Positions 1 to 64,000 of a stretch of 64,000 nucleotides of DNA are shown here, piece by piece. The notes below the pieces were generated by a model. The model had not been told where the DNA came from, did no database searches, and was given only the letters and a program-made list of their open reading frames with translations. The DNA is from Patescibacteria group bacterium (GTDB lineage: Bacteria > Patescibacteriota > Patescibacteriia > XYB2-FULL-38-15). Both the position numbers and the translations under genes were made by a program. Where the stretch lies: NCBI GenBank assembly GCA_041650995.1, contig JBAZJZ010000002.1, positions 13,344 through 77,343 on the forward strand, given 5' to 3'. Position 1 is the stretch's first letter. Each line of letters opens with the position of its first letter.

Positions 1-1370
1 TCCGGAGACTTCAGAGCGAATACGAAAAATTGTTTGAAGAAAAAAATCGTTTGCGCGAGCGGGATATGATGATAAAAAATAAGATGGCGCTTGCCGAGCA
101 TGCGGAACTTGTCCGGCCAATGGCTATGCCAGCCAATGAAATTGAAATGACAGTGGAAGATTTATTTAAAAATTATGAAAATTTTGTTAAAAAATTAGTT
201 AAGGCGGAAGACACGAGCGCCCTAATTGATTTAAAAAAGGAAGCGGAAGGTTTGCGAAAAGAATTTGCGGATTTTTTTGCTAAACTGAAACGCGAGCCGG
301 CGAAAAAAGAAGCAGCGAAAATTGATCCGGCTCTTCCCAAGGAATTGGAAAAAATTGTCGGAGAAATTGAAAATATAAATCGCGCCCTGACCGAGGTTCA
401 GGTAAAAATTGAAAATTTCAACCGTGAGCAGGAAGCCGAACGGCGAAGTTTTTTTGAATTGCAGAGAAATCTTCAGTTAAAACAGCACGAGCTCTATATG
501 TTGTCTTCGGAAATAAACGCGATTCAAGTGGAAACTGCCGGAGCCGCGGCGCGGCGCGAAGATTTGGAACGGGAAATTAGGCAGGAAGTCGGTGATCCGG
601 CGGAACTTGGCGAGCCAGCTGGGTTTGAGCCGGATTGGCACGAGAAAATTTTTAAATTTAAACATCAGCTGGAATTAATTGGCGGTATTGATCCCGAAAC
701 GGAAAAAGAATATAAGGAATCAAGCGAGCGTTACGAATTTTTAAAAACCCAGATTGCCGATTTGCGCGGGGCGATAGATTCTCTAATGAAAGTAATCGGC
801 GAATTGGACGGAATTATTAAAAAACAATTTGATACGGCTTTTGGAAAAATTAATGATGAGTTTGAAAAATATTTTAAAATTTTGTTCGGCGGCGGCAAGG
901 CGCAATTGATTTTAAAAAAAGAAATTAAAGTTGATGAAGATGAAGCAGTAGCCGAAGGAGAAGAAGCGCCGGTTGAAGAAAAGAAAAAGAAAGGCGAAGA
1001 ATTTATCGCTGGAATTGAAGTGGAGGCCACTCCGCCAGGAAAACGGCTAAAAGGAATTGGAATGCTCTCCGGCGGCGAACGAGCGCTGACTTCCATCGCG
1101 CTTCTCTCGGCAATTATTTCCCAGAACCCCGCGCCATTCGTTGTTTTAGATGAAGTTGACGCGGCGCTTGATGAATCAAATTCAATCCGCTTTGCCAATG
1201 TTTTTGACGAGTTGACGGATAAAACCCAATTTATTTTAATCACCCATAATCGCGCTACGATGCAGAAAGCGAATATTCTCTATGGCGTGACCATGGAAGC
1301 GGACGGCGTTTCAAGGCTTCTGAGTTTGAATTTGGAGCAGGCCGAGAGGACGGTAAATATTGACAAGTAA
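1..1370 (+). CDS. smc: Chromosome segregation protein SMC, C-terminal part (5' end lies before window start)
   Basis: Coiled-coil-rich translation followed by ABC signature LSGGERALTSIALL and Walker B VVLDEVDAALDESN; ORF runs off the left edge. Confidence 0.85.
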   Translation, partial: RRLQSEYEKLFEEKNRLRERDMMIKNKMALAEHAELVRPMAMPANEIEMTVEDLFKNYENFVKKLVKAEDTSALIDLKKEAEGLRKEFADFFAKLKREPAKKEAAKIDPALPKELEKIVGEIENINRALTEVQVKIENFNREQEAERRSFFELQRNLQLKQHELYMLSSEINAIQVETAGAAARREDLEREIRQEVGDPAELGEPAGFEPDWHEKIFKFKHQLELIGGIDPETEKEYKESSERYEFLKTQIADLRGAIDSLMKVIGELDGIIKKQFDTAFGKINDEFEKYFKILFGGGKAQLILKKEIKVDEDEAVAEGEEAPVEEKKKKGEEFIAGIEVEATPPGKRLKGIGMLSGGERALTSIALLSAIISQNPAPFVVLDEVDAALDESNSIRFANVFDELTDKTQFILITHNRATMQKANILYGVTMEADGVSRLLSLNLEQAERTVNIDK

Positions 1371-1485
1371 TTGGCTATGAGGCAAGATGGCAGTATAATC
1401 AAAATTACCCAATTACTTAATTACCCAATTACGGCCCGCAGAAAGGTAAATGAGTAATTAAGTAATTAATTGTTTTTATAAAATT

Positions 1486-2034
1486 ATGTTAATGATTAGA
1501 CTATCTCGCACGGGCAAAAGCGCCCAGCCCAGCTATCGCGTGATTGTTTCGGAAAAAAGCAAAGATCCCTGGGGAAAATATTTAGAAATCCTCGGACATT
1601 ATTATCCAAAAAAGGAAGCCAAGCTAGTTGATCTTAAAGAAGAAAGATTAAAATATTGGATAGGAAAGGGCGCTAAACTTTCTGAAACCGTAAACAATAT
1701 TTTAGTTAATCAGGGAGTGATAAACGCGCCGAAAGTTCGAATGGTGAAAATCAGCAAACGGCGCGCGGCTAAGGCGGCGGAAAGTAAAAAAGCCAGCGAA
1801 GCAGCTCCGGCGGTTCCCAAAGCTGAAGCACAGACTGAAGCGGCAAAACCCGAAGAGCCAAAAACTGAAACCGTCGCCGAAGAAAAAAAAGAAGAGCCAA
1901 AGGCTGAGGCGCCAGTTGAAGAGGTGAAAATTGAAGCCTCTGCAGAGGAAGGGAAGACAGAAGAAGCGACCAAGGTTGAAGAGAAACTAGAAGCCCCGGC
2001 CGAGGAAACGAAATCAGAAGAGGCAAAGGCGTAA
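1486..2034 (+). CDS. rpsP: 30S ribosomal protein S16 with Lys/Ala/Glu-rich C-terminal extension
   Basis: N-terminus MLMIRLSRTGKSAQPSYRVIV...GHYYP is canonical S16; synteny rpsP-KH-trmD. Confidence 0.9.
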   Translation: MLMIRLSRTGKSAQPSYRVIVSEKSKDPWGKYLEILGHYYPKKEAKLVDLKEERLKYWIGKGAKLSETVNNILVNQGVINAPKVRMVKISKRRAAKAAESKKASEAAPAVPKAEAQTEAAKPEEPKTETVAEEKKEEPKAEAPVEEVKIEASAEEGKTEEATKVEEKLEAPAEETKSEEAKA

Positions 2035-2145
2035 GGGTTGACAATTTTTGAAAAAAATGTTATTGTAATAATATAAATAGCTCTTCTGTGCATGGTCGAA
2101 CAGCAAAGTAGCTATTTTCTGAACATTAAACAAGAAAAGAAACGT

Positions 2146-2466
2146 ATGGCAGAAAAAGATCAAGAGTTCGTTGAATACATCGTGAAACAGATCGTCAATC
2201 ATCCGGAAGACGTTAAGACCGAAAGAACGGTCGACGAAATGGGAGTTTTAATCACTCTCAAAATTCATCCGGAAGATATGGGTTATGTGATCGGCAAGCA
2301 GGGTCAAACCGCTCGCTCAATCAGAACTCTATTGAAGATCGTCGGCGCGAAGGAAAAAGCCAGAGTCAATTTGAAAATCTACGAACCGGAAGGTTCACGG
2401 ATGAATCGAAGAGGCCCGGCTCCTTCTTCCGATGTTGACGCAGATGTTGAAGACTTGAAAATCTAA
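2146..2466 (+). CDS. KH-domain RNA-binding protein (YlqC/UPF0109-like)
   Basis: GYVIGKQGQTARSIRTLL KH motif; sits between rpsP and trmD as in the conserved rpsP-ylqC-rimM-trmD cluster; start chosen at MAEKDQEF (2146) rather than ORF-track start 2092. Confidence 0.7.
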   Translation: MAEKDQEFVEYIVKQIVNHPEDVKTERTVDEMGVLITLKIHPEDMGYVIGKQGQTARSIRTLLKIVGAKEKARVNLKIYEPEGSRMNRRGPAPSSDVDADVEDLKI

Positions 2467-2637
2467 AACATCAATATATAAAAATAACACACCACAAGTT
2501 GGTGTGTTATTTTATTGGCAAGTGAGTGAGAGAAATGAAAAATTTTTTTCATTTCCGAGCGAGCGCAGCCAACACAGGGCGCATGCCCTTTATTCTGAAA
2601 ACTCGACAGACGGGCCAAGAGATAATACAATTTAAAT

Positions 2638-3300
2638 ATGCTTCAATTTGATATCATCACAATTTTTCCAAAAATTTTTTCCTCTTATTTCTCCGAGAGC
2701 ATAATTTCGCGCGGACAAAAAAAGAAATTGATAAAAATAAATATCCATGATTTACGGAAGTGGACTTCTGATAAGCGCAAAACGGTTGACGACAAGCCGT
2801 ACGGCGGCGGGCCGGGGATGGTTTTAAAAGTTGAGCCGTTCGCCAAGGCACTCCGCGCGATGAAGAAAAATAAAAAAACAAGAGTGATTTTGTTTTCCGC
2901 CGGAGGAAAACAGTTTGATAATACGGTGGCGGCCGAGTTCGCAAAAAAATATGATCGTCTAATTTTAATTTGTGGCCACTACGAAGGCGTGGACGAGCGC
3001 GTGAAAAAAATTATTAAAGAGTTAGGTTTTGAATTTTCGGAAATTTCTATTGGTCCGTACGTTTTGACTGGTGGCGAACTGCCGGCCATGGTTTTGGTGG
3101 ATGCTGTGGCGCGGCAAATCCCCGGAGTTTTAGGAAAGACTGAATCGCTTGAAGAAAAACGTTTAGGCATCGGCGTACCGGTCTACACCCGTCCGGAAAT
3201 TTTTAAATTTCTTAATAAAAAATATCAGGTGCCGAAAGTTTTATTGTCCGGAGATCATAAAAAAATTGAAGAGTGGCGGTTGAAACAAATAAAAAAATAA
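2638..3300 (+). CDS. trmD: tRNA (guanine37-N1)-methyltransferase TrmD
   Basis: MLQFDIITIFPKIF N-terminus, SPOUT fold motifs (DDKPYGGGPGMVL, ICGHYEGVDERV). Confidence 0.9.
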   Translation: MLQFDIITIFPKIFSSYFSESIISRGQKKKLIKINIHDLRKWTSDKRKTVDDKPYGGGPGMVLKVEPFAKALRAMKKNKKTRVILFSAGGKQFDNTVAAEFAKKYDRLILICGHYEGVDERVKKIIKELGFEFSEISIGPYVLTGGELPAMVLVDAVARQIPGVLGKTESLEEKRLGIGVPVYTRPEIFKFLNKKYQVPKVLLSGDHKKIEEWRLKQIKK

Positions 3301-3311
3301 ATTTTTATATA

Positions 3312-3346
3312 AAGGATAGTCCTTGTACAATAAGGACTGTCCTTTT
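3312..3346 (+). terminator. Hairpin terminator after trmD
   Basis: aaggatagtccttgtacaataaggactgtcctttt imperfect inverted repeat plus T run. Confidence 0.5.
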
Positions 3347-3442
3347 GGTTGCCCTTGACTTTTTAAAAATTCATGTTAATATAAAGCGTTGTCCTCAAGG
3401 GTGAGGCAATCTGTCTGGCATTTCGCCGACAGAAAACGGCCA

Positions 3443-3462
3443 GTCCCGCAGTACTGCGGGAC
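3443..3462 (+). promoter_or_regulatory. GC hairpin motif gtcccgcagtactgcgggac upstream of RBS of high-GC gene
   Basis: Perfect 8-bp inverted repeat; same motif recurs at 4811, 38297, 46232. Confidence 0.5.
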
Positions 3463-3487
3463 GAGCCAAAAGAAAGGAGGGCGAGCC

Positions 3488-4288
3488 ATGAAGGCGAGCC
3501 CGACGCTGACCGCCGATTTGCGGCGGGGAGACGAAACCCAGGTGCTCTTGAAACTGCAGCAGGATGGCGTGACGCCGGACGACTACGCCGCAATCGCCGC
3601 GAACGAGGCGATGCGGGCCGACATCGTGGCGGCCATCCAGAAGTACCGTCTTTTCACGCCGCCCGAGGAGCAGGTGAAGATCCTTCTTCGGCTCAACGGT
3701 CTCCTCTGGTGCGATCCGGCCATCACGGCCGAAGCGATCGCCGCTCTGGGGGCCCCGCCCACCGCGCCGGATTCGGGCAAGAACGTCCTTTACGCGGTCG
3801 TCCTGCTCTACGAGACGGGCGACGCGCTCACAACTTTCCAGCGGAACTGGGAGGCCTGCGTCGCGATTCACGGCGAGGAGCGAACCTGGAAGTGGGACGG
3901 CCTCGTCATGACGCCCAAGGGCGTGCGGCCCCGTGAGAAGGCCAAGCCGCGCCCCGCGGGTCTCCGCTGGGCCGTGGCCGAACTCGGTCGCGCCTACCAG
4001 GATATCGCGGTGCGTGACGCGCGCGTCGTTCAGGGTTCCACGGAACTCATGGGCATGGGGCAGGAACTGCCCTTGATCGCGGCTCTGCATCCGCGCTGGG
4101 CCACCTCCATGAACGGCAAGACGATTCCGTTCGTGGACGCGCTCGACCTGGAAGTTGCGCCGGACGGCGAGGGCGAGTTCGGCTACGCTCCGTGCCTCAA
4201 CTTCGACCGCGACTACGGCAAGGTTCACCTCAACGCCGACGACGTCGACAATTCGCTTCGGAACTTCGGTTCGGGTTCCCTTCAGTAG
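3488..4288 (+). CDS. High-GC hypothetical protein (266 aa), no recognisable domain, no signal peptide
   Basis: ORF in about 900 bp island of about 66% GC within about 38% GC flanks; RBS aaggagg 8 nt upstream of ATG 3488; own promoter (ttgact-17-taatat about 3352-3385) and own terminator at 4361-4393. Antisense ORF 3395..4354 judged GC artefact. Confidence 0.5.
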   Translation: MKASPTLTADLRRGDETQVLLKLQQDGVTPDDYAAIAANEAMRADIVAAIQKYRLFTPPEEQVKILLRLNGLLWCDPAITAEAIAALGAPPTAPDSGKNVLYAVVLLYETGDALTTFQRNWEACVAIHGEERTWKWDGLVMTPKGVRPREKAKPRPAGLRWAVAELGRAYQDIAVRDARVVQGSTELMGMGQELPLIAALHPRWATSMNGKTIPFVDALDLEVAPDGEGEFGYAPCLNFDRDYGKVHLNADDVDNSLRNFGSGSLQ

Positions 4289-4360
4289 TGTGTCTCTTGA
4301 CGCCTTGAGTCTTTGGTTCTTTGGAACTTGAGGCCTTGGCGTTTTGGACCACATTCCGCG

Positions 4361-4393
4361 AGGGCAGGTTTCTACGATCTGCCCTCTTTTTTT
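4361..4393 (+). terminator. Rho-independent terminator of high-GC gene
   Basis: gagggcaggtttctacgatctgccctc followed by ttttttt. Confidence 0.6.
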
Positions 4394-4581
4394 ATTTTCA
4401 AATTTTTTATAAAATAATATTATTTAAGATGTCATCCTCGGATTTAATTCGGGGATCCAGTAAATTATTTTTTTTGGATTCCCGCTGGAGTTTACCCCGC
4501 ACTTGATGCGGTACGGGAATGACAAACAAGAAGAATTTTTATTTGAATATTTTAATTGTGGAAAAAGTGTGGAAAAGGGTC

Positions 4582-4610
4582 TTGACACAAAAAATCAAAG
4601 GAGTTAAAAT
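4582..4610 (+). promoter_or_regulatory. rRNA promoter P1 (TTGACA-17-TAAAAT)
   Basis: cttgacacaaaaaatcaaaggagttaaaat, about 260 nt upstream of 16S. Confidence 0.55.
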
Positions 4611-4684
4611 ACACTTGTTCTTGAAAGTTGTTGCGTTTTTTGATTTATAATTAAGCAAAAAACAGCCAAACACATATTTGAAAA

Positions 4685-4713
4685 TTGACAATTTAGAAAG
4701 AACATTGTAATAT
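4685..4713 (+). promoter_or_regulatory. rRNA promoter P2 (TTGACA-17-TAATAT)
   Basis: ttgacaatttagaaagaacattgtaatat; tandem with P1 as typical for rrn operons. Confidence 0.55.
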
Positions 4714-4810
4714 ACTTTTGTCGCTAGAAATAGCGACATTTAGTATCCATTTCTTTGACAACTTAAAGTAATAGAAGTACGCCAATTTGTTCTAGTTCTC
4801 AAACTAGAAC

Positions 4811-4828
4811 ATCCCGCAGAAATGCGGG
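4811..4828 (+). promoter_or_regulatory. GC hairpin motif tcccgcagaaatgcggga in 16S leader
   Basis: Same inverted-repeat family as 3443/38297/46232; preceded by second hairpin gttctagttctcaaactagaac. Confidence 0.5.
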
Positions 4829-4865
4829 ACCTTATAAAGTATTTAGTTTCATCTTGAACAACAAA

Positions 4866-6461
<1,596 letters not shown>

Positions 6462-6668
6462 AGGGAGAAAATAATATTGTCCCCCTCACGGGACAAGATT
6501 GGTCGAAGTTTCATTTATTTGAAACTTTCAACAGTTATTAGGTGTGAAAAAAAGACAGAAAGCCGTACTTCTATTACTTCAAGTCGTCAAAAATAAAAAT
6601 GATTGGTAAACTCTTGCAAGAACCAATCATTTTTGTTATCATTTTAGAAACACTTTTGGTGGGTTTAT

Positions 6669-6745
6669 GGGCGCGTAGCTCAGTCGGTTAGAGCGCGTCA
6701 CTGATAATGACGAGGTCGGAGGTTCGATTCCTCCCGCGCCCACCA
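6669..6745 (+). tRNA. tRNA-Ile (GAU), CCA encoded
   Basis: Cloverleaf: gggcgcg/cgcgccc acceptor, anticodon loop ctgataa, T-loop ttcgatt. Confidence 0.9.
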
Positions 6746-6798
6746 AAGAATTACACCAAAGAATTAAGCAAGGAAATTTTTATATTATATTTTAGTAT

Positions 6799-6870
6799 GC
6801 CGGGGTAGCTCAGTGGTAGAGCGAAGGACTGAAAATCCTTGCGTCGTGAGTCCGATTCTCACCCCCGGCA
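6799..6870 (+). tRNA. tRNA-Phe (GAA)
   Basis: gccgggg/ccccggc acceptor, D-arm gctcagtggtagagc, anticodon loop ctgaaaa, T-arm gtgagtccgattctcac. Confidence 0.85.
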
Positions 6871-6886
6871 TTTCGCGTTTTAAAAC

Positions 6887-6957
6887 CGGGGTGTAGTACA
6901 ACGGTAGTATGCATGCTTTGGGAGCATGAGACCCGGGTTCAATTCCCGGCACCCCGA
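6887..6957 (+). tRNA. tRNA-Pro (UGG)
   Basis: cggggtg/caccccg acceptor, anticodon stem catgc/gcatg with loop tttggga, T-arm ccgggttcaattcccgg. Confidence 0.75.
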
Positions 6958-6969
6958 TTTGGATAAATT

Positions 6970-7548
6970 ATGCTTAAATTTATTAGCGATACAACCTGGG
7001 AAGAGGTTTTTGAAAAATGGAGAAATCGCGAGGCTAATAACCCCGGATGGATTAGGACTGCCACGGAAATTAAAGGTTGGCCGGATTGGGAATCATGGAG
7101 AAGATTTTCAGCCGCACAAATTGACGCAGAAAAACGGGTTTGGAAAATTTATGAATTTACGGATCCTATAAATGATATTTCAGCGATGCTTGTTGGTCCA
7201 TACGGCGGATGGCAAGGAAGATTGCCAGAAAAGAACAAAAATTCCTTTGAAGAATTGCTAAGTATCCCCAAGAATTACGATTTTTTTAGAAATCATGATG
7301 CAGTTGCGGCCTTGGCAAGAAATTTTCCTTGCCCCACGGAATTTATCGGGTTAGTTAGAGAAGATAATGGAAAATTAGTTTGCCTCGAAGGTCATCATCG
7401 GGCGACGGCAATAGCTTTAGTCAAAAAAGAAGGCAGAAAAATTGATTGTAAAAATATAAAAATAGCTGTGACTCGATTACCAAAAGATGAGTGTGAAATT
7501 TTGGAGAAGATCCTCCAACGCGGGACATCGAAAAATTCGGAACTTTAA
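6970..7548 (+). CDS. Hypothetical protein (192 aa) with LEGHHRATAIAL motif, possibly ParB/sulfiredoxin-like fold
   Basis: ORF directly after tRNA cluster; motif resemblance only. Confidence 0.45.
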   Translation: MLKFISDTTWEEVFEKWRNREANNPGWIRTATEIKGWPDWESWRRFSAAQIDAEKRVWKIYEFTDPINDISAMLVGPYGGWQGRLPEKNKNSFEELLSIPKNYDFFRNHDAVAALARNFPCPTEFIGLVREDNGKLVCLEGHHRATAIALVKKEGRKIDCKNIKIAVTRLPKDECEILEKILQRGTSKNSEL

Positions 7549-7553
7549 ATAGT

Positions 7554-7624
7554 GCGGGATTAGTATAGTGGCAGTACGACTCTCTTCCAAGGAGTAGGCG
7601 CCAGTTCGATTCTGGTATCCCGCT
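7554..7624 (+). tRNA. tRNA-Gly (UCC)
   Basis: gcgggat/atcccgc acceptor, anticodon stem actct/ggagt with loop cttccaa, T-loop ttcgatt. Confidence 0.8.
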
Positions 7625-7649
7625 TTTTTGAAAAATAAAGAAATAAAAT

Positions 7650-8393
7650 ATGAATCCCCTGCTTTGGATTATTGGAAGTACAATTATTGTCAGTTTGATC
7701 TCATTGATCGGTGTTTTTACTTTGGCTTTGCGGGAGAAATATTTGGAGAAAATATTGCTTACGCTCGTGGCGTTGGCTTCGGGTGCTCTGATGGGCGGCG
7801 CCTTTATCCACCTTCTTCCTGAGGCGATAGAAAAAGCAGATGGTAAGCCGATTTTTATTTGGGTGCTCGTTGCTTTTGTGGCATTTTTTATTATAGAAAA
7901 AGTTTTACAATGGAGACATTGCCATAAGGAGAAGTGCGAAGTTCACACTTTTGGTTATATGACGCTTTTGGGCGACGGGGCTCACAATTTTATTGATGGT
8001 TTAATCATTGCCGCGGCTTTTGTGGAGGGTACGAGTTTAGGGCTTGTTGTGACGGCTGTAGTTATTTTACATGAAGTCCCTCAAGAAATCGGCGATTTTG
8101 GTACGCTTCTTTATTCCGGTTTTCAAAAGAAAAAAGCTCTTCTTATGAATTTTTTGAGTGCCGTCACGGCAGTGGCAGGCGGAATTATTGGTTATTTTTT
8201 GGCCAATGCCTCGGAAAGTTTTGTCAATGTGTTGATTCCCTTCGCGGCTGGTGGCTTTATTTATATAGGTGCTTCTGATCTTCTTCCTGAAATTAGAAAA
8301 ACTACCAAGATTAAAGAATCAATTGGTACGTTAGCGATGTTCATTTTGGGGGTGGTCATAGTCTATTTAATGAGATTTTTAGATATTGAATAA
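7650..8393 (+). CDS. zupT: ZIP-family zinc/iron permease (ZupT-like)
   Basis: HNFIDGL...LHEVPQEIGDFG signature, 8 TM segments. Confidence 0.85.
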   Translation: MNPLLWIIGSTIIVSLISLIGVFTLALREKYLEKILLTLVALASGALMGGAFIHLLPEAIEKADGKPIFIWVLVAFVAFFIIEKVLQWRHCHKEKCEVHTFGYMTLLGDGAHNFIDGLIIAAAFVEGTSLGLVVTAVVILHEVPQEIGDFGTLLYSGFQKKKALLMNFLSAVTAVAGGIIGYFLANASESFVNVLIPFAAGGFIYIGASDLLPEIRKTTKIKESIGTLAMFILGVVIVYLMRFLDIE

Positions 8394-8396
8394 AAT

Positions 8397-8846
8397 ATGA
8401 AAATAAAAAATGTAATGGTTAAAAAAGTTATCACAGTTAAAAGGGAGCAGACTTTAATTGAAGCGGCTCAAATTTTCGTTAAAAATAATATTAGCGGCGC
8501 GCCAGTCGTTGATGGGCGAGGAAAATTAGTAGGTATGCTTTCAGAAAAAGATTTATTCAGAGCATTGTATCCAGACGTAAGGGATATTTTAAAAGACGTC
8601 CGCCTTTGGCTTGGCAAAGAAAAAATTAAACATCGCGTAGAGGCCAAGCGAGGAATAATGGTAGAAAAATTAATGATTAAAAAAATTATTTCCATTGATC
8701 CCGACGCAGAAATTTTGGAAGCGGGATCAATAATGCTCACTACTAAAATTCATCGCCTGCCCGTTGTAAAAAATAAAAAATTAATTGGTATTGTTAGCCG
8801 CCCTGATATTTTTAGAAATTTATTAAAGGCAGATCTCCAAATCTGA
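8397..8846 (+). CDS. CBS-pair domain protein
   Basis: Two CBS motifs (GAPVVDGRGKLVGMLSEKDL; HRLPVVKNKKLIGIVSRPDI). Confidence 0.8.
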   Translation: MKIKNVMVKKVITVKREQTLIEAAQIFVKNNISGAPVVDGRGKLVGMLSEKDLFRALYPDVRDILKDVRLWLGKEKIKHRVEAKRGIMVEKLMIKKIISIDPDAEILEAGSIMLTTKIHRLPVVKNKKLIGIVSRPDIFRNLLKADLQI

Positions 8847-8883
8847 GATGATTTGCCAGTATGAGGGAGTGAGGGTGAAGGGG

Positions 8884-8912
8884 TTGACAGAATAGCCAAA
8901 ATATGGTATATT
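8884..8912 (+). promoter_or_regulatory. Sigma70-like promoter TTGACA-17-TATATT for 3D-domain gene
   Basis: gggttgacagaatagccaaaatatggtatatt. Confidence 0.5.
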
Positions 8913-8955
8913 AAAAAGTCCCCAAAATGAGGGATTTTTTAAAACTAAAACAAAA

Positions 8956-9465
8956 ATGAAAAAATTATCCAAAATTATGAAATCAAAGAAGCAAAAGCCA
9001 AATGTAGTGCATTTTGCTGTTATTTTAGCCATTTTTGCCGATTTGATGTTTCCTAAGGCCACAGCGGCCGATAGCTTGGTTCCTTCTTTTACCGCCATGG
9101 CCGGTGAGTCTTTTTTGGAAGAAATGGCTTCAAAAGACGAACCGGGTCATCTCGTGCGTGCCGAGGATAAGGAGCCTGTAAAGGTAATTTATGTTACTGT
9201 GACTGCTTACTCCAGTACTCCTGATCAGACTGACGACTCCCCATTTATCACGGCTAATGGTACCTGGGTTCATGACGGAACTTTAGCTGCGAACTTTTTA
9301 CGCTTTGGCACAAAAGTTCGTTTTCCGGATTACTCAGGGGATAAGGTTTATGTAGTTGAAGATCGGATGAATCAACGCTATACTTACCGCGCTGACATCT
9401 GGATGGAAACTCGTGAAGCAGCCAAGCAATTCGGCGTTAGAACTCTTAAAATGGAAATTTACTAA
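8956..9465 (+). CDS. Secreted 3D (Asp-Asp-Asp) domain protein (MltA/YabE-like)
   Basis: Signal peptide; TAYSSTPDQTDDSPFITANGT...YVVEDRMNQRY matches 3D-domain pattern. Confidence 0.7.
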   Translation: MKKLSKIMKSKKQKPNVVHFAVILAIFADLMFPKATAADSLVPSFTAMAGESFLEEMASKDEPGHLVRAEDKEPVKVIYVTVTAYSSTPDQTDDSPFITANGTWVHDGTLAANFLRFGTKVRFPDYSGDKVYVVEDRMNQRYTYRADIWMETREAAKQFGVRTLKMEIY

Positions 9466-9489
9466 GACGAAAAATAAAGAAGAAATATA

Positions 9490-9517
9490 AAAAGGGTTGC
9501 CAAAGGCAGCCTTTTTT
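9490..9517 (+). terminator. Rho-independent terminator
   Basis: gggttgccaaaggcagcc hairpin plus tttttt. Confidence 0.5.
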
Positions 9518-9582
9518 GTTAAATTGAAAGTGCCGGGTAATTTATCCGGCACTTTCATCCCGAGCAATATCGAGGGATCCCT

Positions 9583-9657
9583 GGCCACGTAGCCAAGTGG
9601 TAAGGCAGGAGTCTGCAAAACTCCTATGCGCCGGTTCAATTCCGGCCGTGGCCTCCA
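9583..9657 (+). tRNA. tRNA-Ala (UGC), CCA encoded
   Basis: ggccacg/cgtggcc acceptor with G3-U70, anticodon loop ctgcaaa, T-loop ttcaatt. Confidence 0.85.
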
Positions 9658-9686
9658 GGTTTTATTGGAATTTTTAGTTTTGATTC

Positions 9687-10601
9687 ATGGCAAATAAATT
9701 TATTATTATTGACGGCAATGCGATTCTTCATCGCGCCTGGCATGCCTTGCCGCCGCTCACAACGCCAACTGGCGAAATGGTAAATGCCGCGTATGGCTTC
9801 ACTTTGATTTTGATGAAGGCGTTGAAAGATATCCAACCAAAATATGCGGCCGTAACTTTTGACAGGAAAGAAAAAACCTTCCGCCACGAAATGTATACTG
9901 AATATAAAGCTACCCGCGTGAAGCAACCAGATGAACTTTATGCTCAAATTCCAATTATTAAAAAAATTGTCACGGCGTTTGGGATGCCGATTTATGAGAA
10001 AGAACGTTTTGAGGCCGATGACGTGATTGCCACGATTTGTAAAAATAAAGAAGTTAACAAACCTGACGTGGAGTCAATTGTCGTTACGGGCGATATGGAC
10101 ACATTGCAGTTGGTAGATGACAATACAAAAGTTTACGCTTTGCGCAAAGGTATCACGGATACGGTTATTTATGATGAAGGTGCGGTTTTGAAAAAATATG
10201 AGCTTAGACCAGATCAATTAAATGATTTTAAGGCGATGCGCGGTGACCCGTCGGATAATATTCCCGGCGCGAAGGGTATTGGCGATGTCGGCGCGGCCGC
10301 GCTCATCAAAGAATTTGGGTCAATTGAGAAAATGTATGAAGCTATAGAAAAAAATGATACTCGCTTGGAAAAGTTCAAACCGCGATTAATAGAAATTTTG
10401 AAAAAAGAAAAAGATAATGTTTTTTTAGGTAAAAAGTTGGTGACACTAGTTTCAGATGCGCCGGTAGATTTTTATCTTGGAGACTGCAAAATAAAAATTG
10501 ATCCGGGCTCAGTGGCGAAAATTTTTAAAGATTTGGGTTTTATGTCACTTCTTAAAAAAGTTGATGAATTAGCCGGTGGCGCGCAGAGTAATTTATTATG
10601 A
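9687..10601 (+). CDS. 5'-3' exonuclease (stand-alone DNA pol I N-terminal domain)
   Basis: MANKFIIIDGNAILHRAWHALPP start and FEN/53EXO motifs (GDMDTLQLVDD, GIGDVGAAALIKEFGS H3TH). Confidence 0.85.
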   Translation: MANKFIIIDGNAILHRAWHALPPLTTPTGEMVNAAYGFTLILMKALKDIQPKYAAVTFDRKEKTFRHEMYTEYKATRVKQPDELYAQIPIIKKIVTAFGMPIYEKERFEADDVIATICKNKEVNKPDVESIVVTGDMDTLQLVDDNTKVYALRKGITDTVIYDEGAVLKKYELRPDQLNDFKAMRGDPSDNIPGAKGIGDVGAAALIKEFGSIEKMYEAIEKNDTRLEKFKPRLIEILKKEKDNVFLGKKLVTLVSDAPVDFYLGDCKIKIDPGSVAKIFKDLGFMSLLKKVDELAGGAQSNLL

Positions 10602-10629
10602 AAATTAAATCGTCTTCACTGCGGTTAAT

Positions 10630-12414
10630 ATGATCAAGGTAGAAATAATTGATAGCCAGAAAAAAATAGAAGATTTCGCAAAAAAGCTCGCTCAACAAAG
10701 AGCTTTTGTTTTTAATATTGAAACAGAGGGGCAGTCCCCTTCCATTTCGAAAATTTTTGGTGTAAGTTTTTGTTTTGAAGAAGGAAAATCTTTTTACATC
10801 CCTTGCTCTAAATCAGAAATTTTAAATTTTAAATCTATTTTTGAAAATTCAAAGATTTTTAAATACGGCCATGATTTGAAACGCGGCATAGAGGTCTTAT
10901 ATGAAAAGGAAATTCAACTCGCGGCCGCGAGTTTTGACACAATGATCGCCGCTTATCTTTTAAATCCCGGCGCTAAAACCTATGAACTTTCCGATCTAAC
11001 TTCGGCGAAAGTTGGAGAAAAAATAACAACAATTGAAGAATCAATCGGTAAGGGAAAAGGGGGGAAAAATCTCGAAGAAGTGGGTCGGGAAAAAATAGCT
11101 GCCTACTCTGGTGAACGGACAGAAGCGATTTGGCGTTTGGTCAAAATTTTTAAAGAAGAGTTAAGAGAAAATAATCTTTTAAAACTTTTTGAAAATCTGG
11201 AAATGCCTTTGCTTCCGGTTTTGGCCCAAATGGAAACTGACGGAGTAAAAATTGATGCGGCAATTCTAAAGAAATATTCTAAAAAAGCAGAGAAGGAGTT
11301 ATCAAGAATTTCGGAAAAAATTTTTAAGTTAACCAAGATAAAATTTAACCTTGACTCCCCTATCCAGCTTCGGGAAGTTCTTTTCCAAAAATTAAAAATT
11401 CAGACGGCTGGACTTTCCCGCGGAAAAACCGGAATTTCCACAGCCGCTAGTGAACTGCAAAAGTTAAAGGGAGCGCATCCCGTCATTGATTTAATTTTGG
11501 AATATCGCGAATTGGCAAAATTAAATTCCACATATCTGCAAGCGCTACCAAAACTTATAAATCCCAAGACCGGTAGAATTCATACTAGCTTTAATCAAAC
11601 AATTACCGCGACCGGTCGCCTTTCTTCCTCAAACCCAAATTTACAAAATATTCCCGCCAAGGGTGAGTTGGCGGAAGCGGTCAGAAAGGCTTTTGTCGCG
11701 CCTCGCGGTTTTAAAATTCTAGCCGCAGATTATTCCCATATTGATTTGCGGGTAATTGCCTCGCTTGCTGATGACAAAAATATGATTAAATCTTTTCGGG
11801 CCGGAGCCGACATTCATCAGGAGACCGCTTCGCAGATTTGGAATGTTTCTCCGGAAAAAGTGACGCCCCAATTACGGCAGGCGGCGAAAACCATTAATTT
11901 TGGCGTAACTTATGGTATGGGCGCCCGAGCGCTCGCTTCTGGCGCCGGAATAACGATTGATGAAGCAAAACAGTTTATTGGCAAATATTTTACTGTTTAT
12001 GAAGGCGTCAGAAATTTTTTGGAAGAGACGCGCCAAAAGGCTCGCGACTTAGGATATGTGGAAACACTTTTCGGCCGCCGCCGATATTTGCCGGAAATTT
12101 ATTCCCCTGTTCCCCAGATTGCCGCCGAAGCCGAACGGATGGCTATTAATATGCCTGTCCAAGGCACGGCTGCGGATATTATGAAATTGGCAATGATTAA
12201 AATCGCCGCGGGACTGCCGAAAATTAGCCCTACCTCAAAAATGATTTTACAAGTTCATGATGAATTAGTTTTTGAAGTTGCCTCTTCTGATATAAAAAAG
12301 GTCGCGAATTTTGTTAAAGAAACTATGGCGGAGGCGGTAAAACTTAAAGTGCCGCTTACTTCTCAAATTGAAGTCGGAGAAAATTGGGGTGAGATGAAAA
12401 AATATAAAATATAA
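10630..12414 (+). CDS. polA: DNA polymerase I, 3'-5'-exo-like plus polymerase domains (Klenow-like; 5'-exo encoded separately)
   Basis: Family A motifs: DYSHIDLRVIASLADD, RQAAKTINFGVTYGMG, QVHDELVFE. Confidence 0.9.
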   Translation: MIKVEIIDSQKKIEDFAKKLAQQRAFVFNIETEGQSPSISKIFGVSFCFEEGKSFYIPCSKSEILNFKSIFENSKIFKYGHDLKRGIEVLYEKEIQLAAASFDTMIAAYLLNPGAKTYELSDLTSAKVGEKITTIEESIGKGKGGKNLEEVGREKIAAYSGERTEAIWRLVKIFKEELRENNLLKLFENLEMPLLPVLAQMETDGVKIDAAILKKYSKKAEKELSRISEKIFKLTKIKFNLDSPIQLREVLFQKLKIQTAGLSRGKTGISTAASELQKLKGAHPVIDLILEYRELAKLNSTYLQALPKLINPKTGRIHTSFNQTITATGRLSSSNPNLQNIPAKGELAEAVRKAFVAPRGFKILAADYSHIDLRVIASLADDKNMIKSFRAGADIHQETASQIWNVSPEKVTPQLRQAAKTINFGVTYGMGARALASGAGITIDEAKQFIGKYFTVYEGVRNFLEETRQKARDLGYVETLFGRRRYLPEIYSPVPQIAAEAERMAINMPVQGTAADIMKLAMIKIAAGLPKISPTSKMILQVHDELVFEVASSDIKKVANFVKETMAEAVKLKVPLTSQIEVGENWGEMKKYKI

Positions 12415-12417
12415 AGT

Positions 12418-13410
12418 ATGATTTTTTTTCTTTACGGTGAAGACAATTATCGTTCGCGCAAAAAATTGAAGCAGATTGAAGAAAAATTTAAAAAAGCCGA
12501 CAAGAGCCGCGTTAATTTTATTAGAATAGATGGAGAGAAAAATTTGTGGAAGAATATAGAAAAAGAAATTTTAGCAGCACCTTTTTTATATGATAAAAAA
12601 TTAGTAGTCGTTGAAAATTTTTTAAAAAAACGCGGCCAAAAATTTGATGAGGTAGTTGCTTTCTTAAAAGAAAAAAGAATTTCTGACGGAACGGTTGTCA
12701 TTTTTTGGGAGGATAAAAAACCCGACGAAAGAACGGCGATTTTTAAATTTTTGGCCAAGCCGAAACAGGCGGAGAGGTTTGATTTGCTCGACGCGCCAAA
12801 ATTGCGGAAATGGATTGCCGAGGCGGTGGCGGAAAAAAATTTAAAAATTGATGCACGAGCCGCGGAGGCGCTTATTGGTTTGGTCGGTTCTGACCTCTGG
12901 CAAATGAGCAGCGAACTTGATAAATTGGCTGCTTATGTTGGGCAAAGGAAAGAAAAAAATGGTCTAATCACTGTCGCAGATGTCGAGCTTTTTGTCAAAG
13001 GAAAGTTTGATGAAAATATTTTTTCTTTAACTGACGCTCTTGGTACTAAAAATAAAAGATTAGTTTTCAAAATTTTAAACGAACAAATAGAAGCCGGCCT
13101 CGGAGAGGGATATATTTTTGCGATGCTTGTGAGACAGTTCAGAATTTTATTACAAATAAAAGAATTAGTTGCCCTTGACTTCCCTTTTCTTTCCGCGGGA
13201 GATCCTGGCGTAAAACAAAAAATTTCTCTGGAACTAGGACTCCACCCATACGTTGTTCAAAAAACTCTTTACCAAATAAAAAATTTTTCTCTGCCGGAAT
13301 TAAAAAAAATATATGGTAAGTTGCTGGCCATTGACAGGAAAATGAAAAGAGGAAATTTCAATCCCCGGGCGTTCTTGGAGTTATTTATTGCCGAAGTTTG
13401 TTTAACGTAA
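12418..13410 (+). CDS. holA: DNA polymerase III delta subunit
   Basis: MIFFLYGEDNYRSRKK N-terminus and overall HolA-like length/position after polA. Confidence 0.7.
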   Translation: MIFFLYGEDNYRSRKKLKQIEEKFKKADKSRVNFIRIDGEKNLWKNIEKEILAAPFLYDKKLVVVENFLKKRGQKFDEVVAFLKEKRISDGTVVIFWEDKKPDERTAIFKFLAKPKQAERFDLLDAPKLRKWIAEAVAEKNLKIDARAAEALIGLVGSDLWQMSSELDKLAAYVGQRKEKNGLITVADVELFVKGKFDENIFSLTDALGTKNKRLVFKILNEQIEAGLGEGYIFAMLVRQFRILLQIKELVALDFPFLSAGDPGVKQKISLELGLHPYVVQKTLYQIKNFSLPELKKIYGKLLAIDRKMKRGNFNPRAFLELFIAEVCLT

Positions 13411-13462
13411 TAAAATAAATATAGAATAAAACTTTTATTTATTAGTAAATTTTAATAGCCGT

Positions 13463-13804
13463 ATGACAGTTTTTTTCTTTTTGGAGTTAGCCTTCATTGC
13501 TCTTCTAAACGCTTCGGCGCAAATTTTTATTAAAAAGGCAAGCATTATCAGTTGGTTGGAGTGGTCCACTCTTTTTAACAAAAATTTATGGTTAGGAGGG
13601 TTGCTTTATGTGGTCGGATTTTTTCTGTGGGTCAAGGCTCTAAATCAAGGTGAACTCACTTTTGTTGTTCCCTTCACTACTAGCTTGATGTACATTGCCA
13701 CGGTATTTTTTGGTTGGTATTTTTTCAAAGAGCAAATCACGGCAATTAGAATAGCGGGGATTTTCGCTATTTGTTTTGGGATGTTTTTAGTTATGAAAAA
13801 ATAG
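13463..13804 (+). CDS. Small 4-TM membrane protein, DMT/SMR (EamA/ArnE-like) superfamily
   Basis: 113 aa, four hydrophobic helices, size typical of SMR/ArnE half-transporters. Confidence 0.5.
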   Translation: MTVFFFLELAFIALLNASAQIFIKKASIISWLEWSTLFNKNLWLGGLLYVVGFFLWVKALNQGELTFVVPFTTSLMYIATVFFGWYFFKEQITAIRIAGIFAICFGMFLVMKK

Positions 13805-13824
13805 AAGTTAGTCGTAAATAATTT

Positions 13825-13856
13825 AAAACCGCCCCGAGTCATTGGGGCGGTTTTTT
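13825..13856. terminator. Bidirectional rho-independent terminator
   Basis: aaaaccgccccgagtcattggggcggtttttt; between convergent genes. Confidence 0.7.
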
Positions 13857-13868
13857 ATTTAATATTTT

Positions 13869-14138
13869 TTACTTTTTTAAGAGCGTATTAAGTTTTTTCA
13901 TGAGCCTAGATTTTTTTCTGGCTCCGGTGTTTTTTTTGATAATACCTTTCGAGATTGCTCGATCTATCTCCTTGATTGATTGTTTAATTATTTTTTGGGC
14001 TTCCTCCGCTTTTTTTGCCTCAATCAATCTGCGCCCCTCTTTAGTAGTTTTTTTTAGGATGTTTTTTATTTTTAAATTGCGAGCCATCCTTTTTTTGCTT
14101 TGTCTTAAGTCTTTAAAACTTGCTTTCTTAATCGGCAT
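13869..14138 (-). CDS. rpsT: 30S ribosomal protein S20
   Basis: MPIKKASFKDLRQSKKRMARN canonical S20 N-terminus; start taken at MPIKK inside ORF 13869..14153. Confidence 0.85.
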   Translation of the reverse strand: MPIKKASFKDLRQSKKRMARNLKIKNILKKTTKEGRRLIEAKKAEEAQKIIKQSIKEIDRAISKGIIKKNTGARKKSRLMKKLNTLLKK

Positions 14139-14270
14139 GTTCCTTTGTTTCACTCAGTCAAATTTAAAATGCAAAGTGCAAAATGTAAAATGTCTGAGAG
14201 AATATTGATTTATCAAATAATTAGTAGTGTTATTTTACCAAATGGCTATTTTTTGTCAATGCTTTACTGA

Positions 14271-15317
14271 CTACTCAATTTTAGGTTTTTCAATTAGAAG
14301 CGGCTCTATCTGACTTTCGCCACCAGCAATTTTAATAACATCTTTATCAATTTTTTTTAATTCCGTAGAAGCGGTATTATAAGCGCCAACTGTAGTGCCA
14401 AGATGATTGCCGAGTTTTATAAAATATTCATCGTAGGCATTTAAATGTTTTCCTAAATCCCCTACTCTTTTGATAATATCTTTTACCGATTCGCTGATTT
14501 TCATTCGACGCAGACCTTCGGCGAAGAGTTGGAGGTAAACATGAAAGGTGGTTGGCGAAACAATAATCACGTGCTTTTCGCGATTAGCATATTCAACGAG
14601 ATCGCGAGTGTTAATTTTTACCGCGCCAATTTGATTTACTAGAAGATCATAATAAATTGCTTCCGCAGGGATAAACATAAACGCGTATTCAACAGTCCCT
14701 TCTTCTGTCCGTACGTATTTAGCGGTTTCGTCAATTCGGTTTTTGAGATCTTGCTTGAAAAGTTTTTCTAATTTTTCTCGCTCATTTGGATCGCGTTCTT
14801 CAACAATTCTATTATAGTTTTCCAAGCTGAATTTTGAATCAATTGGGATAATCTGTTCGCCTAAAAAAATGACAGCATCAACTATTTCTCCGTCTTTAAA
14901 TTTATGCTGCATTTGATACGCGGTTGGTGGAAGAACATTTTTTAAAACTGTTTCTAAATAATATTCGCCGAGAATTCCTCGCTGTTTTGGATTTTTTAAA
15001 ATATCCTCAAGGCTCTGAAGTTGTCCGGCAAAATTCACGATTTGCTTTCCAGTCTCATCAAGTTTAGTTAATTTTTCCGTGACATCTTTAATAATTTTAC
15101 TGCTCTCGCCAAATTGGGTTTGAACGGCCCGGTGACTTTCAGTAAGTTTAGCGTCTACTGCCTTGGTTAGTTCACTGATTTGATTTTGGAGAAGGATGAG
15201 AGATTGGTCATTGCGACTCCCTTCTTTTAATTCTTTAATTTTTCGATTAAGGAAATAAAAAATAGTTGCCAGGGCGGCAATAATTATGGCGGCAGCGATA
15301 AATAAATAAATCTCCAT
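14271..15317 (-). CDS. rmuC: DNA recombination protein RmuC
   Basis: N-terminal TM, long coiled coil, C-terminal RmuC nuclease-like region (FIPAEAIYYDLL...LGNHLGTTVGAYN). Confidence 0.8.
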   Translation of the reverse strand: MEIYLFIAAAIIIAALATIFYFLNRKIKELKEGSRNDQSLILLQNQISELTKAVDAKLTESHRAVQTQFGESSKIIKDVTEKLTKLDETGKQIVNFAGQLQSLEDILKNPKQRGILGEYYLETVLKNVLPPTAYQMQHKFKDGEIVDAVIFLGEQIIPIDSKFSLENYNRIVEERDPNEREKLEKLFKQDLKNRIDETAKYVRTEEGTVEYAFMFIPAEAIYYDLLVNQIGAVKINTRDLVEYANREKHVIIVSPTTFHVYLQLFAEGLRRMKISESVKDIIKRVGDLGKHLNAYDEYFIKLGNHLGTTVGAYNTASTELKKIDKDVIKIAGGESQIEPLLIEKPKIE

Positions 15318-15534
15318 TTTGACTTTTCGTTAATTCTTTATTAAGATTATATCAGAAAATAAGCATAGTCGTAAAGAGCTTATTTTAAGAATAAGAAAAT
15401 ATTTGTAGTAATTATTATAAGATTAAGGTGAAAAAGAGGAAAAAGCGAGCATTTATATTTTACGACACTTGATTTCTTTTTATTTTAGGGAAAAATAAGA
15501 AAATATTTCTATATCTATAAAAATACTATCCCCT

Positions 15535-15606
15535 GTCCCCGTAGCTCAACGGATAGAGCAAACCCGTCCTAAGGGTGAGATGGGGGTTCAATTCCCTCCG
15601 GGGGCA
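15535..15606 (+). tRNA. tRNA-Arg (CCU), tentative (A27-G43 mismatch, G32)
   Basis: gtccccg/cgggggc acceptor, D-arm gctcaacggatagagc, loop gtcctaa, T-arm gggggttcaattccctc. Confidence 0.55.
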
Positions 15607-15643
15607 TGTAAAACGTCTTTAAGGCAAGTGTTTTTTAATTTTT

Positions 15644-15690
15644 GTGCACCTATAGTAAAGCGGTATTACGGCTGCACGGCAGCTTATCTA
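15644..15690 (+). pseudogene. Degenerate tRNA 5'-fragment (acceptor plus D-arm like tRNA-Ala at 15769)
   Basis: gtgcacctatagtaaagcggtattacggc resembles 5' part of downstream tRNA (ctcatagtaaagtggtattacgcc) but anticodon arm cannot fold. Confidence 0.4.
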
Positions 15691-15768
15691 AAATTAAATT
15701 TATAAAAAATAGGCATTTATTTTAAATATTTAACGTTTTTTTAAAAAATCAATGATTTGGGTGGACCT

Positions 15769-15839
15769 GGGCTCATAGTAAAGTGGTATTACGCCGCATT
15801 CGCATTGCGGAGGCGGGAGTTCGATTCTCCCTGGGTCCA
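15769..15839 (+). tRNA. tRNA-Ala (CGC)
   Basis: gggctca/tgggtcc acceptor with G3-U70 and A73 (Ala identity), D-arm gtaa-agtggta-ttac, anticodon stem ccgca/tgcgg with loop ttcgcat, T-arm gggagttcgattctccc. Confidence 0.6.
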
Positions 15840-15860
15840 CCTAAATTATTGATACTGGCT

Positions 15861-15895
15861 ATTGCGGAGGCGGGAGTTCGATTCTCCCTGGGGTA
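15861..15895 (+). repeat. Direct repeat: duplicated 3' half of tRNA-Ala(CGC) (attgcggaggcgggagttcgattctccctggg)
   Basis: 33/34 nt identical to 15804-15836, 22 nt downstream of the intact tRNA. Confidence 0.7.
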
Positions 15896-16133
15896 AATCT
15901 CCTTGGAGCGATTTAGGGAAAATAGCCAAAGATTTCTGAAATCTTAACAAAAGCAGAAGAAGGGGATTAGCTTGGAAGAAGAAAATGTTTTTTGGAGAGA
16001 TGAAATGGAATTTCCTGATGGTAGAAACGAACAAGTAGATATAAAGATTTGGAAAAGAAAATTTAGTTCAGGGCAAGCTTCAATAGATTTATGGATCTGG
16101 CCAAAAGCAAAAAAATATTATCAAAAAAACGAA

Positions 16134-16162
16134 AAAACGCCCTAAAATAAAGGGCGTTTTTT
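16134..16162 (+). terminator. Rho-independent terminator
   Basis: aaacgccctaaaataaagggcgtttttt. Confidence 0.55.
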
Positions 16163-16206
16163 AAAAATGTTTCACGCTAAACATTTTGTTGCCCGGTGAA
16201 ACACTT

Positions 16207-16555
16207 TTAGAGAAACCCATATAACCAGTTTTCTTCTCGCTGTTCAAATTTTTTCTTCCAATCTTCAAATTGAATTTTTTTCATGCCAAAAAGACGGCCT
16301 TCAAGCAATGGGATAATTTTTTCATTTATCGTTTTTCTTTTTCTAACCAAAAGTAGGGCATAATGACGATTTTGATGATTATAGATATGTATTGTTTTCC
16401 TTTAAATTTAATCCATCACGAACCATTTTAACCAGATCTTTATCCGAGGCGTGCATTTTTAATTGGAAAACGGGAACTTCTTGATTATTTTGTTTTACCC
16501 ACATAAAAGAACCCTCTCCAACAATTAGACCAGCAATAAAATCGAGTGAAAGCAT
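16207..16555 (-). pseudogene. Frameshifted LAGLIDADG homing endonuclease gene
   Basis: Hand translation of minus strand: MLSLDFIAGLIVGEGSFMWVKQNNQEVPVFQLKMHASDKDLVKMVRDGLNLKENNTYL then stop. The +1 frame continues ...RHYALLLVRKRKTINEKIIPLLEGRLFGMKKIQFEDWKKKFEQ. DFIAGLIVGEGSF is a classic LAGLIDADG dodecapeptide. Confidence 0.55.
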
Positions 16556-16807
16556 AATTCATTAAAAATTAATTTATTATGTTTTTTAATTTTATCATAA
16601 AATGAGTGACGGAAATTAATTTTTGTGGATAACTGCTGAGAAATTTATTGGTGTAGGAGGAAATAGACGAGTATTGGTGTTGTAAGGATGGGGTGATCCC
16701 CGAGGGACGCAGTAGTTAGTATGATTAAAAAGTAAATAATAATCTTAACATTGTGTATATATTAATTTACACATATCCCTTGAACTAAAATTTGTTCACA
16801 TTTGTAA

Positions 16808-16836
16808 TTGACTTTTTTAAAAAATAATGGTATAAT
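16808..16836 (+). promoter_or_regulatory. Consensus sigma70-like promoter TTGACT-17-TATAAT, about 240 nt upstream of surface-protein cluster
   Basis: ttgacttttttaaaaaataatggtataat. Confidence 0.5.
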
Positions 16837-17075
16837 AATAATGTAAATAAGATAATTAATTTAGAAAAGCAACCCGGTTCTTTTATCTATATAATTATCT
16901 AAACAATTTAATATTAAGGGAAGTAGAGATTAAGGTTTCTTTCCCAATTAGTACCTAAGTACCCTTGCCCCACGCCAATTTGTGTGGGAGGTGTACTTTG
17001 TGCCCTCAGAAGGTACTTGTACCCTTGGAACAGAAATTTTAGTCTTAGGCTTTACCTTGAAATAGGTGATCGACG

Positions 17076-17759
17076 TTGTTTATGAAAAAAATTTTCATAA
17101 AAGTCATTATAATCACTCTTGTTTTTATTTCTCTTGTTGCTTTTTGGAGAGCGCCTCTTAGCTTGGCATTAATGAATTCTGAAAGTTACATTAACTGGAT
17201 GGATTCTCTAAATTTTGGCGGAGAAGAAACTTCCTTTTCGGCAAGTTATAAAATTCAAGATACCTTGGGGGAAATTGGCACAGGAAAAATAACAAGTACT
17301 AGCTACGCTGGCTTAATAGGGTTTCGTCAGGCAGAAGCAGACCCCAAAATGACTTTTGATATTTCTAAAACTTCAATTGATTTTGGTACGTTGACCACAA
17401 ACGCCGTTTCTTCAGATAGCATCACTATCACAACTACAACTAATGCTGTGAATGGATATGTCACAACAATTCATGAGGAAGAAAATTTAAAAACTGTAGG
17501 CGGGGCGGATATTGATGATGTGGCAGACGGAACAGTTTCTCCCGGCGCAGAAGAATATGGGGTTAGAACGTCTGGCGCGGCGGGACAGATGAACGGAGCA
17601 GACACGGCTATTACAATTTCTCCACAAGCAGTCGCATTATATAGCAGTTGGGTAAATGGAAGCACAGTGACAGTTACTTTTAAAGCAGCAATTTCCTCGA
17701 TGACAGCGGCCGGAGCCTATGCCCATTCAGTCACATTGATTTCCACAGGAAGATTTTAA
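17076..17759 (+). CDS. Secreted protein, family A (paralogue of 17816 C-terminal region)
   Basis: Signal peptide; shares ...TTTNAVNGY(V/T)TT... and C-terminal ...ISTG(R/T)F with next ORF. Confidence 0.65.
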   Translation: MFMKKIFIKVIIITLVFISLVAFWRAPLSLALMNSESYINWMDSLNFGGEETSFSASYKIQDTLGEIGTGKITSTSYAGLIGFRQAEADPKMTFDISKTSIDFGTLTTNAVSSDSITITTTTNAVNGYVTTIHEEENLKTVGGADIDDVADGTVSPGAEEYGVRTSGAAGQMNGADTAITISPQAVALYSSWVNGSTVTVTFKAAISSMTAAGAYAHSVTLISTGRF

Positions 17760-17815
17760 AAAATTATTTATAAAAAAGTTATTTATTAACGATCTGTTCA
17801 GCAGATCCTAAAAAT

Positions 17816-18901
17816 ATGAAGAACAGAAGTGTCCATAAAAAAATTGTTCAAATCACCGCGGTGAGTATGATTTTGTTCGCCGCTTTTCCGCTTTTGTCAG
17901 TGCATGCCGCGGCTATGACGAGTATCACGGACACACTGACTCGTCTAAAAGCCAGTACGGCTGCAAATCATACTATTAAGTTTGTTCAACTTACTGGCGT
18001 AGGGGCTGGACAAAAAATAAAAGTCACTTTTCCCACGGGGTTTGCCATGGGTTCAGTAGATTACACGGATGTGGATTTGGCTGTGGGTGACAGTAACAAT
18101 TGCTCCACGGCATCCTTTACGGACAAAACTTTAGCAGCGGCAGCTTCGGGGGCAACTTGGGGCGCGACTGTTGGCGGGCAAGTTCTCACTTTTGTTTCTG
18201 ACTCGGATACAATTACTGCCGATAGATGCGTTTTGATTGAAGTGGGAACCAACGCGACGGCAGGAGAAGCCGGCGATCAACAAGTGACAAACTCCACGGC
18301 CGGGAACGATAAGCTAATGACTTTAGCCACAACTACGGCAGCCGACGCAGAGATTGATGCAGGCTCTTTGGCTCTCTCAATAATTTCAGATGATCAAGTA
18401 ACAGTAACAGCCACAGTTAACGCGACTTTTACTTTTGAAATTTCTTCCAACTCTTGCGCCCTGGGGACTCTTTCAACCGCAAATGTCCAGACTTGCAGCG
18501 TAACTTTGACTACAAGCACTAATGCTGTTGGCGGCTACACCACCACAGTAGTAGGAACAGCTACGGGCGCTGAATTGATTCACTCTAATTTAACAGATAA
18601 TATTGATAATGCCACCGGCATAGAGGTTAACGCTGGTTCAGAAGAATTTGGAATTGGCACGAGTGATACGGGTGTTGACATAGTTACTGAATCAGATTGT
18701 GCTGGAGCTGACGGCACTATCGTGGCAGACGCGGAATCAATTGATACAATCGGAGACAATACGCCAGCTTCGATGGCAACGGCTTCTGGTCCGGTTTCCT
18801 CTGACGCGACAACAGCATGTTTTGCCGCGTCTATCGCGGCAACAACCGTTGCCGGTTCTTATACGGCCACAACGACATTTATTTCCACCGGAACCTTTTA
18901 A
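17816..18901 (+). CDS. Secreted protein, family A/B (N-terminal domain paralogous to 20141 ORF)
   Basis: Signal peptide; N-terminal DTLTRLKASTAANHTIKF...VTFPTGF matches DTLSRLKISTAANHDIRF...ITFPAGF of ORF 20141; Thr/Ala-rich. Confidence 0.65.
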   Translation: MKNRSVHKKIVQITAVSMILFAAFPLLSVHAAAMTSITDTLTRLKASTAANHTIKFVQLTGVGAGQKIKVTFPTGFAMGSVDYTDVDLAVGDSNNCSTASFTDKTLAAAASGATWGATVGGQVLTFVSDSDTITADRCVLIEVGTNATAGEAGDQQVTNSTAGNDKLMTLATTTAADAEIDAGSLALSIISDDQVTVTATVNATFTFEISSNSCALGTLSTANVQTCSVTLTTSTNAVGGYTTTVVGTATGAELIHSNLTDNIDNATGIEVNAGSEEFGIGTSDTGVDIVTESDCAGADGTIVADAESIDTIGDNTPASMATASGPVSSDATTACFAASIAATTVAGSYTATTTFISTGTF

Positions 18902-18970
18902 CTTTAAATTATTTTTTAAAATAACAAACAAGTCGCGATAATTTTATTCTCGACCTGTTAGGGGGAAGAT

Positions 18971-19975
18971 ATGAAAAAAATTTTTTTCGTGAGTTCGCTT
19001 GCCGCTTTAATTTTTGCGTTAGCGCCGATTTCCGTATCTGCCATAACGGTTTCCCCGCCAATCATTGAATTTGACGCGCGGCCAGGAGACACGATTGTTG
19101 ACACCATTAAATTGTATAACGAAACAAGGGAAGCGCAGACTTTGACTGGCGCAGTACAAAGTTTTAAGGCGTTGAATGAAACTGGAGCGCCAGCCTTTCT
19201 TCCTCCTGAAGAATCGACTGATTTGGCGACTTGGCTAAAGCTTGATGAATCTACGGTTTCCTTGGCGGCCGATGAAAGAAAAGATATTTTATTTAGCATC
19301 GCCGTTCCCCTCAATGCGGAACCTGGTGGCCACTACGCCGGAATTCTTTGGACACCGGGCGGCTCGACCACGCTTCAAGGAAGCGGCGTTGGCGTTACCA
19401 TTAAAACCGGAACATTAATTTTAGTCAGAGTCGCGGGGGACATTACTGAGACGGGCAGATTAGTCAGTTTCACGGCAGACAGATCCTCTTATAATTATTT
19501 GCCCGCGAATTTTTCTTTTCGTTTTGAAAATTTGGGCAATGTTCACTTAAAACCAGTCGGCGCGATTGAAATTAGTAATTTATTGGGGAGAAAAGTTACA
19601 TCTCTTCCGGTGAACGGAGATTTATCAAATGTCCTTCCAGAGTCAATTAGAAAATTTGACGCGACTTGGCAGAAAACAGAAGTTCCTCGCGGCGCGTCCG
19701 AGTGGCAAAAAGAAAGAGAAAATTTTGCTTGGGGTAAATATACAGCAACTCTCATTTTGGATTACGGGATAGACGGACAAGAAACCACGGCATCGCTTGT
19801 CTTTTGGGTTTTTCCATGGCGCGTAACACTTTTCTATCTGGCCATAGCTCTGATCATTATTCTTCTCGTTGTTTTAGGCATCAAAAGTTATAATAAGTGG
19901 CTTATCAAAAAATATAGCCAGCAAAATAAACCAGAAGATAATCAGAAAATTGAAGATCAAAAAATTGAAGAGTAA
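18971..19975 (+). CDS. Membrane-anchored surface protein (signal peptide plus C-terminal TM anchor; DUF916-like architecture)
   Basis: N-terminal signal, C-terminal hydrophobic helix LFYLAIALIIILLVVLGI followed by charged tail. Confidence 0.55.
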   Translation: MKKIFFVSSLAALIFALAPISVSAITVSPPIIEFDARPGDTIVDTIKLYNETREAQTLTGAVQSFKALNETGAPAFLPPEESTDLATWLKLDESTVSLAADERKDILFSIAVPLNAEPGGHYAGILWTPGGSTTLQGSGVGVTIKTGTLILVRVAGDITETGRLVSFTADRSSYNYLPANFSFRFENLGNVHLKPVGAIEISNLLGRKVTSLPVNGDLSNVLPESIRKFDATWQKTEVPRGASEWQKERENFAWGKYTATLILDYGIDGQETTASLVFWVFPWRVTLFYLAIALIIILLVVLGIKSYNKWLIKKYSQQNKPEDNQKIEDQKIEE

Positions 19976-20140
19976 TTCAATTATTTCATTGATGTCCTCT
20001 GATTTTTCGGAGGACAAAACGAGTTCGTTGAATTTTCAAAAAACAAAAAACAAAAATCAAAAGTCAAAATTTGAATTTTAAAGTTTCACTTTTAATTTTT
20101 TGACGTTTGTCTTTTGAGTTTTGAATCTAGAAGGAGGCGC

Positions 20141-22405
20141 ATGAAAAAAATAATCAAAAGAAAAGGCGTCGTAATTTTAATCGCGGTTTTTGTTTTAACT
20201 AGCCTTTTTACCATATTTAATAATCAATCGGTCGCCAGCCAGCTTTCTTCAGTGAGCGATACGTTGAGCCGGTTAAAAATTAGCACAGCCGCGAATCATG
20301 ATATTAGATTCGCGACTCCGACCGGCGTTGACGCCCCAACAGACACAGTCACGATTACTTTTCCGGCAGGTTTTAATCTTGGGACGATTGCTTTCGGCGA
20401 CATGGATTTGAATGTTGACGCGGCTTGCGACGGTGTTTATGAAATTTCAAAAACTTTAGCGGCCGCTCCGGGGCTAAGTCCAATTTGGGGGGCAGTGGCT
20501 GCAGGCCAGATAGTTACTTTAACTGCGCCAACTGATGCCGCAGCTGGAGAAATTGTTGCTGCATCTTGCGTCCAAATTTTGATTGGTACAAACGCGACAG
20601 GAGGTGTTAGCCAAATTACAAATCCAGCGAGTATTGGAAGTCACGTAGTTCATATTGGCGGAACTTTTGGGGATTCAAGCAATATTGCCGTGGCCATTGT
20701 TACAAATGACCAGATCGGCATTGGCGCGAATGTTAACGCGCCGACCGGAGGAGGCGCGCCGGGTACTGGCGCTACGCCGCCGATTGTTTCAAATATTAGA
20801 GTTGTAAATATTTTACAAACTTCAGCCTCTGTTCTTTGGGATACTAACGAGCCCGCTACTTCAAGAGTGAATTATGGCTTGTCTGACAGTTATGGATCTA
20901 CGGAAACCGGCGATGGCGGCGGGTTGGTAACGAGCCATAGAGTTGATTTATCAGGATTAACCGCAGATTCAATTTATCATTTCCAAATAGTGACGGCCGA
21001 CGCGGAAGGCGCCACGACTACCACGGCCGATGACATTTTCCAAACTCTTTCAGGTTCAGACATAACTGCTCCCATAATTTCTGACATTCAAGTTATAAAT
21101 ATCACAGAGACTGGAGCGACTATAATTTGGACAACAGACGAACCGGCAAATTCAAAGGTAGAATATGGTTTAACCGACTCATATGAATTAGGCGAAGTAA
21201 GCTCCACCGATTTTGCTACTTCTCATAGTTTGGTTATTTCCGGGCTTTTAGGGAATACCACTTATCATTTTCGCGTGACTTCGGCCGATTCCTCCGGCAA
21301 CGCGGCGGTTTCCGGCGATGATACTTTTACGACTTTAGCCCCACCCGACTCGGATCCTCCCATTATTTCAAATATCAGAGTTATCAATATTACTGAAACG
21401 TCGGCAACTGTGACCTGGGAAACGAATGAACGGTCTACTTCTCGCGTGAGATATGGGCTAACCGGAGCGTATACCACGGGAAATATTTTTTCTGCCGATT
21501 TAGTAACAACACACAGCATCAATTTAATTTCTCTGACTCGCAGCACGCTTTATCATTTTGAAGTTTCTTCATCTGACGGGTCCGGAAACACGGCAACTTC
21601 GGGTGATCAGATTTTTACCACTTTGCCGGACGCCGTCCCTCCAGCTAATGTTACGGATTTCACGGCGGTCCCAACCGCGGATTTAACAATTCTTTTGAAC
21701 TGGGTTAATCCAACTGACCCAGACTTTGGCGGAGTTTTGATAAAACGAAGTTTTACAACTTATCCAACAAATCCGGCTGAGGGCGAAATAGTCTTTGATG
21801 GGGTGGCTACTTCATTTGAAGATACTGGTATTACTTCCGCAAATTATAATCAGCCAATTTATTATACAGCTTTTGCTTATGACGCGGCCGGAAATTTTGC
21901 TTCAGGAGCAATGGCAGAAGCAACAATTTCAGTTGAGATTACTTTGGACATTAAAGCTTGGCCGGAAAAAAGATGGCCGCGGAGCGGGAATTGGTCAACA
22001 ATAGGTTTGGTTGATTTAAGGGAACCAATAACCGGAACTATCGCAGATGAAGGATCGGTTACAACTTCTTCTCTTGGGCAGGGCGCGGTTCAGTTTACTT
22101 CAATTTCCGGCGGAAATTATGACATAGGTTTTAAAGGTCTATCTCATTTACGAAAAATTTTGCGCGACATACCGCTTTCTAACGGCGTAAATTCAGTGGA
22201 CTTTACCTTAGGAAATATTTTTTATCTTTTAGCCGGAGATGTTCATCGTTCATCTGATAATATGGTAAACGCCCTGGATATTTCCACCCTTTTAGGTGCG
22301 CTATCCACGGGAAACGAAGTTACTGATTTAAATCGTGATACTGGCGTCAACTCTTTGGACATTAATATTTTGTTGGCGAACCTGATGAGAGTAGGGGACA
22401 ATTAA
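20141..22405 (+). CDS. Cell-surface protein: family-B N-domain, 4x fibronectin-III-like repeats, C-terminal dockerin-like domain
   Basis: RBS aaggagg before ATG 20141; four repeats (PIVSNIRVVNI...YHFQIVTAD etc.); C-terminal DLNRDTGVNSLDINILLANL and DNMVNALDISTLLGAL dockerin-type repeat pair. Confidence 0.7.
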   Translation: MKKIIKRKGVVILIAVFVLTSLFTIFNNQSVASQLSSVSDTLSRLKISTAANHDIRFATPTGVDAPTDTVTITFPAGFNLGTIAFGDMDLNVDAACDGVYEISKTLAAAPGLSPIWGAVAAGQIVTLTAPTDAAAGEIVAASCVQILIGTNATGGVSQITNPASIGSHVVHIGGTFGDSSNIAVAIVTNDQIGIGANVNAPTGGGAPGTGATPPIVSNIRVVNILQTSASVLWDTNEPATSRVNYGLSDSYGSTETGDGGGLVTSHRVDLSGLTADSIYHFQIVTADAEGATTTTADDIFQTLSGSDITAPIISDIQVINITETGATIIWTTDEPANSKVEYGLTDSYELGEVSSTDFATSHSLVISGLLGNTTYHFRVTSADSSGNAAVSGDDTFTTLAPPDSDPPIISNIRVINITETSATVTWETNERSTSRVRYGLTGAYTTGNIFSADLVTTHSINLISLTRSTLYHFEVSSSDGSGNTATSGDQIFTTLPDAVPPANVTDFTAVPTADLTILLNWVNPTDPDFGGVLIKRSFTTYPTNPAEGEIVFDGVATSFEDTGITSANYNQPIYYTAFAYDAAGNFASGAMAEATISVEITLDIKAWPEKRWPRSGNWSTIGLVDLREPITGTIADEGSVTTSSLGQGAVQFTSISGGNYDIGFKGLSHLRKILRDIPLSNGVNSVDFTLGNIFYLLAGDVHRSSDNMVNALDISTLLGALSTGNEVTDLNRDTGVNSLDINILLANLMRVGDN

Positions 22406-22424
22406 TTAAGTATCTATATATTGT

Positions 22425-25052
22425 ATGAGGAGGATAATTTGTACAATCGCCGCAATCGGATTTAGTTTTCTTCTCGGCCATTTTGCGCTCGCCGCTCGTT
22501 TTGAATTGTCTCCGGCTTCCACGGGGTTTATTATTGGTTGTGATTCGGCGGTGAATATTGAAATAGATACCGCAGGAGAAACCTCTGACGCCGCTAATAT
22601 TTTAATTCGTTATAATCCCGCGCAAATTGAAATCCGCGACGCTAATCCATCAGCAAGCGGAATCCAAATAAGAAATGGCAACGCTTACGAAGCCTATGCT
22701 GATAATATTGTTTTGCCGGGGGAAGGGTTGATCCGCCTGACGGGATTTTCTTTTTTAGAACAACTCACGGGCAGAGCCACTTTTGGCACAATTATTTTTC
22801 GTCCGAGAGCAGGTGCGGTTGGCACTGCGTTGACCGTAGAATATGTTGCCGGCAGCACGATTGATAGTAACATTGCCGAATATTTGACAAGTGACGATCT
22901 TTTGACCGGCGTGACAAATGGTTCTTACACCTTTAGCGGCGGTTCTTGCGTGGCTGATGTTACGCCACCGAGCGTGTTAAACCCCGATCCAACGCCGGAC
23001 GAACGCGACGTACCCCTTGATACAAATGTTATTTTTGATATTCGTGACAGTCAGTCAGGAGTTGATTTGGATAGTTTAACGGTAAACGTGGATGGTATAA
23101 TTTACACGCGAGGAGGAATAAATAGATTTTCTTTTGTCGGGACTCCGGAGTCATACGCCGTGGCGATAAATCCGGACACAGATTTTACTCCGGGTGTGCC
23201 AGTACTTGTGGAAATAAACGCGGCAGATTTATCCGGAAATAGGATGACGCCTTATCGCTATATTTTTAATCAGCCAGCTGCCCCACCGCCCGAGCCGCCG
23301 TCTTGCGAAGCGCTTGGGTGTATTTCACCAGCCACTTGCACGGCCGAGCCTGTTTTGCCAGAAGAAATTACTGAAGAGCCGACCGTTCCGGAGTCACAGA
23401 GGTTAAATCTTGGAGATTTTTCATTTTATATTGCCGACGGAACCCTTCAAATTTATCCAAATAGAAATGATGAGCTTACGACTTTACAAAATTCACCACT
23501 TATAATTTCTATTTCAGAAAATAAATTTCCTCGAGAGGTGGAAAGAATAGTTTTAACCTTAAATAGTTTTTCTTACCTTTTGGGTTATAATGAAATTTCC
23601 GACGCACGGCAAACGACAATCCAAACGCCCTCTACTGCGGGAAAATTATCAAGCGTGATTTTAGTTGATTATAAAGATGGCTCTCATGACAGAATTCTTG
23701 GAACGCTTTCGCTTTTGTCGCGCGGTTTTATTTGGCAGGGAACAGCAGCAAATAAATTGTCCGGCGCCAAGGTGACGCTTTATGAGAGCACGGCGGGTTC
23801 CAGAGTTTGGGATGCCACTCCTTATCATCAAATCAATCCACAAATAACGGACGCTTCTGGTCAGTTCGCTTTCCTGGTTCCGCCGGGGCGATATTATTTA
23901 CTTGTCCAAAAGGACGACTACCGTGATCAAACCACATCGGTTTTTGAAATAGCAAACAACGTTGTTAATCAAAGTGTAGAAATTCTTATAAAACCGCCGT
24001 CGCTTTCCGAAGTTTGGAACCCCGAAGGGCCGATTACTGAAAATATCCAGAATGTTGCGAAAAATTTAGGAGAAAAAACAATTTACGCCTCTGAGATTGT
24101 CCGCAAAGATGTTTTGGACAATCCTGAAGTAGAAAAAAATAATGAAAGTATTGCCGTGCCGACCGTAGCCGCGGTCGCGATCGTAAGTTATGGAACAGCA
24201 ATTTCTCTTGGCTCGCTTTTACCATTTTTACAATTGATTTTTACCCAGCCGCTTCTCCTTCTTTTCCCAAAACGAAGAAAAGGTTGGGGCATTGTTTATC
24301 ATTCTTTATCAAAAATGCCGGTTGATCTGGCAATAGTTCGTTTGTATGAAAAAGTGACAAACCGCCTGGTCCAAACTCGCGTCACGGATAAGGAAGGCCG
24401 TTTTGCTTTCTTTGTCCAGCCGGGTCAATATTTTATCAAGGTTGTTAAACCAAATTTTGCTTTCCCGTCCAATTTTGTAAAAGATATAAAAGAAGATGTT
24501 AAATATTTAGATATTTATCACGGCGAAGAAATTACGGTGACGGAAAAAAATACGCTCGTGACGCCGAACATTCCGATTGATCCGGTAGAGGGCACAGCTA
24601 AACCTGATAAAAAAATTGTTCTCGCGCATTTTGGAAGAAAGGCACAAAACATCATCGCGCCGCTCGGCATTCTTGCTGCTGCTATTTCGGTTTTAATTTC
24701 GCCGCAACTTTGGATGGTCGCGGTTCTGGCTGGCCACTGCCTTCTGTACGCACTTTTTAGACGTTTGGCCAGAAGCAAAAAACCAAAGAGCTGGGGCATT
24801 GTTTACGAAAATCAAACAAAGGCGCCGGTGGGGCTCACAGTGGCAAGAATTTTTGAAACGGAATACAATAAGCTTTTGGAAACTCAAGTTACGGACGGTC
24901 GCGGGCGATATTCGTTCTTGGTTGGCAATAATGCTTATTATGTGACATTCAGCAAGCCTGGCTTTGCGCCGAAACGGACTGAGACGATTGATCTTCGCGG
25001 GAGAAAAGAAGGCGCGGCCGTAGGGTTGGATGTGGGGTTGGATAAAGTATAG
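22425..25052 (+). CDS. Large surface protein: N-terminal cohesin-like beta-sandwich, three carboxypeptidase-regulatory-like (CarboxypepD_reg) domains, two internal TM segments
   Basis: Signal peptide; repeated WGIVY...VTD(K/G)(E/R)GR(F/Y)(A/S)F...PG.Y modules at about 23760, 24290, 24790. Confidence 0.55.
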   Translation: MRRIICTIAAIGFSFLLGHFALAARFELSPASTGFIIGCDSAVNIEIDTAGETSDAANILIRYNPAQIEIRDANPSASGIQIRNGNAYEAYADNIVLPGEGLIRLTGFSFLEQLTGRATFGTIIFRPRAGAVGTALTVEYVAGSTIDSNIAEYLTSDDLLTGVTNGSYTFSGGSCVADVTPPSVLNPDPTPDERDVPLDTNVIFDIRDSQSGVDLDSLTVNVDGIIYTRGGINRFSFVGTPESYAVAINPDTDFTPGVPVLVEINAADLSGNRMTPYRYIFNQPAAPPPEPPSCEALGCISPATCTAEPVLPEEITEEPTVPESQRLNLGDFSFYIADGTLQIYPNRNDELTTLQNSPLIISISENKFPREVERIVLTLNSFSYLLGYNEISDARQTTIQTPSTAGKLSSVILVDYKDGSHDRILGTLSLLSRGFIWQGTAANKLSGAKVTLYESTAGSRVWDATPYHQINPQITDASGQFAFLVPPGRYYLLVQKDDYRDQTTSVFEIANNVVNQSVEILIKPPSLSEVWNPEGPITENIQNVAKNLGEKTIYASEIVRKDVLDNPEVEKNNESIAVPTVAAVAIVSYGTAISLGSLLPFLQLIFTQPLLLLFPKRRKGWGIVYHSLSKMPVDLAIVRLYEKVTNRLVQTRVTDKEGRFAFFVQPGQYFIKVVKPNFAFPSNFVKDIKEDVKYLDIYHGEEITVTEKNTLVTPNIPIDPVEGTAKPDKKIVLAHFGRKAQNIIAPLGILAAAISVLISPQLWMVAVLAGHCLLYALFRRLARSKKPKSWGIVYENQTKAPVGLTVARIFETEYNKLLETQVTDGRGRYSFLVGNNAYYVTFSKPGFAPKRTETIDLRGRKEGAAVGLDVGLDKV

Positions 25053-25114
25053 GAAATAGGAAAAACAAAAAACAAAAAAGTTAAAACAGAAAGCAAAAAC
25101 AAAAAGTACCCAAT

Positions 25115-28100
25115 ATGTTTAGTTCAGGAGAAGAAAAACCGAATATTAGAATACCATCCCAAGGCGGAACCAACTTGACTCTGTTGGTGTTTGTCTTGGG
25201 TATTTTGTCATTAACAAGTATTGGGATAATGACGCTTTCTGTTGTGAAACAACTCCGGCCAACAGCTTTTACGGCGATTAATAAGCAATTAAACTATCAA
25301 GGTAAATTACAAAATAGCGGAGGGATTACGGTGGCGGATGGTAATTACTTAATGAAGTTTTCTATTTATGATGCGGCTTCCGGTGGGTCGCGGCTTTGGA
25401 CAGAATGTGGGACGACCGGTACGCCGACTGCCCGTACAGTCGCGGTCGCGAACGGGGTTTTTTCCGTAATGCTTGGCGATACAAATTCCGATTCTTGTCC
25501 GGGTGGAACCGATTCAAACGCCATCAATTTAGATTTTAATAGTGATAGTTATTATCTTGGTCTAACCGTGGAATCGGATGCGGAAATGGAACCAAGAAAA
25601 AGAGTTGGCGCTTCGGGCTACGCTTTCAACGCCGATTTATTGGATGGACTTAACACTTCCGCCGCCGGCGGTTCGTTCGCTTTTGTGCCGGTGACAGACG
25701 GAAGCGGACATTTAACTTTGACGCAAAATTTAACTTTGGGTGGAGTGATGAAGGCGAGTGACGGCGCTGTCGGCGCTCCGAGCTATACATTTACAAGCGA
25801 CCTTGATACGGGGCTTTACTATTCAGCAACACAAATAAATGTTGGTGTTGGCGGAGCAGCGGTGGCAAACGTAAGTGCTTCAGGATTAGCCGTAGACACG
25901 GTCAAAACTTTAACCGCAACAACATTAACTTTAAAAGGTACTGTTGCCGACGGTGGAACTGCGGTTGGTGCAACAATTGGTTCCAACAATACTCTTTCCA
26001 CTGCCGGGGCGAAACTTGTTAGTTTTGTAAATAACACTACCGAAAAAGCATATATTGATAAAGACGGCGTGGGGTATTTTTCTGGTGGAAATTTTTCCGG
26101 CCTCTCTGCTTCATCCGCGGTCTATACTGACGCTTCAAAAAATTTAACTTCAACTGCTCCGACTTCCGGCTCAATCGGATACTGGTCTCGCACGAGCACA
26201 ACTTTGTCTCCGGCGACGGCGAATGATGTTGTCGCAGTTACTGGTAATTCCGGAGATCTCTTAACTTTAACTTCAACTGCCACGGGTGCGGACAACAAGG
26301 CTTTAAACATTGCCGCCTCTGGCGCGACAACTGGCACAGACTACGGCGCATACATTTCAAACACCGGCGCGGGGACAACAAATGTGGGCCTCTATGTCAC
26401 GGCCTCTGGTGCGGTGACAAATAATTACGCCGCGATTTTCGCCGCAGGAAATGTTGGTGTTGGTATAACTTCGCCGGCTTACACTCTTGATGTTTCCTCA
26501 TCGGGTACGAGAGCAGTTAATGCTATCACATCAAACAATAGCGGTTATGCAATTTACGGAACAGCTTCCGCCACCGGCGCAGTCACAAACTATGGTGTTT
26601 ACGGCGCGACGGCTGGTGATAGTGGCCGCGGCGTTTATGGTACTGCTTCAGCCACTGGCGCAGTCACAAACTACGGCGGATATTTTTCTTCCGCGGGAAA
26701 TAGTGGCCGCGGCGTTTATGGTACTGCTTCTGCTACCGGCGCAGTCACAAACTACGGCGGTCTTTTTTACGCAGCAGGAAATACCGGGTATGGTGTTTAT
26801 GGTCACGCTACGGCTACCGGCGCAGTAGGTAATACAGGAGGTTATTTTAGGGCTGACGGAGGTAGTGGCGTTGGCGTAACAGGCACAGCCCCAACCACCG
26901 GCGCAGTCACAAACTACGGCGGATATTTTTCTTCCGCGGGAAATAGCGGTCGAGGTATTTCAGCAGTCGCCACGGCCACTGGCGCGGTTACAAACATAGG
27001 CGGTGCTTTTTCCTCTGCTGGCGACACAGGCATTGGCGTGCAGGGCTCGGCAACGGGTAGTGGAGGTGTAAATTACGGTGTGTATGGTACCACATCTTCC
27101 GCTACCGGCTGGGGTGGTTATTTTTCCGGCGGGCTTGGTTTGTATGCCTCTGCAGCTCGCATCAATTCTCTTACCGCCTCCTCTGCAGTTTACACTGATG
27201 CCTCAAAAAATTTAACTTCAACAGCTCCGACTTCCGGCGCGCTTGGATATTGGTCTCGCACAGGCACGGTTTTAAGCCCAACAACTTCTGGCGATACTGC
27301 TACAGTGGCGGGGTTGAACGTTAATTTTGGTCCAATCACCAATGCTTACGTCGCCATTAACCCCTGGTATCAAAATTCTATTGGTTCCGCAAATGGCATA
27401 GGTCTTCCAATGAATCGTTTGCTTGGTTCCAATACCGGCCGCCACACAGTCACAACTACTGGTTTTTCCGGCGGAACTAGTGTTTTATACGACAGTTTTT
27501 ATGATTCCGCGGCAATAATTCCTTATGGGGGAACCGGTACGGTGGAAGTTGACTTTAATCCCCAAATGGGATGGACAGATAATACGGCAAGTCCGAGTTT
27601 TACCTACGAGAATGGTATGCTCGTGATGAGTTTTTATTACACTTATTTTCCGACTAATATTACGGTGGAAATGTATCATTATAATTCCGTCTCGCTCGTG
27701 GATGAGTGGACTACAATTTATACCACGGCAAGCAATAATAAAAATCCGTTAATTGTTAATACATCACCGACAATTACTTATATTAAAAAGATCAAATTTA
27801 CTTTTTCCGGTGGTGGTGACCCGGGTTTGGGCATAAGAATTGCTGAGCTAGAATGGTTCCCAACTCGTGAAAGTTCGGCGAATCAGTTGGCCGTTATCCC
27901 AAAATATTATAATCAGAACATGGATGTTTCTTGGACGAATTTGAATATGAAAAAGACGACTGATTGGAGCACGACCGCGACAATTTCAAATGCCGGGGCC
28001 GCGTACTTTGTCGGACCAGTCGGCATTAATGATACTTCCGCGGACGCATCTTTAGAGGTTGTCAATGACGGTTCGGGAGATTCGTTCTTGGTCGCCGACA

Positions 28101-31100
28101 CAAACGACGGCGACACTACGCCATTTGTTATTCAGGCGGACGGAGATGTTGGCATTGGTACGGCGGCTCCGGTTAGTTTGTTACATTTAGTAAAAGATTC
28201 AACTTATAACAGTGAAAATACGGGAGCTATTAAAATAACAGACTCAACTTTGACTGACACAGGTCTTATTATAGGAACGGATGCGACTAATGATATTGGT
28301 TACATTCAATCCCTAGACCCCGGAACGAGTTATACAACTCGGCCATTGATATTAAATCCAAACGGGGGTTATGTCGGCATCAGTGATATTTCTCCCGCTG
28401 CGCTTTTTACTGTTGGTAGTGGCGACCTTTTTCAGGTTAATTCTTCCGGCGCTATCGCCGCGGCAACGGGCATTATTTCCAGCGGCACAATTCAGTTTAC
28501 TGGCCTCACGGCTTCTTCCGCCGTCTACACTGACGCTTCAAAAAATTTAACTTCCACCGCTCCGACTTCCGGCGCGATCGGATATTGGTCTCGGAGCGGA
28601 ACAACTTTATCTCCGGCAACGGCCAACGATGTTGTTTCAGTTTCGGGTACCGGCGCGATCGCGATTACCGGGACAAGTTCGGCAGCTGGTGGATATGGTA
28701 TTTACGGCACTGCCACAGACGCAACAGCAGTAGCAAATTACGGCGGATATTTTATAGCCGCAGGAACGGGGAGCGGCACAGCAGGTGTTTACGGCGAATC
28801 TACAGCGACAGGCGGTTTTAGTCCATTTTATGGTGGTTATTTTACCGCGGCTGGTAATCTTGGAGTCGGTGTCCAGGGCGTGGCTACGGCCACAGCCTTT
28901 GCTACAAATTATGGCGTTTACGGTCAGGCTGATGGAGATACGGGCGTTGGTGTTAGGGGTTTAGCCAGCGGGACTGAGGGGATAAATTACGGCGGTTATT
29001 TTTGGTCAAATGGTCCGGGCGGCTATGGAGTTTATGGCCGGGCTAACTCTGGTACGGGTACAACTTATGGTGTTTATGGCGAAGTCATTTCTTCAAGCGG
29101 TTGGGCGGGATATTTTGACGGCGGGCTTGGTTTGTACGCTTCCGCGGCGAGAATAGATTCTCTCTCTGCCTCCTCCGCCGTCTACACTGACGCTTCAAAA
29201 AATTTAACTTCCACCGCTCCGACTTCCGGCGCGATCGGATATTGGTCTCGGAGCGGAACAACTTTATCTCCGGCAACGGCCAACGATGTTGTTTCAGTTT
29301 CGGGTACCGGCGCGATCGCGATTACCGGGACAAGTTCGGCAGCTGGTGGATATGGTATTTACGGCACTGCCACAGACGCAACAGCAGTAGCAAATTACGG
29401 CGGATATTTTACCGCGGCTGGGACAGGCACTTTGACTGCCGGAGTGTATGGTGAAGTTACTGCCACAGCGGACAATATTGCCGGAGTTTACGGGAAAGCC
29501 ACCAACACTGGCGCTTACATAAATTACGGCGGCGCGTTTTTTGCCAATGGTGAAAATGGTCGTGGTGTTTATGGCGAGGCGGTTTCCAATGCCGCAGCTA
29601 CAAATTATGGAGGGTACTTTGTCGGCGGCGGCACAGCTGCCAACACAGCTGGCGTTTACGGACAGGCGACAAATACTGGCGCGGTAGCGAACTACGGTGG
29701 GTATTTTTTGGCGGAAGGTACGGGTTCTGCCGCGGCTGGCATCTATGGCGAAGCTTCTGGCGCCGGCTCGGTTTATGGTGTTCAAGGAGCTGCAACTGAT
29801 ACTGGTGCAGTAGCAAACTATGGCGGATATTTTACCGCAGCAGGAACAGTAACTGGAGCAACCGGGGTTTATGGCGAAGCAAGTGGCGCAACAAATTTAG
29901 CATTGGGTGTTCATGGAGTTGCTTCAGCCACTGGCGCAGTCACAAACTACGGCGGTGTGTTTACCGGTGCCGGCAATACGGGACGCGGCGTTTATGGCGA
30001 AGCCACGGCCACCGGCGCTTACACAAACTACGGCGTTTATGGCATGGCTGTTGGCGATACTGGCAGGGCTGTTTATGGAACGGCCCAGGCCACTACTAGC
30101 GCAGTGAATTATGGAGGTTATTTTGTGACGCACGGAGATGGCACTTTTGCAGCTGGTGCTTATGGCGAAGCTTCTGGCGCCGGCTCGGTTTTCGGCGTTA
30201 TTGGTTATGCTTCAAACAGCGGCGCGGTCACAAATACTGGCGGAGCATTTACGGCCAACGGTGAAACTGGCCGGGGCGTTTATGGCCAGGCTTCAAATTC
30301 TGCTGCCACTGTAAACTATGGTGGTTATTTTATAGCAGATGGTGCAGGCGCAGGAACAGCTGGTGTTCGTGGCATTGCAAACGGAGGGGCCGCAGTGTAT
30401 GGCGTCTATGGTTCTACTATAAGTGCGAATACTGGTGCAAGCGGTGTCTATGGCGAGGCTTCTGGCGCGGCCAGCGAGGTTATTGGCGTTCAGGGCGCAG
30501 CATCCAGTTCTGGCGCAGTAGCAAATTACGGCGGATATTTTGCTGCATTTGGGTCGGGTACTGGTGCAAGTGGTGTTTATGGCTTAGCCACGGCTGTTGG
30601 TATAGTCTATGGCGTTCAGGGGCGAGCGTCGGCTGTTGATAATGCTACAAGTTATGGTGGATATTTTACAACAGAAGGATATACCGGTCGCGGTGTTTAC
30701 GGTTACGCTGAGTACATCGGCGCCACAGTAAACTACGGCGGTTATTTTGAAGCAAATGGTGCAGGCGCGGGCACAGCCGGCGTGCGCGGTATTGCAAATG
30801 CTAATGCCGCTGTTTACGGCGTCTATGGTTCAACCTCTGGCCAAGCTTCTGGCGCAGTTGGTGTCTATGGCTTGGCTTCTGCTGCAGCAGATGTTATTGG
30901 CGTCCAAGGCGCAGCAACAAGTGCCGGCGCTTATGAAAACTACGGCGGATATTTTTATGCTGCGGGTAATTCGGGTAGGGGTGTTTATGGAACGGCAGTA
31001 GCCTCAGGCGCGGTTACAAACTACGGTGGATATTTTCAGGCAAGTGGTAATTCCGGCAGCGCTGTCTATGGATTAGCATCTGCCACTGGCGCAGTCACAA

Positions 31101-34100
31101 ACTACGGCGGGAATTTTCGGGCTGATGGAGATTTAGGTATTGCTGTTTCTGGTTGGGCTTCTGCAAGTAGCGCAACAGCGAATTATGGTGGGAAATTTTT
31201 AGCAGGGGGTACGGGAGGAGCATATGGGGTATATGGCGAAGCAACTGGCCTTTCGGGTACAAATTATGGTGTTTATGGGAAAGGTTCAGTAGGTGTTTAT
31301 GGTTATGTTAGCGCAACGCAGTATGGTTATTTAGGGGATTCCACCTACGGCGTTTATGGCCGCGGTACAATTGGTGTTTATGGAACAGACGGGACTAGAT
31401 ATGGACAATTGGGGTATGCTTCGGCAGGTGTTTATGGAACAGACGGGACTAGATATGGACAATTGGGTACGGGAAGTTATGGTGTTTATGGTTATTATGA
31501 CGCCACGCATTCAGGCTATATTGGTGGCGCGAGTTATGGAATTTACGGAACCGGTGCTGATGGCGAGGGGGTGCACGGCGAAGCAACGACTGGTTATGGC
31601 GTTCGCGGTAATGCAACAACCGGTTATGGTACGTCAGGATTTTTGTCTGGTGAAACGGGACGAGCAGTTTGGGGTTCTGCTTACAACGCGAGCGGTACAA
31701 CAACTTATGGTGGATATTTTAGTTCGTCCGGCACTTCTGGTTATGGTGTTTATGCGGAAGCAACTGCGAAAAGCACTGTTTATGGTGTTTACGGGGTTGC
31801 TTCAGATGCAGGAGCGGGCACAAGTTACGGAGGGTATTTCACATCTGCTGGCACGACAGGCCGCGCAGTTTACGGCTCAGCCTCAACTACTGGAGCAACA
31901 ACAGCTTATGGCGGTTATTTTACATCTGCTAGTGATTACGGTCGTGGTGTTTATGGTGAGGCTACTGATACTGCCGCAGTTCAAAATTATGGCGGTTATT
32001 TCTCCGCCGCGGGCGGGGCGGGCATTGGCGTTTATGGTGTAGCTTCTGCCGCAAGTACTGTTTATGGCGGCTATTTTGAAGCTACGAATACAGGAGCTGT
32101 GACAAATTACGGCGTTTATGGGAAAGCCGCCGGAGACACCGGTTATGGAGTTAGGGGTGAGGCTTCTGACACGGGCGCGGTAGCAAATTATGGCGGATAT
32201 TTTTCCGCAGCTGGAACAGGTGGCGGAGTGGGTATTTACGGGTCCGCGACGGGCGCTTCTGGTACAAACTATGGAGTCTACGGCGCGGTGACTTCAGCCG
32301 CTGGCTGGGCAGGGTATTTTACCGGGGGCTATGGTTTGTATGTCAGCGGTTCAGCTAGTCAAATGACCGGTGCCGCTTCTGGCCCGACTTTAACGGTTGC
32401 TGCAACCTCCGTCTCCGCAAATAATATTGCTTTAAAAGTTACTTGGGCTGACAGTTATCTCACAACCACCGACGGCGGCCCTTTAAAAATCGTTTCCACA
32501 ACTGACACCGGTTTTACCACTACGGGTGATGCCGCGACCAGACGCGTTGGTTTAATCCAGGTTGACGCGAATGTTACTTCAGCCTCAAGCGGAAATTTTA
32601 TTGCCTTTAACTCTGATGTTAATGGCACTCCGGACGCAGAATTCAGGGTGTCAATGGCTGGTGCGACTTATGCTGATGGCGCTTATTCATCGGCTGGCGC
32701 TGACTTAGCCGAAGTTTTTGATGTGAGTGATTTATCTTTATCTTTGGGAGATTTGGTGGTGGTTGACAATGTTACTGGTAAACTTAAAAAATCATCCGCT
32801 GCTTATGAAGAAGGATTAGTTGGGATCGTGACTGATGCGACAATGGCAGCTTTTATCGGCGGAGATTCAGATGGTGACCTCGGCCCGGATCAAAGAGTTA
32901 TTACTTTAATTGGTAGAATGTCTTTGACAAAAGTTAATGATGAAAATGGCACAATTAATCCGGGAGATTTGTTAACGTCTTCATCAATGCCTGGCGTAGC
33001 AATGAAAGCCACAAAACCCGGTTCGGTGATTGGTCGGGCATTAGCGTCATGGAGCGGCCCGGGGCAAGGAACGATTGAAGTTTATGTTAATCAAAAATGG
33101 CATTCAGGCGGAACGATTACTACTGATGGCACGATTTCTTTTTTCAATGATGATTTTACTTTCAATAAAACAGAAACAGCGACAGAAATTATTCAGGGTT
33201 ATAACTCCAAAGGTTTAACTTTTCGCGGTTCTGGTTGGGATGGCGCTACGGCGCAAAATGTGGAAATGAAAATTAATAATGTTGTCGCGAGCGCGTCAAA
33301 TTACAAATTAGCAGTTTTAAATAATGCAGGGCAGGAAGTTGCTTATCTTGATCAGGCCGGCGCGTTTGGTCTTTCCGGGAAATTTTATCCGGCCTCGCCA
33401 ACAGGCGCGCAAACCGATGCTTACATTTTCTATCGTAACAATCGCATAAGAACGAACGCCGCTGGATGGGCGACAGGCTCGTTTGATTTTGCCGAAATGT
33501 TCTTATCGCACGAATTGCTTGAGGCTGGAGACGTGGTTGTGTTAGACGAGGCGACAAATGAGTATGTAAAAAAATCAACCACTACTTATAATAATATGGC
33601 GCTCGGCATTGTTTCTACTGAGCCGGGATTTTTAGCCGGAGCCAATGTTGATTTTGACGACCCTTCGGCCGATCAAGGTTATCCGATCGCCCTGGCTGGC
33701 CGCGTGCCGACAAAAGTTTCTGCGGAAAACGGTCCGATTCGGCCTGGCGACTTTTTAACAACTTCCGCGACGCCTGGCGTGGCCATGAAAGCGACTGAGT
33801 CGGGTTTGATTATTGGAACAGCGCTTGAAAGTTTTGATGGCCCTGGTGTTGGTTTAGTGAAAGTTTTCGTTAATCTCTCTTGGTATAACGTTATGGGGGA
33901 GACGACGCCAGTCGGAGAATTGGCACAGCTCACACTTACTGGTGATTTAAATATGAATGGCAATTATATTTTAAATGTCGGGAAGATTGTTGGGTTGGAT
34001 GAAAAATGGAGCATTGATGAAAATGGTATCTTGAAAGTAAAATTAATTGCTGAGGACGCGGGCGAGAAAGAGATGTTTGGAGTAACTTCAGATAAAGTAG

Positions 34101-34570
34101 AATTAACTTTGTCCGGATCTTCGCGGTTGGAGAACGGAACAAAGATGATTGATCTAAGTTTACTTGACCCAGAGTTTATCAAACATATTTCCGCGGAGAC
34201 TGCTCTAAAAATAATTGTGACATTAACCGAACCGGCTAACGGCGTCTATGTCGCGGAAAAAACTGCTTATAGTTTCCGAGTAGCGGAATTGAATGCCGGA
34301 ACTTCTGACGCGGCCTTTGATTGGATTGTGATTGCGAGACGAAAGGGCTACGAAGATCCGCCAACAACACCCGCGCCAAGCGAACCAGCGCCGTCTGCTC
34401 CAAGCGAACCCCCACCAAGCGAACCAGCGCCAGAAACTCCTCCTTCTGAACCAGCTCCGTCAGAGCCTGTGCCAACTGAGCCAACTCCAGAAGTTCCTCC
34501 AGTAGAATCTGCCCCAAGTGAACCGGCACCGTCTGAACCGGCGCCAAGTGAGCCAGCGCCAGCGCCGTAG
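25115..34570 (+). CDS. Giant (3151 aa) membrane-anchored YG-repeat fibre protein with 4 repeated modules and two C-terminal chaperone-like modules; Pro/Glu/Ser-rich tail
   Basis: N-terminal signal-anchor. About 60 degenerate G(V/I)YG...NYGGYF repeats. Module-start motif SASSAVYTDASKNLTSTAPTSG at 26100, 27180, 28500, 29160. C-terminal PxEP-repeat tail. Confidence 0.8.
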   Translation: MFSSGEEKPNIRIPSQGGTNLTLLVFVLGILSLTSIGIMTLSVVKQLRPTAFTAINKQLNYQGKLQNSGGITVADGNYLMKFSIYDAASGGSRLWTECGTTGTPTARTVAVANGVFSVMLGDTNSDSCPGGTDSNAINLDFNSDSYYLGLTVESDAEMEPRKRVGASGYAFNADLLDGLNTSAAGGSFAFVPVTDGSGHLTLTQNLTLGGVMKASDGAVGAPSYTFTSDLDTGLYYSATQINVGVGGAAVANVSASGLAVDTVKTLTATTLTLKGTVADGGTAVGATIGSNNTLSTAGAKLVSFVNNTTEKAYIDKDGVGYFSGGNFSGLSASSAVYTDASKNLTSTAPTSGSIGYWSRTSTTLSPATANDVVAVTGNSGDLLTLTSTATGADNKALNIAASGATTGTDYGAYISNTGAGTTNVGLYVTASGAVTNNYAAIFAAGNVGVGITSPAYTLDVSSSGTRAVNAITSNNSGYAIYGTASATGAVTNYGVYGATAGDSGRGVYGTASATGAVTNYGGYFSSAGNSGRGVYGTASATGAVTNYGGLFYAAGNTGYGVYGHATATGAVGNTGGYFRADGGSGVGVTGTAPTTGAVTNYGGYFSSAGNSGRGISAVATATGAVTNIGGAFSSAGDTGIGVQGSATGSGGVNYGVYGTTSSATGWGGYFSGGLGLYASAARINSLTASSAVYTDASKNLTSTAPTSGALGYWSRTGTVLSPTTSGDTATVAGLNVNFGPITNAYVAINPWYQNSIGSANGIGLPMNRLLGSNTGRHTVTTTGFSGGTSVLYDSFYDSAAIIPYGGTGTVEVDFNPQMGWTDNTASPSFTYENGMLVMSFYYTYFPTNITVEMYHYNSVSLVDEWTTIYTTASNNKNPLIVNTSPTITYIKKIKFTFSGGGDPGLGIRIAELEWFPTRESSANQLAVIPKYYNQNMDVSWTNLNMKKTTDWSTTATISNAGAAYFVGPVGINDTSADASLEVVNDGSGDSFLVADTNDGDTTPFVIQADGDVGIGTAAPVSLLHLVKDSTYNSENTGAIKITDSTLTDTGLIIGTDATNDIGYIQSLDPGTSYTTRPLILNPNGGYVGISDISPAALFTVGSGDLFQVNSSGAIAAATGIISSGTIQFTGLTASSAVYTDASKNLTSTAPTSGAIGYWSRSGTTLSPATANDVVSVSGTGAIAITGTSSAAGGYGIYGTATDATAVANYGGYFIAAGTGSGTAGVYGESTATGGFSPFYGGYFTAAGNLGVGVQGVATATAFATNYGVYGQADGDTGVGVRGLASGTEGINYGGYFWSNGPGGYGVYGRANSGTGTTYGVYGEVISSSGWAGYFDGGLGLYASAARIDSLSASSAVYTDASKNLTSTAPTSGAIGYWSRSGTTLSPATANDVVSVSGTGAIAITGTSSAAGGYGIYGTATDATAVANYGGYFTAAGTGTLTAGVYGEVTATADNIAGVYGKATNTGAYINYGGAFFANGENGRGVYGEAVSNAAATNYGGYFVGGGTAANTAGVYGQATNTGAVANYGGYFLAEGTGSAAAGIYGEASGAGSVYGVQGAATDTGAVANYGGYFTAAGTVTGATGVYGEASGATNLALGVHGVASATGAVTNYGGVFTGAGNTGRGVYGEATATGAYTNYGVYGMAVGDTGRAVYGTAQATTSAVNYGGYFVTHGDGTFAAGAYGEASGAGSVFGVIGYASNSGAVTNTGGAFTANGETGRGVYGQASNSAATVNYGGYFIADGAGAGTAGVRGIANGGAAVYGVYGSTISANTGASGVYGEASGAASEVIGVQGAASSSGAVANYGGYFAAFGSGTGASGVYGLATAVGIVYGVQGRASAVDNATSYGGYFTTEGYTGRGVYGYAEYIGATVNYGGYFEANGAGAGTAGVRGIANANAAVYGVYGSTSGQASGAVGVYGLASAAADVIGVQGAATSAGAYENYGGYFYAAGNSGRGVYGTAVASGAVTNYGGYFQASGNSGSAVYGLASATGAVTNYGGNFRADGDLGIAVSGWASASSATANYGGKFLAGGTGGAYGVYGEATGLSGTNYGVYGKGSVGVYGYVSATQYGYLGDSTYGVYGRGTIGVYGTDGTRYGQLGYASAGVYGTDGTRYGQLGTGSYGVYGYYDATHSGYIGGASYGIYGTGADGEGVHGEATTGYGVRGNATTGYGTSGFLSGETGRAVWGSAYNASGTTTYGGYFSSSGTSGYGVYAEATAKSTVYGVYGVASDAGAGTSYGGYFTSAGTTGRAVYGSASTTGATTAYGGYFTSASDYGRGVYGEATDTAAVQNYGGYFSAAGGAGIGVYGVASAASTVYGGYFEATNTGAVTNYGVYGKAAGDTGYGVRGEASDTGAVANYGGYFSAAGTGGGVGIYGSATGASGTNYGVYGAVTSAAGWAGYFTGGYGLYVSGSASQMTGAASGPTLTVAATSVSANNIALKVTWADSYLTTTDGGPLKIVSTTDTGFTTTGDAATRRVGLIQVDANVTSASSGNFIAFNSDVNGTPDAEFRVSMAGATYADGAYSSAGADLAEVFDVSDLSLSLGDLVVVDNVTGKLKKSSAAYEEGLVGIVTDATMAAFIGGDSDGDLGPDQRVITLIGRMSLTKVNDENGTINPGDLLTSSSMPGVAMKATKPGSVIGRALASWSGPGQGTIEVYVNQKWHSGGTITTDGTISFFNDDFTFNKTETATEIIQGYNSKGLTFRGSGWDGATAQNVEMKINNVVASASNYKLAVLNNAGQEVAYLDQAGAFGLSGKFYPASPTGAQTDAYIFYRNNRIRTNAAGWATGSFDFAEMFLSHELLEAGDVVVLDEATNEYVKKSTTTYNNMALGIVSTEPGFLAGANVDFDDPSADQGYPIALAGRVPTKVSAENGPIRPGDFLTTSATPGVAMKATESGLIIGTALESFDGPGVGLVKVFVNLSWYNVMGETTPVGELAQLTLTGDLNMNGNYILNVGKIVGLDEKWSIDENGILKVKLIAEDAGEKEMFGVTSDKVELTLSGSSRLENGTKMIDLSLLDPEFIKHISAETALKIIVTLTEPANGVYVAEKTAYSFRVAELNAGTSDAAFDWIVIARRKGYEDPPTTPAPSEPAPSAPSEPPPSEPAPETPPSEPAPSEPVPTEPTPEVPPVESAPSEPAPSEPAPSEPAPAP
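28497..28760 (+). repeat. About 260-bp near-perfect intragenic direct repeat, copy 1 (copy 2 at 29157-29420)
   Basis: Identical spurious ORFs 28585..28821 and 29242..29454 in ORF track; identical nucleotide strings beginning ctcacggcttcttccgccgtctacactgacgcttc. Confidence 0.85.
29157..29420 (+). repeat. About 260-bp near-perfect intragenic direct repeat, copy 2
   Basis: See copy 1. Confidence 0.85.
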
Positions 34571-34794
34571 TGGTTATTAAAAATTGTAAACGAGTTGTGC
34601 CTTCGGGTACGGGCCATAACTCGTATATAATAGCAGCTCCCCACCGCAAGGTGAGGAGTTGTTGTATTTATTGATTTTTTATAAATCAACTGATTAAAAT
34701 TATTTAATTTTTGTGGTATAATTAAAAAGGAAGAGGTTGGGGAAAGAAGCAGATCCCTAACTTTGAATATCTATCTCCTAATATTTATAATTGT

Positions 34795-37266
34795 ATGTTT
34801 GATTCAATTCAAAACAGTCACCCTCATAAACAAAATGGCAGGAATAAAAATTCTTTGCGCCCGTTAGTTTTAATCTTGGGATTTTTTGCTATTGCGAGCC
34901 TTGGCGTTATTGGTTTTGCTTTGTTGCAAAAATGGAGTCCTCCAGTTTCTGCCGCGCCGGGAATTTATAAAGTTTTAAATTACCAAGGAAAGCTGGAGGA
35001 CTCTGGCGGCATTACCGTGGCTGATGGAGCGTATAATATAAAATTTACGATTTATAATGCCCCCGCGGGCAATGTTGTCCTTTGGACCGCGCGTGAATCA
35101 GACGCTTGCGGCGCTCCTTTTAATCCTTCGGCAAAATCAGTCACAACTTCGCTTGGTATTTTTTCCACTCAACTTGGCGAGTCGGGTGATTGTCCAATAA
35201 ATTTAGATTTTAATGATGATTCATATTATCTTGGCATAACTGTTGGCGCGGATTCGGAAATGACGCCGAGAAAAAGAATCGGGGCAGCTGGGTATGCTTT
35301 TAACGCGGATTTAATGGATGGTCTGGATTCTTCTGAAATTGGAGGCGCAACTGCTTTTGTTCCGGTAACAGATTCAAGCGGGAATTTTGTTTTAACTGGC
35401 AATGTTACTTTTGATACAAATACTTTTTTTCTTGATTCCACAAATGACAATATTGGAATTGGTACGGCCGCCCCGGATACTGATCGGACCGTAGATTTAA
35501 CGACTGCTAAAAAATACGGAGTTTATTCCGTGACAAGTTCGGCGGCAAAGAACACTGTAGCAGTTTATGGTCAGTCAACTGATGCAACTAACAATACTAG
35601 ATACGGTGGATATTTTACTGCGGCAGGTGGCGGAGGTCGAGGCGTTTTTGGTGAGGCTTCAGAGTCAGGAAATCCAATGATTGCAAATTATGGCGGTTAT
35701 TTTACCTCGGCGGGAGATTGGGGGTTGGGCGTTTATGGAGAAGCTTCTGCGAGCGGTTTGGGGACAAGTAATACGGGGGGATCTTTTACTGCGGCGGGAG
35801 ACACTGGTTACGGAGTTAGAGGTGTAGCTTCCGGGACAGCCGGGGTAAATTATGGTGGCTATTTTATATCATACGGGCCCGGCGGATATGGAGTTTATAG
35901 CTGGGCGAATGATACCAGCGCCGCGGCGAATTACGGAGGGTATTTCCGGGCTAGCGGCCAAGGCGGATATGGAGTTTATGGTATAGCATCAGATACGACT
36001 GCCACGGCTAATTACGGTGGATATTTCACCGCGGCTGGCACAGGTGCTTTATCAAGCGGTGTCTATGGTGAGGCATCTGGTTCTGGAACCGTTATAGGTG
36101 TGAGGGGATATGCCCCAGATCTTACTGCAGGAGTTACAAACTACGGCGGTTATTTTTCCGCCCAAGGCGGCACAGCCCAAGCTGTTTTTGGTGATGCTAC
36201 AAATACCGGAGCCGAAATAAATTACGGTGGTTATTTTACTGCGCGCGGTTCAGGGGCTGGAACATCAGGAGTCTATGCCGAGGCAAGCGGGGCAGCATCT
36301 GTTTACGGCGTCTATGGGCTTGCTTCCGATAGTACTGCGGTTACAAACTATGGTGGATATTTTACCGCGGCTGGCACAGGCGCGGGCACAAGCGGTGTTT
36401 ACGGTTTAGCCTCGGGAGCAGCTAGCGTTTACGGTGTTAGAGGCGAGGCCCCGGCTACTGGCGCGGTACAAAATTTTGGTGGATATTTCACCGCGGCTGG
36501 CGATACAGCCATAGCGGTTTATGGTGCGGCTACGGCCATAGCTGGAGCAAGTAATATGGGAGGATTTTTTAAAGCAGACGGCAACGCAGCTGATTCCTAC
36601 GGCGTTTATGCCCTTGCTAGTGGATCCGGAAACAATTATGGTATTTTTGCCTCAACCCTTTCTGTGACTGGTTGGGCAGGATTTTTTAATGGAGGCCGAG
36701 GAATTTATGCTTATCGTTTTTCAATCAACGACGGAATTACGGCGGTTGATTATAACACAATTGGTCCAGCACTCGCAGGCCATACCGGCGGAGGAGAAAT
36801 TACAGATCAGAACGATCTTTTTATCAATGGTAGCTTGGAAGTTGACGGAGAGGCCTGGCTTGATGGCGGTCATACTGACTTAGCGGAAATGGTTGCTTAC
36901 AGCGGCGAGGGCGAGGCTGGTGATGTTATTGTCATTGATGATCAAAATGATAATTCGGCAAAACTTGCAACCAAACCTTATGATCAAAGTGTTCTTGGGA
37001 TTATCTCTACCAAGCCAAGTTTAATTATCACAGGCGACATTAGAGAGGGAAAACTTTTGGCCGTCGCTGGCCGCGTGCCGACAAAAGTAACAAATATCAA
37101 TGGTATGATTCATCGTGGAGATTTGCTGACAACCTCTTTGATCCCTGGCCACGCCATGAAAGCGACTGCGCCAGGTCCGATTGTTGGTAAAGCTTTGGGT
37201 GAATGCAACGAGGGTCAGTGTGTTATTTGGGTTTTTCTAAATGTGAGTTGGTACGGTGGGATATAA
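34795..37266 (+). CDS. YG-repeat fibre protein paralogue (823 aa) sharing N-terminal anchor domain and C-terminal module with giant ORF
   Basis: N-terminal (L/V)NYQGKL..SGGITVADG.Y..KF.IY and DSYYLG.TV..D.EM.PRKR.GA.GYAFNADL.DGL conserved with 25115 ORF; C-terminal DLAEMV...GRVPTKV...PGHAMKATAPG module. Confidence 0.8.
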   Translation: MFDSIQNSHPHKQNGRNKNSLRPLVLILGFFAIASLGVIGFALLQKWSPPVSAAPGIYKVLNYQGKLEDSGGITVADGAYNIKFTIYNAPAGNVVLWTARESDACGAPFNPSAKSVTTSLGIFSTQLGESGDCPINLDFNDDSYYLGITVGADSEMTPRKRIGAAGYAFNADLMDGLDSSEIGGATAFVPVTDSSGNFVLTGNVTFDTNTFFLDSTNDNIGIGTAAPDTDRTVDLTTAKKYGVYSVTSSAAKNTVAVYGQSTDATNNTRYGGYFTAAGGGGRGVFGEASESGNPMIANYGGYFTSAGDWGLGVYGEASASGLGTSNTGGSFTAAGDTGYGVRGVASGTAGVNYGGYFISYGPGGYGVYSWANDTSAAANYGGYFRASGQGGYGVYGIASDTTATANYGGYFTAAGTGALSSGVYGEASGSGTVIGVRGYAPDLTAGVTNYGGYFSAQGGTAQAVFGDATNTGAEINYGGYFTARGSGAGTSGVYAEASGAASVYGVYGLASDSTAVTNYGGYFTAAGTGAGTSGVYGLASGAASVYGVRGEAPATGAVQNFGGYFTAAGDTAIAVYGAATAIAGASNMGGFFKADGNAADSYGVYALASGSGNNYGIFASTLSVTGWAGFFNGGRGIYAYRFSINDGITAVDYNTIGPALAGHTGGGEITDQNDLFINGSLEVDGEAWLDGGHTDLAEMVAYSGEGEAGDVIVIDDQNDNSAKLATKPYDQSVLGIISTKPSLIITGDIREGKLLAVAGRVPTKVTNINGMIHRGDLLTTSLIPGHAMKATAPGPIVGKALGECNEGQCVIWVFLNVSWYGGI

Positions 37267-37286
37267 AAATTTTAGTGATTTAAATA

Positions 37287-37316
37287 AAATCCCGCCCCAA
37301 GGCGGGGTTTTTATTT
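37287..37316 (+). terminator. Rho-independent terminator after fibre-protein genes
   Basis: aaaatcccgccccaaggcggggtttttatt. Confidence 0.7.
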
Positions 37317-37326
37317 GGCGGCACAG

Positions 37327-37385
37327 TTGACAAAGAGGTAAAATTATGCTATTATAAATTGTAAAATTAGAGGTGGAGATTAGGC
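37327..37385 (+). promoter_or_regulatory. Cassette promoter module copy A (TTGACA-17-TATTAT plus conserved downstream box)
   Basis: ttgacaaagaggtaaaattatgctattataaattgtaaaattagaggtggagattagg; about 90% identical to 38182-38240. Confidence 0.6.
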
Positions 37386-37439
37386 GAGATTTGTTTTAAA
37401 ACAAGCCAATTTCGGGTGATCTTCACTTTTCGAAGAACC

Positions 37440-37458
37440 GTCTCGGCAGCGCCGAGAC
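37440..37458 (+). promoter_or_regulatory. GC hairpin gtctcggcagcgccgagac immediately upstream of RBS
   Basis: 8-bp perfect inverted repeat, 6 nt before aaggag RBS. Confidence 0.45.
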
Positions 37459-37472
37459 AAGGAGTTTGACAA

Positions 37473-38075
37473 ATGAAGACAACGATGATCGCGGTGTTCG
37501 TTTCCCTGTTCGTGGTTGGGTGCTACGGGAGCTACCAGAACTACGGTACGGACGATGTGGCGCTCGAGACCTGCGAAGTGCGAGTGACGACGAACGCGAC
37601 GAACGCTTCCGTCACGGTGGACGGCGTCGCGGTCGGCAGCGTGGCGGAACTCGCGATGGGCGAGCACACCTTCGCCGCTACGGCTCCCGGTTATTTTCCG
37701 GCGAGCGTAGTGGTGGGGGTGGACGAGGCGTGCGCCCCGGTTGCGCTTCAGCTTTTCCCCGACCTGAATGGAGACTACGATCTTGTGCTGCATAACACGC
37801 TCTACGATCGTCTCCTGCTGCACCTCGACCAGGACGAGGAAGGAAATCTCGTCGGCTACGACTGGTACGCCGACGACCCGGGACACAGCTTCCAGGAATT
37901 CACCGGCACTGTTTCGTTCGATGGAGAGGTTTATCTCCTCTCGGACGATTCGGTTCGGCTGAGTCTTTCGGGGCAGTGGACTCCGCCGAGAATTGGCGGC
38001 GTCTCTCGGATCGTCGGCACCTGGACTTCCGCCGCGGGCGGCGACGGAGAGTGGCTCGCCGAGTCGCGACCGTAG
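37473..38075 (+). CDS. High-GC lipoprotein with PEGA-like domain (200 aa)
   Basis: Lipobox LFVVGC; VRVTTNATNASVTVDGVAVGSVAELAMGEHTFAATAPGYFPASVVV resembles PEGA domain; about 66% GC; antisense ORFs rejected. Confidence 0.6.
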   Translation: MKTTMIAVFVSLFVVGCYGSYQNYGTDDVALETCEVRVTTNATNASVTVDGVAVGSVAELAMGEHTFAATAPGYFPASVVVGVDEACAPVALQLFPDLNGDYDLVLHNTLYDRLLLHLDQDEEGNLVGYDWYADDPGHSFQEFTGTVSFDGEVYLLSDDSVRLSLSGQWTPPRIGGVSRIVGTWTSAAGGDGEWLAESRP

Positions 38076-38085
38076 CGTCGACTGC

Positions 38086-38150
38086 GCTCGAACCGGCATC
38101 TGGCAGAAATCGTGAAGAACGATTCTCTGTCAGGTGCCGGTCTTTTTATT
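38086..38150 (+). terminator. Cassette terminator module copy 1 (long hairpin accggcatctggcaga...tctgccagatgccggt plus T run)
   Basis: gctcgaaccggcatctggcagaaatcgtgaagaacgattctctgtcaggtgccggtctttttatt; three near-identical copies (also at about 38996 and 40793). Confidence 0.65.
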
Positions 38151-38181
38151 AAGGGCGAAATTTTTCTTGGTTTAAACGAGA

Positions 38182-38240
38182 TTGACAAAAGGGTAAAAAT
38201 GTGTTATTATAAATTGTAAAATTAAAGGTGGAGATTAGGT
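38182..38240 (+). promoter_or_regulatory. Cassette promoter module copy B
   Basis: ttgacaaaagggtaaaaatgtgttattataaattgtaaaattaaaggtggagattagg. Confidence 0.6.
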
Positions 38241-38296
38241 GAAAAAGCCTTACTGCTAAAACTTTTTCAGGTAATTTTCACTTTTTGTGAATAGCC

Positions 38297-38315
38297 GTCC
38301 CGCAAGACTGCGGGC
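38297..38315 (+). promoter_or_regulatory. GC hairpin motif gtcccgcaagactgcgggc upstream of RBS
   Basis: Member of the tcccgcag...ctgcggga family. Confidence 0.45.
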
Positions 38316-38331
38316 AAGGGAGGGGTTAACA

Positions 38332-38994
38332 ATGAAGGCGACGATCGCAATGTGCGCAATGAGCGTGGCGCTCACGGGCTGCCTTGGCATGGAGCTCGGC
38401 AATCCCGAGCCGTTTGAGTTCAGTCTTTCGACTGACTGGAGCAACCCGGAAGACGAGGTGCTCCGCGAGGCGGCTGAGATTTGGGAAAGGATGACCTGCC
38501 TGGACCTCTTCAATGACCAGGGCTACGAACCGCACGACGGGGGTTGGACTCGACCGAAGTTGAACGATCACAAGGATGTGGTCTATCCGTTTTCCCAGAT
38601 CGATACCACACCCGACATCGAAGACTACCTTGAGATGACAGGCGGGTTTGCCGGTTACTTCTGCGGCGACATCCTGATCATGCGGGGGGCGTATCTGCGC
38701 TCCGTGGACGATCAGATTTGTTTTTACAGCAGAGAGGGCGATCCTTCTCGTTGCTTGTCCGAAGAGGAGGCAAGGGAGGACTTTGTCTTCCAGTTCAATC
38801 TAGAGTTGGTCAAGAGAACCGCCATCCATGAATTCGGGCACGCGCTCGGTCTGGATCACAACGACTCCGCTCCTTCTGTGATGGGTACAGATGCATCTCC
38901 GCCCGAGTTCTATTCGGTAGAACCAACGGCGGCGGACATCGACAACCTCTGTCGACTGTACGACTGTCCGGCGGATTGTCCAACGCGACCATGA
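38332..38994 (+). CDS. High-GC lipoprotein zinc metalloprotease (metzincin/matrixin-like, 220 aa)
   Basis: Lipobox ALTGC; HEFGHALGLDHNDSAPSVM = HExxHxxGxxH plus Met-turn; start at MKAT (38332) after RBS gggagggg; ORF-track start 38287 (GTG) overlaps hairpin. Confidence 0.65.
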   Translation: MKATIAMCAMSVALTGCLGMELGNPEPFEFSLSTDWSNPEDEVLREAAEIWERMTCLDLFNDQGYEPHDGGWTRPKLNDHKDVVYPFSQIDTTPDIEDYLEMTGGFAGYFCGDILIMRGAYLRSVDDQICFYSREGDPSRCLSEEEAREDFVFQFNLELVKRTAIHEFGHALGLDHNDSAPSVMGTDASPPEFYSVEPTAADIDNLCRLYDCPADCPTRP

Positions 38995-38995
38995 G

Positions 38996-39060
38996 CTCGA
39001 ACCGGCATCTGGCAGAAATCGTGAAGAACGATTCTCTGCCAGGTGCCGGTCTTTTTATTT
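38996..39060 (+). terminator. Cassette terminator module copy 2
   Basis: gctcgaaccggcatctggcagaaatcgtgaagaacgattctctgccaggtgccggtctttttatttt. Confidence 0.65.
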
Positions 39061-39100
39061 TGTTTTAATTTAAAATTTACAAAGATCCACTTGACTTTTA

Positions 39101-39130
39101 AGACATAATATATATATATGATAACGGCAG
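39101..39130 (+). promoter_or_regulatory. Promoter of third cassette (TTGACT, AT-rich -10)
   Basis: ttgacttttaagacataatatatatatatg; followed by hairpin tcggctaaaggaaagccga (39137-39155) and RBS ggaggag. Confidence 0.4.
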
Positions 39131-39174
39131 AACTGGTCGGCTAAAGGAAAGCCGAGCCGAGGAGGAGAAAGAAG

Positions 39175-40704
39175 ATGAAGGAGAAAATCGGAAAGTTCAT
39201 GGGATTCTTTTTGACCGTCTTCGTGGCGGCCACGATGTTCGCCTACGCCGCGTGCGGTGATGATGACGAGACGGCCAGGATCTGCGACCCCGGCTCGACG
39301 CAGGATTGCTCCTGCGGCGGCGGACGGACCGGTTACCAGATTTGCGATTACACCGGTCTCGCCTGGGGCACCTGCGAGTGTGACTGCGTCCCCAACTGCA
39401 CCGGCCGCGAATGTGGCTCGGATGGTTGCGGTGGCTCGTGCGGATCGTGTTCGGGTTCCGAGATATGTACTCCTGGCGGGGTCTGCGATACGACTGCGCC
39501 GAACTGTCCGGCAGATCGCGATTGCACCGGCCGTGAGTGCGGACCTGATCCGGTCTGCGGTACTTCCTGCGGCACGTGCTCGGGATCCGAGACGTGCAAT
39601 GCGTCGGGTAGATGCGATTGCACCCCCAACTGCTCCGGCCGTGAATGCGGCTCGGATGGCTGCGGAGGTTCTTGCGGTTCGTGCTCGGGATCCGAGACGT
39701 GCAATGCGTCGGGTACGTGTGTCCCAGGCACGGATCCGTGTTCATCGAGCTCCTCATGTTCGGCGTGTACGCCGCGAGGTGGATGCGGCTGGTGCCAGTC
39801 GACGGGAGTTTGCGTTTCGGGTATTAGTTCCGGACCAACAAGCGGAACCTGCGGTGACTGGCGTTGGACCCCAGGCGACTGTTGCACCCCCAACTGCTCC
39901 GGCCGTGAATGCGGCTCGGATGGCTGCGGAGGTTCTTGCGGTTCGTGCTCGGGATCCGAGACGTGCAATTCTTCAGGAAGGTGTGAATCCACGGTGTCCT
40001 GCGGAAACGGGCGTTGCGATTCGGGCGAAACGTGCGCTACGTGTCCGGCCGACTGCGGCGCTGGCGACGGATGTCTCCCTGGTTCTTCAGGGCCGTGTTC
40101 TAACTCGTGTGGAGCAGGCACGCGTATCTGCGACTCCAGTTGCCGGTGGGGAACTTGCGTTGTTTCTTCTGGCAGCGCCACGGTCCGGGTCACAGACGCA
40201 ACTTGGGTTTACCAGGCGTACCCGACAGTGAACAACTGCCACTCAGCTGTCCTATGGGTCGGCGTGAATCCAACGGACTTCCGGTATTACTACTCGTTCT
40301 TTGCACTCAATACGAGTGATCTTGACGCAATTCCGTCAGGCGCGGTCGCGACCATCACGAGCGCGAATTTACGGTTGCGCGTCCGGGATCGTCTAGGAGC
40401 AGCGCCAACGCTTGGTGTCTATCAAGTTACGTCTTCCTATTCGTGTGCGGCGACCACATACCGCAGCATGCCGTCGTTTTCTCTACCTGCATATGCTACG
40501 TGGCTTGCCAACCAGTCATCTGGGTCGTGGGTTTCGGTGCCTATTGTGGGATTCATTGAGTACGTGCGTTCAGCTGCTGTTGTCAATCCGACCTTGGCGT
40601 TGGGGATAGGCACCGGCGACATCGGGGTCGTCGAGTACATTGCTCCCGGCGGTGGCGGTACAGTTGATGACCCGACGATTACTGTGACATGGACGTGCCC
40701 ATAG
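39175..40704 (+). CDS. High-GC Cys-rich repeat lipoprotein (509 aa): 4x CxxNCxGRECGSDGCGGSCGSCSGSETC repeats, PSI-like CGWC module, C-terminal DNRLRE-like beta domain
   Basis: Lipobox AYAAC; four near-identical 30-aa Cys repeats; CSACTPRGGCGWCQSTGVC; C-terminal VRVTDATWVYQ...SFFALNTSDLDAIPSGAVATITSANLRLRV. Numerous overlapping ORFs on other frames rejected. Confidence 0.65.
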   Translation: MKEKIGKFMGFFLTVFVAATMFAYAACGDDDETARICDPGSTQDCSCGGGRTGYQICDYTGLAWGTCECDCVPNCTGRECGSDGCGGSCGSCSGSEICTPGGVCDTTAPNCPADRDCTGRECGPDPVCGTSCGTCSGSETCNASGRCDCTPNCSGRECGSDGCGGSCGSCSGSETCNASGTCVPGTDPCSSSSSCSACTPRGGCGWCQSTGVCVSGISSGPTSGTCGDWRWTPGDCCTPNCSGRECGSDGCGGSCGSCSGSETCNSSGRCESTVSCGNGRCDSGETCATCPADCGAGDGCLPGSSGPCSNSCGAGTRICDSSCRWGTCVVSSGSATVRVTDATWVYQAYPTVNNCHSAVLWVGVNPTDFRYYYSFFALNTSDLDAIPSGAVATITSANLRLRVRDRLGAAPTLGVYQVTSSYSCAATTYRSMPSFSLPAYATWLANQSSGSWVSVPIVGFIEYVRSAAVVNPTLALGIGTGDIGVVEYIAPGGGGTVDDPTITVTWTCP

Positions 40705-40792
40705 TTGCGGCTCAGTTCGAATAGTGCCTCGCGCGCACAAGAACACCGCAGCGTTAATTTCCGCGCTTGTCCGTGACGCAGACACGCATCGT

Positions 40793-40855
40793 TGAACCGG
40801 CATCTGGCAGAAATCGTGAAGAACGATTCTCTGCCAGATGCCGGTCTTTTTATTT
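40793..40855 (+). terminator. Cassette terminator module copy 3
   Basis: ttgaaccggcatctggcagaaatcgtgaagaacgattctctgccagatgccggtctttttattt. Confidence 0.65.
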
Positions 40856-40975
40856 AATTTTTTTATCTTACTGTGGATGAAATTTTTTTATAATCAGTTT
40901 TTGTGCTATAATTAACTAATTAATTTAAACGCTTATTCTCGAAAGTGAGTCTTTTGGGAAAAGTAAAATCTAACT

Positions 40976-43327
40976 ATGAACACAATTGCTAACATTTGTG
41001 ACAAATTGGTTAAAATTTGTCTGTCCCTTTTGGTTTTTGTTTTACCGGTTTTTTTTCTGCCGTGGACTTTTGAAGCTCTGGATTTTAACAAACAAAATTT
41101 ACTGGTTATTGTGACGCTTTTGGCAGGGCTTGCCTGGCTTGGAAAAATGGTTGCTTCAAGGCAAGTTATTTTGCGCCGCAGTTTTTTGAATGTTCTTGTT
41201 TTATTGTACGTGGCGATTTACACCCTCGCGACGATTTTTTCCTTGGATAAAATCAGGAGTTTTGTCGGAGCTTCGGGATTGGAAAAAGAAGGGCTCGTAA
41301 CGGTTCTTTGTTTTGTTATTTTATATTTTGTCATCATCAACAATTTTCGCGACATGAAGGCAGTAAAGAATTTACTTTACTCGTACCTTTTGGGCGCGGG
41401 GGTTGTGACCGTCTGGACAGCGTTTGTTTTTTTAGGAGTATTACCTGCCACGCTCGTCCCCAGCCAAGCTCTAAATTCAGTTGGAACCTTGAACGGTTTG
41501 GGAATTTTTTTGGGAGCCGCGTTCGTTTTGCTTTGCCCATTATTTTTAGGGGATGGGGCAGAAAAGGGTAAGGCCAGTAAAAAGAATTTAGTTATGAGAA
41601 TTGTGATGGCTGTTGTCGCCGCGCTTATGCTTTTTCTTCTGGCGACGATTGATAATTGGATAGTTTGGGCGATTTTTGTTCCGGCTATTGCTTTTGTTTT
41701 GGCTTTCGCAATAATTAGGGCTCATGAAATTAAAAATTTAGGGTGGTTGGCTCTGCCCATGGCAGCTTTTGTCGTTGCAGTCTTATTATTTTTTATTAAT
41801 ACGCCAATTGTTTCGCGATTGCCGGCGGAAATTATGCCGTCTTTTTCCGCGTCAAGCGGGATTGCCAGGCAATCTTTGCAAGAAGCGCCACTTTTGGGTT
41901 CTGGGCCAAGTACGTTTGTTTTTGATTATGCGAAATATAAGCCAGCCGGCGTAAATGAGACACAACTTTGGGATGTTAAGTTTGATCGCTCTGCTTCAAG
42001 GGTTTTAACCATGCTTACAACTACTGGGCTTTTTGGAATTATTTCGTGGTTATTTGTGGCGGTGTTTTTGGCCGTTTTACTTGTTTCAAATTTAATCAAA
42101 GAAAAATCTGGAGCACTATGGCTGAATCAGTTGGCAGTTGGCGCGGCTTGGCTTGCCTTACTTCTCGGTAAATTTCTTTATTCTTCCAATTTAACTTTGG
42201 AATTTTCCTTTTGGATTTTAACGGCAATTTTGGTAGTTATAACTTCACATAAATTTTGGGAGATTTCTTTGGGCAGCGCCCCGCGCGTTTCCCTGATTTT
42301 GTCTTTTCTTCTGGCAATAGGTTTGATTTTGACTGTTTCGTCTTTTTATCTCGTGGGCGAGCGTTACGCAGCTGATGCGAAATTTATGCAGGCTTTGGAC
42401 TCCTTTAATAAAGGAGAGGATTTGAGCAAGGCAACAGGGCTTTTGGATCAAGCTGTGTCTTTAAACCAACGCAACGACATTTATCTTAGAAATTTGGCGC
42501 AAAGTTTGCAGGCGCAAATTAATCAAGAGCTAGCGGCTACGCCGACCGAAGAGGGCGCTAAAAAAATCCAAGAACTTATCGCGGCGGACATTAATGTGGC
42601 AAAGCGCGCGACAGAAATTTCTCCGAAAAATTCAACTAACTGGGCAACACTGGCGTCAATTTACCAGACAATTATGTCGATAATTCCGGGAGCTGACGAA
42701 TGGGCTGTAAGTTCTTGGCAGAAAGCGATTGAATTTGAGCCGGCAAATCCGTATCTTTATACAGAATTAGGAAAAACCTACGCGGCAATGGCTGATTTGC
42801 TTGCTCCAAATCTTCAGTCAAAAGATGATAAAGTAAAAGCTGAGGCAGAAACAAAAGTTAAAGAAAATTTAGACAAAGCCGAGGAACAACTTAACAAAGC
42901 TATCACGACTAAAGCAGATTATGCGCCAGCTCATTTTGAATTGGCGTTAGTTTATAGCCGACAAGGAAAAGTCAATGAGGCGATTAGTAAATTAGAAGAA
43001 ATTAAGGCCGATTTGCCAAATGATATTGGGGTGGCCTTCCAGCTCGGTTTGCTTTACGCGCAAAATAAAGAATTAGACAAGGCTGTTGCCGAATTGGAAC
43101 GAGTAGTTGGGCTCGCGCCGAGCTTTGCTAACGCCCGTTGGTATCTCGCGGCGATTTACGAAGAGCAAGGTAAAAAAGATTTAGCGCTTGGCGAACTGGA
43201 AGAAATTTTAAAGACCAACCCTGACAATGAAATTGTTAAACAGAAAATTGATTCTTTAAAAAACCCGTCCACTGGAGAGCCAGCGGTTTTACCGACCCCA
43301 ATTCCTGAAACGGTTCCAGCGCAGTAA
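40976..43327 (+). CDS. O-antigen ligase (Wzy_C/WaaL/PglL)-family polytopic membrane protein with C-terminal TPR repeats
   Basis: About 12 TM helices in first 450 aa, then TPR-like repeats (YTELGKTYAAMADLL, HFELALVYSRQGKVNEAI, ARWYLAAIYEEQGKKDLALGELEEILK). Confidence 0.65.
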   Translation: MNTIANICDKLVKICLSLLVFVLPVFFLPWTFEALDFNKQNLLVIVTLLAGLAWLGKMVASRQVILRRSFLNVLVLLYVAIYTLATIFSLDKIRSFVGASGLEKEGLVTVLCFVILYFVIINNFRDMKAVKNLLYSYLLGAGVVTVWTAFVFLGVLPATLVPSQALNSVGTLNGLGIFLGAAFVLLCPLFLGDGAEKGKASKKNLVMRIVMAVVAALMLFLLATIDNWIVWAIFVPAIAFVLAFAIIRAHEIKNLGWLALPMAAFVVAVLLFFINTPIVSRLPAEIMPSFSASSGIARQSLQEAPLLGSGPSTFVFDYAKYKPAGVNETQLWDVKFDRSASRVLTMLTTTGLFGIISWLFVAVFLAVLLVSNLIKEKSGALWLNQLAVGAAWLALLLGKFLYSSNLTLEFSFWILTAILVVITSHKFWEISLGSAPRVSLILSFLLAIGLILTVSSFYLVGERYAADAKFMQALDSFNKGEDLSKATGLLDQAVSLNQRNDIYLRNLAQSLQAQINQELAATPTEEGAKKIQELIAADINVAKRATEISPKNSTNWATLASIYQTIMSIIPGADEWAVSSWQKAIEFEPANPYLYTELGKTYAAMADLLAPNLQSKDDKVKAEAETKVKENLDKAEEQLNKAITTKADYAPAHFELALVYSRQGKVNEAISKLEEIKADLPNDIGVAFQLGLLYAQNKELDKAVAELERVVGLAPSFANARWYLAAIYEEQGKKDLALGELEEILKTNPDNEIVKQKIDSLKNPSTGEPAVLPTPIPETVPAQ

Positions 43328-43500
43328 AATTGGTTGACCACGTACAAAGTAAAGGTGAATCAATATGTGTTCAGTAAACAATGAAGGTAAATATAGTTTT
43401 TGCTCTGCCGGGCGCAAAGAAACCTAAACTTTGTATCGTAGTTGACAAAATTATAAATTGTTGTAACCTTAAAAAATCTCCCGCCTGGATTTATGGTTTT

Positions 43501-43574
43501 GGGCCTATAGTATAGTAGTAAAACGCCTCCATGGCATGGAGGAGTCGAGGGTGCGATTCCCTCTAGGTCCACCA
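43501..43574 (+). tRNA. tRNA-Ala (GGC), CCA encoded, embedded in 10-bp inverted repeat atctcccgcc/ggcgggagat
   Basis: gggccta/taggtcc acceptor (G3-U70), anticodon stem cctcc/ggagg with loop atggcat, T-arm gagggtgcgattccctc; upstream ttgacaaaattataaattgt promoter-like box. Confidence 0.8.
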
Positions 43575-43629
43575 AAAATTCCGGCGGGAGATTTTAGTTG
43601 ATTTTTATTTTAAATAAAAAATAAAGAGT

Positions 43630-44724
43630 ATGTCTTTTAAAGTGGGAATTGTTGGTCTGCCAAACGTGGGGAAGTCAACCCTTTTTAAAGCGTTGACTCG
43701 AAAACAAGTAGACATCGCCAATTATCCTTTTTGCACTATTGAACCAAATGTGGGGACGGTTGCCGTGCCCGATTTCCGTTTACAAAAATTAAATGATTTT
43801 TATAATTCGGCGAAAATTGTTCCGACCGTGATTGAATTTGTAGACATTGCCGGTCTTGTGAAAGGCGCCCACGAAGGTCAGGGTTTGGGCAATAAATTTT
43901 TGTCGCATATTAGGGAAGTAGACGCTATCTGCCAGGTGATTCGGGCTTTTGAAGATCCTAATGTCATTCATGTAGATGGAAAAATTAATCCCATTTCTGA
44001 TTTAGAAGTTATAAATTTGGAATTAATTTTTGCCGATCAAGATACAGTTAAAAAAAGACTCACGAGTTTGGCTGGCGAACTTAAGGGTGGCAAAGAAAAA
44101 ATACTTCTTAAGACCAATGAAACACTTTTAAAAATTAGCGATGCTTTGGAAAAGGGAATAATGGCTGCAGCACTTGGCCTTGACGAGGAGGAAAAATTTT
44201 TGGTTAAAGAATTGAATTTATTATCTTTAAAGCCGACGTTTTACGCCTTAAACGTGGCAGAAGCTGATATAAAAGCCGATAAAAAAGAAATTTTGAAAAA
44301 GTTTAATTTGCCACTTGATCCGGAAAAAGTAATTTTAGTTTCGGCAAAAATTGAGTCGGAATTAGCAGAACTTCCGCCAGAAGAGGCAAAAAATTATTTG
44401 AAAGAGTTGGGTCTGGAAGAATCCGGTTTGGACAAATTGATCAGGGCGAGTTATTATGAACTCAATTTGATCACCTTTTTTACGGCCGGACCAAAAGAAG
44501 CACATGCCTGGACAATAGCCCGAGGAACTCTGGCGCCACAGGCTGCCGGTAAAATTCATACTGATTTTGAACGCGGGTTTATCGCGGCTGAAGTTATAAA
44601 TTGGAAAGATTTGTTAGATTCCGGCGGAGACGTTGGGGCGAAAGAGAAGGGATTAATTCGGCTGGAAGGAAAAGAATACGTGATGCAAGACGGCGATACG
44701 GTAGAATTTAGATTTAATGTGTAA
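43630..44724 (+). CDS. ychF: Ribosome-binding ATPase YchF
   Basis: MSFKVGIVGLPNVGKSTLF G1 motif, TGS-domain C-terminus. Confidence 0.9.
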   Translation: MSFKVGIVGLPNVGKSTLFKALTRKQVDIANYPFCTIEPNVGTVAVPDFRLQKLNDFYNSAKIVPTVIEFVDIAGLVKGAHEGQGLGNKFLSHIREVDAICQVIRAFEDPNVIHVDGKINPISDLEVINLELIFADQDTVKKRLTSLAGELKGGKEKILLKTNETLLKISDALEKGIMAAALGLDEEEKFLVKELNLLSLKPTFYALNVAEADIKADKKEILKKFNLPLDPEKVILVSAKIESELAELPPEEAKNYLKELGLEESGLDKLIRASYYELNLITFFTAGPKEAHAWTIARGTLAPQAAGKIHTDFERGFIAAEVINWKDLLDSGGDVGAKEKGLIRLEGKEYVMQDGDTVEFRFNV

Positions 44725-44725
44725 T

Positions 44726-44757
44726 AAAAAAATCCTTGCCATTTTGCGAGGATTTTT
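44726..44757. terminator. Bidirectional terminator between ychF and methyltransferase gene
   Basis: aaaaaaatccttgccattttgcgaggattttt. Confidence 0.55.
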
Positions 44758-44767
44758 AAATTTTTAT

Positions 44768-45994
44768 TTAAAGAGAAAAAATAAAAATTTCCCGCCAGAC
44801 GAATTGGTCGGGCCGGGAGTAGAGAATAGAATTACGCGGCGTAATTTCTAAAAATGGATATTTTTTAAAATCTTTTGGTAGAAGGTCGGTCGCAGAAAAG
44901 CCGATTTTTTTTATTTCGTCCAGAATCGGTAAAAATAAATCTTGTTTTTCTGTATGAAAAACAGGGAAGAGAATTGCAATTCGGCCGTCGGATTTTATAA
45001 TTTTTTTAAATTCTCGGAAAGCGGCAAGATAAAGGTCGGAAAGTTCTCTGATAATTTGTTGGATTTTTTCTTGAGGTTCGTCGCCATGGAGAGGTGGACC
45101 AAGGTATGGTTCAGTGATAATCGCATCGATTGATTGCGAGGGAAATTTTTTTGAAATTTCCTTGGCGTCAGCTTCTAATAATTTATAATTTTTTGTTTCC
45201 AGGTTATAATTTTTTTTCAACCATTCTAAGTTTTCTTTTGCTCCGGATAAAGTTTCGGGGTTAATATCCGTGCCAATTAAATTTTCGTAGCCCCAAAGCA
45301 GCGCTTCTTCCAAAATTGTGGCAAAGCCGCAGAACGGATCTAAAAGAGCAGAGTGTTTGTCTATTCGCGCTAAATTAAGCATAATTTTAGCAAGTTTCGG
45401 CGGCATTAATCCGACTCGCATGCTTCGGGCGGGTCTGCCATAATCGCGGAAACTCAGATCTTCAAATTCTTGGACTGCCAAAGTTTTACCGAGATAATTT
45501 TTTTCTTTGCCAATCAAAAAAACTAATTCGGCGCCGGCCTCGGTCAGCAATTTATTTTTCTTTACTACGACTGAACTTAAATTTTTTTCTTTTGAAGTTA
45601 CCCACCTAGCCTGGATTTTCGCCTCCTTGAGCAGGTTTTTTATTTCCATGGCTAGATTTTTTATTTTTTGAGTTCCCTTGTTTAAGCGCGCGACAGAAAC
45701 ATCTTCATCTAATTTATAAAAACTAAAGCCAAAATAAATTTTTTTAGCCGAAGAATTTTTCAAAATTTCAGCGATGTCTTCGGCCGCGAATTCGTCCGGC
45801 ATTTCAAGGATTTCCCCAAATTTAACCGTACCCCCGAGGCGCGGCATGATTTCATTAGCAGAAAGTTCACCTTCAATATCGGCTACAATGGCTTCGTTTG
45901 AAAGGTGGTTAAAAATAGCTTGTTCGTCCAAAACGGCGGCTAGCTCCGCGCTTGACAAAGTTGGATTTCTGCCTAAAATAAAGAAGTATTTCAT
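44768..45994 (-). CDS. Class I SAM-dependent RNA methyltransferase (Trm11/RlmL-like, THUMP-associated family)
   Basis: DPFCGFATILEEA (motif I) and ITEPYLGPP (motif IV variant of NPPY). Confidence 0.5.
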   Translation of the reverse strand: MKYFFILGRNPTLSSAELAAVLDEQAIFNHLSNEAIVADIEGELSANEIMPRLGGTVKFGEILEMPDEFAAEDIAEILKNSSAKKIYFGFSFYKLDEDVSVARLNKGTQKIKNLAMEIKNLLKEAKIQARWVTSKEKNLSSVVVKKNKLLTEAGAELVFLIGKEKNYLGKTLAVQEFEDLSFRDYGRPARSMRVGLMPPKLAKIMLNLARIDKHSALLDPFCGFATILEEALLWGYENLIGTDINPETLSGAKENLEWLKKNYNLETKNYKLLEADAKEISKKFPSQSIDAIITEPYLGPPLHGDEPQEKIQQIIRELSDLYLAAFREFKKIIKSDGRIAILFPVFHTEKQDLFLPILDEIKKIGFSATDLLPKDFKKYPFLEITPRNSILYSRPDQFVWREIFIFSL

Positions 45995-46231
45995 ATTTTT
46001 TAAGTTTTACGAGTATCGGCTGGATTTTGGTTTATTATATCACATCTTGCCTCATTAGAAATTCTTGGCAAAATTTTTTATAAAATTTTTGTTTCAATGT
46101 GTCCACGAAACAAGCCATAAAATATTTTCTTAAAATAGGCATTTTAAAATAAAAATAAATTTTTAACGGGGCTTGCGTAAATTTTAGCCCTGTGCTAAAC
46201 TTTTAGAAACTTTATTATCCAGCGAGTGCGA

Positions 46232-46249
46232 TCCCGCAGTACTGCGGGA
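46232..46249 (+). promoter_or_regulatory. GC hairpin motif tcccgcagtactgcggga in rpsF leader
   Basis: Identical to the motif at 3443; 38 nt upstream of rpsF ATG. Confidence 0.5.
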
Positions 46250-46286
46250 CGACGAGCGCAGGTAAATACCTTATTTAAACAGTTTT

Positions 46287-46727
46287 ATGAAACATTACGA
46301 ATTATTGTTCATCATTCCTGGAAAATATACCGAGGAAGAGATGGAAGCTATCAGCGGAAAAATCAATGAAACAGTTAAAAAATACGGAGGGGAAATAACC
46401 TCAACCGATAATTTGGGTTCCAAAAAATTGGCCTACCCGATTGCCGATGTCCAGGTTGGGAACTATCTTGTGATTGAGTTTAACAGCGAAGCAGAAAAAA
46501 TCAAGGAGCTTGAGGGTGAATTAAAGTTAACCCAAGAAGTTTTAAGGTTTAGCATCACTTTGAAAAAACTTAAAACCCAAGAAGATATAGAGGCGGAAAA
46601 AATCAGAAAAGAAAAAATGGTTCAAAAGCAGAAGGCGGAAGAAGTAAAGGCAGAGCCTGCGCCAAAAGTTAGTCTTGAGGAATTAGATAAAAAACTTGGG
46701 GAAATTCTTGAAGGCGACATTATCTAA
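46287..46727 (+). CDS. rpsF: 30S ribosomal protein S6
   Basis: MKHYELLFIIPGKYTEEE canonical S6 start; rpsF-ssb-rpsR synteny. Confidence 0.9.
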   Translation: MKHYELLFIIPGKYTEEEMEAISGKINETVKKYGGEITSTDNLGSKKLAYPIADVQVGNYLVIEFNSEAEKIKELEGELKLTQEVLRFSITLKKLKTQEDIEAEKIRKEKMVQKQKAEEVKAEPAPKVSLEELDKKLGEILEGDII

Positions 46728-46750
46728 AATAATACATAATTAGAAAAAGT

Positions 46751-47191
46751 ATGAATTTAAATAAAGCAATGATCATTGGAAATCTGACCCGCGATCCGGA
46801 AGTAAAAACAACTCCCTCGGGACAAAATGTGGCGTCTTTTTCCGTGGCGACGAACCGTGTTTGGACAAATGCTCAAGGACAAAAACAAGAAGCGGTGGAA
46901 TACCACAATATCGTCGCTTGGGGAAAATTGGCAGAAATTTGCGGCCAGTATTTGAATAAAGGTAAAAAAATTTATATTGAAGGGCGGCTTCAGACAAGAG
47001 ATTGGCAAGGGCAAGACGGAGTAAAAAGATATAAAACAGAAATTGTCGCGGAGAACATGATTATGCTAGACCGTGGCGGCTCGTCTGGTGGCCAGGGATC
47101 AGCGCCAGCAGTAAGTCAGTCCATGGAAGAACAGGGTCCAGCCGAAGAGCCGCAAGAAGAAGAAATTAAAGTTGAAAATATTCCTTTTTAA
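46751..47191 (+). CDS. ssb: Single-stranded DNA-binding protein
   Basis: OB-fold motifs (MIIGNLTRDPE, HNIVAWGKLAE), Gly/Gln-rich linker, acidic tail ending IPF. Confidence 0.9.
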   Translation: MNLNKAMIIGNLTRDPEVKTTPSGQNVASFSVATNRVWTNAQGQKQEAVEYHNIVAWGKLAEICGQYLNKGKKIYIEGRLQTRDWQGQDGVKRYKTEIVAENMIMLDRGGSSGGQGSAPAVSQSMEEQGPAEEPQEEEIKVENIPF

Positions 47192-47210
47192 ACAGATCTT
47201 TAATTAAACT

Positions 47211-47450
47211 ATGATGAGACAACAAAGTGCAAGCACAACAATCGCCGGACGAAAGACCTGCCATTTCTGCGCTAATAATGTTAAGGAGATTGATTTTAAA
47301 GACGAGCCAACTCTTAGAAAGTTTATATCGTCTTACGGTAAAATTGTTCCGCGTCGAAAAAGCGGCGTTTGTTCCAAGCATCAACGCAAGTTGGCGTTGG
47401 CGATAAAACGGGCAAGAATCCTGGGGATTTTACCTTTCACGAACAAGTAA
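47211..47450 (+). CDS. rpsR: 30S ribosomal protein S18
   Basis: CHFCANNVKEIDFKD...KHQRKLALAIKRARILGILPF. Confidence 0.9.
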   Translation: MMRQQSASTTIAGRKTCHFCANNVKEIDFKDEPTLRKFISSYGKIVPRRKSGVCSKHQRKLALAIKRARILGILPFTNK

Positions 47451-47523
47451 ATATGGCGAAGTGATAAAATCCACTCTTTGAAACCAGAGTGGATTTTGTA
47501 ATGATAAGAGGAAGTATCAATTT

Positions 47524-48585
47524 ATGACGCCTAATTGGACGATTTTAAAAAAAGAGAAAGAGAGACAAAAAAAGTTTTTTTTGAGGGCAAAAATTATTTT
47601 ATTGATTAGGGATTTTTTTTCTAGGGAAAATTTTTTAGAAGTAGAAACGCCAAGTCTTGTAAAACTTCCGGGGATGGAACCATCTCTTGACCCCGTTAAG
47701 GTAACCCTTTCGATTTTAGGCGGAAGGCGCGAGACATATCTTATAACTTCTCCTGAGTACGCGATGAAGAAAATTTTAGCGGCCGGATTTCCGAAAATTT
47801 TTCAGATCTGTAAAAGTTTTCGCGGGGGAGAGGCCATGGACGATTTACATAATCCCGAGTTCACTATCTTGGAATGGTACAGGACGCACGCAGACTATAA
47901 GGATATTATGGACGATGTAGAGAAAATGATAATGTTTGTTGGCGCTAATCTGAAAAATAAAAAACGCGTAACTATCCCCAAAAAAAATAAAAGTTTAAAA
48001 ATAAAATACCAGGGGAAAATAATTGATTTAACGCCGCCGTGGCCGAGACTGACTGTCAGGGAAGTATTTTCTAAATATGCCGAGATTGATTTAGATAAAG
48101 TGCTAGAAAGAGATCAAATAGAGCGCGCGGCCGTAAAGAAGGGTTATGTTATTTCAAAAAACGATAGTTTTGACGATATTTTCTTTAAAATATTTTTAAA
48201 CGAGATTGAGCCTTATCTGGGCCAAGGAAAACCAACAATCCTTTATGATTGGCCAGCCCAGATGGCGGCGCTTTCGCGTCAGAAAAAAATCGATCCACGC
48301 TATGCTGAAAGGTTTGAAGTTTATATTGGTGGTTTGGAGCTAGGAAACGCCTTTTCAGAATTAGTTGATCCGGACGAACAAAGAAGGCGGCTTGTCGGGG
48401 AAAGAAATTTGAGAAAGGCGCTGGGAAAAGAAATTTATGATATTGATGAGGATTTTTTGAAAGCCCTTCGTGAAATTCCGCCGTCTGGGGGTATTGCCAT
48501 GGGGGTAGACAGGATTGCGATGCTCTTCGCGGACGCTAAAAGTCTTGATGAAGTTATTTTTTTTCCAGCCAAACAAAATTTATAA
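47524..48585 (+). CDS. epmA: EF-P--(R)-beta-lysine ligase EpmA (class II LysRS paralogue, PoxA/GenX)
   Basis: Class II aaRS catalytic-core-like, about 350 aa without anticodon-binding domain, immediately upstream of efp. Confidence 0.7.
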   Translation: MTPNWTILKKEKERQKKFFLRAKIILLIRDFFSRENFLEVETPSLVKLPGMEPSLDPVKVTLSILGGRRETYLITSPEYAMKKILAAGFPKIFQICKSFRGGEAMDDLHNPEFTILEWYRTHADYKDIMDDVEKMIMFVGANLKNKKRVTIPKKNKSLKIKYQGKIIDLTPPWPRLTVREVFSKYAEIDLDKVLERDQIERAAVKKGYVISKNDSFDDIFFKIFLNEIEPYLGQGKPTILYDWPAQMAALSRQKKIDPRYAERFEVYIGGLELGNAFSELVDPDEQRRRLVGERNLRKALGKEIYDIDEDFLKALREIPPSGGIAMGVDRIAMLFADAKSLDEVIFFPAKQNL

Positions 48586-48610
48586 AATTTAAGATTATAA
48601 TCCTAAATTT

Positions 48611-49177
48611 ATGGCTTCAACACAAGACATTAAAAGAGGTGTGGTAATTTCATGGAAAAATGATCCACATCTTGTGACTGAATTTCAACACATTATGCCG
48701 GGCAAGGGCTCCGCATTTGTGCGCACAAAATTAAAAAACTTAAAAACAGGAAAAGTTTTGGAAAACACTTTTAAGGTGGGAGAAAAAATTGATTTGGTTG
48801 ATTTGGAAAAAAGAAAAGTTCAGTATCTTTATGCGAGCGGCGAAAAATTCGCCTTTATGGATAACAACACTTACGAGCAGTTTGAATTGGGAGTTGAGGT
48901 TTTGGCTGGTTTTGAAAAATATTTGAAAGAAGGATTAGAAGTTGTTTTACTTTTCTCCGATGGGACACCCATTACCGTGGAGTTTCCAAAAAAAGTTTCT
49001 TATAAAGTTACCGAGGCTGAGCCGGGCGTAAAAGGCGATACGGCTTCCGGCAGGGTGACAAAAGAAGTGTCCCTTGAAACTGGTTTAAAAATTCGTGTGC
49101 CTCTTTTTATTAAAGAGGGCGACACGGTTATTATCAACACAGAAACTGGTGAGTACGCCGAGAGAGCGACGGAGTAA
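48611..49177 (+). CDS. efp: Elongation factor P
   Basis: MASTQDIKRGVVI...MPGKGSAFVRTKLKN with conserved Lys in the KPGKG loop. Confidence 0.9.
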   Translation: MASTQDIKRGVVISWKNDPHLVTEFQHIMPGKGSAFVRTKLKNLKTGKVLENTFKVGEKIDLVDLEKRKVQYLYASGEKFAFMDNNTYEQFELGVEVLAGFEKYLKEGLEVVLLFSDGTPITVEFPKKVSYKVTEAEPGVKGDTASGRVTKEVSLETGLKIRVPLFIKEGDTVIINTETGEYAERATE

Positions 49178-49194
49178 AAATTTTAGCGTAATTA

Positions 49195-49227
49195 AAAAAC
49201 CCGCCGATGAGGCGGGTTTTATTTTTT
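49195..49227. terminator. Bidirectional terminator between efp and recA
   Basis: aaaaacccgccgatgaggcgggttttatttttt. Confidence 0.7.
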
Positions 49228-49232
49228 ATGTT

Positions 49233-50276
49233 TTATTCAGCGACGGGGCCATTTTCGTCGTTTTCCGCGGCGGCTTCTGACGCACTTATAACCTTTTTTC
49301 GTATTTCGGCCATTAATTTTGGATTTTCTTTTAGAAATCTTTTCGCCGTTTCTCGGCCGACGCCGAGTTTTGTTTCGCCATAGTTGTAGGAATTCCCGCT
49401 TTTATTTATTACTTTATAAACCACGGAGGTATCGAGTAAATCTCCGGAAAGAGAAATTCCTTCATTATACATAATATCAAACTCGCAAAATCTAAAGGGA
49501 GGCGCGACCTTGTTTTTTACAATTTTTGCTTTGACTCGGTTGCCGATAATTTGATCGCCTTGTTTTATTTGCGCGGCGCGGCGCACTTCAATGCGGACCG
49601 AAGAATAAAATTTAAGGGCCATTCCGCCGGTTGTGGTTTCGGGGTTTCCAAAAACAATGCCGATTTTATGTCTGATTTGGTTAATGAAGATAAGGGCGGT
49701 CTTAGTTTTAGAAATAACGCCGGTCAGTTTACGTAAGGCCTGCGACATTAATCTCGCCTGAAGCCCCATATGTTGATCGCCCATCTCGCCTTCAATTTCC
49801 GCTTTTGGCACGAGCGCGGCGACCGAATCTACAACGATTACATCAACACCGCCAGAACGGACTAGGGTTTCCACAATTTCTAAAGCCTGCTCGCCTGTGT
49901 CAGGCTGGGAAATTAAGAGTTCTTCAATATTGACGCCGATTTTTGAAGCGTACTCTGGATCAAGAGCGTGCTCGGCGTCGACAAAAGCAGCAATACCTCC
50001 GGCTTTTTGAATTTCCGCCACGACATGTTGAGCTAGGGTCGTTTTTCCACTCGCCTCTGGACCGAAAATTTCAATAATTCTTCCGCGCGGCATCCCGCCA
50101 ATACCCAACGCCAAATCTAAAGATAAACAGCCAGAGGGGACAGACTCAACTTCCATTCTCTTCGCCTCTCCCAGTTTCATAATTGAGCCATCGCCGAATC
50201 GTTCTTTAATTTGGTCGATTGCCTCCTGGGCCGCTTTAAATTTTTCTGAGACTTTTTCTTTATTCTCTTTAGTCAT
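49233..50276 (-). CDS. recA: Recombinase RecA
   Basis: [16 protein letters not shown] Walker A, L1/L2 loops, overall RecA collinearity. Confidence 0.95.
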
Positions 50277-50293
50277 ATTTTTTATGATTTAAA

Positions 50294-50953
50294 TTATTTT
50301 AAAATAACTTGTCTATAAATTATATTTTCTCGACTGCGTTTTTTGGCCGCGGAAACCTTAATAATATTTAAACCAGTTTTAAGACTAATTGTTTCGTTGA
50401 AATTGCCCGCGGCGTCGGTTTGGATGGCCTGGTCATTTATTTTAACATTTACTTCTTTTTCCGTATAGCCCGATACCGTAATAGTGGGAGCTTCGGTGGT
50501 TAAGTTATTTTCCGGACTAAGCAAAGAAAGATTTGGTGGAGAAAAAATATTGTTTATTTCAAAACCAAGGTAGGTAAGAAGCAAAATGACAAAAACAGCG
50601 GCGACGGAAATTTCAATTAAACGAGGGGTGACAATAAAATTTTTTGAAGAAATTTTTTGAAGAAAAGCGGCTTTTTTTATTCGCTTACTAGTTAAATTTT
50701 CTTTTTCAAAAATTTTTTTTAGCCCGGTAAGATCCAAATTCAAAAAATTGGCGTAATTTTCCAAAATTTTTTCAGAATAAACTCCGCCGGGCAGATTTTC
50801 ATAATCTCCAGCCTCGAGGGCGGTAAGGTGGGTTAGTCTTAAGCGGGTAACATCTGCCACCTCCTCGAGAGAAAGATTTTGTTCCCGGCGGGCTTCAGAA
50901 AGAATTTCGCCAACAGTTTTATTTTTTATTTGAGTAACGGAAAATTTATACAT
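50294..50953 (-). CDS. RodZ-like HTH (XRE) domain membrane protein
   Basis: N-terminal HTH (LSLEEVADVTRLRLTHLTALE), single TM, C-terminal beta domain. Confidence 0.55.
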   Translation of the reverse strand: MYKFSVTQIKNKTVGEILSEARREQNLSLEEVADVTRLRLTHLTALEAGDYENLPGGVYSEKILENYANFLNLDLTGLKKIFEKENLTSKRIKKAAFLQKISSKNFIVTPRLIEISVAAVFVILLLTYLGFEINNIFSPPNLSLLSPENNLTTEAPTITVSGYTEKEVNVKINDQAIQTDAAGNFNETISLKTGLNIIKVSAAKKRSRENIIYRQVILK

Positions 50954-53171
50954 TTTCTTCAGAGTTTTCTTCCTCCTCTATAAGATTGTCATTTTCAATT
51001 TCTTTGGGAGCGGCTACTGCGCCGGCAATCAAGATATCGCGCGGTTTAGCGCCATCTGCTGGCCCAATTATTCCTTGTTCTTCCATAAGATCAAGCAGAC
51101 GTGCGGCTCGGGCATAACCAACTTTCAGTCGTCGTTGAAGAAGAGAGGCCGAAGCTTTTCCAGCCTGAACAATAACTTCTTTCGCATCAGAAAGTAATTC
51201 ATCATCAGAATCATTTCCCAAATCAAGACCAGGAACAGAAATGCCAAAAGCGGGTTTTTGGGTAACTTCTTCAAGATATTCTGGTTCATCCTGATTTTTT
51301 AGATAATCAATAACTTTTTTAATTTCGTGATCTCGAACAAGCGCGCCCTGCAGCCGTTTTGGCTTTCCGAGATCCGGACAAGTGTAAAGCATATCGCCGC
51401 GGCCTAAAAGTTTTTCCGCGCCAGAAGTATCCAAAATTGTTCGCGAATCAGTGTTTGAGGCCACGGCAAAAGCGATGCGGGTTGTGATATTGGCTTTGAT
51501 TAAACCAGTAATAATATTAACTGATGGTCGCTGTGTCGCCAAAATTAAATGAATGCCAACGGCGCGGGCCATTTGTGCCAAGCGGATAATCGCCGCTTCT
51601 ACTTCTGCCGCAGCCACCGCCATCAAATCTGCCAACTCATCAATAATCAAAACAAGGTATGGCATTTTTTCTCCGCTTTCACGGTTGAAAGCGCCGATGT
51701 CGCGCTTCCCATGTTTAGATAATAATTCAAACCGGCGATCCATTTCTCCAATCACCCATTTTAAGGCGTTCACGGTTTTGACTGTATCTGTAATAACCGG
51801 CGTTAAAAGATGGGGGATGCCGTTGTAAACCGTAAATTCAACGCGTTTTGGGTCAACCATAATTAAACGCAAATCGTCTGGGCTATTTTGATAAAGTAAG
51901 CTCACAATCACAGTGTTTAAACAGACGCTTTTGCCCGAACCGGTTGAGCCGGCCACTAGTAAGTGGGGCATTTTCCCCAAATCTGAAACCCACACTTTTC
52001 CGGAAACATCTTTTCCAAGCGCGACCGTGAGATTTGTTTTTCTTTGTTTAAATTCCGGTGCCCGCAAAATTTCTTTTAAATTTACGGCGGCAACTTTTTG
52101 GTTTGGGACTTCAATTCCGACAAGGGATTTCCCCGGAATTGGGGCCTCAATTCTAATAGGGTGAGCGGCCAGAGCCAAGGAGAGATCATTATGAAGACTT
52201 GTGATTTTTGTGAGCTTCACGCCGTCAGCCGGTTTTAAAGTATATTGTGTTACCGTCGGTCCAACCGAAATGTCTCCCATTTCCACAATAATACCAAAAT
52301 TTTCTAAAGTTTTTTGGATAATGTTCATCTGGGTTTTAATATCACCGCTTGTCGGCTTTTCAGATTGGTCATCTAAAAGATCAATGGGCAAGTCGATTTT
52401 TTTCCGTTCAGTCTTAACGACAAGAGGAATCATTTCAGGAGTAGGTTGTGTCTCCGCTCCGGCGGGCAAATTTTTTGTTTCAAAAGAAGGGGCGGCTGTG
52501 ACTGAAGCCTCAGCCGGTTCTTGTCCTGGTTCAATATTTTCCGCAGTTTCTTCTTGCGGTTTTCCGCTAAACTTCATGCCCAAAAACAAGAGTTTGATTT
52601 TTTGATAAATTTTTCTCCAAAAATTTCCTTTTTCCGCGATTGTGTGGAGCGAGGTATTGAAAGTTAAGAGAATAGAAGAAATAAAAACGGCAAAAATAAT
52701 CAGAATGGTTGCCACCTGACCCAAGGAAATTAAAAGGGGGTAAGAAAGAATTAGCCCTAAATATCCGCCGCCGCTTCGGAGGCCGGCGAAAGAAAATGGA
52801 TCATCATAAGAAAATCCAAGATGGAGAAGACTTTCTATAGAGAGAACCAAAAAGAAAAGACCGACATAATTTGAAATGCCGAGTTCATATTTTTCTCCAT
52901 TCAAAATAATATAGCCCAACCCCAGAAGAATAATCGGGATAACAAAGCGGCCTAAACCGAAAAATGAAGAAAGGGCGCTTTCTATCCGTATTCCCGCCGC
53001 GCCGGCTAAATTAAAAAGACTAAGAATACTGATGCCAGCCAAGGCAAAAAGAAAGATAATTACGATACCCTTTTTAGTATCCGGATTAATTTTTCCATTA
53101 TTTCTTCTGCCGTTTTTCCGCCCCTCATTTTTTTCCTCTTTTGTATATTTTATTTTAGGCATACCTCCCAA
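50946..53171 (-). CDS. ftsK: DNA translocase FtsK/SpoIIIE
   Basis: N-terminal TM helices, Walker A AGSTGSGKSVCLN, RecA-like motor, gamma domain. Confidence 0.9.
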   Translation of the reverse strand: MGGMPKIKYTKEEKNEGRKNGRRNNGKINPDTKKGIVIIFLFALAGISILSLFNLAGAAGIRIESALSSFFGLGRFVIPIILLGLGYIILNGEKYELGISNYVGLFFLVLSIESLLHLGFSYDDPFSFAGLRSGGGYLGLILSYPLLISLGQVATILIIFAVFISSILLTFNTSLHTIAEKGNFWRKIYQKIKLLFLGMKFSGKPQEETAENIEPGQEPAEASVTAAPSFETKNLPAGAETQPTPEMIPLVVKTERKKIDLPIDLLDDQSEKPTSGDIKTQMNIIQKTLENFGIIVEMGDISVGPTVTQYTLKPADGVKLTKITSLHNDLSLALAAHPIRIEAPIPGKSLVGIEVPNQKVAAVNLKEILRAPEFKQRKTNLTVALGKDVSGKVWVSDLGKMPHLLVAGSTGSGKSVCLNTVIVSLLYQNSPDDLRLIMVDPKRVEFTVYNGIPHLLTPVITDTVKTVNALKWVIGEMDRRFELLSKHGKRDIGAFNRESGEKMPYLVLIIDELADLMAVAAAEVEAAIIRLAQMARAVGIHLILATQRPSVNIITGLIKANITTRIAFAVASNTDSRTILDTSGAEKLLGRGDMLYTCPDLGKPKRLQGALVRDHEIKKVIDYLKNQDEPEYLEEVTQKPAFGISVPGLDLGNDSDDELLSDAKEVIVQAGKASASLLQRRLKVGYARAARLLDLMEEQGIIGPADGAKPRDILIAGAVAAPKEIENDNLIEEEENSEENV

Positions 53172-53613
53172 ATAAATGATAATTTATTCTTAAATTATAG
53201 TATTATTTAGAGGAAAAGTAAATCCCCACACCAGCAACTATTGGTATGAGAGTAAATCCTCTTGACAAAGAGGGGTTTTTTTCTTAGAATGACAAAAACC
53301 CCGCGCTTTAGAGTGAAAGCACGGGGCAGAATAGCAGAGAAAGAACTGGAGGCAGTGAGCTCGGCTTGGTCCCGTCATTCGACAGGACGCCGGACCCGGG
53401 ATTGGTTAAAGTGAAAAATTGAGTGTGCACCCGATTTTTACTATTCCAATCCTTCCCGACCCCCATTTCTTTCTTGGCTATTTTTGTTTAAGGTTAGGGC
53501 TTTTTTAGCACTAACATTGAAGTATATCATAAAATTAGAATTTTGTCAAGAGTTATTGACAAAACCGCCATTAAAGGCGGTTTTTTAGTTTATTTCAGGT
53601 TTTATAAAGATTA

Positions 53614-55227
53614 TCAATTTTTTACTTTATAAATTATCACTTCATTGTTTTGATAAACATTTTCTAGATATTTATCTTCGTCGGGATTAAAATTAGCTGC
53701 GTTTTTTTCTTCGGGGCCGAAAAAGAGGTAATCGATTTTATTTATTTTTAAGAAAGTGGCCCTTGTTTGGCTATTAAAGCGGGAAAAATAATATTTTAGC
53801 CACTCAGTCTTTATTGTTTGCGCGGCAGTTAAACCCCACTGGCCAACATAAACCGAGCGCAAGGAAATAGCAGGAATGAGATTGCCGTTTGGCGGGGAAG
53901 TTAGGATAACACTTTCTTCGGCAGTATTATTTTTAAGCCAGATCATCGCTTCATTTTTATTCTTTGATAAGTAAGGTGCATAGATCTGAGGAGGAGCTGA
54001 ATAGTAGACTAAGTCGTCAATGATTAAGAAATAATTAGAAAGACTAAAAACAATAAAAATAAACCATAACAAAATTTTTTTTCTATCAAACAATTTTTTA
54101 AAGATGGTATTTGTGTCAAAAAGGTAAAAAAATCCATTCATAGCCAGGAGAGCCATCACTATTTGTAAACCGGTGGTCATGCGACGCGCGAAATTAACCG
54201 GCGCGTAAATTAAGATTATTTGAGCGAAAAACCAGGCGAGAAGGAAAAAAGATTTATCATTTTTTTCTTTTTTTAATAAAATAAAGGTTCCGAAACAAGC
54301 CGAAAGAAAAAGAAAGCCATAGCTTAAAAATGTTACGCTGAGATTGGGAATAAGGCAAATGTTTTGGAGAGCAAATTGTTGGCGGGTCCAGAAATTTTTT
54401 AAAGTCCAGATATGATAAATAATCGCAGGGAGAGAAATTGTTAGTAAAATAAAATAATGTTTCAAAACATCCCATTTAATTTTTTTATTTTTCAAACATA
54501 AAAATATAAAATATACTCCCAAAATGCCAGCGAGAGCAGGCGCGTTGTAAGGATGAAATTGGAAAAGGAAAAGAGCTGTGAGGCCAGCTAAGAGGCTGTA
54601 ATTTTTTTTATTTTTTTCAATTGCAAGAAGAGTTAAAAACAAAACCGCGATAAAGAGAGTGAGTGAGGCGATAAAATGAGGAGAGTTGTAGAGTGTTGAA
54701 AAAGTGAAGGCCTCGGGAACCCAAAGATCCATGGGCCAGGCCGACGGGGTTATGGAAAAAATTTTGGAAATTAACCAGACAAGCCAGCCTAATCCCGAAG
54801 CAAAAATTAAAAAAAGAAAACAGGGTTTTCTTTTTTTTTCTTCCTTAAAAAAATGGGAAATAAAAATGTAGGCGACGGCTAAAAAAACAGGGATTAAAAA
54901 AATTCTAGAGAGTTGATAAACAGCGAAACTTGAGAGAGAAAATATTTTAGCGAAAAGCCCGACACCGAGCCAGAAAGGATCAAAGATAAAACGTCCTTCC
55001 GACTCGGAAGTAAATAAATTTTTAAAAATAATGTGACCACTTTTTACTTGTTCAATCCAAGAATAATAAACTGGCGTGTCAGCATGATCAATAAGTTGAA
55101 AGCCGAGAAAAAGACTATCTTCTGGAGTAGAAAAAAATCCGAATAAGATCGGAAGAGAAGTGACGATTACGAGCAGTAAGCTCACAAGCCCGATAAATTT
55201 CCATTCCTTTGAATTAATTTCCGGCAT
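53614..55227 (-). CDS. GT-C fold polytopic membrane glycosyltransferase (ArnT/PMT family-like)
   Basis: About 13 TM helices over 537 aa; adjacent GT2 polyprenyl-phosphate sugar synthase. Confidence 0.5.
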   Translation of the reverse strand: MPEINSKEWKFIGLVSLLLVIVTSLPILFGFFSTPEDSLFLGFQLIDHADTPVYYSWIEQVKSGHIIFKNLFTSESEGRFIFDPFWLGVGLFAKIFSLSSFAVYQLSRIFLIPVFLAVAYIFISHFFKEEKKRKPCFLFLIFASGLGWLVWLISKIFSITPSAWPMDLWVPEAFTFSTLYNSPHFIASLTLFIAVLFLTLLAIEKNKKNYSLLAGLTALFLFQFHPYNAPALAGILGVYFIFLCLKNKKIKWDVLKHYFILLTISLPAIIYHIWTLKNFWTRQQFALQNICLIPNLSVTFLSYGFLFLSACFGTFILLKKEKNDKSFFLLAWFFAQIILIYAPVNFARRMTTGLQIVMALLAMNGFFYLFDTNTIFKKLFDRKKILLWFIFIVFSLSNYFLIIDDLVYYSAPPQIYAPYLSKNKNEAMIWLKNNTAEESVILTSPPNGNLIPAISLRSVYVGQWGLTAAQTIKTEWLKYYFSRFNSQTRATFLKINKIDYLFFGPEEKNAANFNPDEDKYLENVYQNNEVIIYKVKN

Positions 55228-55933
55228 GGGATTTTTTTAATCGCCAAATTTCTTTTAAATATCCAAGGGAAACTTTTATAAAATTCACTCGGCTCTTGCG
55301 TCCGATTTTTTTGTGTTCGGTCCAGATGACGGGGATTTCTTTTACGCGATAATTTTGTTTTTCCGCAAGGACAATCATTTCAGTATCAAAAAACCATTCA
55401 TTATTTTTTATTTGTGGAAGAATATTTTTAATAACTATATGATTTACGGCCTTAAAACCGCAGGGAGCATCTTTTGTTTTAAGTTTTAGTGTAAGGTATA
55501 AAATAATTCGATAAATTCTAGAAACAATTTTTCTAATTAAGGAGCGTTTTACTTTAGATTCTGGGAGAAAACGCGCACCGGCAGCGAGGTCATAATTTTC
55601 CCGGCTGACCGCGGCGATGAGGGCGGGGAGGGCGGAAAGATTAGTTGCCAAATCTGCATCCATAAAAGCATAAACATCAGCCTTCTCCCTTTCCCAGGCC
55701 GTGCGAATGGCCCATCCCTTTCCTTTTTGCGGGAGATGCAAATATTTTATTTCTACAAAATTTTTTTCCAAATTTTTACCAATCTCTCCGGTGCGATCAC
55801 TGGAATTATTATCGGCGATGACAATTTGCCAATTGTCTGTGATATTTTTTTTCAAAAAATCATAAAGCTTAAGAGCATTCTCCTTTAAAATTGATTCCTC
55901 ATTATAAACCGGGAGCGCTACCAATATTTTCAT
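55214..55933 (-). CDS. GT2 glycosyltransferase, polyprenyl/dolichyl-phosphate sugar synthase-like (DPM1/ArnC-like)
   Basis: MKILVALPVYNEE...ADNNSSDRTGEI...FMDADL motifs. Confidence 0.8.
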   Translation of the reverse strand: MKILVALPVYNEESILKENALKLYDFLKKNITDNWQIVIADNNSSDRTGEIGKNLEKNFVEIKYLHLPQKGKGWAIRTAWEREKADVYAFMDADLATNLSALPALIAAVSRENYDLAAGARFLPESKVKRSLIRKIVSRIYRIILYLTLKLKTKDAPCGFKAVNHIVIKNILPQIKNNEWFFDTEMIVLAEKQNYRVKEIPVIWTEHKKIGRKSRVNFIKVSLGYLKEIWRLKKSHAGN

Positions 55934-55981
55934 AAATTTAACTTACGACAAATAATTTACAATTTGTCTGGTTGTATGTTG

Positions 55982-57577
55982 TCAGTCGTTTATTAACTTA
56001 TAAATTTTCCCTTCATCATCCTTATAAACCATTTGAAAATGTCCATCACTTTTCAAATTATTTTCTAAAGCAATATGGTCTTTATCCACAAAAACATATT
56101 CAGAGTGAAAATCATTTTTAACAATTTCAGAAATATTTGCCCTCCGGCCGGTTGTAATATCAACCCAAACCTTATGCAGGTCTTTATTATAATCATACAT
56201 AAAAGTTGGATCAAGTCCTGCAATATAGTAGTTATGAGTATTATAATAAAAAAGGGCGGGAAAATCATCCCAATCATTATGAAAAATAATGGCCCTTTCC
56301 GACGTATTATTTTTTAACCATTCGGCCACGCCGCGGTATTTATAGATAGAGCCACCGGAAAGATAGAGTTGTTTTATGGACCAGATATTTCGTACGGAAG
56401 TAAACGGGATCATAATTAAGACGTAAACAAGGATGAGGCTAAAAAAAATTTTTCTTTTTTGCCGCCAAACATTAATCGCGGGCAGATATTTTTTTATTAA
56501 AGACAGAGGCTCGTTTAAAACAAAAGCGGAAGCAAGCGCAGCAAAGGGGATGAAATATTCAACATTGCGACGAGAGCGCAAAGTTAAGGCCAAAAAAAAG
56601 AGTGCAAGAAGAGTTAAGGAAAAAATTTGAGTTTTTGTTTTTGGATCTTGGGCGGCAAGTCTTTCTTTAGTGGAAAATTTTTTAAGAAAATTTATAAAAA
56701 TTACAGTGAAAGAAAGAATTAGTAAAATAAAAACAAAAGAAGAGTTGGCAATTAAGTCGCCCAAGCCATAAGGATACCATTCTGCCCCCACGCCGATTTT
56801 ATCCTGATAATTTATGACAGCGATTTTAATTATTTGTTGCCAGTAAAAAAATAAATTTTTAGGGAAAAACGGATTGATGACAATTCCAGCCGCAAGGCCA
56901 CCAAAACATGCTAAAAAAAGTTTAACATTTTCTTTGGAAAAAATATTTTTAAAGAAATTTTTTATAAATAATTTTATTCCCGTGAAATTATCAGTGGCGT
57001 TTATGACAGCTTCGGCAAAGATATAGAATAAAGTTAAAACTAAAATGAGCGGCCATCCGCCGTAAGTCCACACATATATAAATGATAAAAGAAAAAGCGG
57101 CCAAAGTTTTCGGCGGAAAATAAAATAAAGACCAAGAAGTAAGATTATAAGTGAAAAGGACGCGGCTTTGGCTAGATTTATTCTAAAAACAAGAGGGCTT
57201 GAAACTAGGAGAACTAAAGAATACAAAAACGCGCCTTTGATTTGAAATTTTTTCAGAAACCAATAGAAAACTAAAATCAAAAGCGCGGCGGAAAGCGCGG
57301 TAAAAAGCTTTATTCCGACCAGCGGGTCGAGAAAGGTGACAAAAGGAATGAGAGCGACATGATATAAAAAATGGTGGTCGGCGAAATTATTTTTTAAAAC
57401 AGTAAATTGCAACCATGGGAAGTCTCTAACAATTCCTTGGTCGCGGGTTAAGACAGCCATCTTGGCGTGGTAAAAAGAATCTGGGTCGGGAAAGGTCGGG
57501 GAAATTTGAAAGTATGAAAAAAGAGAAAACGCGACGATGAAAAGTAAAAAATATTTTAATAATTCTATTTTTTTCAT
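55982..57577 (-). CDS. GT-C fold polytopic membrane glycosyltransferase (second ArnT/PMT-like paralogue)
   Basis: 531 aa, more than 12 TM helices, FPDPDSFYH extracytoplasmic-loop motif near N-terminus. Confidence 0.55.
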   Translation of the reverse strand: MKKIELLKYFLLFIVAFSLFSYFQISPTFPDPDSFYHAKMAVLTRDQGIVRDFPWLQFTVLKNNFADHHFLYHVALIPFVTFLDPLVGIKLFTALSAALLILVFYWFLKKFQIKGAFLYSLVLLVSSPLVFRINLAKAASFSLIILLLGLYFIFRRKLWPLFLLSFIYVWTYGGWPLILVLTLFYIFAEAVINATDNFTGIKLFIKNFFKNIFSKENVKLFLACFGGLAAGIVINPFFPKNLFFYWQQIIKIAVINYQDKIGVGAEWYPYGLGDLIANSSFVFILLILSFTVIFINFLKKFSTKERLAAQDPKTKTQIFSLTLLALFFLALTLRSRRNVEYFIPFAALASAFVLNEPLSLIKKYLPAINVWRQKRKIFFSLILVYVLIMIPFTSVRNIWSIKQLYLSGGSIYKYRGVAEWLKNNTSERAIIFHNDWDDFPALFYYNTHNYYIAGLDPTFMYDYNKDLHKVWVDITTGRRANISEIVKNDFHSEYVFVDKDHIALENNLKSDGHFQMVYKDDEGKIYKLIND

Positions 57578-57607
57578 CGGATAGGTTTCCTCCTTTAGAA
57601 GTTTTGA

Positions 57608-58633
57608 TTAGCCAAGTTGTTTTTTAAAGAAATCAACCCAGGGAACAGGGGAGGGATCTAAATTATAATTTATTGCGAGATGAAAACTAAGATAACTTCC
57701 AAAAACCAAGGCTTCAAAAGATTGCAGTATTTTAGTTTTTGATTTTGGAGCGTATTCAATAAAATTAATTTTATTTTTTGCGAGTACGGTTTTTAATATT
57801 TTGTATCTTTTTTGGTCGCGCGGCAGATAAAGATTTGAATTTATAAGAAGAAAAACAAGATTTTTCTGGTTAGTCGCCGGATTTTTTAATCCTTCCATTA
57901 AATGATGATTTAATTCAGGAAGTTCGAAATAGGCGGCAAAACATTTTGCATTTTCATTTATTTGATTTGCCATTATATGGGCATTGCCAGAGAGAAATTC
58001 TGAAGCGACAAGAATCGGAGCTTTGTTTTTCAATTTTGCCGCGAAAGTTGCGGTCGAGTTTTCTTTATTTTGGAGAACGTTTAAAGTTTTTTCGATCTCT
58101 TTATTATCAACGTTTAAAACGCCACATTTTTTAAGAAGTCCAATCTGTCCGAAGATTGAATATCCCAAGCCCATACGAGGTTGGTTTGAGGGGTTGTAAG
58201 TCGTTTCAAAAATATAAGCAGGATATTTATTAGCGCGTAAAAAAGTAGCTAGTTTTCCGCCGGCGGCAATACCTACAATTTTCGCTTTCCTTTTTTTTGC
58301 TTCAGCGGCGCAAGATAATGTTTCTTCAGTATTTCCGGAGTAACTTGAAAGGATGACCAAAGTTGTTGGACCAACGTAGGCCGGGAGTTTGTAGCCGCGG
58401 ACGATTTCCAGCGGCTTTTTCAATTTGTCGGCGAAAAGAGATTGAATCAAGTGACCGCCAAGCGCTGAACCGCCCATGCCCGAGATGACAATATTTTCCA
58501 CGCCACGATAGGCGACTGGAATTTTCATTTTTTTAACCTCTCGCCAAGCCGCCTCACATTGCTTGCCTAAAAGTTCGATTGACCCGAGCAAATTTGATTT
58601 GTCTAATTTTTTGATTTGTTGAGGAATAATCAT
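57608..58633 (-). CDS. Bifunctional phosphoglucose/phosphomannose isomerase (SIS-domain PGI/PMI family)
   Basis: Two SIS-domain arrangement, about 340 aa. Confidence 0.7.
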   Translation of the reverse strand: MIIPQQIKKLDKSNLLGSIELLGKQCEAAWREVKKMKIPVAYRGVENIVISGMGGSALGGHLIQSLFADKLKKPLEIVRGYKLPAYVGPTTLVILSSYSGNTEETLSCAAEAKKRKAKIVGIAAGGKLATFLRANKYPAYIFETTYNPSNQPRMGLGYSIFGQIGLLKKCGVLNVDNKEIEKTLNVLQNKENSTATFAAKLKNKAPILVASEFLSGNAHIMANQINENAKCFAAYFELPELNHHLMEGLKNPATNQKNLVFLLINSNLYLPRDQKRYKILKTVLAKNKINFIEYAPKSKTKILQSFEALVFGSYLSFHLAINYNLDPSPVPWVDFFKKQLG

Positions 58634-58724
58634 GTTTATAAGGTCATTATTTTATTTCTTTATTCTAACATTTTTAATATAAATAAAAAAGCCCGGACAT
58701 AAGCCGGGCTAAAACGCGCTTAAT

Positions 58725-60044
58725 TTATTTATTGAACATTTTTTTTCGGCGCAGAAGTCTGTGATAGCCAATAGCAAAACGGTGGGCTTCGTCGCGGACT
58801 CGGAGCAAAATATCTTTGTGCAGTTCGGCGACGCGGACAAGCTCGGGGTTGTCTTTATTGGCAATCAGCCGGTCTTGCTTTCGGTCAAAACCTTTGGCAA
58901 TGCCAAGAACAGGAATTTTTAATTTATGTTCATCAAGAATTTCCCGGACGGCATTAATTTGTCCCCAGCCGCCGTCAACCAGAATTAAATTTGGCAAAGG
59001 CCAAATTTTTGAATTATGAAGTATGAAGTATGAATTATGGTTTTTGGGTTCCTTAATTTTTGATTCATAATTCTTGATTCTCCGTAATCTGCGCGACAAA
59101 ACTTCTCTTATCATCGCTACATCATTTGCTCCACTAACCGTCTTAATCTTGAACCTGCGGTATGCATTTTTGTTTGGCTTGCCATCTTCAAAAACAACCA
59201 TACTTCCCGTCGCCGCAGTACCGCTGATGTTGGAAATATCATAACCTTCAACTCGGCCGAAAACATTAATGCCAGATTCTCGGTTTTTAAATTTTGATTC
59301 TTCTTTGATGACGGCCACGTCCTGAATATGCTCCAAAGAAAAAACTTGATTGCGAAGTCGCGCAGCTATTTCAAAGCCTTCATGCCGGCTCGCGGCGGCC
59401 ATTTCTTTTTTTAAATTTTTAATGATTTTTTCTTTTTTTCCTTCAAAAAATAAAATCAAATTGCGGATAAGGCGGCGATAATCTTTAGATGAAATAAGAT
59501 CAGCGCAGGGTGCCGGGCATTGTTTTAAATGGTAATGCAAACAGGACAGTTTTGGCATAACGACGCAATCGCGGAAAGGGAAAATGCGGCGGCGTAAGAT
59601 ATCTAACGCGGCGCGAAGAGAAGAGGCGCTGGTGTACGGACCAAAAAGTTTAGAGATTTGTTTTTTTTCTTTGGGCGTCATTCTCTCCAATTCCAAACCG
59701 CGCAATAAAAATATTCTCGGAAATTTTTCTTTGGTAAAAGCTACGTATAAAAACGATCTGTCGTCTTTTTCCTTTACATTATATTTTGGCAAATATTTTT
59801 TAATAAGATTGGCTTCCAAAATCAATGCTTCAATTACAGTGGGAGTTTTTTTATAATCAATATCCGCTATTTCTTGAACCAATTTTTCAATTCTAACATC
59901 GTGCGGCCGATCAAAATAACTTTTGACGCGATCGCGGAGAGAAGTGGCCTTGCCGACATAAATAATTTTCCCCGCGGCATTTTTCATTAAATACGCGCCT
60001 GGGGTTTTGGGGAATTTTTTTATTTTGTTTTTTAATTCTGACAT
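58725..60044 (-). CDS. uvrC: Excinuclease ABC subunit C (UvrC), start at MSELKNKIKK
   Basis: GIY-YIG motif PKTPGAYLMKNAAGKIIYVGKATSLRDRV; ORF-track N-terminal 123 aa (to 60413) rejected as read-through across the high-GC insert. Confidence 0.8.
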   Translation of the reverse strand: MSELKNKIKKFPKTPGAYLMKNAAGKIIYVGKATSLRDRVKSYFDRPHDVRIEKLVQEIADIDYKKTPTVIEALILEANLIKKYLPKYNVKEKDDRSFLYVAFTKEKFPRIFLLRGLELERMTPKEKKQISKLFGPYTSASSLRAALDILRRRIFPFRDCVVMPKLSCLHYHLKQCPAPCADLISSKDYRRLIRNLILFFEGKKEKIIKNLKKEMAAASRHEGFEIAARLRNQVFSLEHIQDVAVIKEESKFKNRESGINVFGRVEGYDISNISGTAATGSMVVFEDGKPNKNAYRRFKIKTVSGANDVAMIREVLSRRLRRIKNYESKIKEPKNHNSYFILHNSKIWPLPNLILVDGGWGQINAVREILDEHKLKIPVLGIAKGFDRKQDRLIANKDNPELVRVAELHKDILLRVRDEAHRFAIGYHRLLRRKKMFNK

Positions 60045-60095
60045 ATTGACATTTTTATTTTTTTGTTTCAAGATTGATTTTAGAGGAGGAGACAA

Positions 60096-60365
60096 ATGAA
60101 AGTTGTATACATAAAGGAGAGAAAGCCGTGGGGGTATGTTCTTTCCCTCGTCGAGGTTGGGAGAGGTATTTCCGTTTCTACTGCCCAGGATACATTGGTG
60201 ATTGTCGGAGACGAGACGAAAGAAGCTCGCCTGCTGAAGTCGGCGATCGACCAGTTTCAGAGAATCGCGCCGGTCGCCGGTATCACTAGGGAGTTGAAGG
60301 ACCAGTGCGAAAGGTTCGGCATTGTGATCAGCTCGGGATGGAAGGTGTATCACTTTCCTTCGTAG
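60096..60365 (+). CDS. Small high-GC hypothetical protein (89 aa)
   Basis: RBS gaggaggag 6 nt before ATG; about 55% GC island; own terminator 60406-60432; lies between uvrC and uvrA on opposite strand. Confidence 0.4.
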   Translation: MKVVYIKERKPWGYVLSLVEVGRGISVSTAQDTLVIVGDETKEARLLKSAIDQFQRIAPVAGITRELKDQCERFGIVISSGWKVYHFPS

Positions 60366-60405
60366 CGATCCTGTCGTAGAATGTTCGTAGAACGTGTCCG
60401 CGCAC

Positions 60406-60432
60406 AAGACCACACTAGTGTGGTCTTTTTTT
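60406..60432 (+). terminator. Rho-independent terminator of small high-GC gene
   Basis: aagaccacactagtgtggtc plus ttttttt. Confidence 0.6.
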
Positions 60433-63019
60433 ATTTCAAAACTTTTTTCAAATATTGTCCGGTGTATGACTTTGGATTTTTTGCCAATTCTTCCGGCGTG
60501 CCGGATGCGATCAATTGTCCGCCCGCGTCTCCCCCATCTGGTCCAAGATCAATAATCCAGTCAGCTGTTTTAATAAAATCTAAATTATGTTCAATGACAA
60601 TCACGGTATTTCCCAAACTAACCAAGCGATGTAGAACTTCCAATAATTTTTCCACATCAGCGTAGTGTAAACCGACAGTCGGCTCATCCAGAATATAAAT
60701 CGTCCGGCCGGTGGAACGGCGAGCTAATTCCGCGCCAAGTTTTATTCTTTGCGCTTCGCCGCCTGATAAAGTCGTTGCGGCTTGTCCGAGGGTCAGATAT
60801 TGTAAGCCAACTTCGCGTAAGATTTTCAGACGATCATAAACCGGAGGAATATTTCGAAAAAATCCTTCCGCTTCTTCTATGGTCATTTGCAAGATGTCAT
60901 GAATATTTTTTTCTTTATATTTTATGGCTAATGTTTCCCGGTCAAAACGAGTTCCTTTGCAAACTGGGCAAGTGACATAAACCGCCGGCAGGAAATGCAT
61001 TTCAATTTTAATCAATCCGGCGCCTTCGCAATTTTCGCAACGTCCCCCCGGCACGTTAAAACTGAATCGCCCTGGCTGGTAGCCACGGGCGCGAGATTCT
61101 GGCATGGCGGCAAAAAGTTCGCGAATGTGCGTCCATGCACCAGTATAAGTTACTGGGTTAGAACGCGGCGTGCGGCCAATAGGAGATTGATCAATCACGA
61201 TAACTTTATCCAAATAATCCAATCCTTCAATTCGAGCGTGTTTTCCAATCTGCCAGTTGGTGTGATTAAGTTTATTGGAAAGTCCTTTGTAAAGAATGTC
61301 ATTTACCAAAGTGCTTTTACCCGAGCCGGAAACGCCGGTGACACAGACAAAACGCTTGAGCGGGATTCTGACATCAATATTTTTTAAATTATTTTCCGTG
61401 GCGCCGACAATTTTTATCTGCCCTGAAGAAAAATATTTATTTTTTTCATCAACATGGCGGCGTTTCTCCGGAATTTTAATAACTTTATCTCCGCGTAAAT
61501 ACGCCGCGGTCAAAGATTTTTTATCTTGCAAGACGTCGGGCATGGGACCGGCCGCGACAATTTCTCCGCCGTGCACGCCGGCGCCGGGCCCGAGATCAAC
61601 CAAATAATCAGCCATCCAAATTGTTTCCGGATCGTGTTCCACGACAATAACCGTATTGCCGATATCTCGTAAGTTCGCGAGCGTCGCCAATAATTTTTCA
61701 TTATCTTTTGGGTGTAAACCAATTGTTGGTTCATCCAAAATATAAAGCGCGCCAACTAAGCGTGAACCAACTTGCGAGGCAAGTCGGATACGCTGGGCTT
61801 CACCGCCGGAAAGTGTGCCGGCCGTGCGGCCAAGCGTTAAATATCCCAAACCAACATTTAACATAAATTCCAGCCGGTTCGTAATTTCTTTTAAAACGGT
61901 TTCCGCGATTTCAAGTTCAGTGTCATTTAATTTTTGTACAAATAATTTTGTTTTTTCTTTACCGGTTAGAGCAGTAAAAAAACTACGCGCCTCTTCAATA
62001 GACATTGTTGTCACTTCCACAATATTTTTTTTGCCAACAAAAACATGCAAACTTTCTTTTCTAAGCCTGTCTCCGCCGCAATCGGGGCAAGGTTTTTCAG
62101 AAAACAAAGATTCAGTGCCAAGGCCGTGGCAAATGGGGCAAGCGCCATAAGGGCTATTAAACGAGAAGAGACGAGGTTCAATTTCCGGAAAAGAAAAACC
62201 ATCGTCCGGGCAAGAATACTTTGATGACATTACTACTTCTTCACCATTATCCAAAATTACCGTCGCGACGCCTTCGCCGTGTTTTAAAGCTGTTTCCATA
62301 GCTTCGGCCAAGCGCGCGCGTAGGCCTTTATTATTTTCTAATGGCCAACCGAGAGTAATTTTATCCACGAGCAAATCAATATTATGTTGTTTGTATCGGG
62401 CAAGGACGATTTTGTTTCTAAGTTCTCTAAATTTTCCGTTGACGCGGACTTCGGAAAATCCGTCGTTGTATAAGTTATATAGTAATTGGTAATATTCACC
62501 CTTTCTTCCACGGACGACTGGCGCGAGAATGGCAATGCAATCACTTGATTTTGCCGCAGAAGGTTTATTTTCCCTGTGAATTTCTGAAGTTTTTTTCAAA
62601 ATCAAATCAACCATTTCTTCAACGGTCATTTTTTTAATTTCTTTCCCGCAGACCGGACAATATGGTTTGCCGACGCGGGCAAAGAGCACGCGAAGATAAT
62701 CGTAAATTTCCGTGATGGTGGCAACCGTGGAACGGGGATTAGCGCTATGGGCTTTTTGGTCAATGGAAATAGCCGGGGATAATCCTTCAATTTCATCAAC
62801 ATCGGGTTTATCCATTTGTCCTAAAAATTGTCGAGCGTAAGCCGAGAGGGACTCAACATAACGGCGTTGGCCTTCGGCAAAAATGGTATCAAAAGCCAGA
62901 CTAGATTTTCCCGAACCAGAAAGTCCGGTAAAAACCGTTAATTTATTTCTTGGGATTTCCAGAGAAACATTTTTTAAATTATGTTCCCTAGCTCCTTTTA
63001 TAATTATTTTATCTTGCAT
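60431..63019 (-). CDS. uvrA: Excinuclease ABC subunit A (UvrA)
   Basis: Two ABC modules ([14 protein letters not shown]; [15 protein letters not shown]), zinc-finger Cys pairs, LSGGEAQRI signatures. Confidence 0.95.
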
Positions 63020-63126
63020 ATATCGTTGACATTTTTTAATTTATTTGGAATAATTTTATTGTACGGTTTTGGTTTGCTGTTTCGGCGAACCACCGTCCGA
63101 GGAAAGAAGGAGGTGGAAAGACGGAG

Positions 63127-63201
63127 ATGGGCAAGGGGTTCTCGCGGTTCGGCTCGCAGATGGCGGGCGAGGTGACGGCGCAGGTCAAGAAGACGGCGTG
63201 A
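63127..63201 (+). CDS. Possible 24-aa high-GC peptide MGKGFSRFGSQMAGEVTAQVKKTA
   Basis: RBS gaaggaggtgg 8 nt upstream; within about 280-bp island of about 62% GC between uvrA and uvrB; followed by hairpin plus T run (about 63340-63380). Confidence 0.25.
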   Translation: MGKGFSRFGSQMAGEVTAQVKKTA

Positions 63202-63326
63202 CGCGGTGATCCCGCTGGAGGTGAACGTCGGGGTGCCCCTGACACGGGACGGAGATCGTCGGTTTAGCGGCAAAGCGTCGCTACAGAAATGTGAACCGGC
63301 GAAAATTCCGGCAGCCCTTAAGAGAA

Positions 63327-64000
<674 letters not shown>

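Follow-up and report, generated by a model that had tools for sequence, protein, structure and literature searches.

The four recurrent GC-rich hairpins of the window (the whole stretch analysed, 64,000 nucleotides of DNA from a Patescibacteria group bacterium) are, on balance, best explained as copies or variants of one dispersed hairpin repeat, copied onto hairpins and kept as a generic stem-loop. Our best reading of the copies gives the consensus [G/A]TCCCGCA-N4-TGCGGGA[C/T], with GTAC as the apparent master loop, for a repeat whose family is dispersed over a large number of Bacteroidota and Patescibacteria genomes. The evidence gives no support to a dedicated RNA-binding regulon. Short hairpin repeats are easily mistaken for regulatory motifs, and here one 18-base palindrome accounts for what could otherwise pass as a "shared leader" tying rRNA, a ribosomal-protein operon and foreign-looking genes into one regulon.

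A recurrent hairpin in four leaders of the window

All four copies lie on the plus strand. Copy A (3443-3462) reads GTCCCGCA-GTAC-TGCGGGAC, that is G-TCCCGCA-GTAC-TGCGGGA-C, with an 8-bp stem. Copy B (4812-4829), the third hairpin of the 16S leader, is TCCCGCA-GAAA-TGCGGGA (7 bp). Copy C (38298-38315) is a degenerate variant, (T)CCCGCA-AGAC-TGCGGG(C), with 6 perfect pairs and one mismatch to the family pattern. Copy D (46232-46249) is TCCCGCA-GTAC-TGCGGGA (7 bp), the exact 18-mer TCCCGCAGTACTGCGGGA. This palindrome is thus present at two sites of the window (3444 and 46232), and its 7-bp stem also occurs in the 16S leader, but with a GAAA loop. Two hairpins of other sequence accompany the copies on the same strand: that of cassette 1 (37440-37458; GTCTCGGC-AGC-GCCGAGAC, 8 bp), at a position homologous to that of copy C, and that of cassette 3 (39137-39155; TCGGCT-aaaggaa-AGCCGA, 6 bp). 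The original prediction had named these six hairpins, and all are present at coordinates exact or within 1 nt. Its perfect 8-bp stem of one sequence at four sites was borne out at 3443-3462; elsewhere the description had to be amended to two identical 18-mers overall and two variants, and the 16S copy, at 4812-4829 rather than 4811-4828, does not fit tcccgcagNNctgcggga.

The recurrence is not due to chance: CCCGCA-N2-8-TGCGGG matches the window four times against 0.02 expected, a count reached by none of 100 shuffles, and the strict motif matches twice against 0.00 expected. Predicted stabilities of the window hairpins range from -10.7 to -14.0 kcal/mol. The lowest value belongs to copy A, which forms in the minimum-free-energy fold with its flanks (3438-3468) partly paired; the cassette 1 hairpin is at -12.8 kcal/mol. 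In the predicted fold of the rpsF leader, copy D is the tip of an outer imperfect stem (46220-46261, plus strand; CAGCGAGTGCGA ... CGACGAGCGCAG). None of the four copies is followed by a T-run, so the GC hairpin plus U-tract that marks an intrinsic terminator is not found at these sites.

Copy A lies in the 5' UTR of a 66% GC ORF (3488-4288), and 10 nt separate its end from the Shine-Dalgarno sequence AAAGGAGG. With a promoter-like site upstream (3355-3382, plus strand), the transcribed leader holding copy A would be about 100 nt long; this promoter and the first leader hairpin are common to the related locus L204. Copy B is downstream of both 16S promoters, P1 (4582-4610) and P2 (4685-4713, plus strand), and ends 40 nt upstream of the 16S 5' end (4870). 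Copy C is directly 5' of the Shine-Dalgarno sequence AAGGGAGG of a metzincin-like ORF with a Peptidase_M10 match (38332-38994); the promoter of this second cassette (38182-38210, plus strand; 11/12 consensus positions, extended -10) has a twin in cassette 1 (37327-37355). In the leader of rpsF-ssb-rpsR, copy D stands 37 nt upstream of the rpsF start codon (ATG at 46287) and downstream of a putative promoter read directly from the sequence (46172-46201, plus strand; CTTGCG, 18 nt, TGcTAAACT), which the consensus promoter scan did not list and which is kept across the relatives L206-L215. The cassette 1 hairpin stands directly before an AAGGAG Shine-Dalgarno, and that of cassette 3 precedes the Shine-Dalgarno of ORF 39175-40704. 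All four high-GC ORFs therefore have a GC hairpin ending 0-10 nt before the Shine-Dalgarno, with differing stems; this spacing and those at rpsF and 16S are as originally predicted.

The high-GC genes have trmD on one side and 16S on the other and are contiguous with low-GC promoters, and two relatives carry high-GC ORFs in the same trmD-16S slot. Judging from this synteny the genes are native, as had been concluded earlier; the argument then drawn from the motif does not carry that conclusion.

All four copies are on the sense strand, in predicted transcribed leaders. By a rough estimate this placement would have a chance of about 0.03 if copies fell at random within spacers, a hint that the copies of this genome are under selection or functional.

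Other hairpins at the same positions in relatives and paralogues

In place of copy B, the 16S leader carries CTCCGTC-GAAA-GACGGAG at L203 and CTTCGTC-GAAA-GACGAAG at L204. Thus five of seven pairs are changed on both sides between the window and these loci (covariation), whereas the neighbouring hairpin at 4789-4810 is invariant. Copy B retains the ancestral GAAA loop, which a simple replacement of the whole hairpin would not leave. In the rpsF leader, relatives have either an AT-rich tip hairpin with the outer stem kept or no such structure at all; L209 and L213-215 share the outer arms with the window. The leaders of cassettes 1 and 2 are homologous (paralogous), and cassette 1 has its own stem where cassette 2 has copy C. 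Copies A and C, for their part, may share their hairpin by paralogy of the cassette leaders and not by independent acquisition. Since other hairpins occupy the same leader positions in relatives and in the paralogue, position and shape have been kept while the sequence was swapped. With position and shape conserved in this way, it is plausible that a hairpin at these leader sites has a structural role, one not specific to this sequence. The hairpin family itself is absent from 47 kb of close relatives and from 479 kb of other Patescibacteria loci.

These comparisons bear on the proposal that the UCCCGCA/UGCGGGA stem is a shared cis-regulatory or processing element of the rrs, rpsF and high-GC leaders, read by an RNA-binding protein or a ribonuclease of the host. 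Such an element would fit the sense-strand leader placement, the identity of the stem at four sites despite differing loops, and the covarying 16S leader hairpin conserved in position; a conserved binding partner could also explain why the exact 18 nt are conserved across two phyla. Yet in relatives whose TrmD is 87-89% or whose S6 is 87-90% identical, the orthologous 16S and rpsF leaders show a different stem, an AT-rich tip or no hairpin. In other genomes the 18-mer is found beside unrelated genes, within terminators, pseudo-tRNAs and convergent spacers, and even at E <= 10 Rfam yielded no matching family. We therefore regard this proposal, which was the leading suggestion of the original prediction, as distinctly unlikely. 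Common descent of the repeat would instead explain one sequence at rrs, rpsF and two high-GC genes, with no co-regulation reflected in it.

Two known leader elements were considered. The rpsF (S6:S18) autoregulatory leader was rejected: no Rfam match was obtained at 46200-46290 even at E <= 10, and relatives whose S6 is 87-90% identical have another hairpin tip or none. The antitermination region of rrn leaders consists of a boxB hairpin and boxA, and the 16S leader resembles it in having a conserved hairpin that follows the processing stem and precedes the mature 5' end. Downstream of this hairpin, sequence conservation between the window and L203/L204 is lost, so that no boxA was identified in the 16S leader.

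Census of the repeat in other genomes

The exact 18-mer occurs at at least 120 loci in GTDB species representatives against about 9 expected (596 Gb / 4^18). The census covers the GTAC-loop form and the matches listed, and is biased accordingly. Among the matches listed, about 76 loci are from Bacteroidota and about 27 from Patescibacteria, with up to 7 loci in one genome; the isolate Neolewinella agarilytica (Bacteroidota) is among the carriers. Viral contigs gave a single match. The repeat is mainly intergenic and depleted from coding sequence: only 10 of 64 copies fall inside ORFs of at least 120 aa, though such ORFs cover 67% of the sequence (low-GC loci). Spacers holding copies are of all types (10 divergent, 10 convergent, 18 tandem), and the 150 neighbouring ORFs belong to 104 different Pfam families, none of them found in more than 3 ORFs. 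In other genomes, none of 243 oriented copies is within 15 nt of a start led by a Shine-Dalgarno sequence, and there is thus no bias toward start codons of the kind that the original prediction had proposed to look for. These results show that the family is multi-copy within genomes and that gene function and orientation are irrelevant to its placement. They favour the dispersed REP-like repeat that had been listed as one option at the outset.

They also bear on whether the window hairpins are independent local stabilisers or insulators, alike through convergence (for example on a thermodynamic optimum) or through duplication of cassette leaders only. The differing stems directly before the Shine-Dalgarno sequences of the four high-GC ORFs, the paralogy of the cassette 1 and 2 leaders, and a similar hairpin-then-Shine-Dalgarno arrangement with another stem at L173 would all agree with such an origin. 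It accounts poorly for identical 18-mers at the unrelated sites 3444 and 46232, for the same 7-bp stem in the 16S leader, and for the exact copies in other genomes, mostly Bacteroidota or Patescibacteria. Nor is a hairpin just before the Shine-Dalgarno generally enriched in Patescibacteria loci (2.9% vs 1.8% at random positions). We hold independent origins to be very unlikely.

The loop variants ATAC, ACAC and GGAC look like decayed GTAC. The flanks of 117 distinct copies show a weak CC[G/A]...[C/T]GG preference and nothing more. Outside full hairpins, the half-sites CCCGCAG (58 occurrences) and CTGCGGG (64) are not above chance in 886 kb; pairs of DNA uptake sequences of the Neisseria DUS type were rejected, as the single half-site is not over-represented. 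A search for target-site duplications found no direct repeat of 3-9 nt beyond chance, and no half-site pairs were found to bound longer inserts. DDE-type MITEs or collapsed transposon ends, which would call for such duplications and for longer TIR-bounded elements, were rejected as well. The repeat does not appear to move by cut-and-paste transposition. There is no transposase among the 25 Pfam families listed for the 150 neighbouring ORFs. As neither a mobilising enzyme nor a target-site duplication nor a transposition intermediate was found, we infer mobility from the distribution of copies only.

REPINs are widespread miniature mobile DNA (Bertels & Rainey 2011, PMC3116915). Like the REP/REPIN elements of Proteobacteria, which are short GC-rich extragenic palindromes in many copies, able to form hairpins in ssDNA or mRNA, grouped in mosaic repeat clusters and sometimes acting as terminators or mRNA stabilisers (PMC3116915), the repeat studied here is short, palindromic, multi-copy and mainly extragenic. 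A true REP/REPIN, moved by a REP-associated tyrosine transposase (RAYT) whose gene lies elsewhere in the genome, would account for several dispersed copies per genome and for their embedding in genome-specific mosaic repeats, as in BIMEs. However, the conserved GT[AG]G-type tetranucleotide head is missing, the weak flank preference standing in its stead. Copies are mostly singlets and not inverted doublets; only about 5 of the 120 listed loci hold a second, related hairpin within about 100 nt. The unit is a mere 18-20 nt, identical across two phyla, and its 7-8 bp stem is perfect, whereas typical REP stems are imperfect. Moreover, no Y1-transposase (RAYT) was seen among the top 25 families of the 150 neighbour ORFs or among 30 annotated ORFs of the window (1-49 kb). 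Membership in this class is, in our estimate, unlikely.

Placement on other stems and a proposed mode of spread

The repeat often occupies what would be the site of another hairpin: the tip of a longer stem or terminator, the anticodon arm or a loop of a tRNA pseudo-copy, and, in this genome, leader positions at which relatives or paralogues have a hairpin of other sequence. Twenty-two of 132 copies have at least 3 further perfect pairs in their flanks, terminators included, against about 2 expected; terminator tips formed by the 18-mer are seen in other genomes at, for example, L018, L033 and L095.

Placement on stems is relevant to the view that the repeat is a palindromic site acting in DNA for a dimeric protein (an operator, or a recombinase or nuclease site) and not as a hairpin. 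In keeping with this, all 18 bp of the master form, the central AGTACT included, make up a perfect palindrome. But in two of the four window copies and in several elsewhere the stem is intact and the loop (GAAA, AGAC, ACAC) is not palindromic; both arms of the 16S-leader site change in a compensatory way; and copies extend existing stems or replace RNA arms. A DNA-level site is accordingly the least probable of the readings considered, and we think it most unlikely.

Returning to the dispersed hairpin repeat, we propose that it spreads by non-reciprocal copying onto pre-existing hairpins, which it would replace or cap. The route could be short-patch gene conversion or a structure-directed insertion or repair pathway. 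Copies in transcribed leaders would persist if the RNA gives the same generic service as the hairpin replaced, namely a very stable stem-loop that insulates or protects the stretch of 5' sequence immediately before the ribosome-binding site; for the rRNA leader, copy B would maintain a structurally required leader hairpin. The repeat is probably tolerated because it supplies 5' leaders with a stable stem-loop (about -11 to -14 kcal/mol). A bolder version, which we put forward tentatively as possible but doubtful, makes the 18-mer a cross-phylum mobile module that overwrites stem-loops (terminator tips, leader hairpins, anticodon arms of duplicated tRNA genes), perhaps via a structure-directed nuclease and repair pathway. 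If the repeat does spread by replacing stem-loops, the genomes of Bacteroidota and of small-genome Patescibacteria would turn over at the micro-scale in a new way, and the repeat would be a natural test of the exchangeability of leader, terminator and tRNA-like structures. To our knowledge, hairpin-for-hairpin replacement is undescribed for REP, MITE or small-dispersed-repeat elements.

Stem-loops that stabilise or insulate 5' UTRs, as in the ompA, ermC and aprE leaders, lie near the ribosome-binding site and owe their function to structure, not sequence; such structure-dependent function fits the hairpin swapping seen here. Classical stabilisers are at the very 5' end of the transcript, whereas our predicted leaders have further hairpins upstream of the ones discussed. 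The small dispersed repeats known from Nostocaceae, about 20-27 nt long, were reportedly described by Elhai et al. in Genome Research in 2008 as very small mobile repeated elements in cyanobacterial genomes. They are said to form hairpins, to be present or absent at orthologous sites, and to insert into hairpins, repeats and structured RNAs; we know of no enzyme that mobilises them. Likened by description, our repeat differs from them in sequence and in phyla, and in the replacement of hairpins or RNA arms as opposed to nested insertion with the host hairpin left on either side. As with the Nostoc repeats and mitochondrial hairpin elements, its sequence is missing from the orthologous 16S and rpsF leaders of close relatives, and copies are found at stem tips and within tRNA-derived sequences. 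The hairpin-forming elements and GC clusters of mitochondria (Erpenbeck et al. 2009, PMC2800124; yeast, PMC4478555) are likewise GC-rich modules invading AT-rich genomes, patchy among close relatives and mainly intergenic. They are, however, organellar, longer and more diverse, and precise substitution of a tRNA arm is not known for them (PMC2800124, PMC4478555).

At about 10 loci the repeat is found in a pseudo-tRNA adjoining the real gene, with the anticodon arm (nt 27-43) or other parts of the tRNA replaced by the 18-mer. Duplicated tRNA genes with a replaced anticodon arm are often beside small GIY-YIG nuclease genes, and this link between pseudo-copy and nuclease is directly testable.

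Recurrence of a GC-rich hairpin in the window

The GC palindrome TCCCGCA-GTAC-TGCGGGA and its variants occur four times in the window, at 3443-3462 (copy A, GTCCCGCA-GTAC-TGCGGGAC), 4812-4829 (copy B, TCCCGCA-GAAA-TGCGGGA), 38298-38315 (copy C, TCCCGCA-AGAC-TGCGGGC, with six perfect pairs) and 46232-46249 (copy D, TCCCGCA-GTAC-TGCGGGA). A pattern search of the window for CCCGCA-N2-8-TGCGGG returned four occurrences against 0.02 expected, far above chance, and relaxing the motif search to three mismatches revealed no convincing extra copies. A further 8.5 kb of the source genome lacks the motif, which brings the density to four copies per about 72 kb. The original prediction, a hairpin recurring with the same sequence, was borne out as regards the presence of all hairpins and their recurrence, but the same 18-mer is shared by copies A and D only, and copy B, the 16S-leader copy with its GAAA loop, lies outside the proposed cagNNctg pattern. 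The hairpins at 37440-37458 (GTCTCGGC-AGC-GCCGAGAC) and 39137-39155 (TCGGCT-N7-AGCCGA) are of different sequence, as had been claimed.

Predicted stabilities of the window hairpins range from -10.3 to -14.0 kcal/mol, and the hairpins form in whole-leader folds. Rfam searches matched no family at any of them, at the gathering threshold or at E ≤ 10, nor in 18 motif-bearing loci at the gathering threshold. The window copies are not intrinsic terminators; no recognisable S6:S18 leader was found at the copy D site and no boxA partner was identified for the 16S-leader hairpin. The stem UCCCGC/GCGGGA is, in permuted order, the acceptor stem of the window's tRNA-Gly(UCC) (7554-7624), a likeness that is probably coincidental and yet notable given the tRNA association of the motif elsewhere.

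Genomic setting of the four copies

The source genome lies near Falkowbacteria, its TrmD being 87% identical to a Falkowbacteria protein. Copy A is located within the ~100-nt leader of an ORF at 3488-4288 (66% GC, no Pfam hit) placed between trmD and the 16S promoters. The 16S gene itself (4870-6459), whose leader carries copy B, is followed by genes for tRNA-Ile, tRNA-Phe and tRNA-Pro, with 23S absent directly downstream; its leader (4740-4790) and trailer (6556-6605) pair as a long duplex (-34.7 kcal/mol), which is the expected processing stem. The first hairpin of this leader (4719-4738, GAAA loop) is kept in two close relatives, L203 and L204. Of three high-GC cassettes in tandem, the second, with a metzincin-like ORF, has copy C in its leader; copy D belongs to the rpsF-ssb-rpsR leader. 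A GC hairpin directly precedes the Shine-Dalgarno (SD) sequence in four out of four high-GC ORFs; as a general rule for Patescibacteria, this arrangement was unsupported in the Patescibacteria loci compared.

The cassettes occupy positions 37320-40860, where three tandem ORFs of 57-62% GC with cassette-like architecture stand within a genome of ~40% GC. They correspond to a PEGA-domain protein, the metzincin-like protein and a Cys-rich repeat protein of 509 aa. Every cassette has a promoter of its own, a GC hairpin 5' of the SD and an ATGAAG start, and ends in a conserved 68-nt long-hairpin terminator repeat (38083, 38992, 40787); between cassettes 1 and 2 the sequence of the promoter is shared too, as is a long hairpin in the leader. 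A giant 3151-aa ORF (25115-34570) and its 823-aa paralog (34795-37266, no Pfam match) contain dozens of diverged 81-nt (27-aa) Gly/Tyr-rich repeats.

Hairpins are exchanged at orthologous and paralogous sites

A metagenome scan with TrmD gave, among the matches listed, distant relatives only (44-66% identity), and close relatives were obtained through exact-protein look-ups. In L203 and L204 (TrmD 89% and 87% identical, respectively) the flanks of copy B are near-identical, and the adjacent 10-bp hairpin shows no change. Where copy B itself stands in the window, these relatives carry CTCCGTC-GAAA-GACGGAG or CTTCGTC-GAAA-GACGAAG, hairpins of equal size in which the GAAA loop is kept and both sides are changed in five of seven pairs. 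Copy B retains the ancestral loop. In the rpsF leader, aligned by eye as MAFFT/RNAalifold misplaced the swapped tips, L209 and L213-215 (S6 87-90% identical) retain the promoter and the outer arms (AAGCGAGTGAGA ... CGAGCGAGCG), with an AT-rich hairpin (-6 kcal/mol) at the tip; three other loci (L206-208) are without the whole structure and a further three (L210-212) have a different leader.

Paralogous sites behave similarly. Homology between the leaders of cassette 1 and cassette 2 extends as far as the hairpin, which then reads GTCTCGGC...GCCGAGAC in the former and GTCCCGCA...TGCGGGC in the latter. The copy A leader has its promoter and first leader hairpin in common with L204, the remaining leader and the ORF, in L204 a DGR target, being unrelated; homology between the 3488-4288 ORF and this target was rejected (BLASTP E = 1.2). 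Copies A and C may be related via cassette-leader paralogy. At each window site a hairpin of such size is conserved and its sequence is exchangeable. The proposal of a shared leader element recognised by a host RNA-binding or processing factor is not supported, given the other stems, or lack of a hairpin, at orthologous sites and the variety of neighbouring genes in other genomes.

Between trmD and the 16S promoters (window 3300-4400; L203:4664-5100; L204:4672-7907), the high-GC insert differs from genome to genome: a 266-aa ORF of 66% GC in the window, a 60% GC stretch with a putative minus-strand ORF in L203, and in L204 a complete DGR comprising a 68% GC target ORF, a VR/TR pair, bAvd and reverse transcriptase.

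The motif belongs to a dispersed, mostly intergenic repeat family

Species-representative genomes contain the exact 18-mer, TCCCGCAGTACTGCGGGA, in at least 120 stretches, against ~9 expected by chance (596 Gb / 4^18). By our count from record titles, ~76 of these loci are from Bacteroidota (Saprospiraceae, Lewinellaceae, Flavobacteriales, Chitinophagales and the isolate Neolewinella agarilytica DSM 24740) and ~27 from Patescibacteria (Falkowbacteria, Peribacteria, Saccharibacteria, Absconditabacterales and others), several genomes each giving 4-7 of the loci listed. No member of the family occurs in other Patescibacteria loci (479 kb) or in close relatives (47 kb). The one match in viral contigs is about what chance predicts, and a phage origin was rejected.

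In low-GC loci, 10 of 64 copies fall inside ORFs of at least 120 aa, most of them at ORF edges, against the 67% of sequence that such ORFs occupy. Intergenic copies lie in divergent (10), convergent (10) and tandem (18) spacers. The expected positional bias towards start codons was not seen in other genomes, an SD-led start lying within 15 nt downstream of 0 of 243 oriented copies. The 150 nearest ORFs represent 104 Pfam families, none found in more than three ORFs, and transposases are absent from the 25 families listed for them. The original prediction's alternative of a REP-like repeat is supported by the number of loci, the intergenic bias and the lack of gene association.

Copy flanks display a weak CC[G/A]...[C/T]GG preference and nothing more. 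Scored by contiguous perfect extension, at least three further flank pairs are present in 22 of 132 copies versus ~2 expected, and the copies with extended stems include clear terminators (L018, L033, L095). Minimum-free-energy folding was rejected as a test of flank pairing, since shuffled partners paired equally often. Within a genome the 18-mer is often part of longer, genome-specific repeats. The copies might have been collapsed transposon ends, an idea rejected on the absence of target-site duplications and of longer elements bounded by half-sites; lone half-sites are not enriched, and the idea of an uptake sequence was likewise rejected.

Substitution within partial tRNA genes

At about ten loci a partial tRNA gene copy adjoins the real gene and contains the 18-mer; in 13 of 120 loci no more than 400 nt separate the motif from a real tRNA gene. 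The 18-mer exactly replaces the 17-nt anticodon arm in L036 (Thr, 4740-4900), L027 (Ala, nine tandem units, 4300-8000), L094 (Thr, 820-1000), L118 (Gly, 3770-3960) and L120 (Asp, 6880-7420). It replaces the D-loop, the T-loop or the stretch as far as nt 34 in L099 (4920-5092), L114 (504-700), L080 (1346-1431), L029 (4810-5020) and L024 (3920-4340). A further pseudo-tRNA site is L083:5280-5800. Other GC hairpins likewise fill tRNA parts (CTCGGCTTGCAGCCGAG in L114, TCCCGATATATCGGGA in L118).

Small GIY-YIG ORFs accompany motif/tRNA loci L027, L083, L120, L028, L019 and L093: five of the nine L027 units contain one, and in L083 and L120 one adjoins the pseudo-tRNA. Such ORFs lie ~500 nt or nearer to the motif in 6 of 120 loci and anywhere in the locus in 7 of 120. 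This linkage is a side observation only, as the window has none and background loci have GIY-YIG too.

Nature of the element

TCCCGCA...TGCGGGA is a member of a dispersed repeat family that tends to occupy hairpin positions. Together with the sequence-exchangeable hairpin sites, this leads us to view all four copies as a REP-like hairpin module of very small size. Its spread in the source lineage would have proceeded by non-reciprocal copying, with leader hairpins already in place as the targets. It would be tolerated, and perhaps useful, in leaders because any very stable stem-loop might serve there, as the hairpin immediately preceding the ribosome-binding site of the cassettes or as the required leader hairpin of the rRNA. 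This reading has its caveats: all four window copies lie in predicted transcribed leaders, for which we roughly estimate a chance of ~0.03 under random spacer placement; copy B retains the GAAA loop; copies A and C may owe their likeness to leader paralogy; and every high-GC ORF has a GC hairpin before its SD.

The kinds of element closest to the motif are REP/REPINs (PMC3116915), mitochondrial hairpin-forming elements (PMC2800124) and the very small dispersed repeats of Nostocaceae, reported to be mobile (Elhai et al. 2008). Unlike REP/REPINs, the motif lacks a conserved head and doublet organisation, two of the REP features tested. We file it as a variant within the known class of small dispersed hairpin repeats. 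A literature search for the motif string, in DNA and RNA forms, retrieved no paper, and a cross-phylum family with hairpin-for-hairpin and tRNA-arm substitutions appears undescribed so far. This family merits dedicated study; the window feature itself is a repeat.

Other small elements

A MITE-like element of ~100 nt lies at 4430-4535, between the terminator of the high-GC ORF and the 16S promoters. The element is bounded by TGTCATCC... and ...GGGAATGACA, and its inner hairpin, ACCCCGCACTTGATGCGGTA, resembles a variant found in L019. In Falkowbacteria (L014, L048) and Bacteroidota MAGs (L020, L030, L061, L097, L112) the 18-mer has similar ends, GTCAT(T/C)CC(C)G, on its flanks. A second hairpin family, CTCCGAC-(C)GAAA(G)-GTCGGAG, close to the 16S-leader hairpin of L203, was seen at four unrelated Patescibacteria loci (L148:4040-4110, L143:1695, L149:4514 and L173:4519). 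In L148 this hairpin and a second GC hairpin lie inside the TrmD-matched region, which suggests, from the sequence, an in-frame insertion in a protein-coding gene.

Follow-up and report, generated by a model that had tools for sequence, protein, structure and literature searches.

Why does an intergenic gap in the tiny genome of a member of the Patescibacteria (CPR) hold a complete tRNA gene between broken pieces of the same tRNA, with a frameshifted LAGLIDADG gene nearby? We addressed this question in a 64-kb stretch of DNA (the window), whose locus was compared with about 150 related loci (coded L002, L005 and so on); a survey covered 1.4 Mb of related Patescibacteria DNA. A sequence-only reading had listed in this gap a tRNA-Arg, tRNA-Ala(CGC), a tRNA 5′ fragment, a 3′ repeat, a terminated ORF and a frameshifted LAGLIDADG gene. 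All of these exist, and a view of the gap as a graveyard of mobile-DNA activity around a tRNA is supported. Taken as a whole, the gap is likely to be a decaying intergenic region on which selfish DNA has acted twice, each time independently, with the control region of a conserved operon downstream of it, the parts of this explanation being a nested tRNA, an endonuclease gene, an ORF remnant and the operon control elements.

Two complete tRNA genes are located on the forward strand. The tRNA-Arg(CCT) gene (15534-15607) is intact, as judged by ARAGORN and Rfam (55 bits, cutoff 29), and its allele is common to most of the clade. ARAGORN and Rfam also agree on the tRNA-Ala(CGC) gene (15769-15841; 65.4 bits, cutoff 29), in which a G3:U70 pair and the acceptor GGGCTCA/TGGGTCC can be read; this gene is presumably functional. 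Upstream of it, where a degenerate 5′ fragment had been noticed, tRNA-Ala positions 1-25 are matched at 15646-15670, directly followed by a GC hairpin. The D-arm of this fragment agrees with tRNA-Ala at 18/19 positions and its acceptor has decayed to GCACCTA. The 3′ repeat is present as well; it measures exactly 32 nt (15861-15892, a perfect copy of 15804-15835, i.e. tRNA positions 36-67) and begins 19 nt, not 22, past the end of tRNA-Ala, the copies lying 57 nt apart. By our own estimate, the chance of such an exact repeat in 1.8 kb is about 1e-13.

As judged by the alleles of relatives, the two fragments are the halves of one ancestral tRNA-Ala gene, now dead, split in the anticodon arm by an insert of about 190 nt which carries a complete replacement tRNA-Ala. 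Immediately left of the 5′ half (15646-15670, forward strand like all parts of this locus), the segment 15608-15645 is homologous to the Arg-Ala spacer and leader of the uninterrupted relatives L121, L132 and L005, its 3′ end being the ancestral tRNA-Ala leader TTTTTGT. The 3′ half starts from position 36 (15861-15893) and its end has been lost by deletion; positions 26-35 are missing from the outer gene. From left to right, the insertion comprises a GC hairpin, GGCTGCACGGCAGCT, which takes the place of the anticodon arm at its left junction (15670-15684), an AT-rich spacer conserved across all interrupted alleles (15685-15747), which is possibly a promoter for the inner tRNA, the left arm of a leader-trailer helix, ATCAATGATTTGGGTGGACC (15748-15767), the complete tRNA-Ala, and the right arm, GGTCCACC (15834-15853), overlapping the tRNA 3′ end. 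These arms form a 20-bp inverted repeat, 90% complementary, which brackets tRNA-Ala (fold z = -5.6), and the left arm is kept with G-U-tolerant changes in L002, L004, L006, L053, L128 and L106. The inverted repeat was absent from the earlier reading. No further copies of the tRNA cassette were found within the 64-kb window.

That the outer fragments are the older gene is indicated by their flanks. A plain, single tRNA-Ala is found in the uninterrupted relatives L121, L134, L132, L005, L003, L007 and L008; its leader (TTTTGTG/TTTTGCG) is the sequence beside the 5′ fragment of interrupted alleles, and its trailer, either TTTGGA... or the beginning of the 119-aa ORF, the sequence beside the 3′ fragment. 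In L002 and L128, the 3′ relic retains the ancestral trailer present in L134, L008 and L121. The outer halves of L002 and L004 make an acceptor stem of their own, GGGCCTA pairing with TAGGTCC of the 3′ relic; this stem agrees with that of the sister genome L134, whereas the inner gene differs (GGGCTCA/TGGGTCC). In the acceptor and T stems of L093, too, compensatory pairs distinguish the inner copy from the outer one. The insertion 15671-15860 interrupts the ancestral tRNA-Ala(CGC) gene somewhere from about position 25 to position 36. The inner gene presumably now provides tRNA-Ala, and the old halves (15646-15670 and 15861-15893) are relics, mutating and in the course of deletion. Gene conversion between the live gene and the 3′ relic, whose copies lie 57 nt apart, seems the best explanation for their 32 identical nucleotides, because CCCTGGG versus CCCTAGG is shared allele-specifically.

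One could alternatively consider that the outer halves and the helix still work together, as a tRNA of the split or intron-containing kind or as some other structured RNA, the inner tRNA being freed from an intron-like rod. Indeed, the outer exons are complete in the tRNA-Lys of L081 and the tRNA-Arg of L002, with the insert at the anticodon loop or D arm, the helix would juxtapose the halves, and the G-U-tolerant covariation indicates a sense transcript. The outer gene of the window, however, lacks positions 26-35 and has a mutated acceptor, the halves in relatives bear hairpin insertions and truncations, and the region is matched neither by an intron nor by another family of Rfam; this makes a functional outer tRNA highly improbable. 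The archaeal splicing endonuclease is not known from bacteria. A group I intron in a bacterial tRNA was also considered and rejected, given the missing positions and the lack of an Rfam match.

Unrelated Patescibacteria repeat this arrangement of one gene inside another, for Ala, Arg and Lys tRNAs. Among the 243 tRNAs in the 1.4 Mb of Patescibacteria DNA, 36 have a same-strand partial copy of at least 14 nt within 500 nt. Clean nested genes are the tRNA-Lys of L081 (positions 1-35, insert, 36-74) and the tRNA-Arg of L002 (1-23, insert, 24-73); several nested layers occur in L087, L093, L112 and L009, and left-junction hairpins comparable to that at 15670-15684 are found in other families. For the L081 family, pairing holds in 72/72 cells of the 18-bp leader-trailer helix, 7 of its 18 pairs have changed on both sides, and one-sided changes give G-U on the sense strand only. 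The tRNA-Arg cassette of L002 is absent from its closest relatives (the window and L134); L102, L010 and L125 have it, at this very site in the D arm. The old tRNA-Arg of L002 also carries, at position 37/38, a 36-nt insert which resembles the cassette helix without its tRNA. This nested pattern, widespread in Patescibacteria, does not seem to have been described before.

Local replication errors could in principle generate such structures with nothing mobile involved, by template switching at the quasi-palindromic acceptor stem or by tandem duplication, followed by decay. The left helix arm includes the reverse complement of the tRNA 3′ end and trailer, and quasi-palindrome template switching yields a reverse-complement arm of exactly that kind; in L006, L053, L112 and L043, moreover, the same trailer stands once more behind the 3′ fragment, as after tandem duplication. 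Yet leader and trailer of the fragments in L002, L004 and L128 are still the ancestral ones, plain alleles offer no source for the left part of the insert (about 100 nt), and inner and outer copies differ by compensatory substitutions. The same tRNA-Arg cassette also occupies one and the same site in different resident alleles, and 7 compensatory pairs maintain the helix. We therefore regard local errors as rather unlikely.

For the entry of the tRNA insertion, our best guess, offered with some reserve, is that an already interrupted allele spreads among related genomes by homologous recombination or homing-like repair, the old halves acting as homology arms; only insertions supplying a working copy of the single-copy tRNA would survive. 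More tentatively, Patescibacteria may harbour replacement tRNA cassettes of a kind not yet described, small (about 110-230 nt) and with the complete tRNA at the tip of a leader-trailer hairpin. Such cassettes would insert into loop regions of the resident cognate tRNA gene (D arm 23/24 of tRNA-Arg(CCT), anticodon arm of tRNA-Ala and tRNA-Lys), take over its function and leave the old halves as nested shells, repeatedly across lineages. Consistent with this, a complete tRNA lies within the halves of the same tRNA, the halves bear the ancestral leader and trailer, and the leader-trailer helix of the L081 family is preserved by compensatory change. If true, this would represent a selfish or repair-driven turnover of tRNA genes, unlike integrase att duplications, introns or split tRNAs, and the tRNA-Ala locus of the window would be one example.

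The patchy distribution and the same-site tRNA-Arg cassettes of L002, L102, L010 and L125 bear on cassette mobility. In the RmuC tree, interrupted and plain alleles are interspersed among sister taxa; this is no proof of horizontal movement, because deletion between direct repeats could interconvert the two kinds of allele. At the point of insertion the inner tRNA-Ala does not differ from the old gene, and a simple model in which the replacement gene is immune therefore fails for Ala. ORFs inspected by eye revealed no enzyme able to move the cassette, and none consistently near nested loci; no recombinase gene was recognised beside those nested loci whose ORFs were inspected, two candidates having been run against Pfam.

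The second event concerns the LAGLIDADG gene on the minus strand (16207-16555). Two ORFs, 16379-16555 and 16207-16350, match complementary halves of PF00961, each below threshold, and the frameshift-corrected protein of 116 aa reaches 40.2 bits (cutoff 23.1), compared to 34.1 bits for the intact L053 orthologue; the earlier call of a frameshifted LAGLIDADG gene thus passed the HMM check. Alignment with L058, L133, L057 and L053 places one extra base (+1 frameshift) at about 16393-16401, in a short A/T run where its sole confirmation is an identical contig, possibly from the same sample. The reading frame is not intact in the window genome. The corrected protein matches single domains of solved LAGLIDADG enzymes, its motif IAGLIVGEGSF aligning to their GEGSF/AEGSF with the catalytic acidic residue kept, and the gene presumably encoded a free-standing, homodimeric homing endonuclease. 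LAGLIDADG genes had been said to travel with introns or inteins. Such a location is not supported here: the gene has no host gene and lies by itself in an intergenic stretch, with a terminator on one side and a promoter region on the other, and no Rfam intron family was found over 14800-17600 at E<=1.

The endonuclease gene is intact in L053, L133 and L057; in L058 it is broken by a nonsense mutation and in L102 by a frameshift. Its position is always this slot, with the RmuC/tRNA genes on one side and the operon on the other, also for homologues of 50-61% identity. Three sister pairs (L007/L058, L002/window and L006/L053) differ in its presence; on either side of the cassette L007 and L058 share about 98-100% identity, and across the cassette itself they are unalignable. 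Between the window and L058 the endonuclease DNA is 89% identical and the flanks 71-79%. The gene hence displays presence/absence polymorphism at one site together with signs of lateral movement.

Adjoining its stop codon, 16163-16210 contains a degenerate palindrome, TGTTTCACGCTAAACA, then 8 nt and a half-site, GTGAAACA. This segment represents, in disrupted form, the paired perfect palindromes of endonuclease-free relatives. The perfect palindrome GTTTCACGTGAAAC is found in 0/11 distinct endonuclease-bearing loci and in 15 endonuclease-free loci, with 2-3 copies each; four more endonuclease-free loci (L006, L078, L106 and L128) carry only the symmetric variant GTTTCGCGCGAAAC, giving 1-3 copies of either form in endonuclease-free loci overall. 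Neither form occurs elsewhere in the 1.4 Mb. Because endonuclease-bearing genomes lack GTTTCACGTGAAAC and endonuclease-free ones carry the palindrome at this locus only, the enzyme probably cuts this 14-24-bp palindrome, present in two copies at the spot in endonuclease-free genomes. It would probably spread by intronless homing, carrying along the disrupted, immune version of the site, and the +1 frameshift would have killed it in the window genome. Endonuclease and palindrome are linked by correlation, and within the close clade the alleles with endonuclease have a common origin. In endonuclease-free genomes the palindromes are conserved with covarying outer arms, and must therefore also have a host function, e.g. 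as terminator or operator.

Variants of the palindrome overlap the promoter of the endonuclease gene itself in distant relatives, which suits a DNA-binding regulator as well as a nuclease. The LAGLIDADG protein could then be a domesticated regulator with the palindromes as its operators (perhaps also of the surface-protein operon), presence/absence reflecting dispensability. In L144, L064 and L147, the interval from the -10 box to the start codon of the endonuclease gene is exactly where a palindrome variant is located, the gene stays at one locus down to about 50% identity, and the palindromes are conserved where it is absent. However, the catalytic acidic residue is retained (GLIxGEGSF), pseudogenes are independent in the window, L058 and L102, and the cassette is more alike between lineages than its flanks. 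In addition, the perfect palindrome and the gene are never together, which is unexpected for an operator and its repressor. A regulator thus seems doubtful, and we prefer the homing endonuclease.

Such an endonuclease could also have acted on the tRNA genes: the neighbouring LAGLIDADG enzyme, or homing endonucleases active earlier at this hotspot, might have introduced double-strand breaks, and sloppy recombinational repair might then have duplicated pieces of the tRNA region. SegB of T-even phages offers an analogy, being located among phage tRNA genes, cutting there and driving segmental amplification by recombination (PMC13096335). The endonuclease gene is only 320 nt from the fragments, a GIY-YIG gene adjoins the same palindrome in L101 and L126, and HNH-like small ORFs (with no Pfam domain) follow fragment-rich tRNA clusters in L041 and L043. 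Nevertheless, interrupted tRNA alleles are found with and without endonuclease, and vice versa, and the nested tRNAs of L081, L087, L093 and L112 have housekeeping neighbours only. What is seen, moreover, is the insertion of unique sequence with a covarying helix and no tandem amplification. Rearrangement driven by endonucleases is accordingly unlikely, and we retain two independent events.

The small terminated ORF (15972-16145) corresponds to residues 68-119 of a conserved hypothetical protein of about 119 aa, with degraded homology and in-frame stops upstream. Compared by tblastn with the intact L128 gene, 15894-16145 (forward strand) is a pseudogene remnant, and the small ORF a truncated piece of that gene. 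It runs into a bidirectional intrinsic terminator with a 12-bp stem (16132-16162), which is kept in relatives through compensatory stem changes. On the other side of the endonuclease gene, a DnaA-box-like motif, TGTGGATAAC (16624-16633, forward strand), conserved in all relatives, forms the right edge of the variable cassette. Further right on this strand, 16752-16836 contains operator-like inverted repeats (16752-16773 and 16781-16798) and a sigma-70 promoter (16808-16836, 11/12 matches) serving the surface-protein operon, followed by a conserved structured 5′ leader of about 240 nt (16837-17081) with a 19-bp closing helix and covarying inner hairpins. The segment 16624-17081 can thus be assigned, by its motifs and conservation, to the promoter, operators and structured leader of this conserved operon.

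Does the gap then mark the boundary of an island, as the sequence-only reading had supposed? The first five genes of the supposed island (17076-25052) are collinear in L002, L003, L005 and L007, at 62-86% amino-acid identity, as is the 350-nt upstream regulatory region, and the surface-operon genes are still recognisable in distant relatives. Because the operon is conserved in relatives, collinear with and without the tRNA fragments, this proposal is refuted. It had been combined with a scar of site-specific integration or excision: a phage or island would have entered tRNA-Ala, regenerated the gene and displaced its native 3′ end, which would now be the left edge of a 17-43 kb surface-protein island. 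A direct repeat starting in the anticodon loop has the classic att geometry (10.1101/2022.07.05.498093), and some other tRNAs in related loci have 3′ fragments alone, 150-240 nt downstream. Here, however, the tRNA-to-repeat distance is merely 19 nt, and a matching upstream 5′ fragment with ancestral leader is present, which integrase scars do not leave. No integrase is found among the ORFs of the gap, as already remarked in the first reading, and none was recognised near other inspected nested loci; no viral contig has a tRNA half or helix arm, and the operon is syntenic in relatives with and without fragments. An integrase scar is thus very improbable. Two specific forms were rejected: element DNA between an intact gene and a single 3′ copy, in view of the 19-nt spacer and the 5′ fragment, and a downstream block absent from scar-less relatives, in view of the operon being present and collinear in the plain-allele L003, L005 and L007.

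Like the tRNA fragments of integrative elements (10.1101/2022.07.05.498093), the tRNA-Ala locus has a partial same-strand 3′ copy adjoining an intact gene; in contrast to att duplications, it has no element and no integrase, a spacer of 19 nt and a 5′ fragment too, and the old gene encloses the intact one, which is itself bracketed by a helix. The disrupted tRNA genes of archaea, whether with introns, split or permuted (PMC3218864, PMC10714607), share the interruption in the anticodon or D region and a complementary leader/trailer which could hold halves together, and archaeal tRNA introns behave as mobile DNA (PMC3218864, PMC10714607). Here, however, the host is bacterial, the insert is a whole second copy of the same tRNA and the outer halves decay, which argues for relics rather than exons. 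As with REPINs and hairpin miniature elements (PMC3116915), short GC-rich hairpin units have inserted repeatedly, some of them like the cassette helix without tRNA (the 36-nt insert in the L002 tRNA-Arg). The cargo differs, being a tRNA gene, as does the copy number, nil for the tRNA cassette in the window; CCCGCC...GGCGGG matches within its 64 kb are ordinary terminators only, with no further hairpin-element copies.

The LAGLIDADG gene resembles the free-standing endonucleases of T4-like phages such as SegB (PMC2988022, PMC13096335) in being located between genes, beside tRNA genes. As in their intronless homing, the endonuclease-bearing allele has an altered, presumably immune site, and cassette and flanks are exchanged as a block. 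SegB, in contrast, is a GIY-YIG enzyme of phages, whereas the gene of the window is a LAGLIDADG gene in a cellular chromosome, and the putative target is an intergenic palindrome instead of a gene. Compared to I-CreI and I-ShaI, the latter a CPR enzyme of rRNA insertions (PMC11270868), the window protein is shorter, its activity and target are putative, and its gene is free-standing beside tRNA genes, outside any rRNA insertion, intron or intein. It shares with them a single LAGLIDADG_1 domain of about 120 aa with an acidic catalytic residue, and with I-ShaI the host phylum; the palindromic candidate target suits a homodimer of this kind, and the gene follows the same cycle of gain, decay and loss.

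The gap at 15317-17075 is bordered by an RmuC gene (14271-15317, minus strand; Pfam RmuC, E = 3e-54) whose nearest relatives, the top one 95% identical, come from metagenome assemblies bearing the label Falkowbacteria, Parcubacteria or Patescibacteria. The host belongs to the Patescibacteria (CPR), and an ENA contig matches the window identically over the region. About 150 related loci on other Patescibacteria contigs (designated L002, L053 and so on) were gathered by RmuC homology, exact look-up of endonuclease homologues and a metagenome scan with the 3′ half of the window tRNA-Ala as query. Every feature listed in the sequence-only reading was found in the gap. ARAGORN and Rfam agreed on tRNA-Arg(CCT) at 15534-15607 and on tRNA-Ala(CGC) at 15769-15841 (65.4 bits). 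The 5′ tRNA fragment lies at 15646-15670, with 18 of 19 D-arm positions matching and a GC hairpin next to it. The direct repeat of the tRNA 3′ half is also present (32 exact nt, 15861-15892 repeating 15804-15835), offset from the tRNA by 19 nt instead of the 22 nt first given. The small terminated ORF (15972-16145, bidirectional terminator at 16132-16162) corresponds to the C-terminal third of a conserved 119-aa protein. As for the broken LAGLIDADG gene, two minus-strand ORFs in 16207-16555 each match half of the LAGLIDADG_1 profile below threshold, and the frameshift-corrected protein exceeds it (40.2 bits, cutoff 23.1); alignment with intact orthologues places the frameshift, a +1 base, near 16393-16401. 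A 20-bp inverted repeat around the tRNA-Ala (15748-15767/15834-15853), absent from that reading, folds into a leader-trailer helix (z = -5.6). An Rfam search of 14800-17600 at E ≤ 1 returned nothing beyond the two tRNAs and chance-level terminator look-alikes; introns, riboswitches and sRNA families were all unrepresented. In L003, L007, L058, L134 and L143 the two tRNAs are separated by an ORF of the NUDIX family (about 170 aa), which is missing from the window, L002, L004, L005 and L121 and constitutes a third presence/absence polymorphism of the locus.

The tRNA repeat had been taken for an integration or excision scar, possibly bounding an accessory surface-protein island at 17-43 kb. The relatives refute this reading, together with the integrase that it implies. 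Gene order (RmuC, tRNA-Arg, tRNA-Ala, 350 nt of non-coding DNA, first surface-protein genes) is the same in L002, L003, L004, L005 and L007, where the first five surface proteins (17076-25052) are collinear at 62-86% identity; they are still recognisable at about 35% in L059, L064 and L026. Instead of being absent, the operon is present and collinear in relatives, including some without any tRNA fragments, which means that no accessory block has its junction at the tRNA. Scanning viral contigs with the tRNA-Ala 3′ half and the left helix arm gave no match, which leaves a phage attP origin unsupported.

Close relatives carry two classes of tRNA-Ala allele. Plain alleles (L003, L005, L007, L008, L121, L132, L134 and L143) consist of one tRNA-Ala with no flanking repeat or helix, and the outgroup tRNA-Ala genes are plain as well. 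Interrupted alleles, found in the window, L002, L004, L053 and L128 and, without the 5′ part, in L006, open with a 5′ fragment (positions 1-25) and a hairpin, followed by about 65 nt of conserved AT-rich spacer; a complete tRNA-Ala then stands between the left and right helix arms, and after 8 nt comes a 3′ fragment beginning at position 36. Upstream of the 5′ fragment stands the same leader as in plain alleles, and downstream of the 3′ fragment the plain-allele trailer (TTTGGA... in L002, compare L134 and L008; in L128 the start of the 119-aa ORF, compare the plain allele L121). In L002 and L004 the fragments pair into an acceptor stem of their own, GGGCCTA/TAGGTCC, which is that of the intact gene in L134, the sister of L002 in the RmuC tree; the acceptor of the inner tRNA-Ala differs (GGGCTCA/TGGGTCC). 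The ancestral leader and trailer, the separate acceptor stem and the plain outgroups identify the fragments as the two halves of a single ancestral gene. This ancestral tRNA-Ala was split by an insertion of about 190 nt (15671-15860) bringing a complete replacement gene. A simple tandem duplication was rejected for the 5′ side, since nothing homologous to the spacer lies upstream of the fragment.

Both old halves are degraded in the window: the acceptor has become GCACCTA, and the 3′ end was lost by a deletion that also took the first ~65 codons of the next gene. In each genome the 3′ relic and the live copy, 57 nt apart, have allele-specific bases in common (CCCTGGG in the window and L128, CCCTAGG elsewhere), which suggests that gene conversion may occur between them.

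In 1.4 Mb of Patescibacteria DNA, 36 of 243 tRNA genes had same-strand partial copies (at least 14 exact nt, no more than 500 nt away), for which we estimate a chance expectation far below one. Such copies are usually taken for att scars of islands, a reading that is wrong at this locus; and since about 15% of the sampled Patescibacteria tRNAs have them with no element attached, tRNA-repeat rules for finding islands will misfire in this group. The same order of parts recurs in other tRNA-Ala families (L081, L093, L112, L138, L082 and L087), with quite different helix sequences and different break points (left at position 9, 18 or 25, right at 27 or 36). Some of these families have two or three nested layers, and in L093 the differences between inner and outer copies are compensatory pairs. 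Clean splits were observed at the anticodon of an L081 tRNA-Lys (1-35, insert, 36-74) and in the D arm of the L002 tRNA-Arg(CCT), where a 19-nt leader, a new tRNA-Arg and an 18-nt trailer separate positions 1-23 from 24-73, the old gene keeping the leader and trailer of the intact window gene. The same cassette family occupies the same site in L102, L010 and L125, with diverged tRNA-Arg alleles, and is missing from the window and L134, the closest relatives of L002. In the 18-bp helix of the L081 family, 72 of 72 cells were paired, seven pairs having changed on both sides; one-sided changes gave G-U on the sense strand only, which points to a helix formed in the transcript or in sense single-stranded DNA, and not to protein-recognised terminal repeats. 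Leader-trailer helices surround about 10% of the tRNAs tested, among them the tRNA-Ala(GGC) of the window (43501-43574). A literature search for CPR tRNA genes that are nested or flanked by hairpins gave no relevant result and, to our knowledge, this gene-within-gene tRNA architecture is undescribed.

Several further observations concern these tRNA genes and their debris. The tRNA-Ala(GGC) of the window, for which no fragments were seen, sits at the tip of a ~25-bp helix (43473-43596; AAAATCTCCCGCC...GGCGGGAGATTTT, z = -5.9) resembling a terminator hairpin with the tRNA as its loop. The L002 tRNA-Arg cassette (L002 9560-9800; 109 nt inserted at 23/24 of the resident gene) is made of hairpin arms and a divergent tRNA-Arg with D stem GTTC/GAAC; related cases occur in L102, L010, L125 and L009, the last with at least three dead layers. 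Dead halves gather short GC-rich hairpins, inserted in the D loop (after GGATAG or GGTA), in the T loop and at position 37/38 (L006, L053, L082, L138, L002, L009, L041 and L125). CCCGCC...GGCGGG and TCCGCC...GGCGGA are examples of these hairpins, and one module, TCGGCGACCCGCCGAAGAGGCGGG, occurs in two unrelated genomes behind slightly different tetranucleotides, TCAT and TCGT. GC hairpins were rejected as a repeat family of the window, their sole matches being ordinary terminators. Compared with L111 and L093, the L081 tRNA-Lys(TTT) unit and its 3′ fragment are inverted relative to a zinc-ribbon neighbour gene, and the inner tRNA-Lys of L081 carries G at position 33, a place nearly always taken by U. 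Debris of a style other than the nested type was seen in L041 and L043: behind the 3′ ends of tRNA-Arg, tRNA-Phe and tRNA-Gly comes a pseudo-copy of the respective tRNA, inverted and interrupted by a hairpin, with a direct T-arm-to-3′-end fragment 166-243 nt further downstream, partly as ~200-nt repeats.

The cassette is too small to hold a recombinase, and among the loci inspected none was consistently near it: the ORF lists of L081, L087, L093, L112, L128, L041 and L043 contained housekeeping genes, and two Cys-rich ORFs suspected to be HNH nucleases had no Pfam match. Interrupted and plain alleles are interspersed in sister taxa, a distribution that fits a possible spread by recombination and fits equally a loss of cassettes through deletion between the direct repeats. 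As a tentative working model, we propose that interrupted alleles move among related genomes via homologous or homing-like repair, with the old halves as homology arms. The cargo would always be the cognate tRNA through survivorship, insertion into a single-copy tRNA being viable only with a working copy. Break points fall in cloverleaf loop regions, which would, speculatively, allow single-strand or RNA-mediated routes. A link between the interrupted allele and the LAGLIDADG endonuclease was rejected, as the two vary independently among loci. If cassettes are mobile, a single-copy essential RNA gene would be invaded and replaced with its function kept throughout, leaving dated layers of tRNA gene turnover in genomes deemed static and minimal.

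Upstream of the large surface-protein operon of this uncultured lineage, a promoter and a structured leader are conserved, offering a way into the operon's control. At 16752-16836, two operator-like inverted repeats and a sigma-70 promoter (11/12) precede a leader of about 240 nt (16837-17081), which a long-range 19-bp helix closes around covarying hairpins. The leader, conserved in L002-L007, L053, L058, L128 and L133, matches no Rfam family and may be a cis-regulatory RNA. The intergenic region also keeps, across the whole clade, a perfect motif of the DnaA-box type, TGTGGATAA (16624-16633), with a variable G/purine-rich tract (16640-16720) after it; L144, L146 and L059 have two such boxes. 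This motif, together with AT-rich DNA and palindromes, brought up a replication origin, which was rejected on skew and orientation: cumulative GC skew rises smoothly through the gap and gene orientation is not divergent there. Some 130 nt into the first surface-protein gene (orthologue of 17076-17759), identity between the otherwise near-identical genomes of L007 and L058 falls to about 75%, having been about 99%, a sign that the surface protein may be a recombination mosaic or undergo diversifying exchange.

The endonuclease protein has one LAGLIDADG domain of about 120 aa, which can be aligned with each half of two-domain meganucleases; it is therefore expected to act as a homodimer on a palindromic site. 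Its gene is intact in L053, L133 and L057, independently broken by frameshifts in the window and L102 and by a W-to-stop change in L058, and absent from L002-L008 and many other loci. Homologues down to 50% identity are always found at the same place, with the RmuC/tRNA genes on one side and the first gene of the operon on the other; a 176-aa relative is located elsewhere. The window and L058 share 89% DNA identity in this gene, compared with 71-79% in the flanks, which indicates block transfer. Between L007 and L058 both flanks are nearly identical, and the 0.5-0.8 kb holding the terminator, palindromes and endonuclease is unalignable; insertion junctions are thus not definable between bearing and free alleles.

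Directly past the terminator, those genomes of the close clade that lack the endonuclease have two perfect copies of GTTTCACGTGAAAC, or of the symmetric variant GTTTCGCGCGAAAC, in palindromes reaching 24-32 bp with covarying outer arms (candidate target, AAAATGTTTCACGTGAAACATTTT). Endonuclease-bearing genomes have at this position only a mutated copy and a half-site abutting the stop codon (TGTTTCACGCTAAACA...GTGAAACA). The perfect 14-mer was found in none of 11 distinct endonuclease-bearing loci and in 15 endonuclease-free ones, four more of the latter having the symmetric variant alone; neither sequence occurred elsewhere in 1.4 Mb. We consider it on balance probable that this free-standing endonuclease homes without an intron, the palindrome being its putative target. 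The main rival is that it is a domesticated regulator: in distant endonuclease-bearing genomes, the promoter of the gene itself is overlain by palindrome variants that have one more base at the centre (variants in L144 and L064), which would allow binding without cutting. In L101 and L126, a small GIY-YIG nuclease ORF ends within a perfect GTTTCACGTGAAAC palindrome, about 250-480 nt downstream of tRNA-Ala, and therefore represents a second endonuclease family at the same hotspot.

Under intronless homing, this would be a homing endonuclease gene standing free on a bacterial chromosome, with a clear candidate palindromic target of 14-24 bp and, putatively, natural immune alleles. The LAGLIDADG gene itself adds a neat, if ordinary, new member to a known kind. 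I-CreI is a homodimer with a palindromic site. The same is true of the CPR enzyme I-ShaI (PMC11270868). The window family resembles both in its single domain and in the homodimer and palindromic site expected of it.

Follow-up and report, generated by a model that had tools for sequence, protein, structure and literature searches.

The genes at positions 17076-25052 of the DNA analysed here probably constitute an operon for a Pam-type donor-strand-exchange pilus of a Falkowbacteria-related CPR bacterium, in which the base subunit and its membrane anchor are joined by a cohesin–dockerin pair, not by a peptide bond. Five ORFs, O1 to O5, make up this segment (Table 1) and lie at the positions that an earlier, sequence-only reading of the same DNA had given them. 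That reading had recognized adjacent surface proteins with cohesin-like and dockerin-like modules in a tiny-genome organism, and its view of the neighbouring genes as a single modular system at the cell surface is borne out in this member of the CPR/Patescibacteria. The whole O1-O6 arrangement is kept in a close relative (L010), whose O5 orthologue is 81-86% identical.

Table 1. Features of the O1-O5 segment, with the basis for each assignment
Feature	Position	Strand	Basis
O1, secreted protein, 227 aa, pilin C-terminal (acceptor) domain only	17076-17759	+	NCBIfam CPR_pilus_PamT, CPR_Pam_pilin_C
O2, candidate polymerising pilin, 361 aa: signal peptide, N-domain, linker strand, acceptor domain	17816-18901	+	Pam_pilin_C, custom HMMs
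O2 N-terminal β-sandwich domain	17930-18394	+	Custom NTD HMM 7.6e-53
O2 linker QVTVTATV, putative donor strand	18395-18418	+	PSSM 22.2
O2 C-terminal acceptor domain	18431-18901	+	Custom CTD HMM 2.7e-37
O3, predicted membrane-tethered chaperone, 334 aa, DUF916/WxLIP family, two β-sandwich domains	18971-19975	+	AF2, Foldseek, profile
O3 C-terminal TM helix	19817-19924	+	Part of O3
O4, secreted donor-only subunit (proposed), 754 aa	20141-22405	+	NTD and linker homologous to O2
O4 pilin-type N-terminal domain, linker strand at end	20237-20737	+	NTD HMM 7.6e-61; 36% identity to O2 NTD
O4 linker strand QIGIGANV	20711-20734	+	PSSM 8.2
O4 Fn3 domains (three)	20780-21601	+	Pfam and PDB matches
O4 fourth Fn3-like segment, unconfirmed	21626-21931	+	Conserved in fused orthologues
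O4 putative β-sandwich 'X' module before dockerin (KAWPEKR...)	21932-22225	+	Conserved together with dockerin
O4 dockerin-like module, two Ca-loop and helix repeats	22226-22402	+	DOC HMM 2e-20, profiles, synteny
O5, predicted membrane anchor, 875 aa: signal peptide, cohesin, Big_5, Pro-rich linker, anchor module	22425-25052	+	Pfam, AF2, hydropathy
O5 cohesin-like domain	22497-22949	+	AF2 and Foldseek, homologues, hhalign
O5 Big_5 Ig-like domain	22956-23267	+	Pfam weak, homologues strong
O5 anchor module	23322-25049	+	Pfam CarboxypepD_reg 3.7e-19, three stretches; hydropathy
O5 CarboxypepD_reg-like domains (three)	~23751-23960, 24297-24494, 24777-25004	+	Pfam
O5 hydrophobic segments (two, ~40 aa)	24147-24266, 24642-24746	+	Hydropathy; alternate with CarboxypepD_reg-like domains

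Pilins and chaperone of the operon

On sequence grounds, the paralogous family in this operon is the pilin set of a Pam-type donor-strand-exchange pilus, a CPR-specific system described in Ca. Mycosynbacter amalyticus (Troman et al., bioRxiv 10.64898/2026.03.03.709456). O1, whose likelier start is the ATG at 17082, matches the NCBIfam models CPR_pilus_PamT (E=4.1e-17, 62 bits, short of the equivalog cut-off of 240) and CPR_Pam_pilin_C (E=2.9e-9), and residues 210-361 of O2 match the latter model (E=3.9e-10), in both proteins below its curated cut-off. Homologues of O3 adjoin pilins that exceed the NCBI curated cut-off of 55, at 157 bits in L087, a Saccharibacteria locus, and 74 bits in L014, and a profile search with the pilin C-domain matched neither WxL nor any other known family. 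The C-domain is common to O1 and O2 (36% identity, E=4e-15) and the N-domain to O2 and O4 (36% identity, E=7e-30), the latter alignment extending through the linker strand; the domain sharing previously ascribed to three upstream ORFs holds for these pairs but not for O3, which is not their paralogue.

The architecture of O2 was found again in 67 related loci, and 50 distinct pilin linkers yielded the donor-strand consensus xVxVxAxV. This motif is absent upstream of the O1 domain (PSSM -1.5), as it is from CTD-only proteins generally (median -3.0), so O1, which resembles PamT, is probably the subunit at the tip or the one that nucleates the filament. The score of the O4 linker falls between the 95th and 99th percentiles of the background, with the even positions of the pilin consensus conserved and the odd positions not. 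O4, for which public gene calls agree on the ATG at 20141 and the length, has no match to the acceptor-domain (CTD) HMM and no TM segment, its signal peptide being the sole hydrophobic segment.

O3 is predicted to be a chaperone with a PapD/WxLIP-like fold. Its AF2 model (pLDDT 88.7) has the WxLIP structures 9i1y and 9i25 as best Foldseek matches (5e-12), followed by CfaA, CsuC, Caf1M, FimC, PapD and SafB (1e-10 to 1e-7), and its profile matches EfmWxLIP1 at 0.0024. More than 421 homologues were found, for the most part in Patescibacteria.

Dockerin and cohesin modules

Family-level comparisons confirm the C-terminus of O4 as a divergent dockerin, in agreement with the sequence-only reading. 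O4 alone falls below the Pfam Dockerin_1 cut-off (E=0.012-0.029, 15-16 bits against 22.9), but all five family members match this model (best 1.4e-5), the family profile matches solved dockerins (4fl4_A, 7.7e-5; 5k39_B, 1.9e-4; also 2yik and CelD), and the syntenic dockerins of L014, L034 and L088 exceed the cut-off at 35-38 bits. Of the two O4 repeats, the first carries a 2-residue insertion and the second (DLNRDTGVNSLD) forms a canonical Ca-loop. The match to the type II X-Doc 5k39_B reaches into the X module, which is kept together with the dockerin in P0005-P0008, L001, L003, L006 and L007. Further upstream, Pfam Pur_ac_phosph_N (2.5e-20) and fn3 (4.8e-15) each match three stretches, and the region also matches the Fn3 domains of titin and RPTP in the PDB; three of the four Fn3-like repeats counted earlier are therefore confirmed, and the fourth, when scanned alone, had no Pfam match. 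The X module, like the Big_5 domain that follows the cohesin in O5, had been missed.

The N-terminus of O5 is likewise confirmed as a divergent cohesin by family profiles, its predicted fold and Pfam-passing syntenic relatives, although sequence searches of Pfam and the PDB give no direct match for the domain itself. As the earlier reading had expected, cohesins are the best single-domain matches of the AF2 model (pLDDT 80.6): 6kgf_C (TM 0.71, rmsd 3.0), and also 2xdh, 5n5p and 2zf9. The family comprises 2,624 representatives, of which 55 were sampled for Pfam Cohesin and 18 passed or matched (best 7e-17), and hhalign aligns the O5 domain with Pfam-passing syntenic cohesins at a probability of 96.6% (E=6e-10). 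Two cohesins, or one cohesin alongside a dockerin, occur in some members, and the cohesin protein of one relative has SLH domains. The Big_5 domain is weak in Pfam for O5 itself (0.045), with strong repeats in homologues, and is modelled at pLDDT >90. Pfam also recovers the three CarboxypepD_reg-like domains recognized previously, and the TM segments reported with them correspond to the two hydrophobic segments in Table 1.

Fused orthologues and related loci

What the pair may connect is suggested by relatives in which O4 and O5 are a single polypeptide. The fused proteins of L012 (1092 aa) and L013 (1038 aa) each correspond to O4(1-595/598) plus O5(299/310-874) at 52-57% identity (52-54% between the anchor module and their C-terminal half), and exactly the X-Doc and Coh-Big_5 segments are missing from them. 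The cohesin–dockerin pair thus occupies the position of a covalent link between base subunit and membrane anchor, and the O4/O5 fission point is the exact site of its insertion. The fused form occurs in the nearest outgroup genomes, and the split form is probably derived.

A survey of 77 GTDB species-level loci, anchored on O3 homologues, found adjacent dockerin and cohesin genes in 31, a dockerin gene without a cohesin gene in 7 and the fused NTD-anchor form in 10, none of which has a dockerin. The distance between the end of the chaperone gene and the start of the dockerin gene is -52 to +159 bp, and a cohesin gene comes next, either within 20 bp or ~1.1 kb further on; many loci have two cohesin genes per single dockerin gene. 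Dockerin and cohesin genes are neighbours in at least five contig families that are independent of one another, and the subtypes of the two modules vary together (35 of 36 pairs concordant, a raw count in which phylogeny is not factored in). Among 33 dockerin proteins without a pilin N-domain, 23 have a donor-strand motif at the mature N-terminus (xVxVTATV, then a Pro-rich spacer) with a score beyond the 99th percentile of the background (Mann-Whitney p=1e-15). Related loci also encode giant proteins whose last domain is an acceptor domain and which resemble tip adhesins.

Proposed assembly and alternative explanations

The following proposal for this organism is drawn from sequence and predicted folds, and the polarity of the Pam pilus, i.e. 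which end is the tip, is itself a prediction (bioRxiv 10.64898/2026.03.03.709456). All five proteins would be exported by Sec, since they have N-terminal signal sequences, after which membrane-held O3 would cap the pilins at their open C-terminal domain. O1, with an acceptor domain and no donor strand, would therefore start the filament at its distal end, and O2 would polymerise by inserting its linker into the acceptor domain of the preceding subunit. Because O4 has the N-domain and linker but no acceptor domain, it would be added once and end growth; its Fn3 and X domains would form a stalk and its dockerin would bind the cohesin of O5, the C-terminal half of which would sit embedded in the membrane. 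O4 as pilus terminator, docked non-covalently on O5, is in our view the best reading, and the two proteins would jointly do the job of PamR in Ca. Mycosynbacter amalyticus, ending the pilus and tethering it to the cell, a job that a single NTD-Fn3-anchor polypeptide would do in close relatives. If this reading is true, the split form would create a Ca-dependent, potentially reversible pilus joint.

It is conceivable, if unlikely, that O4 and O5 pair as a separate fibre or adhesin, with the O4 N-domain as an exposed binding head outside the O1/O2 filament. An Fn3 stalk with an outward-facing N-domain would fit such a role, the O4 linker agrees just moderately with the pilin consensus, and strand insertion is itself deduced. 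However, the preprint assigns subunit-subunit contacts to exactly this N-domain and linker, the O4 gene lies directly 3' of the chaperone gene, and a free adhesin would not readily account for the dockerin proteins in which the N-domain is missing and the donor-strand motif alone is retained.

We consider it quite improbable that the two modules do not bind each other and instead have other partners or a structural or Ca-binding role, their adjacency reflecting operon history. Neither module reaches its Pfam threshold alone, cohesin genes outnumber dockerin genes in many loci, and the pairing is deduced from sequence and genomic context; yet adjacency recurs across contig families and species, subtypes co-vary, the pair and the fused form are mutually exclusive, and the fission point coincides with the inserted pair.

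Equally doubtful is a cellulosome-like display, in which O5 would be a scaffoldin that shows dockerin-bearing enzymes or adhesins for attachment to a substrate or host, independent of a pilus. The modules are genuine, the cohesin family is large and includes composite members, and the genome may encode further dockerin proteins at other sites. Nevertheless, the cellulosome-like assembly proposed in the sequence-only reading is the wrong model, because an HMM scan of the window (the entire 64-kb stretch analysed) found one cohesin and one dockerin, and no glycoside hydrolase, other catalytic domain, carbohydrate-binding module or multi-cohesin scaffoldin was found at the locus; in addition, the protein that carries the dockerin is paralogous to the pilins, orthologues have a covalent link where the pair sits, and the pair is embedded among pilin and chaperone genes in 31 of the 77 surveyed loci.

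Least probable of all is a reversed polarity in which O4/O5 is a platform that nucleates the filament, with O1 capping last or growth being distal: a donor-only subunit anchored in the membrane might in principle come first and polarity is a prediction, but membrane-tethered chaperones deliver new subunits at the membrane, the tip is made first in chaperone-usher pili (Pap/Fim), and the giant acceptor-ended proteins look like tip adhesins.

Comparison with known systems

The Pam system includes a CTD-only tip protein (PamT), two PapD-like chaperones with a C-terminal TM helix (PamC, PamD) and PamR, an RbmA-like donor-only subunit with Fn3-type domains for which a role in stopping elongation and tethering the filament to the membrane is proposed and which consists of an N-terminal strand and Ig domains followed by its own TM helix; cohesin and dockerin are nowhere mentioned in this preprint (bioRxiv 10.64898/2026.03.03.709456). 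The present locus resembles it in the CTD-only O1, a PapD-like chaperone with a C-terminal TM helix, a giant fibre-like gene nearby and the lack of an usher, and differs in having one chaperone gene, not two, and distant O1/O2 sequences. Compared by described layout, O4 is like PamR in being donor-only with Fn3-type domains, but it retains a full pilin N-domain, is no TM protein and would reach a second anchor protein through dockerin–cohesin. The ~290-aa dockerin proteins of related loci share the PamR layout of an N-terminal strand and Ig domains, with a dockerin where PamR has its TM helix.

WxL/WxLIP (Csc) clusters of Firmicutes, in which a β-hairpin strand of WxLIP is predicted to enter the WxL partner protein (PMC10599100; PDB 9i1y, 9i25), provide the closest structural and a profile match for O3, which shares their two Ig-like domains and TM helix, but its partners would be Pam-type pilins, not WxL-domain proteins. 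Chaperone-usher pili (Pap/Fim) offer parallels in their acceptor-only tip, donor-strand polymerisation, groove-capping chaperone, with a fold that O3 matches in PapD, FimC, Caf1M and CsuC, and growth-stopping last subunit. In these pili PapD is the chaperone and PapH the terminator. Unlike them, the present system has two-domain pilins, a putative donor strand formed by an internal linker, where theirs is an N-terminal extension, a membrane-tethered chaperone and no outer-membrane usher.

The cohesin–dockerin connector is best known from cellulose-degrading enzyme complexes. In the anchoring of the Clostridium thermocellum cellulosome (CipA XDoc to SdbA, OlpB, Orf2p), as in the arrangement proposed here, a C-terminal X-dockerin docks on a cell-bound cohesin, and the type II character of that pair is echoed in the match to 5k39_B and in the type II cohesins matched by the O5 model; in the present CPR host, however, the cargo would be a pilus subunit rather than an enzyme scaffoldin, enzymes and CBMs are absent, and the anchor is a membrane module, mostly not SLH domains. 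Single modules in non-cellulolytic settings are also found in Archaeoglobus fulgidus (2xdh) and in the cohesin-FN3 of Clostridium perfringens GH84C (2w1n), both among the top fold matches of the O5 cohesin model. Such non-cellulosomal examples link enzymes or toxins, or lack a known role, whereas here the pair lies inside a putative pilus operon and a fused orthologue defines what is connected.

Organization and setting of the pilus locus

The five ORFs at 17076-25052 (O1-O5) run in one direction with short gaps between them, and together they constitute a divergent operon of the Pam type, the CPR pilus system of Ca. Mycosynbacter amalyticus. Each of the proteins starts with a hydrophobic signal-like segment; in addition, O3 has one C-terminal hydrophobic helix and O5 has two hydrophobic segments of ~40 aa each, while O4 has the signal peptide only. 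The source organism, whose closest named relatives are Candidatus Falkowbacteria, is uncultured and known solely as a MAG, and a Pam-type filament is here predicted from the genes. O3 has 100% identity to a protein in an NCBI MAG listed as 'Patescibacteria group bacterium'.

Features of the pilus operon and its surroundings (positions in the window)
Feature	Position	Strand	Length	Description
LAGLIDADG-type ORF	16379-16555	-	58 aa	lies in gene-poor gap 15841-17076
Promoter-like site	16808-16836			TTGACT-17-TATAAT
O1	17076-17759		227 aa	acceptor-only pilin
O2	17816-18901		361 aa	polymerising pilin
O3	18971-19975		334 aa	chaperone
O4	20141-22405		754 aa, counted from ATG	donor-only subunit with dockerin
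O5	22425-25052		875 aa	predicted anchor protein with cohesin
O6	25115-34570	+	3151 aa	giant ORF, next after O5
Metalloprotease-like protein	38287-38994	+	235 aa	downstream of surface-protein cluster

The surroundings of the operon include one 16S rRNA gene and scattered tRNAs within the window. Promoter and terminator scans gave nothing beyond chance expectation, the one promoter-like site in the table being the sole notable case, and a search of the PADLOC defence library returned no relevant match. The short ORF directly upstream of the operon carries a LAGLIDADG-type motif (LDFIAGLIVGEGSF), is surrounded by short broken ORFs and is probably a decayed homing endonuclease; the 235-aa protein contains a zinc-metalloprotease motif region (Peptidase_M10, 4.7e-7). 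The giant O6 protein matches no Pfam family; it opens with a membrane anchor, contains Gly-rich repeats of the 'GVYG' type by the hundreds and closes with a Pro-rich tail. It was rejected as a pilus subunit because an HMM scan found no pilin, dockerin or cohesin domain in it. A giant ORF occupies the same position in three related loci (L010, L012 and L013), and a conserved 'tail fibre-like' neighbour gene is remarked on in the Pam preprint (Troman et al., bioRxiv 10.64898/2026.03.03.709456).

The pilin set and its chaperone

Two filaments of Ca. Mycosynbacter amalyticus were solved in a 2026 preprint, in which the pilins have an N-terminal β-sandwich, a truncated Ig-like C-domain and a linker strand that each subunit inserts into the C-domain of its neighbour (Troman et al., bioRxiv 10.64898/2026.03.03.709456). 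The same system includes PamT, a tip protein with the C-terminal domain (CTD) only, the PapD-like chaperones PamC and PamD, each with a C-terminal TM helix, and the terminator PamR, which contains Fn3, has an additional strand at its N-terminus and is anchored by a TM segment (Troman et al., bioRxiv 10.64898/2026.03.03.709456). NCBIfam models for the system (NF058579 and NF058581) are derived from that work.

The assignment of the locus to this system follows from matches to the Pam models, the pattern of domain sharing, the fold of O3, and pilins next to O3 homologues that pass the family cut-off. O1 matches CPR_pilus_PamT at 62.4 bits (E=4e-17; the equivalog cut-off of 240 is not reached), and its architecture, the CTD only and no donor motif, would fit a PamT-like tip protein. 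The pilin C-domain model NF058581 (CPR_Pam_pilin_C) is matched by O2 (40.0 bits, E=4e-10) and O1 (37.2 bits, E=3e-9), both below the cut-off of 55, and it is passed by pilins adjoining O3 homologues in Saccharibacteria (157 bits, L087) and Kerfeldbacteria (74 bits, L014). The sequence-only reading had proposed a paralogous secreted-protein family in the upstream ORFs, which holds in so far as O1 and O2 have only the C-domain in common (36%, E=4e-15) and O2 and O4 only the N-domain (36%, E=7e-30, the alignment continuing through the linker strand), as in a pilin set, but not for O3, which has no sequence kinship with the pilins. O2 had no match in the PDB, and PamA and PamB are therefore absent from the PDB set searched.

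A conserved linker, or donor, strand lies between the N- and C-domains, with the motif xVxVxAxV in 50 distinct pilin linkers (QVTVTATV in O2). The O4 linker, QIGIGANV, scores only 8.2 with the score matrix (PSSM) for this motif, above the 95th but below the 99th percentile of the background; its even positions are conserved and its odd ones are not. CTD-only proteins lack the donor motif (median score -3.0).

O3 is a member of the DUF916/WxLIP family, and its structural model (pLDDT 88.7) consists of two β-sandwich domains and a TM helix at aa 283-318, the arrangement of a PapD-like chaperone with a C-terminal TM helix. The best Foldseek matches of this model are Enterococcus faecium WxLIP (9i1y, 9i25), followed by CfaA, CsuC, Caf1M, FimC, PapD and SafB. 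WxLIP was also a profile match of O3, for which at least 421 homologues were found. Placement of a Pam-type chaperone within the DUF916/WxLIP family of Firmicute WxL/Csc clusters points to a shared origin of both systems, which the Pam preprint does not mention (Troman et al., bioRxiv 10.64898/2026.03.03.709456); when the WxL link was tested with a pilin C-domain profile, no match was obtained in the PDB or Pfam.

Several related loci encode giant proteins (2158 to >4600 aa) with a pilin C-domain of the Pam type at their end (L014:1-8799, L053:2-7774, L062:2002-8742, L076:2-7687 and L088:1-6477). By analogy with FimH and PapG, these suggest acceptor-only tip adhesins, far larger than either.

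Divergent dockerin and cohesin modules in O4 and O5

The earlier proposal of dockerin-like and cohesin-like modules in O4 and O5 is borne out by family profiles, the predicted fold of O5 and syntenic relatives that pass Pfam cut-offs, and we take both modules to be true, though divergent, members of their families. In direct Pfam searches, the C-terminus of O4 matches Dockerin_1 (PF00404) below the cut-off of 22.9 (15.0-16.3 bits, E=0.012-0.029) and O5 has no match to Cohesin (PF00963) at E<=1, but homologues of the two proteins match both families.

For the last 165 residues of O4, 4 homologues were found, and all 5 family members match Dockerin_1 (best 1.4e-5), while dockerins at syntenic loci reach 35-38 bits. 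The profile of the O4 dockerin family matches solved dockerins, including Clostridium thermocellum Cel9 (4fl4_A, 7.7e-5) and a type II X-Doc (5k39_B, 1.9e-4), with 2yik and CelD lower down. A type I dockerin is recognized by a duplicated Ca-binding loop plus helix (D-x-N/D-x-D...N..D); by its sequence, repeat 2 of O4, DLNRDTGVNSLD, is a canonical Ca-loop that is invariant across the family, and repeat 1, GDVHRSSDNMVNALD, has a 2-residue insertion and retains the conserved D/N positions. A conserved, putative β-sandwich ('KAWPEKR...'), resembling the X module ahead of type II dockerins, precedes the dockerin in every family member. This X module, the fourth 'Fn3' segment of O4 and the middle region of O5 match no Pfam family.

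The cohesin of O5 was found neither by direct sequence searches of Pfam and the PDB nor by a five-sequence profile, so the link was drawn by structure prediction and through transitive homologues. Residues 1-285, modelled with AlphaFold2 (pLDDT 80.6), form two β-sandwich domains, one of them with a cohesin-type fold. The model's best full-length Foldseek match is to cohesin-FN3, a double module of Clostridium perfringens GH84C; for single domains, the top matches are almost without exception cohesins, and types I, II and III are all represented (TM up to 0.71-0.73), among them CaCohA2 (6kgf_C; TM 0.71, rmsd 3.0) and the non-cellulosomal cohesin of Archaeoglobus fulgidus (2xdh). When the O5 N-terminus or the O4 C-terminus served as query, word-indexed searches gave only 4 matches each and missed even orthologues, and therefore an exhaustive search of representatives and a survey of loci were required. 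The exhaustive profile search yielded 2,624 cluster representatives of the O5 cohesin family, with the domain mostly directly after the signal peptide. In a sample of 55 of these proteins, Pfam Cohesin is matched by 18 (best 7e-17), Big_5 by 29 and CarboxypepD_reg by 28; one of the homologues (P0129) scores 52.7 bits against the Cohesin cut-off of 24.1, over the same residues as the family domain. When aligned by hhalign, the O5 cohesin and the Pfam-passing cohesins of syntenic loci are related with a probability of 96.6% (E=6e-10).

Fused and split anchors across related loci

Comparison with relatives shows where the two modules are placed. In the close relative L010 (O3 86% identical) the O1-O6 order is the same. 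In the next relatives outward, L012 (O3 60%) and L013 (O3 48%), a single polypeptide of 1092 or 1038 aa corresponds to O4 (1-595/598) followed by O5 (299/310-874) at 52-57% identity, and it lacks exactly the X-dockerin and cohesin-Big_5 segments. Therefore, the cohesin–dockerin pair marks the position at which, in these relatives, a peptide bond links a pilin-like subunit with Fn3 domains to a membrane module. L012 also has small 23S_rRNA_IVP (PF05635) genes between its pilus genes, at 4605-4781 and 8029-8427.

The survey applied custom HMMs to 77 loci of GTDB species representatives, anchored on O3 homologues. Dockerin and cohesin genes are both present in 31 of the 77, a dockerin gene without a cohesin gene in 7, and the fused N-domain-anchor form in 10, none of which has a dockerin; the remaining 29 have neither pair nor fused form, and in 15 of these the sequence ends early downstream. 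Saccharibacteria loci, with the order CTD protein, chaperone, pilin, chaperone, lack the pair. A number of CPR-type loci (L017, L019, L031, L034, L041, L058, L064 and others) come from GTDB/NCBI records labelled 'uncultured Gammaproteobacteria', 'Bdellovibrionales', 'Pirellulales' or 'Nanoarchaeia', which are probably mislabelled MAGs (e.g. OZ246416.1, an 886-kb chromosome).

The dockerin gene is nearly always directly after the chaperone gene, and the cohesin gene follows it within 20 bp or past one intervening gene for a ~380-aa protein that, in L014, also matches Pfam Cohesin weakly; the dockerin-then-cohesin order also occurs in five further metagenomic contig families. Many loci (L014, L022, L028, L034, L063, L076, L077 and others) have one dockerin but two cohesin proteins, one of ~380 aa (cohesin plus C-terminal TM helix) and one of ~800 aa (cohesin plus the CarboxypepD_reg-like anchor module, predicted to be membrane-embedded, as in the O5 C-terminal half). 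Dockerin proteins of ~290 aa (n=33) have no pilin N-domain, and in 23 of them the pilin linker motif lies directly after the signal peptide (e.g. AQVSKQVTVTATVPELPP) and ahead of a Pro-rich spacer; against a background of 709 ORFs, the scores of these 23 lie beyond the 99th percentile (Mann-Whitney p=1e-15). Dockerin and cohesin subtypes are concordant in 35 of 36 pairs (Fisher 1e-7, kinship ignored). In L035, a 570-aa protein (2980-4692) directly after the chaperone gene has the anchor module alone, with a donor-strand-like motif (ELVITAQV) near its N-terminus; this strand-plus-anchor form is a third layout, the closest to PamR.

Proposed mechanism and origin

Sequence, fold and comparative evidence establish the domain architectures, the homologies, the alternation of fused and split forms, the gene order and the donor-strand motif, and the evidence is good that such an architecture exists and occurs widely. 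We propose that O3 caps pilin C-domains at the membrane, that O1, having an acceptor only, would nucleate the distal end, that O2 would polymerise by its own linker strand, and that O4, a donor only, would join last and halt growth. The Fn3/X stalk of O4 would then end in a dockerin that binds the cohesin of O5, the C-terminal half of which is predicted to sit in the membrane. Binding of the two modules is suggested indirectly, by gene adjacency, mutual exclusivity with fused orthologues and co-variation of subtypes, and we hold with moderate confidence that the pilus is joined to its membrane anchor in this way.

Since the nearest outgroups are fused, the simplest reading is that the split form is derived. 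It may have come from a cassette of the type 'X-Doc gene plus Coh-Big_5 gene' that already existed and recombined into an anchor gene; such a cassette occurs on its own in L001, L003 and L007. The broader proposal, which we regard as about as likely as not, is that many CPR lineages outside the Saccharibacteria have recruited cohesin–dockerin as the standard joint by which a donor-strand-exchange pilus is held on the cell, that the dockerin subunit (donor strand, no acceptor) is the terminator, and that the arrangement arose at least once by fission of an anchor gene.

Significance

Cultivated CPR bacteria live attached to other cells, and to our knowledge their attachment machinery is barely known. 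The locus extends the Pam-type system to the part of the CPR that includes Falkowbacteria, Kerfeldbacteria and Parcubacteria. The anchoring solution proposed for it is a different one, in which a plug of cohesin and dockerin replaces a transmembrane helix or an uninterrupted polypeptide. CPR bacteria possibly make up 15-50% of bacterial species, and the Pam pilus was first described in 2026, from one Saccharibacterium (Troman et al., bioRxiv 10.64898/2026.03.03.709456).

If the proposed mechanism is true, cohesin–dockerin biology would reach well past cellulosomes, and the locus would be a natural case of gene fission bridged by an interaction module; the mechanism predicts Ca/EDTA-sensitive pilus attachment and offers a specific small-domain pair to co-express. 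On the broader proposal, the pair would have its first defined structural role in pilus biogenesis, and the coupling would be Ca-dependent and breakable or exchangeable, which could explain easy pilus shedding or allow the swapping of filaments on one anchor. With the architecture as a guide, CPR surface proteins now called 'hypothetical' could also be annotated by rule in their thousands; the cohesin family by itself comprises ~2,600 cluster representatives.

Comparison with known systems

A cellulosome-like complex, as the sequence-only reading had suggested, is rejected because the window has just one cohesin and one dockerin, and the locus has no multi-cohesin scaffoldin, no dockerin-bearing carbohydrate-active enzyme and no CBM, with neither GH nor CBM domains in O1-O6 or neighbouring genes. 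The anchoring step proposed here nevertheless resembles the type II cohesin/X-dockerin interaction of C. thermocellum, which attaches the scaffoldin to cell-bound anchoring proteins. A full-text literature search found no paper tying cohesin–dockerin to pili or CPR surface systems, and the terms cohesin, dockerin, WxL and DUF916 are absent from the Pam preprint (Troman et al., bioRxiv 10.64898/2026.03.03.709456).

Chaperone-usher pili, with their PapH-type termination, are a more distant likeness, and no usher-like protein occurs among the proteins of the locus. The closest parallel is the Pam pilus, which is described as usher-less and for which a tip-to-base polarity is predicted (Troman et al., bioRxiv 10.64898/2026.03.03.709456); this locus would operate in a similar way. 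The small dockerin proteins of related loci have the same layout as PamR, with the dockerin replacing its TM helix.
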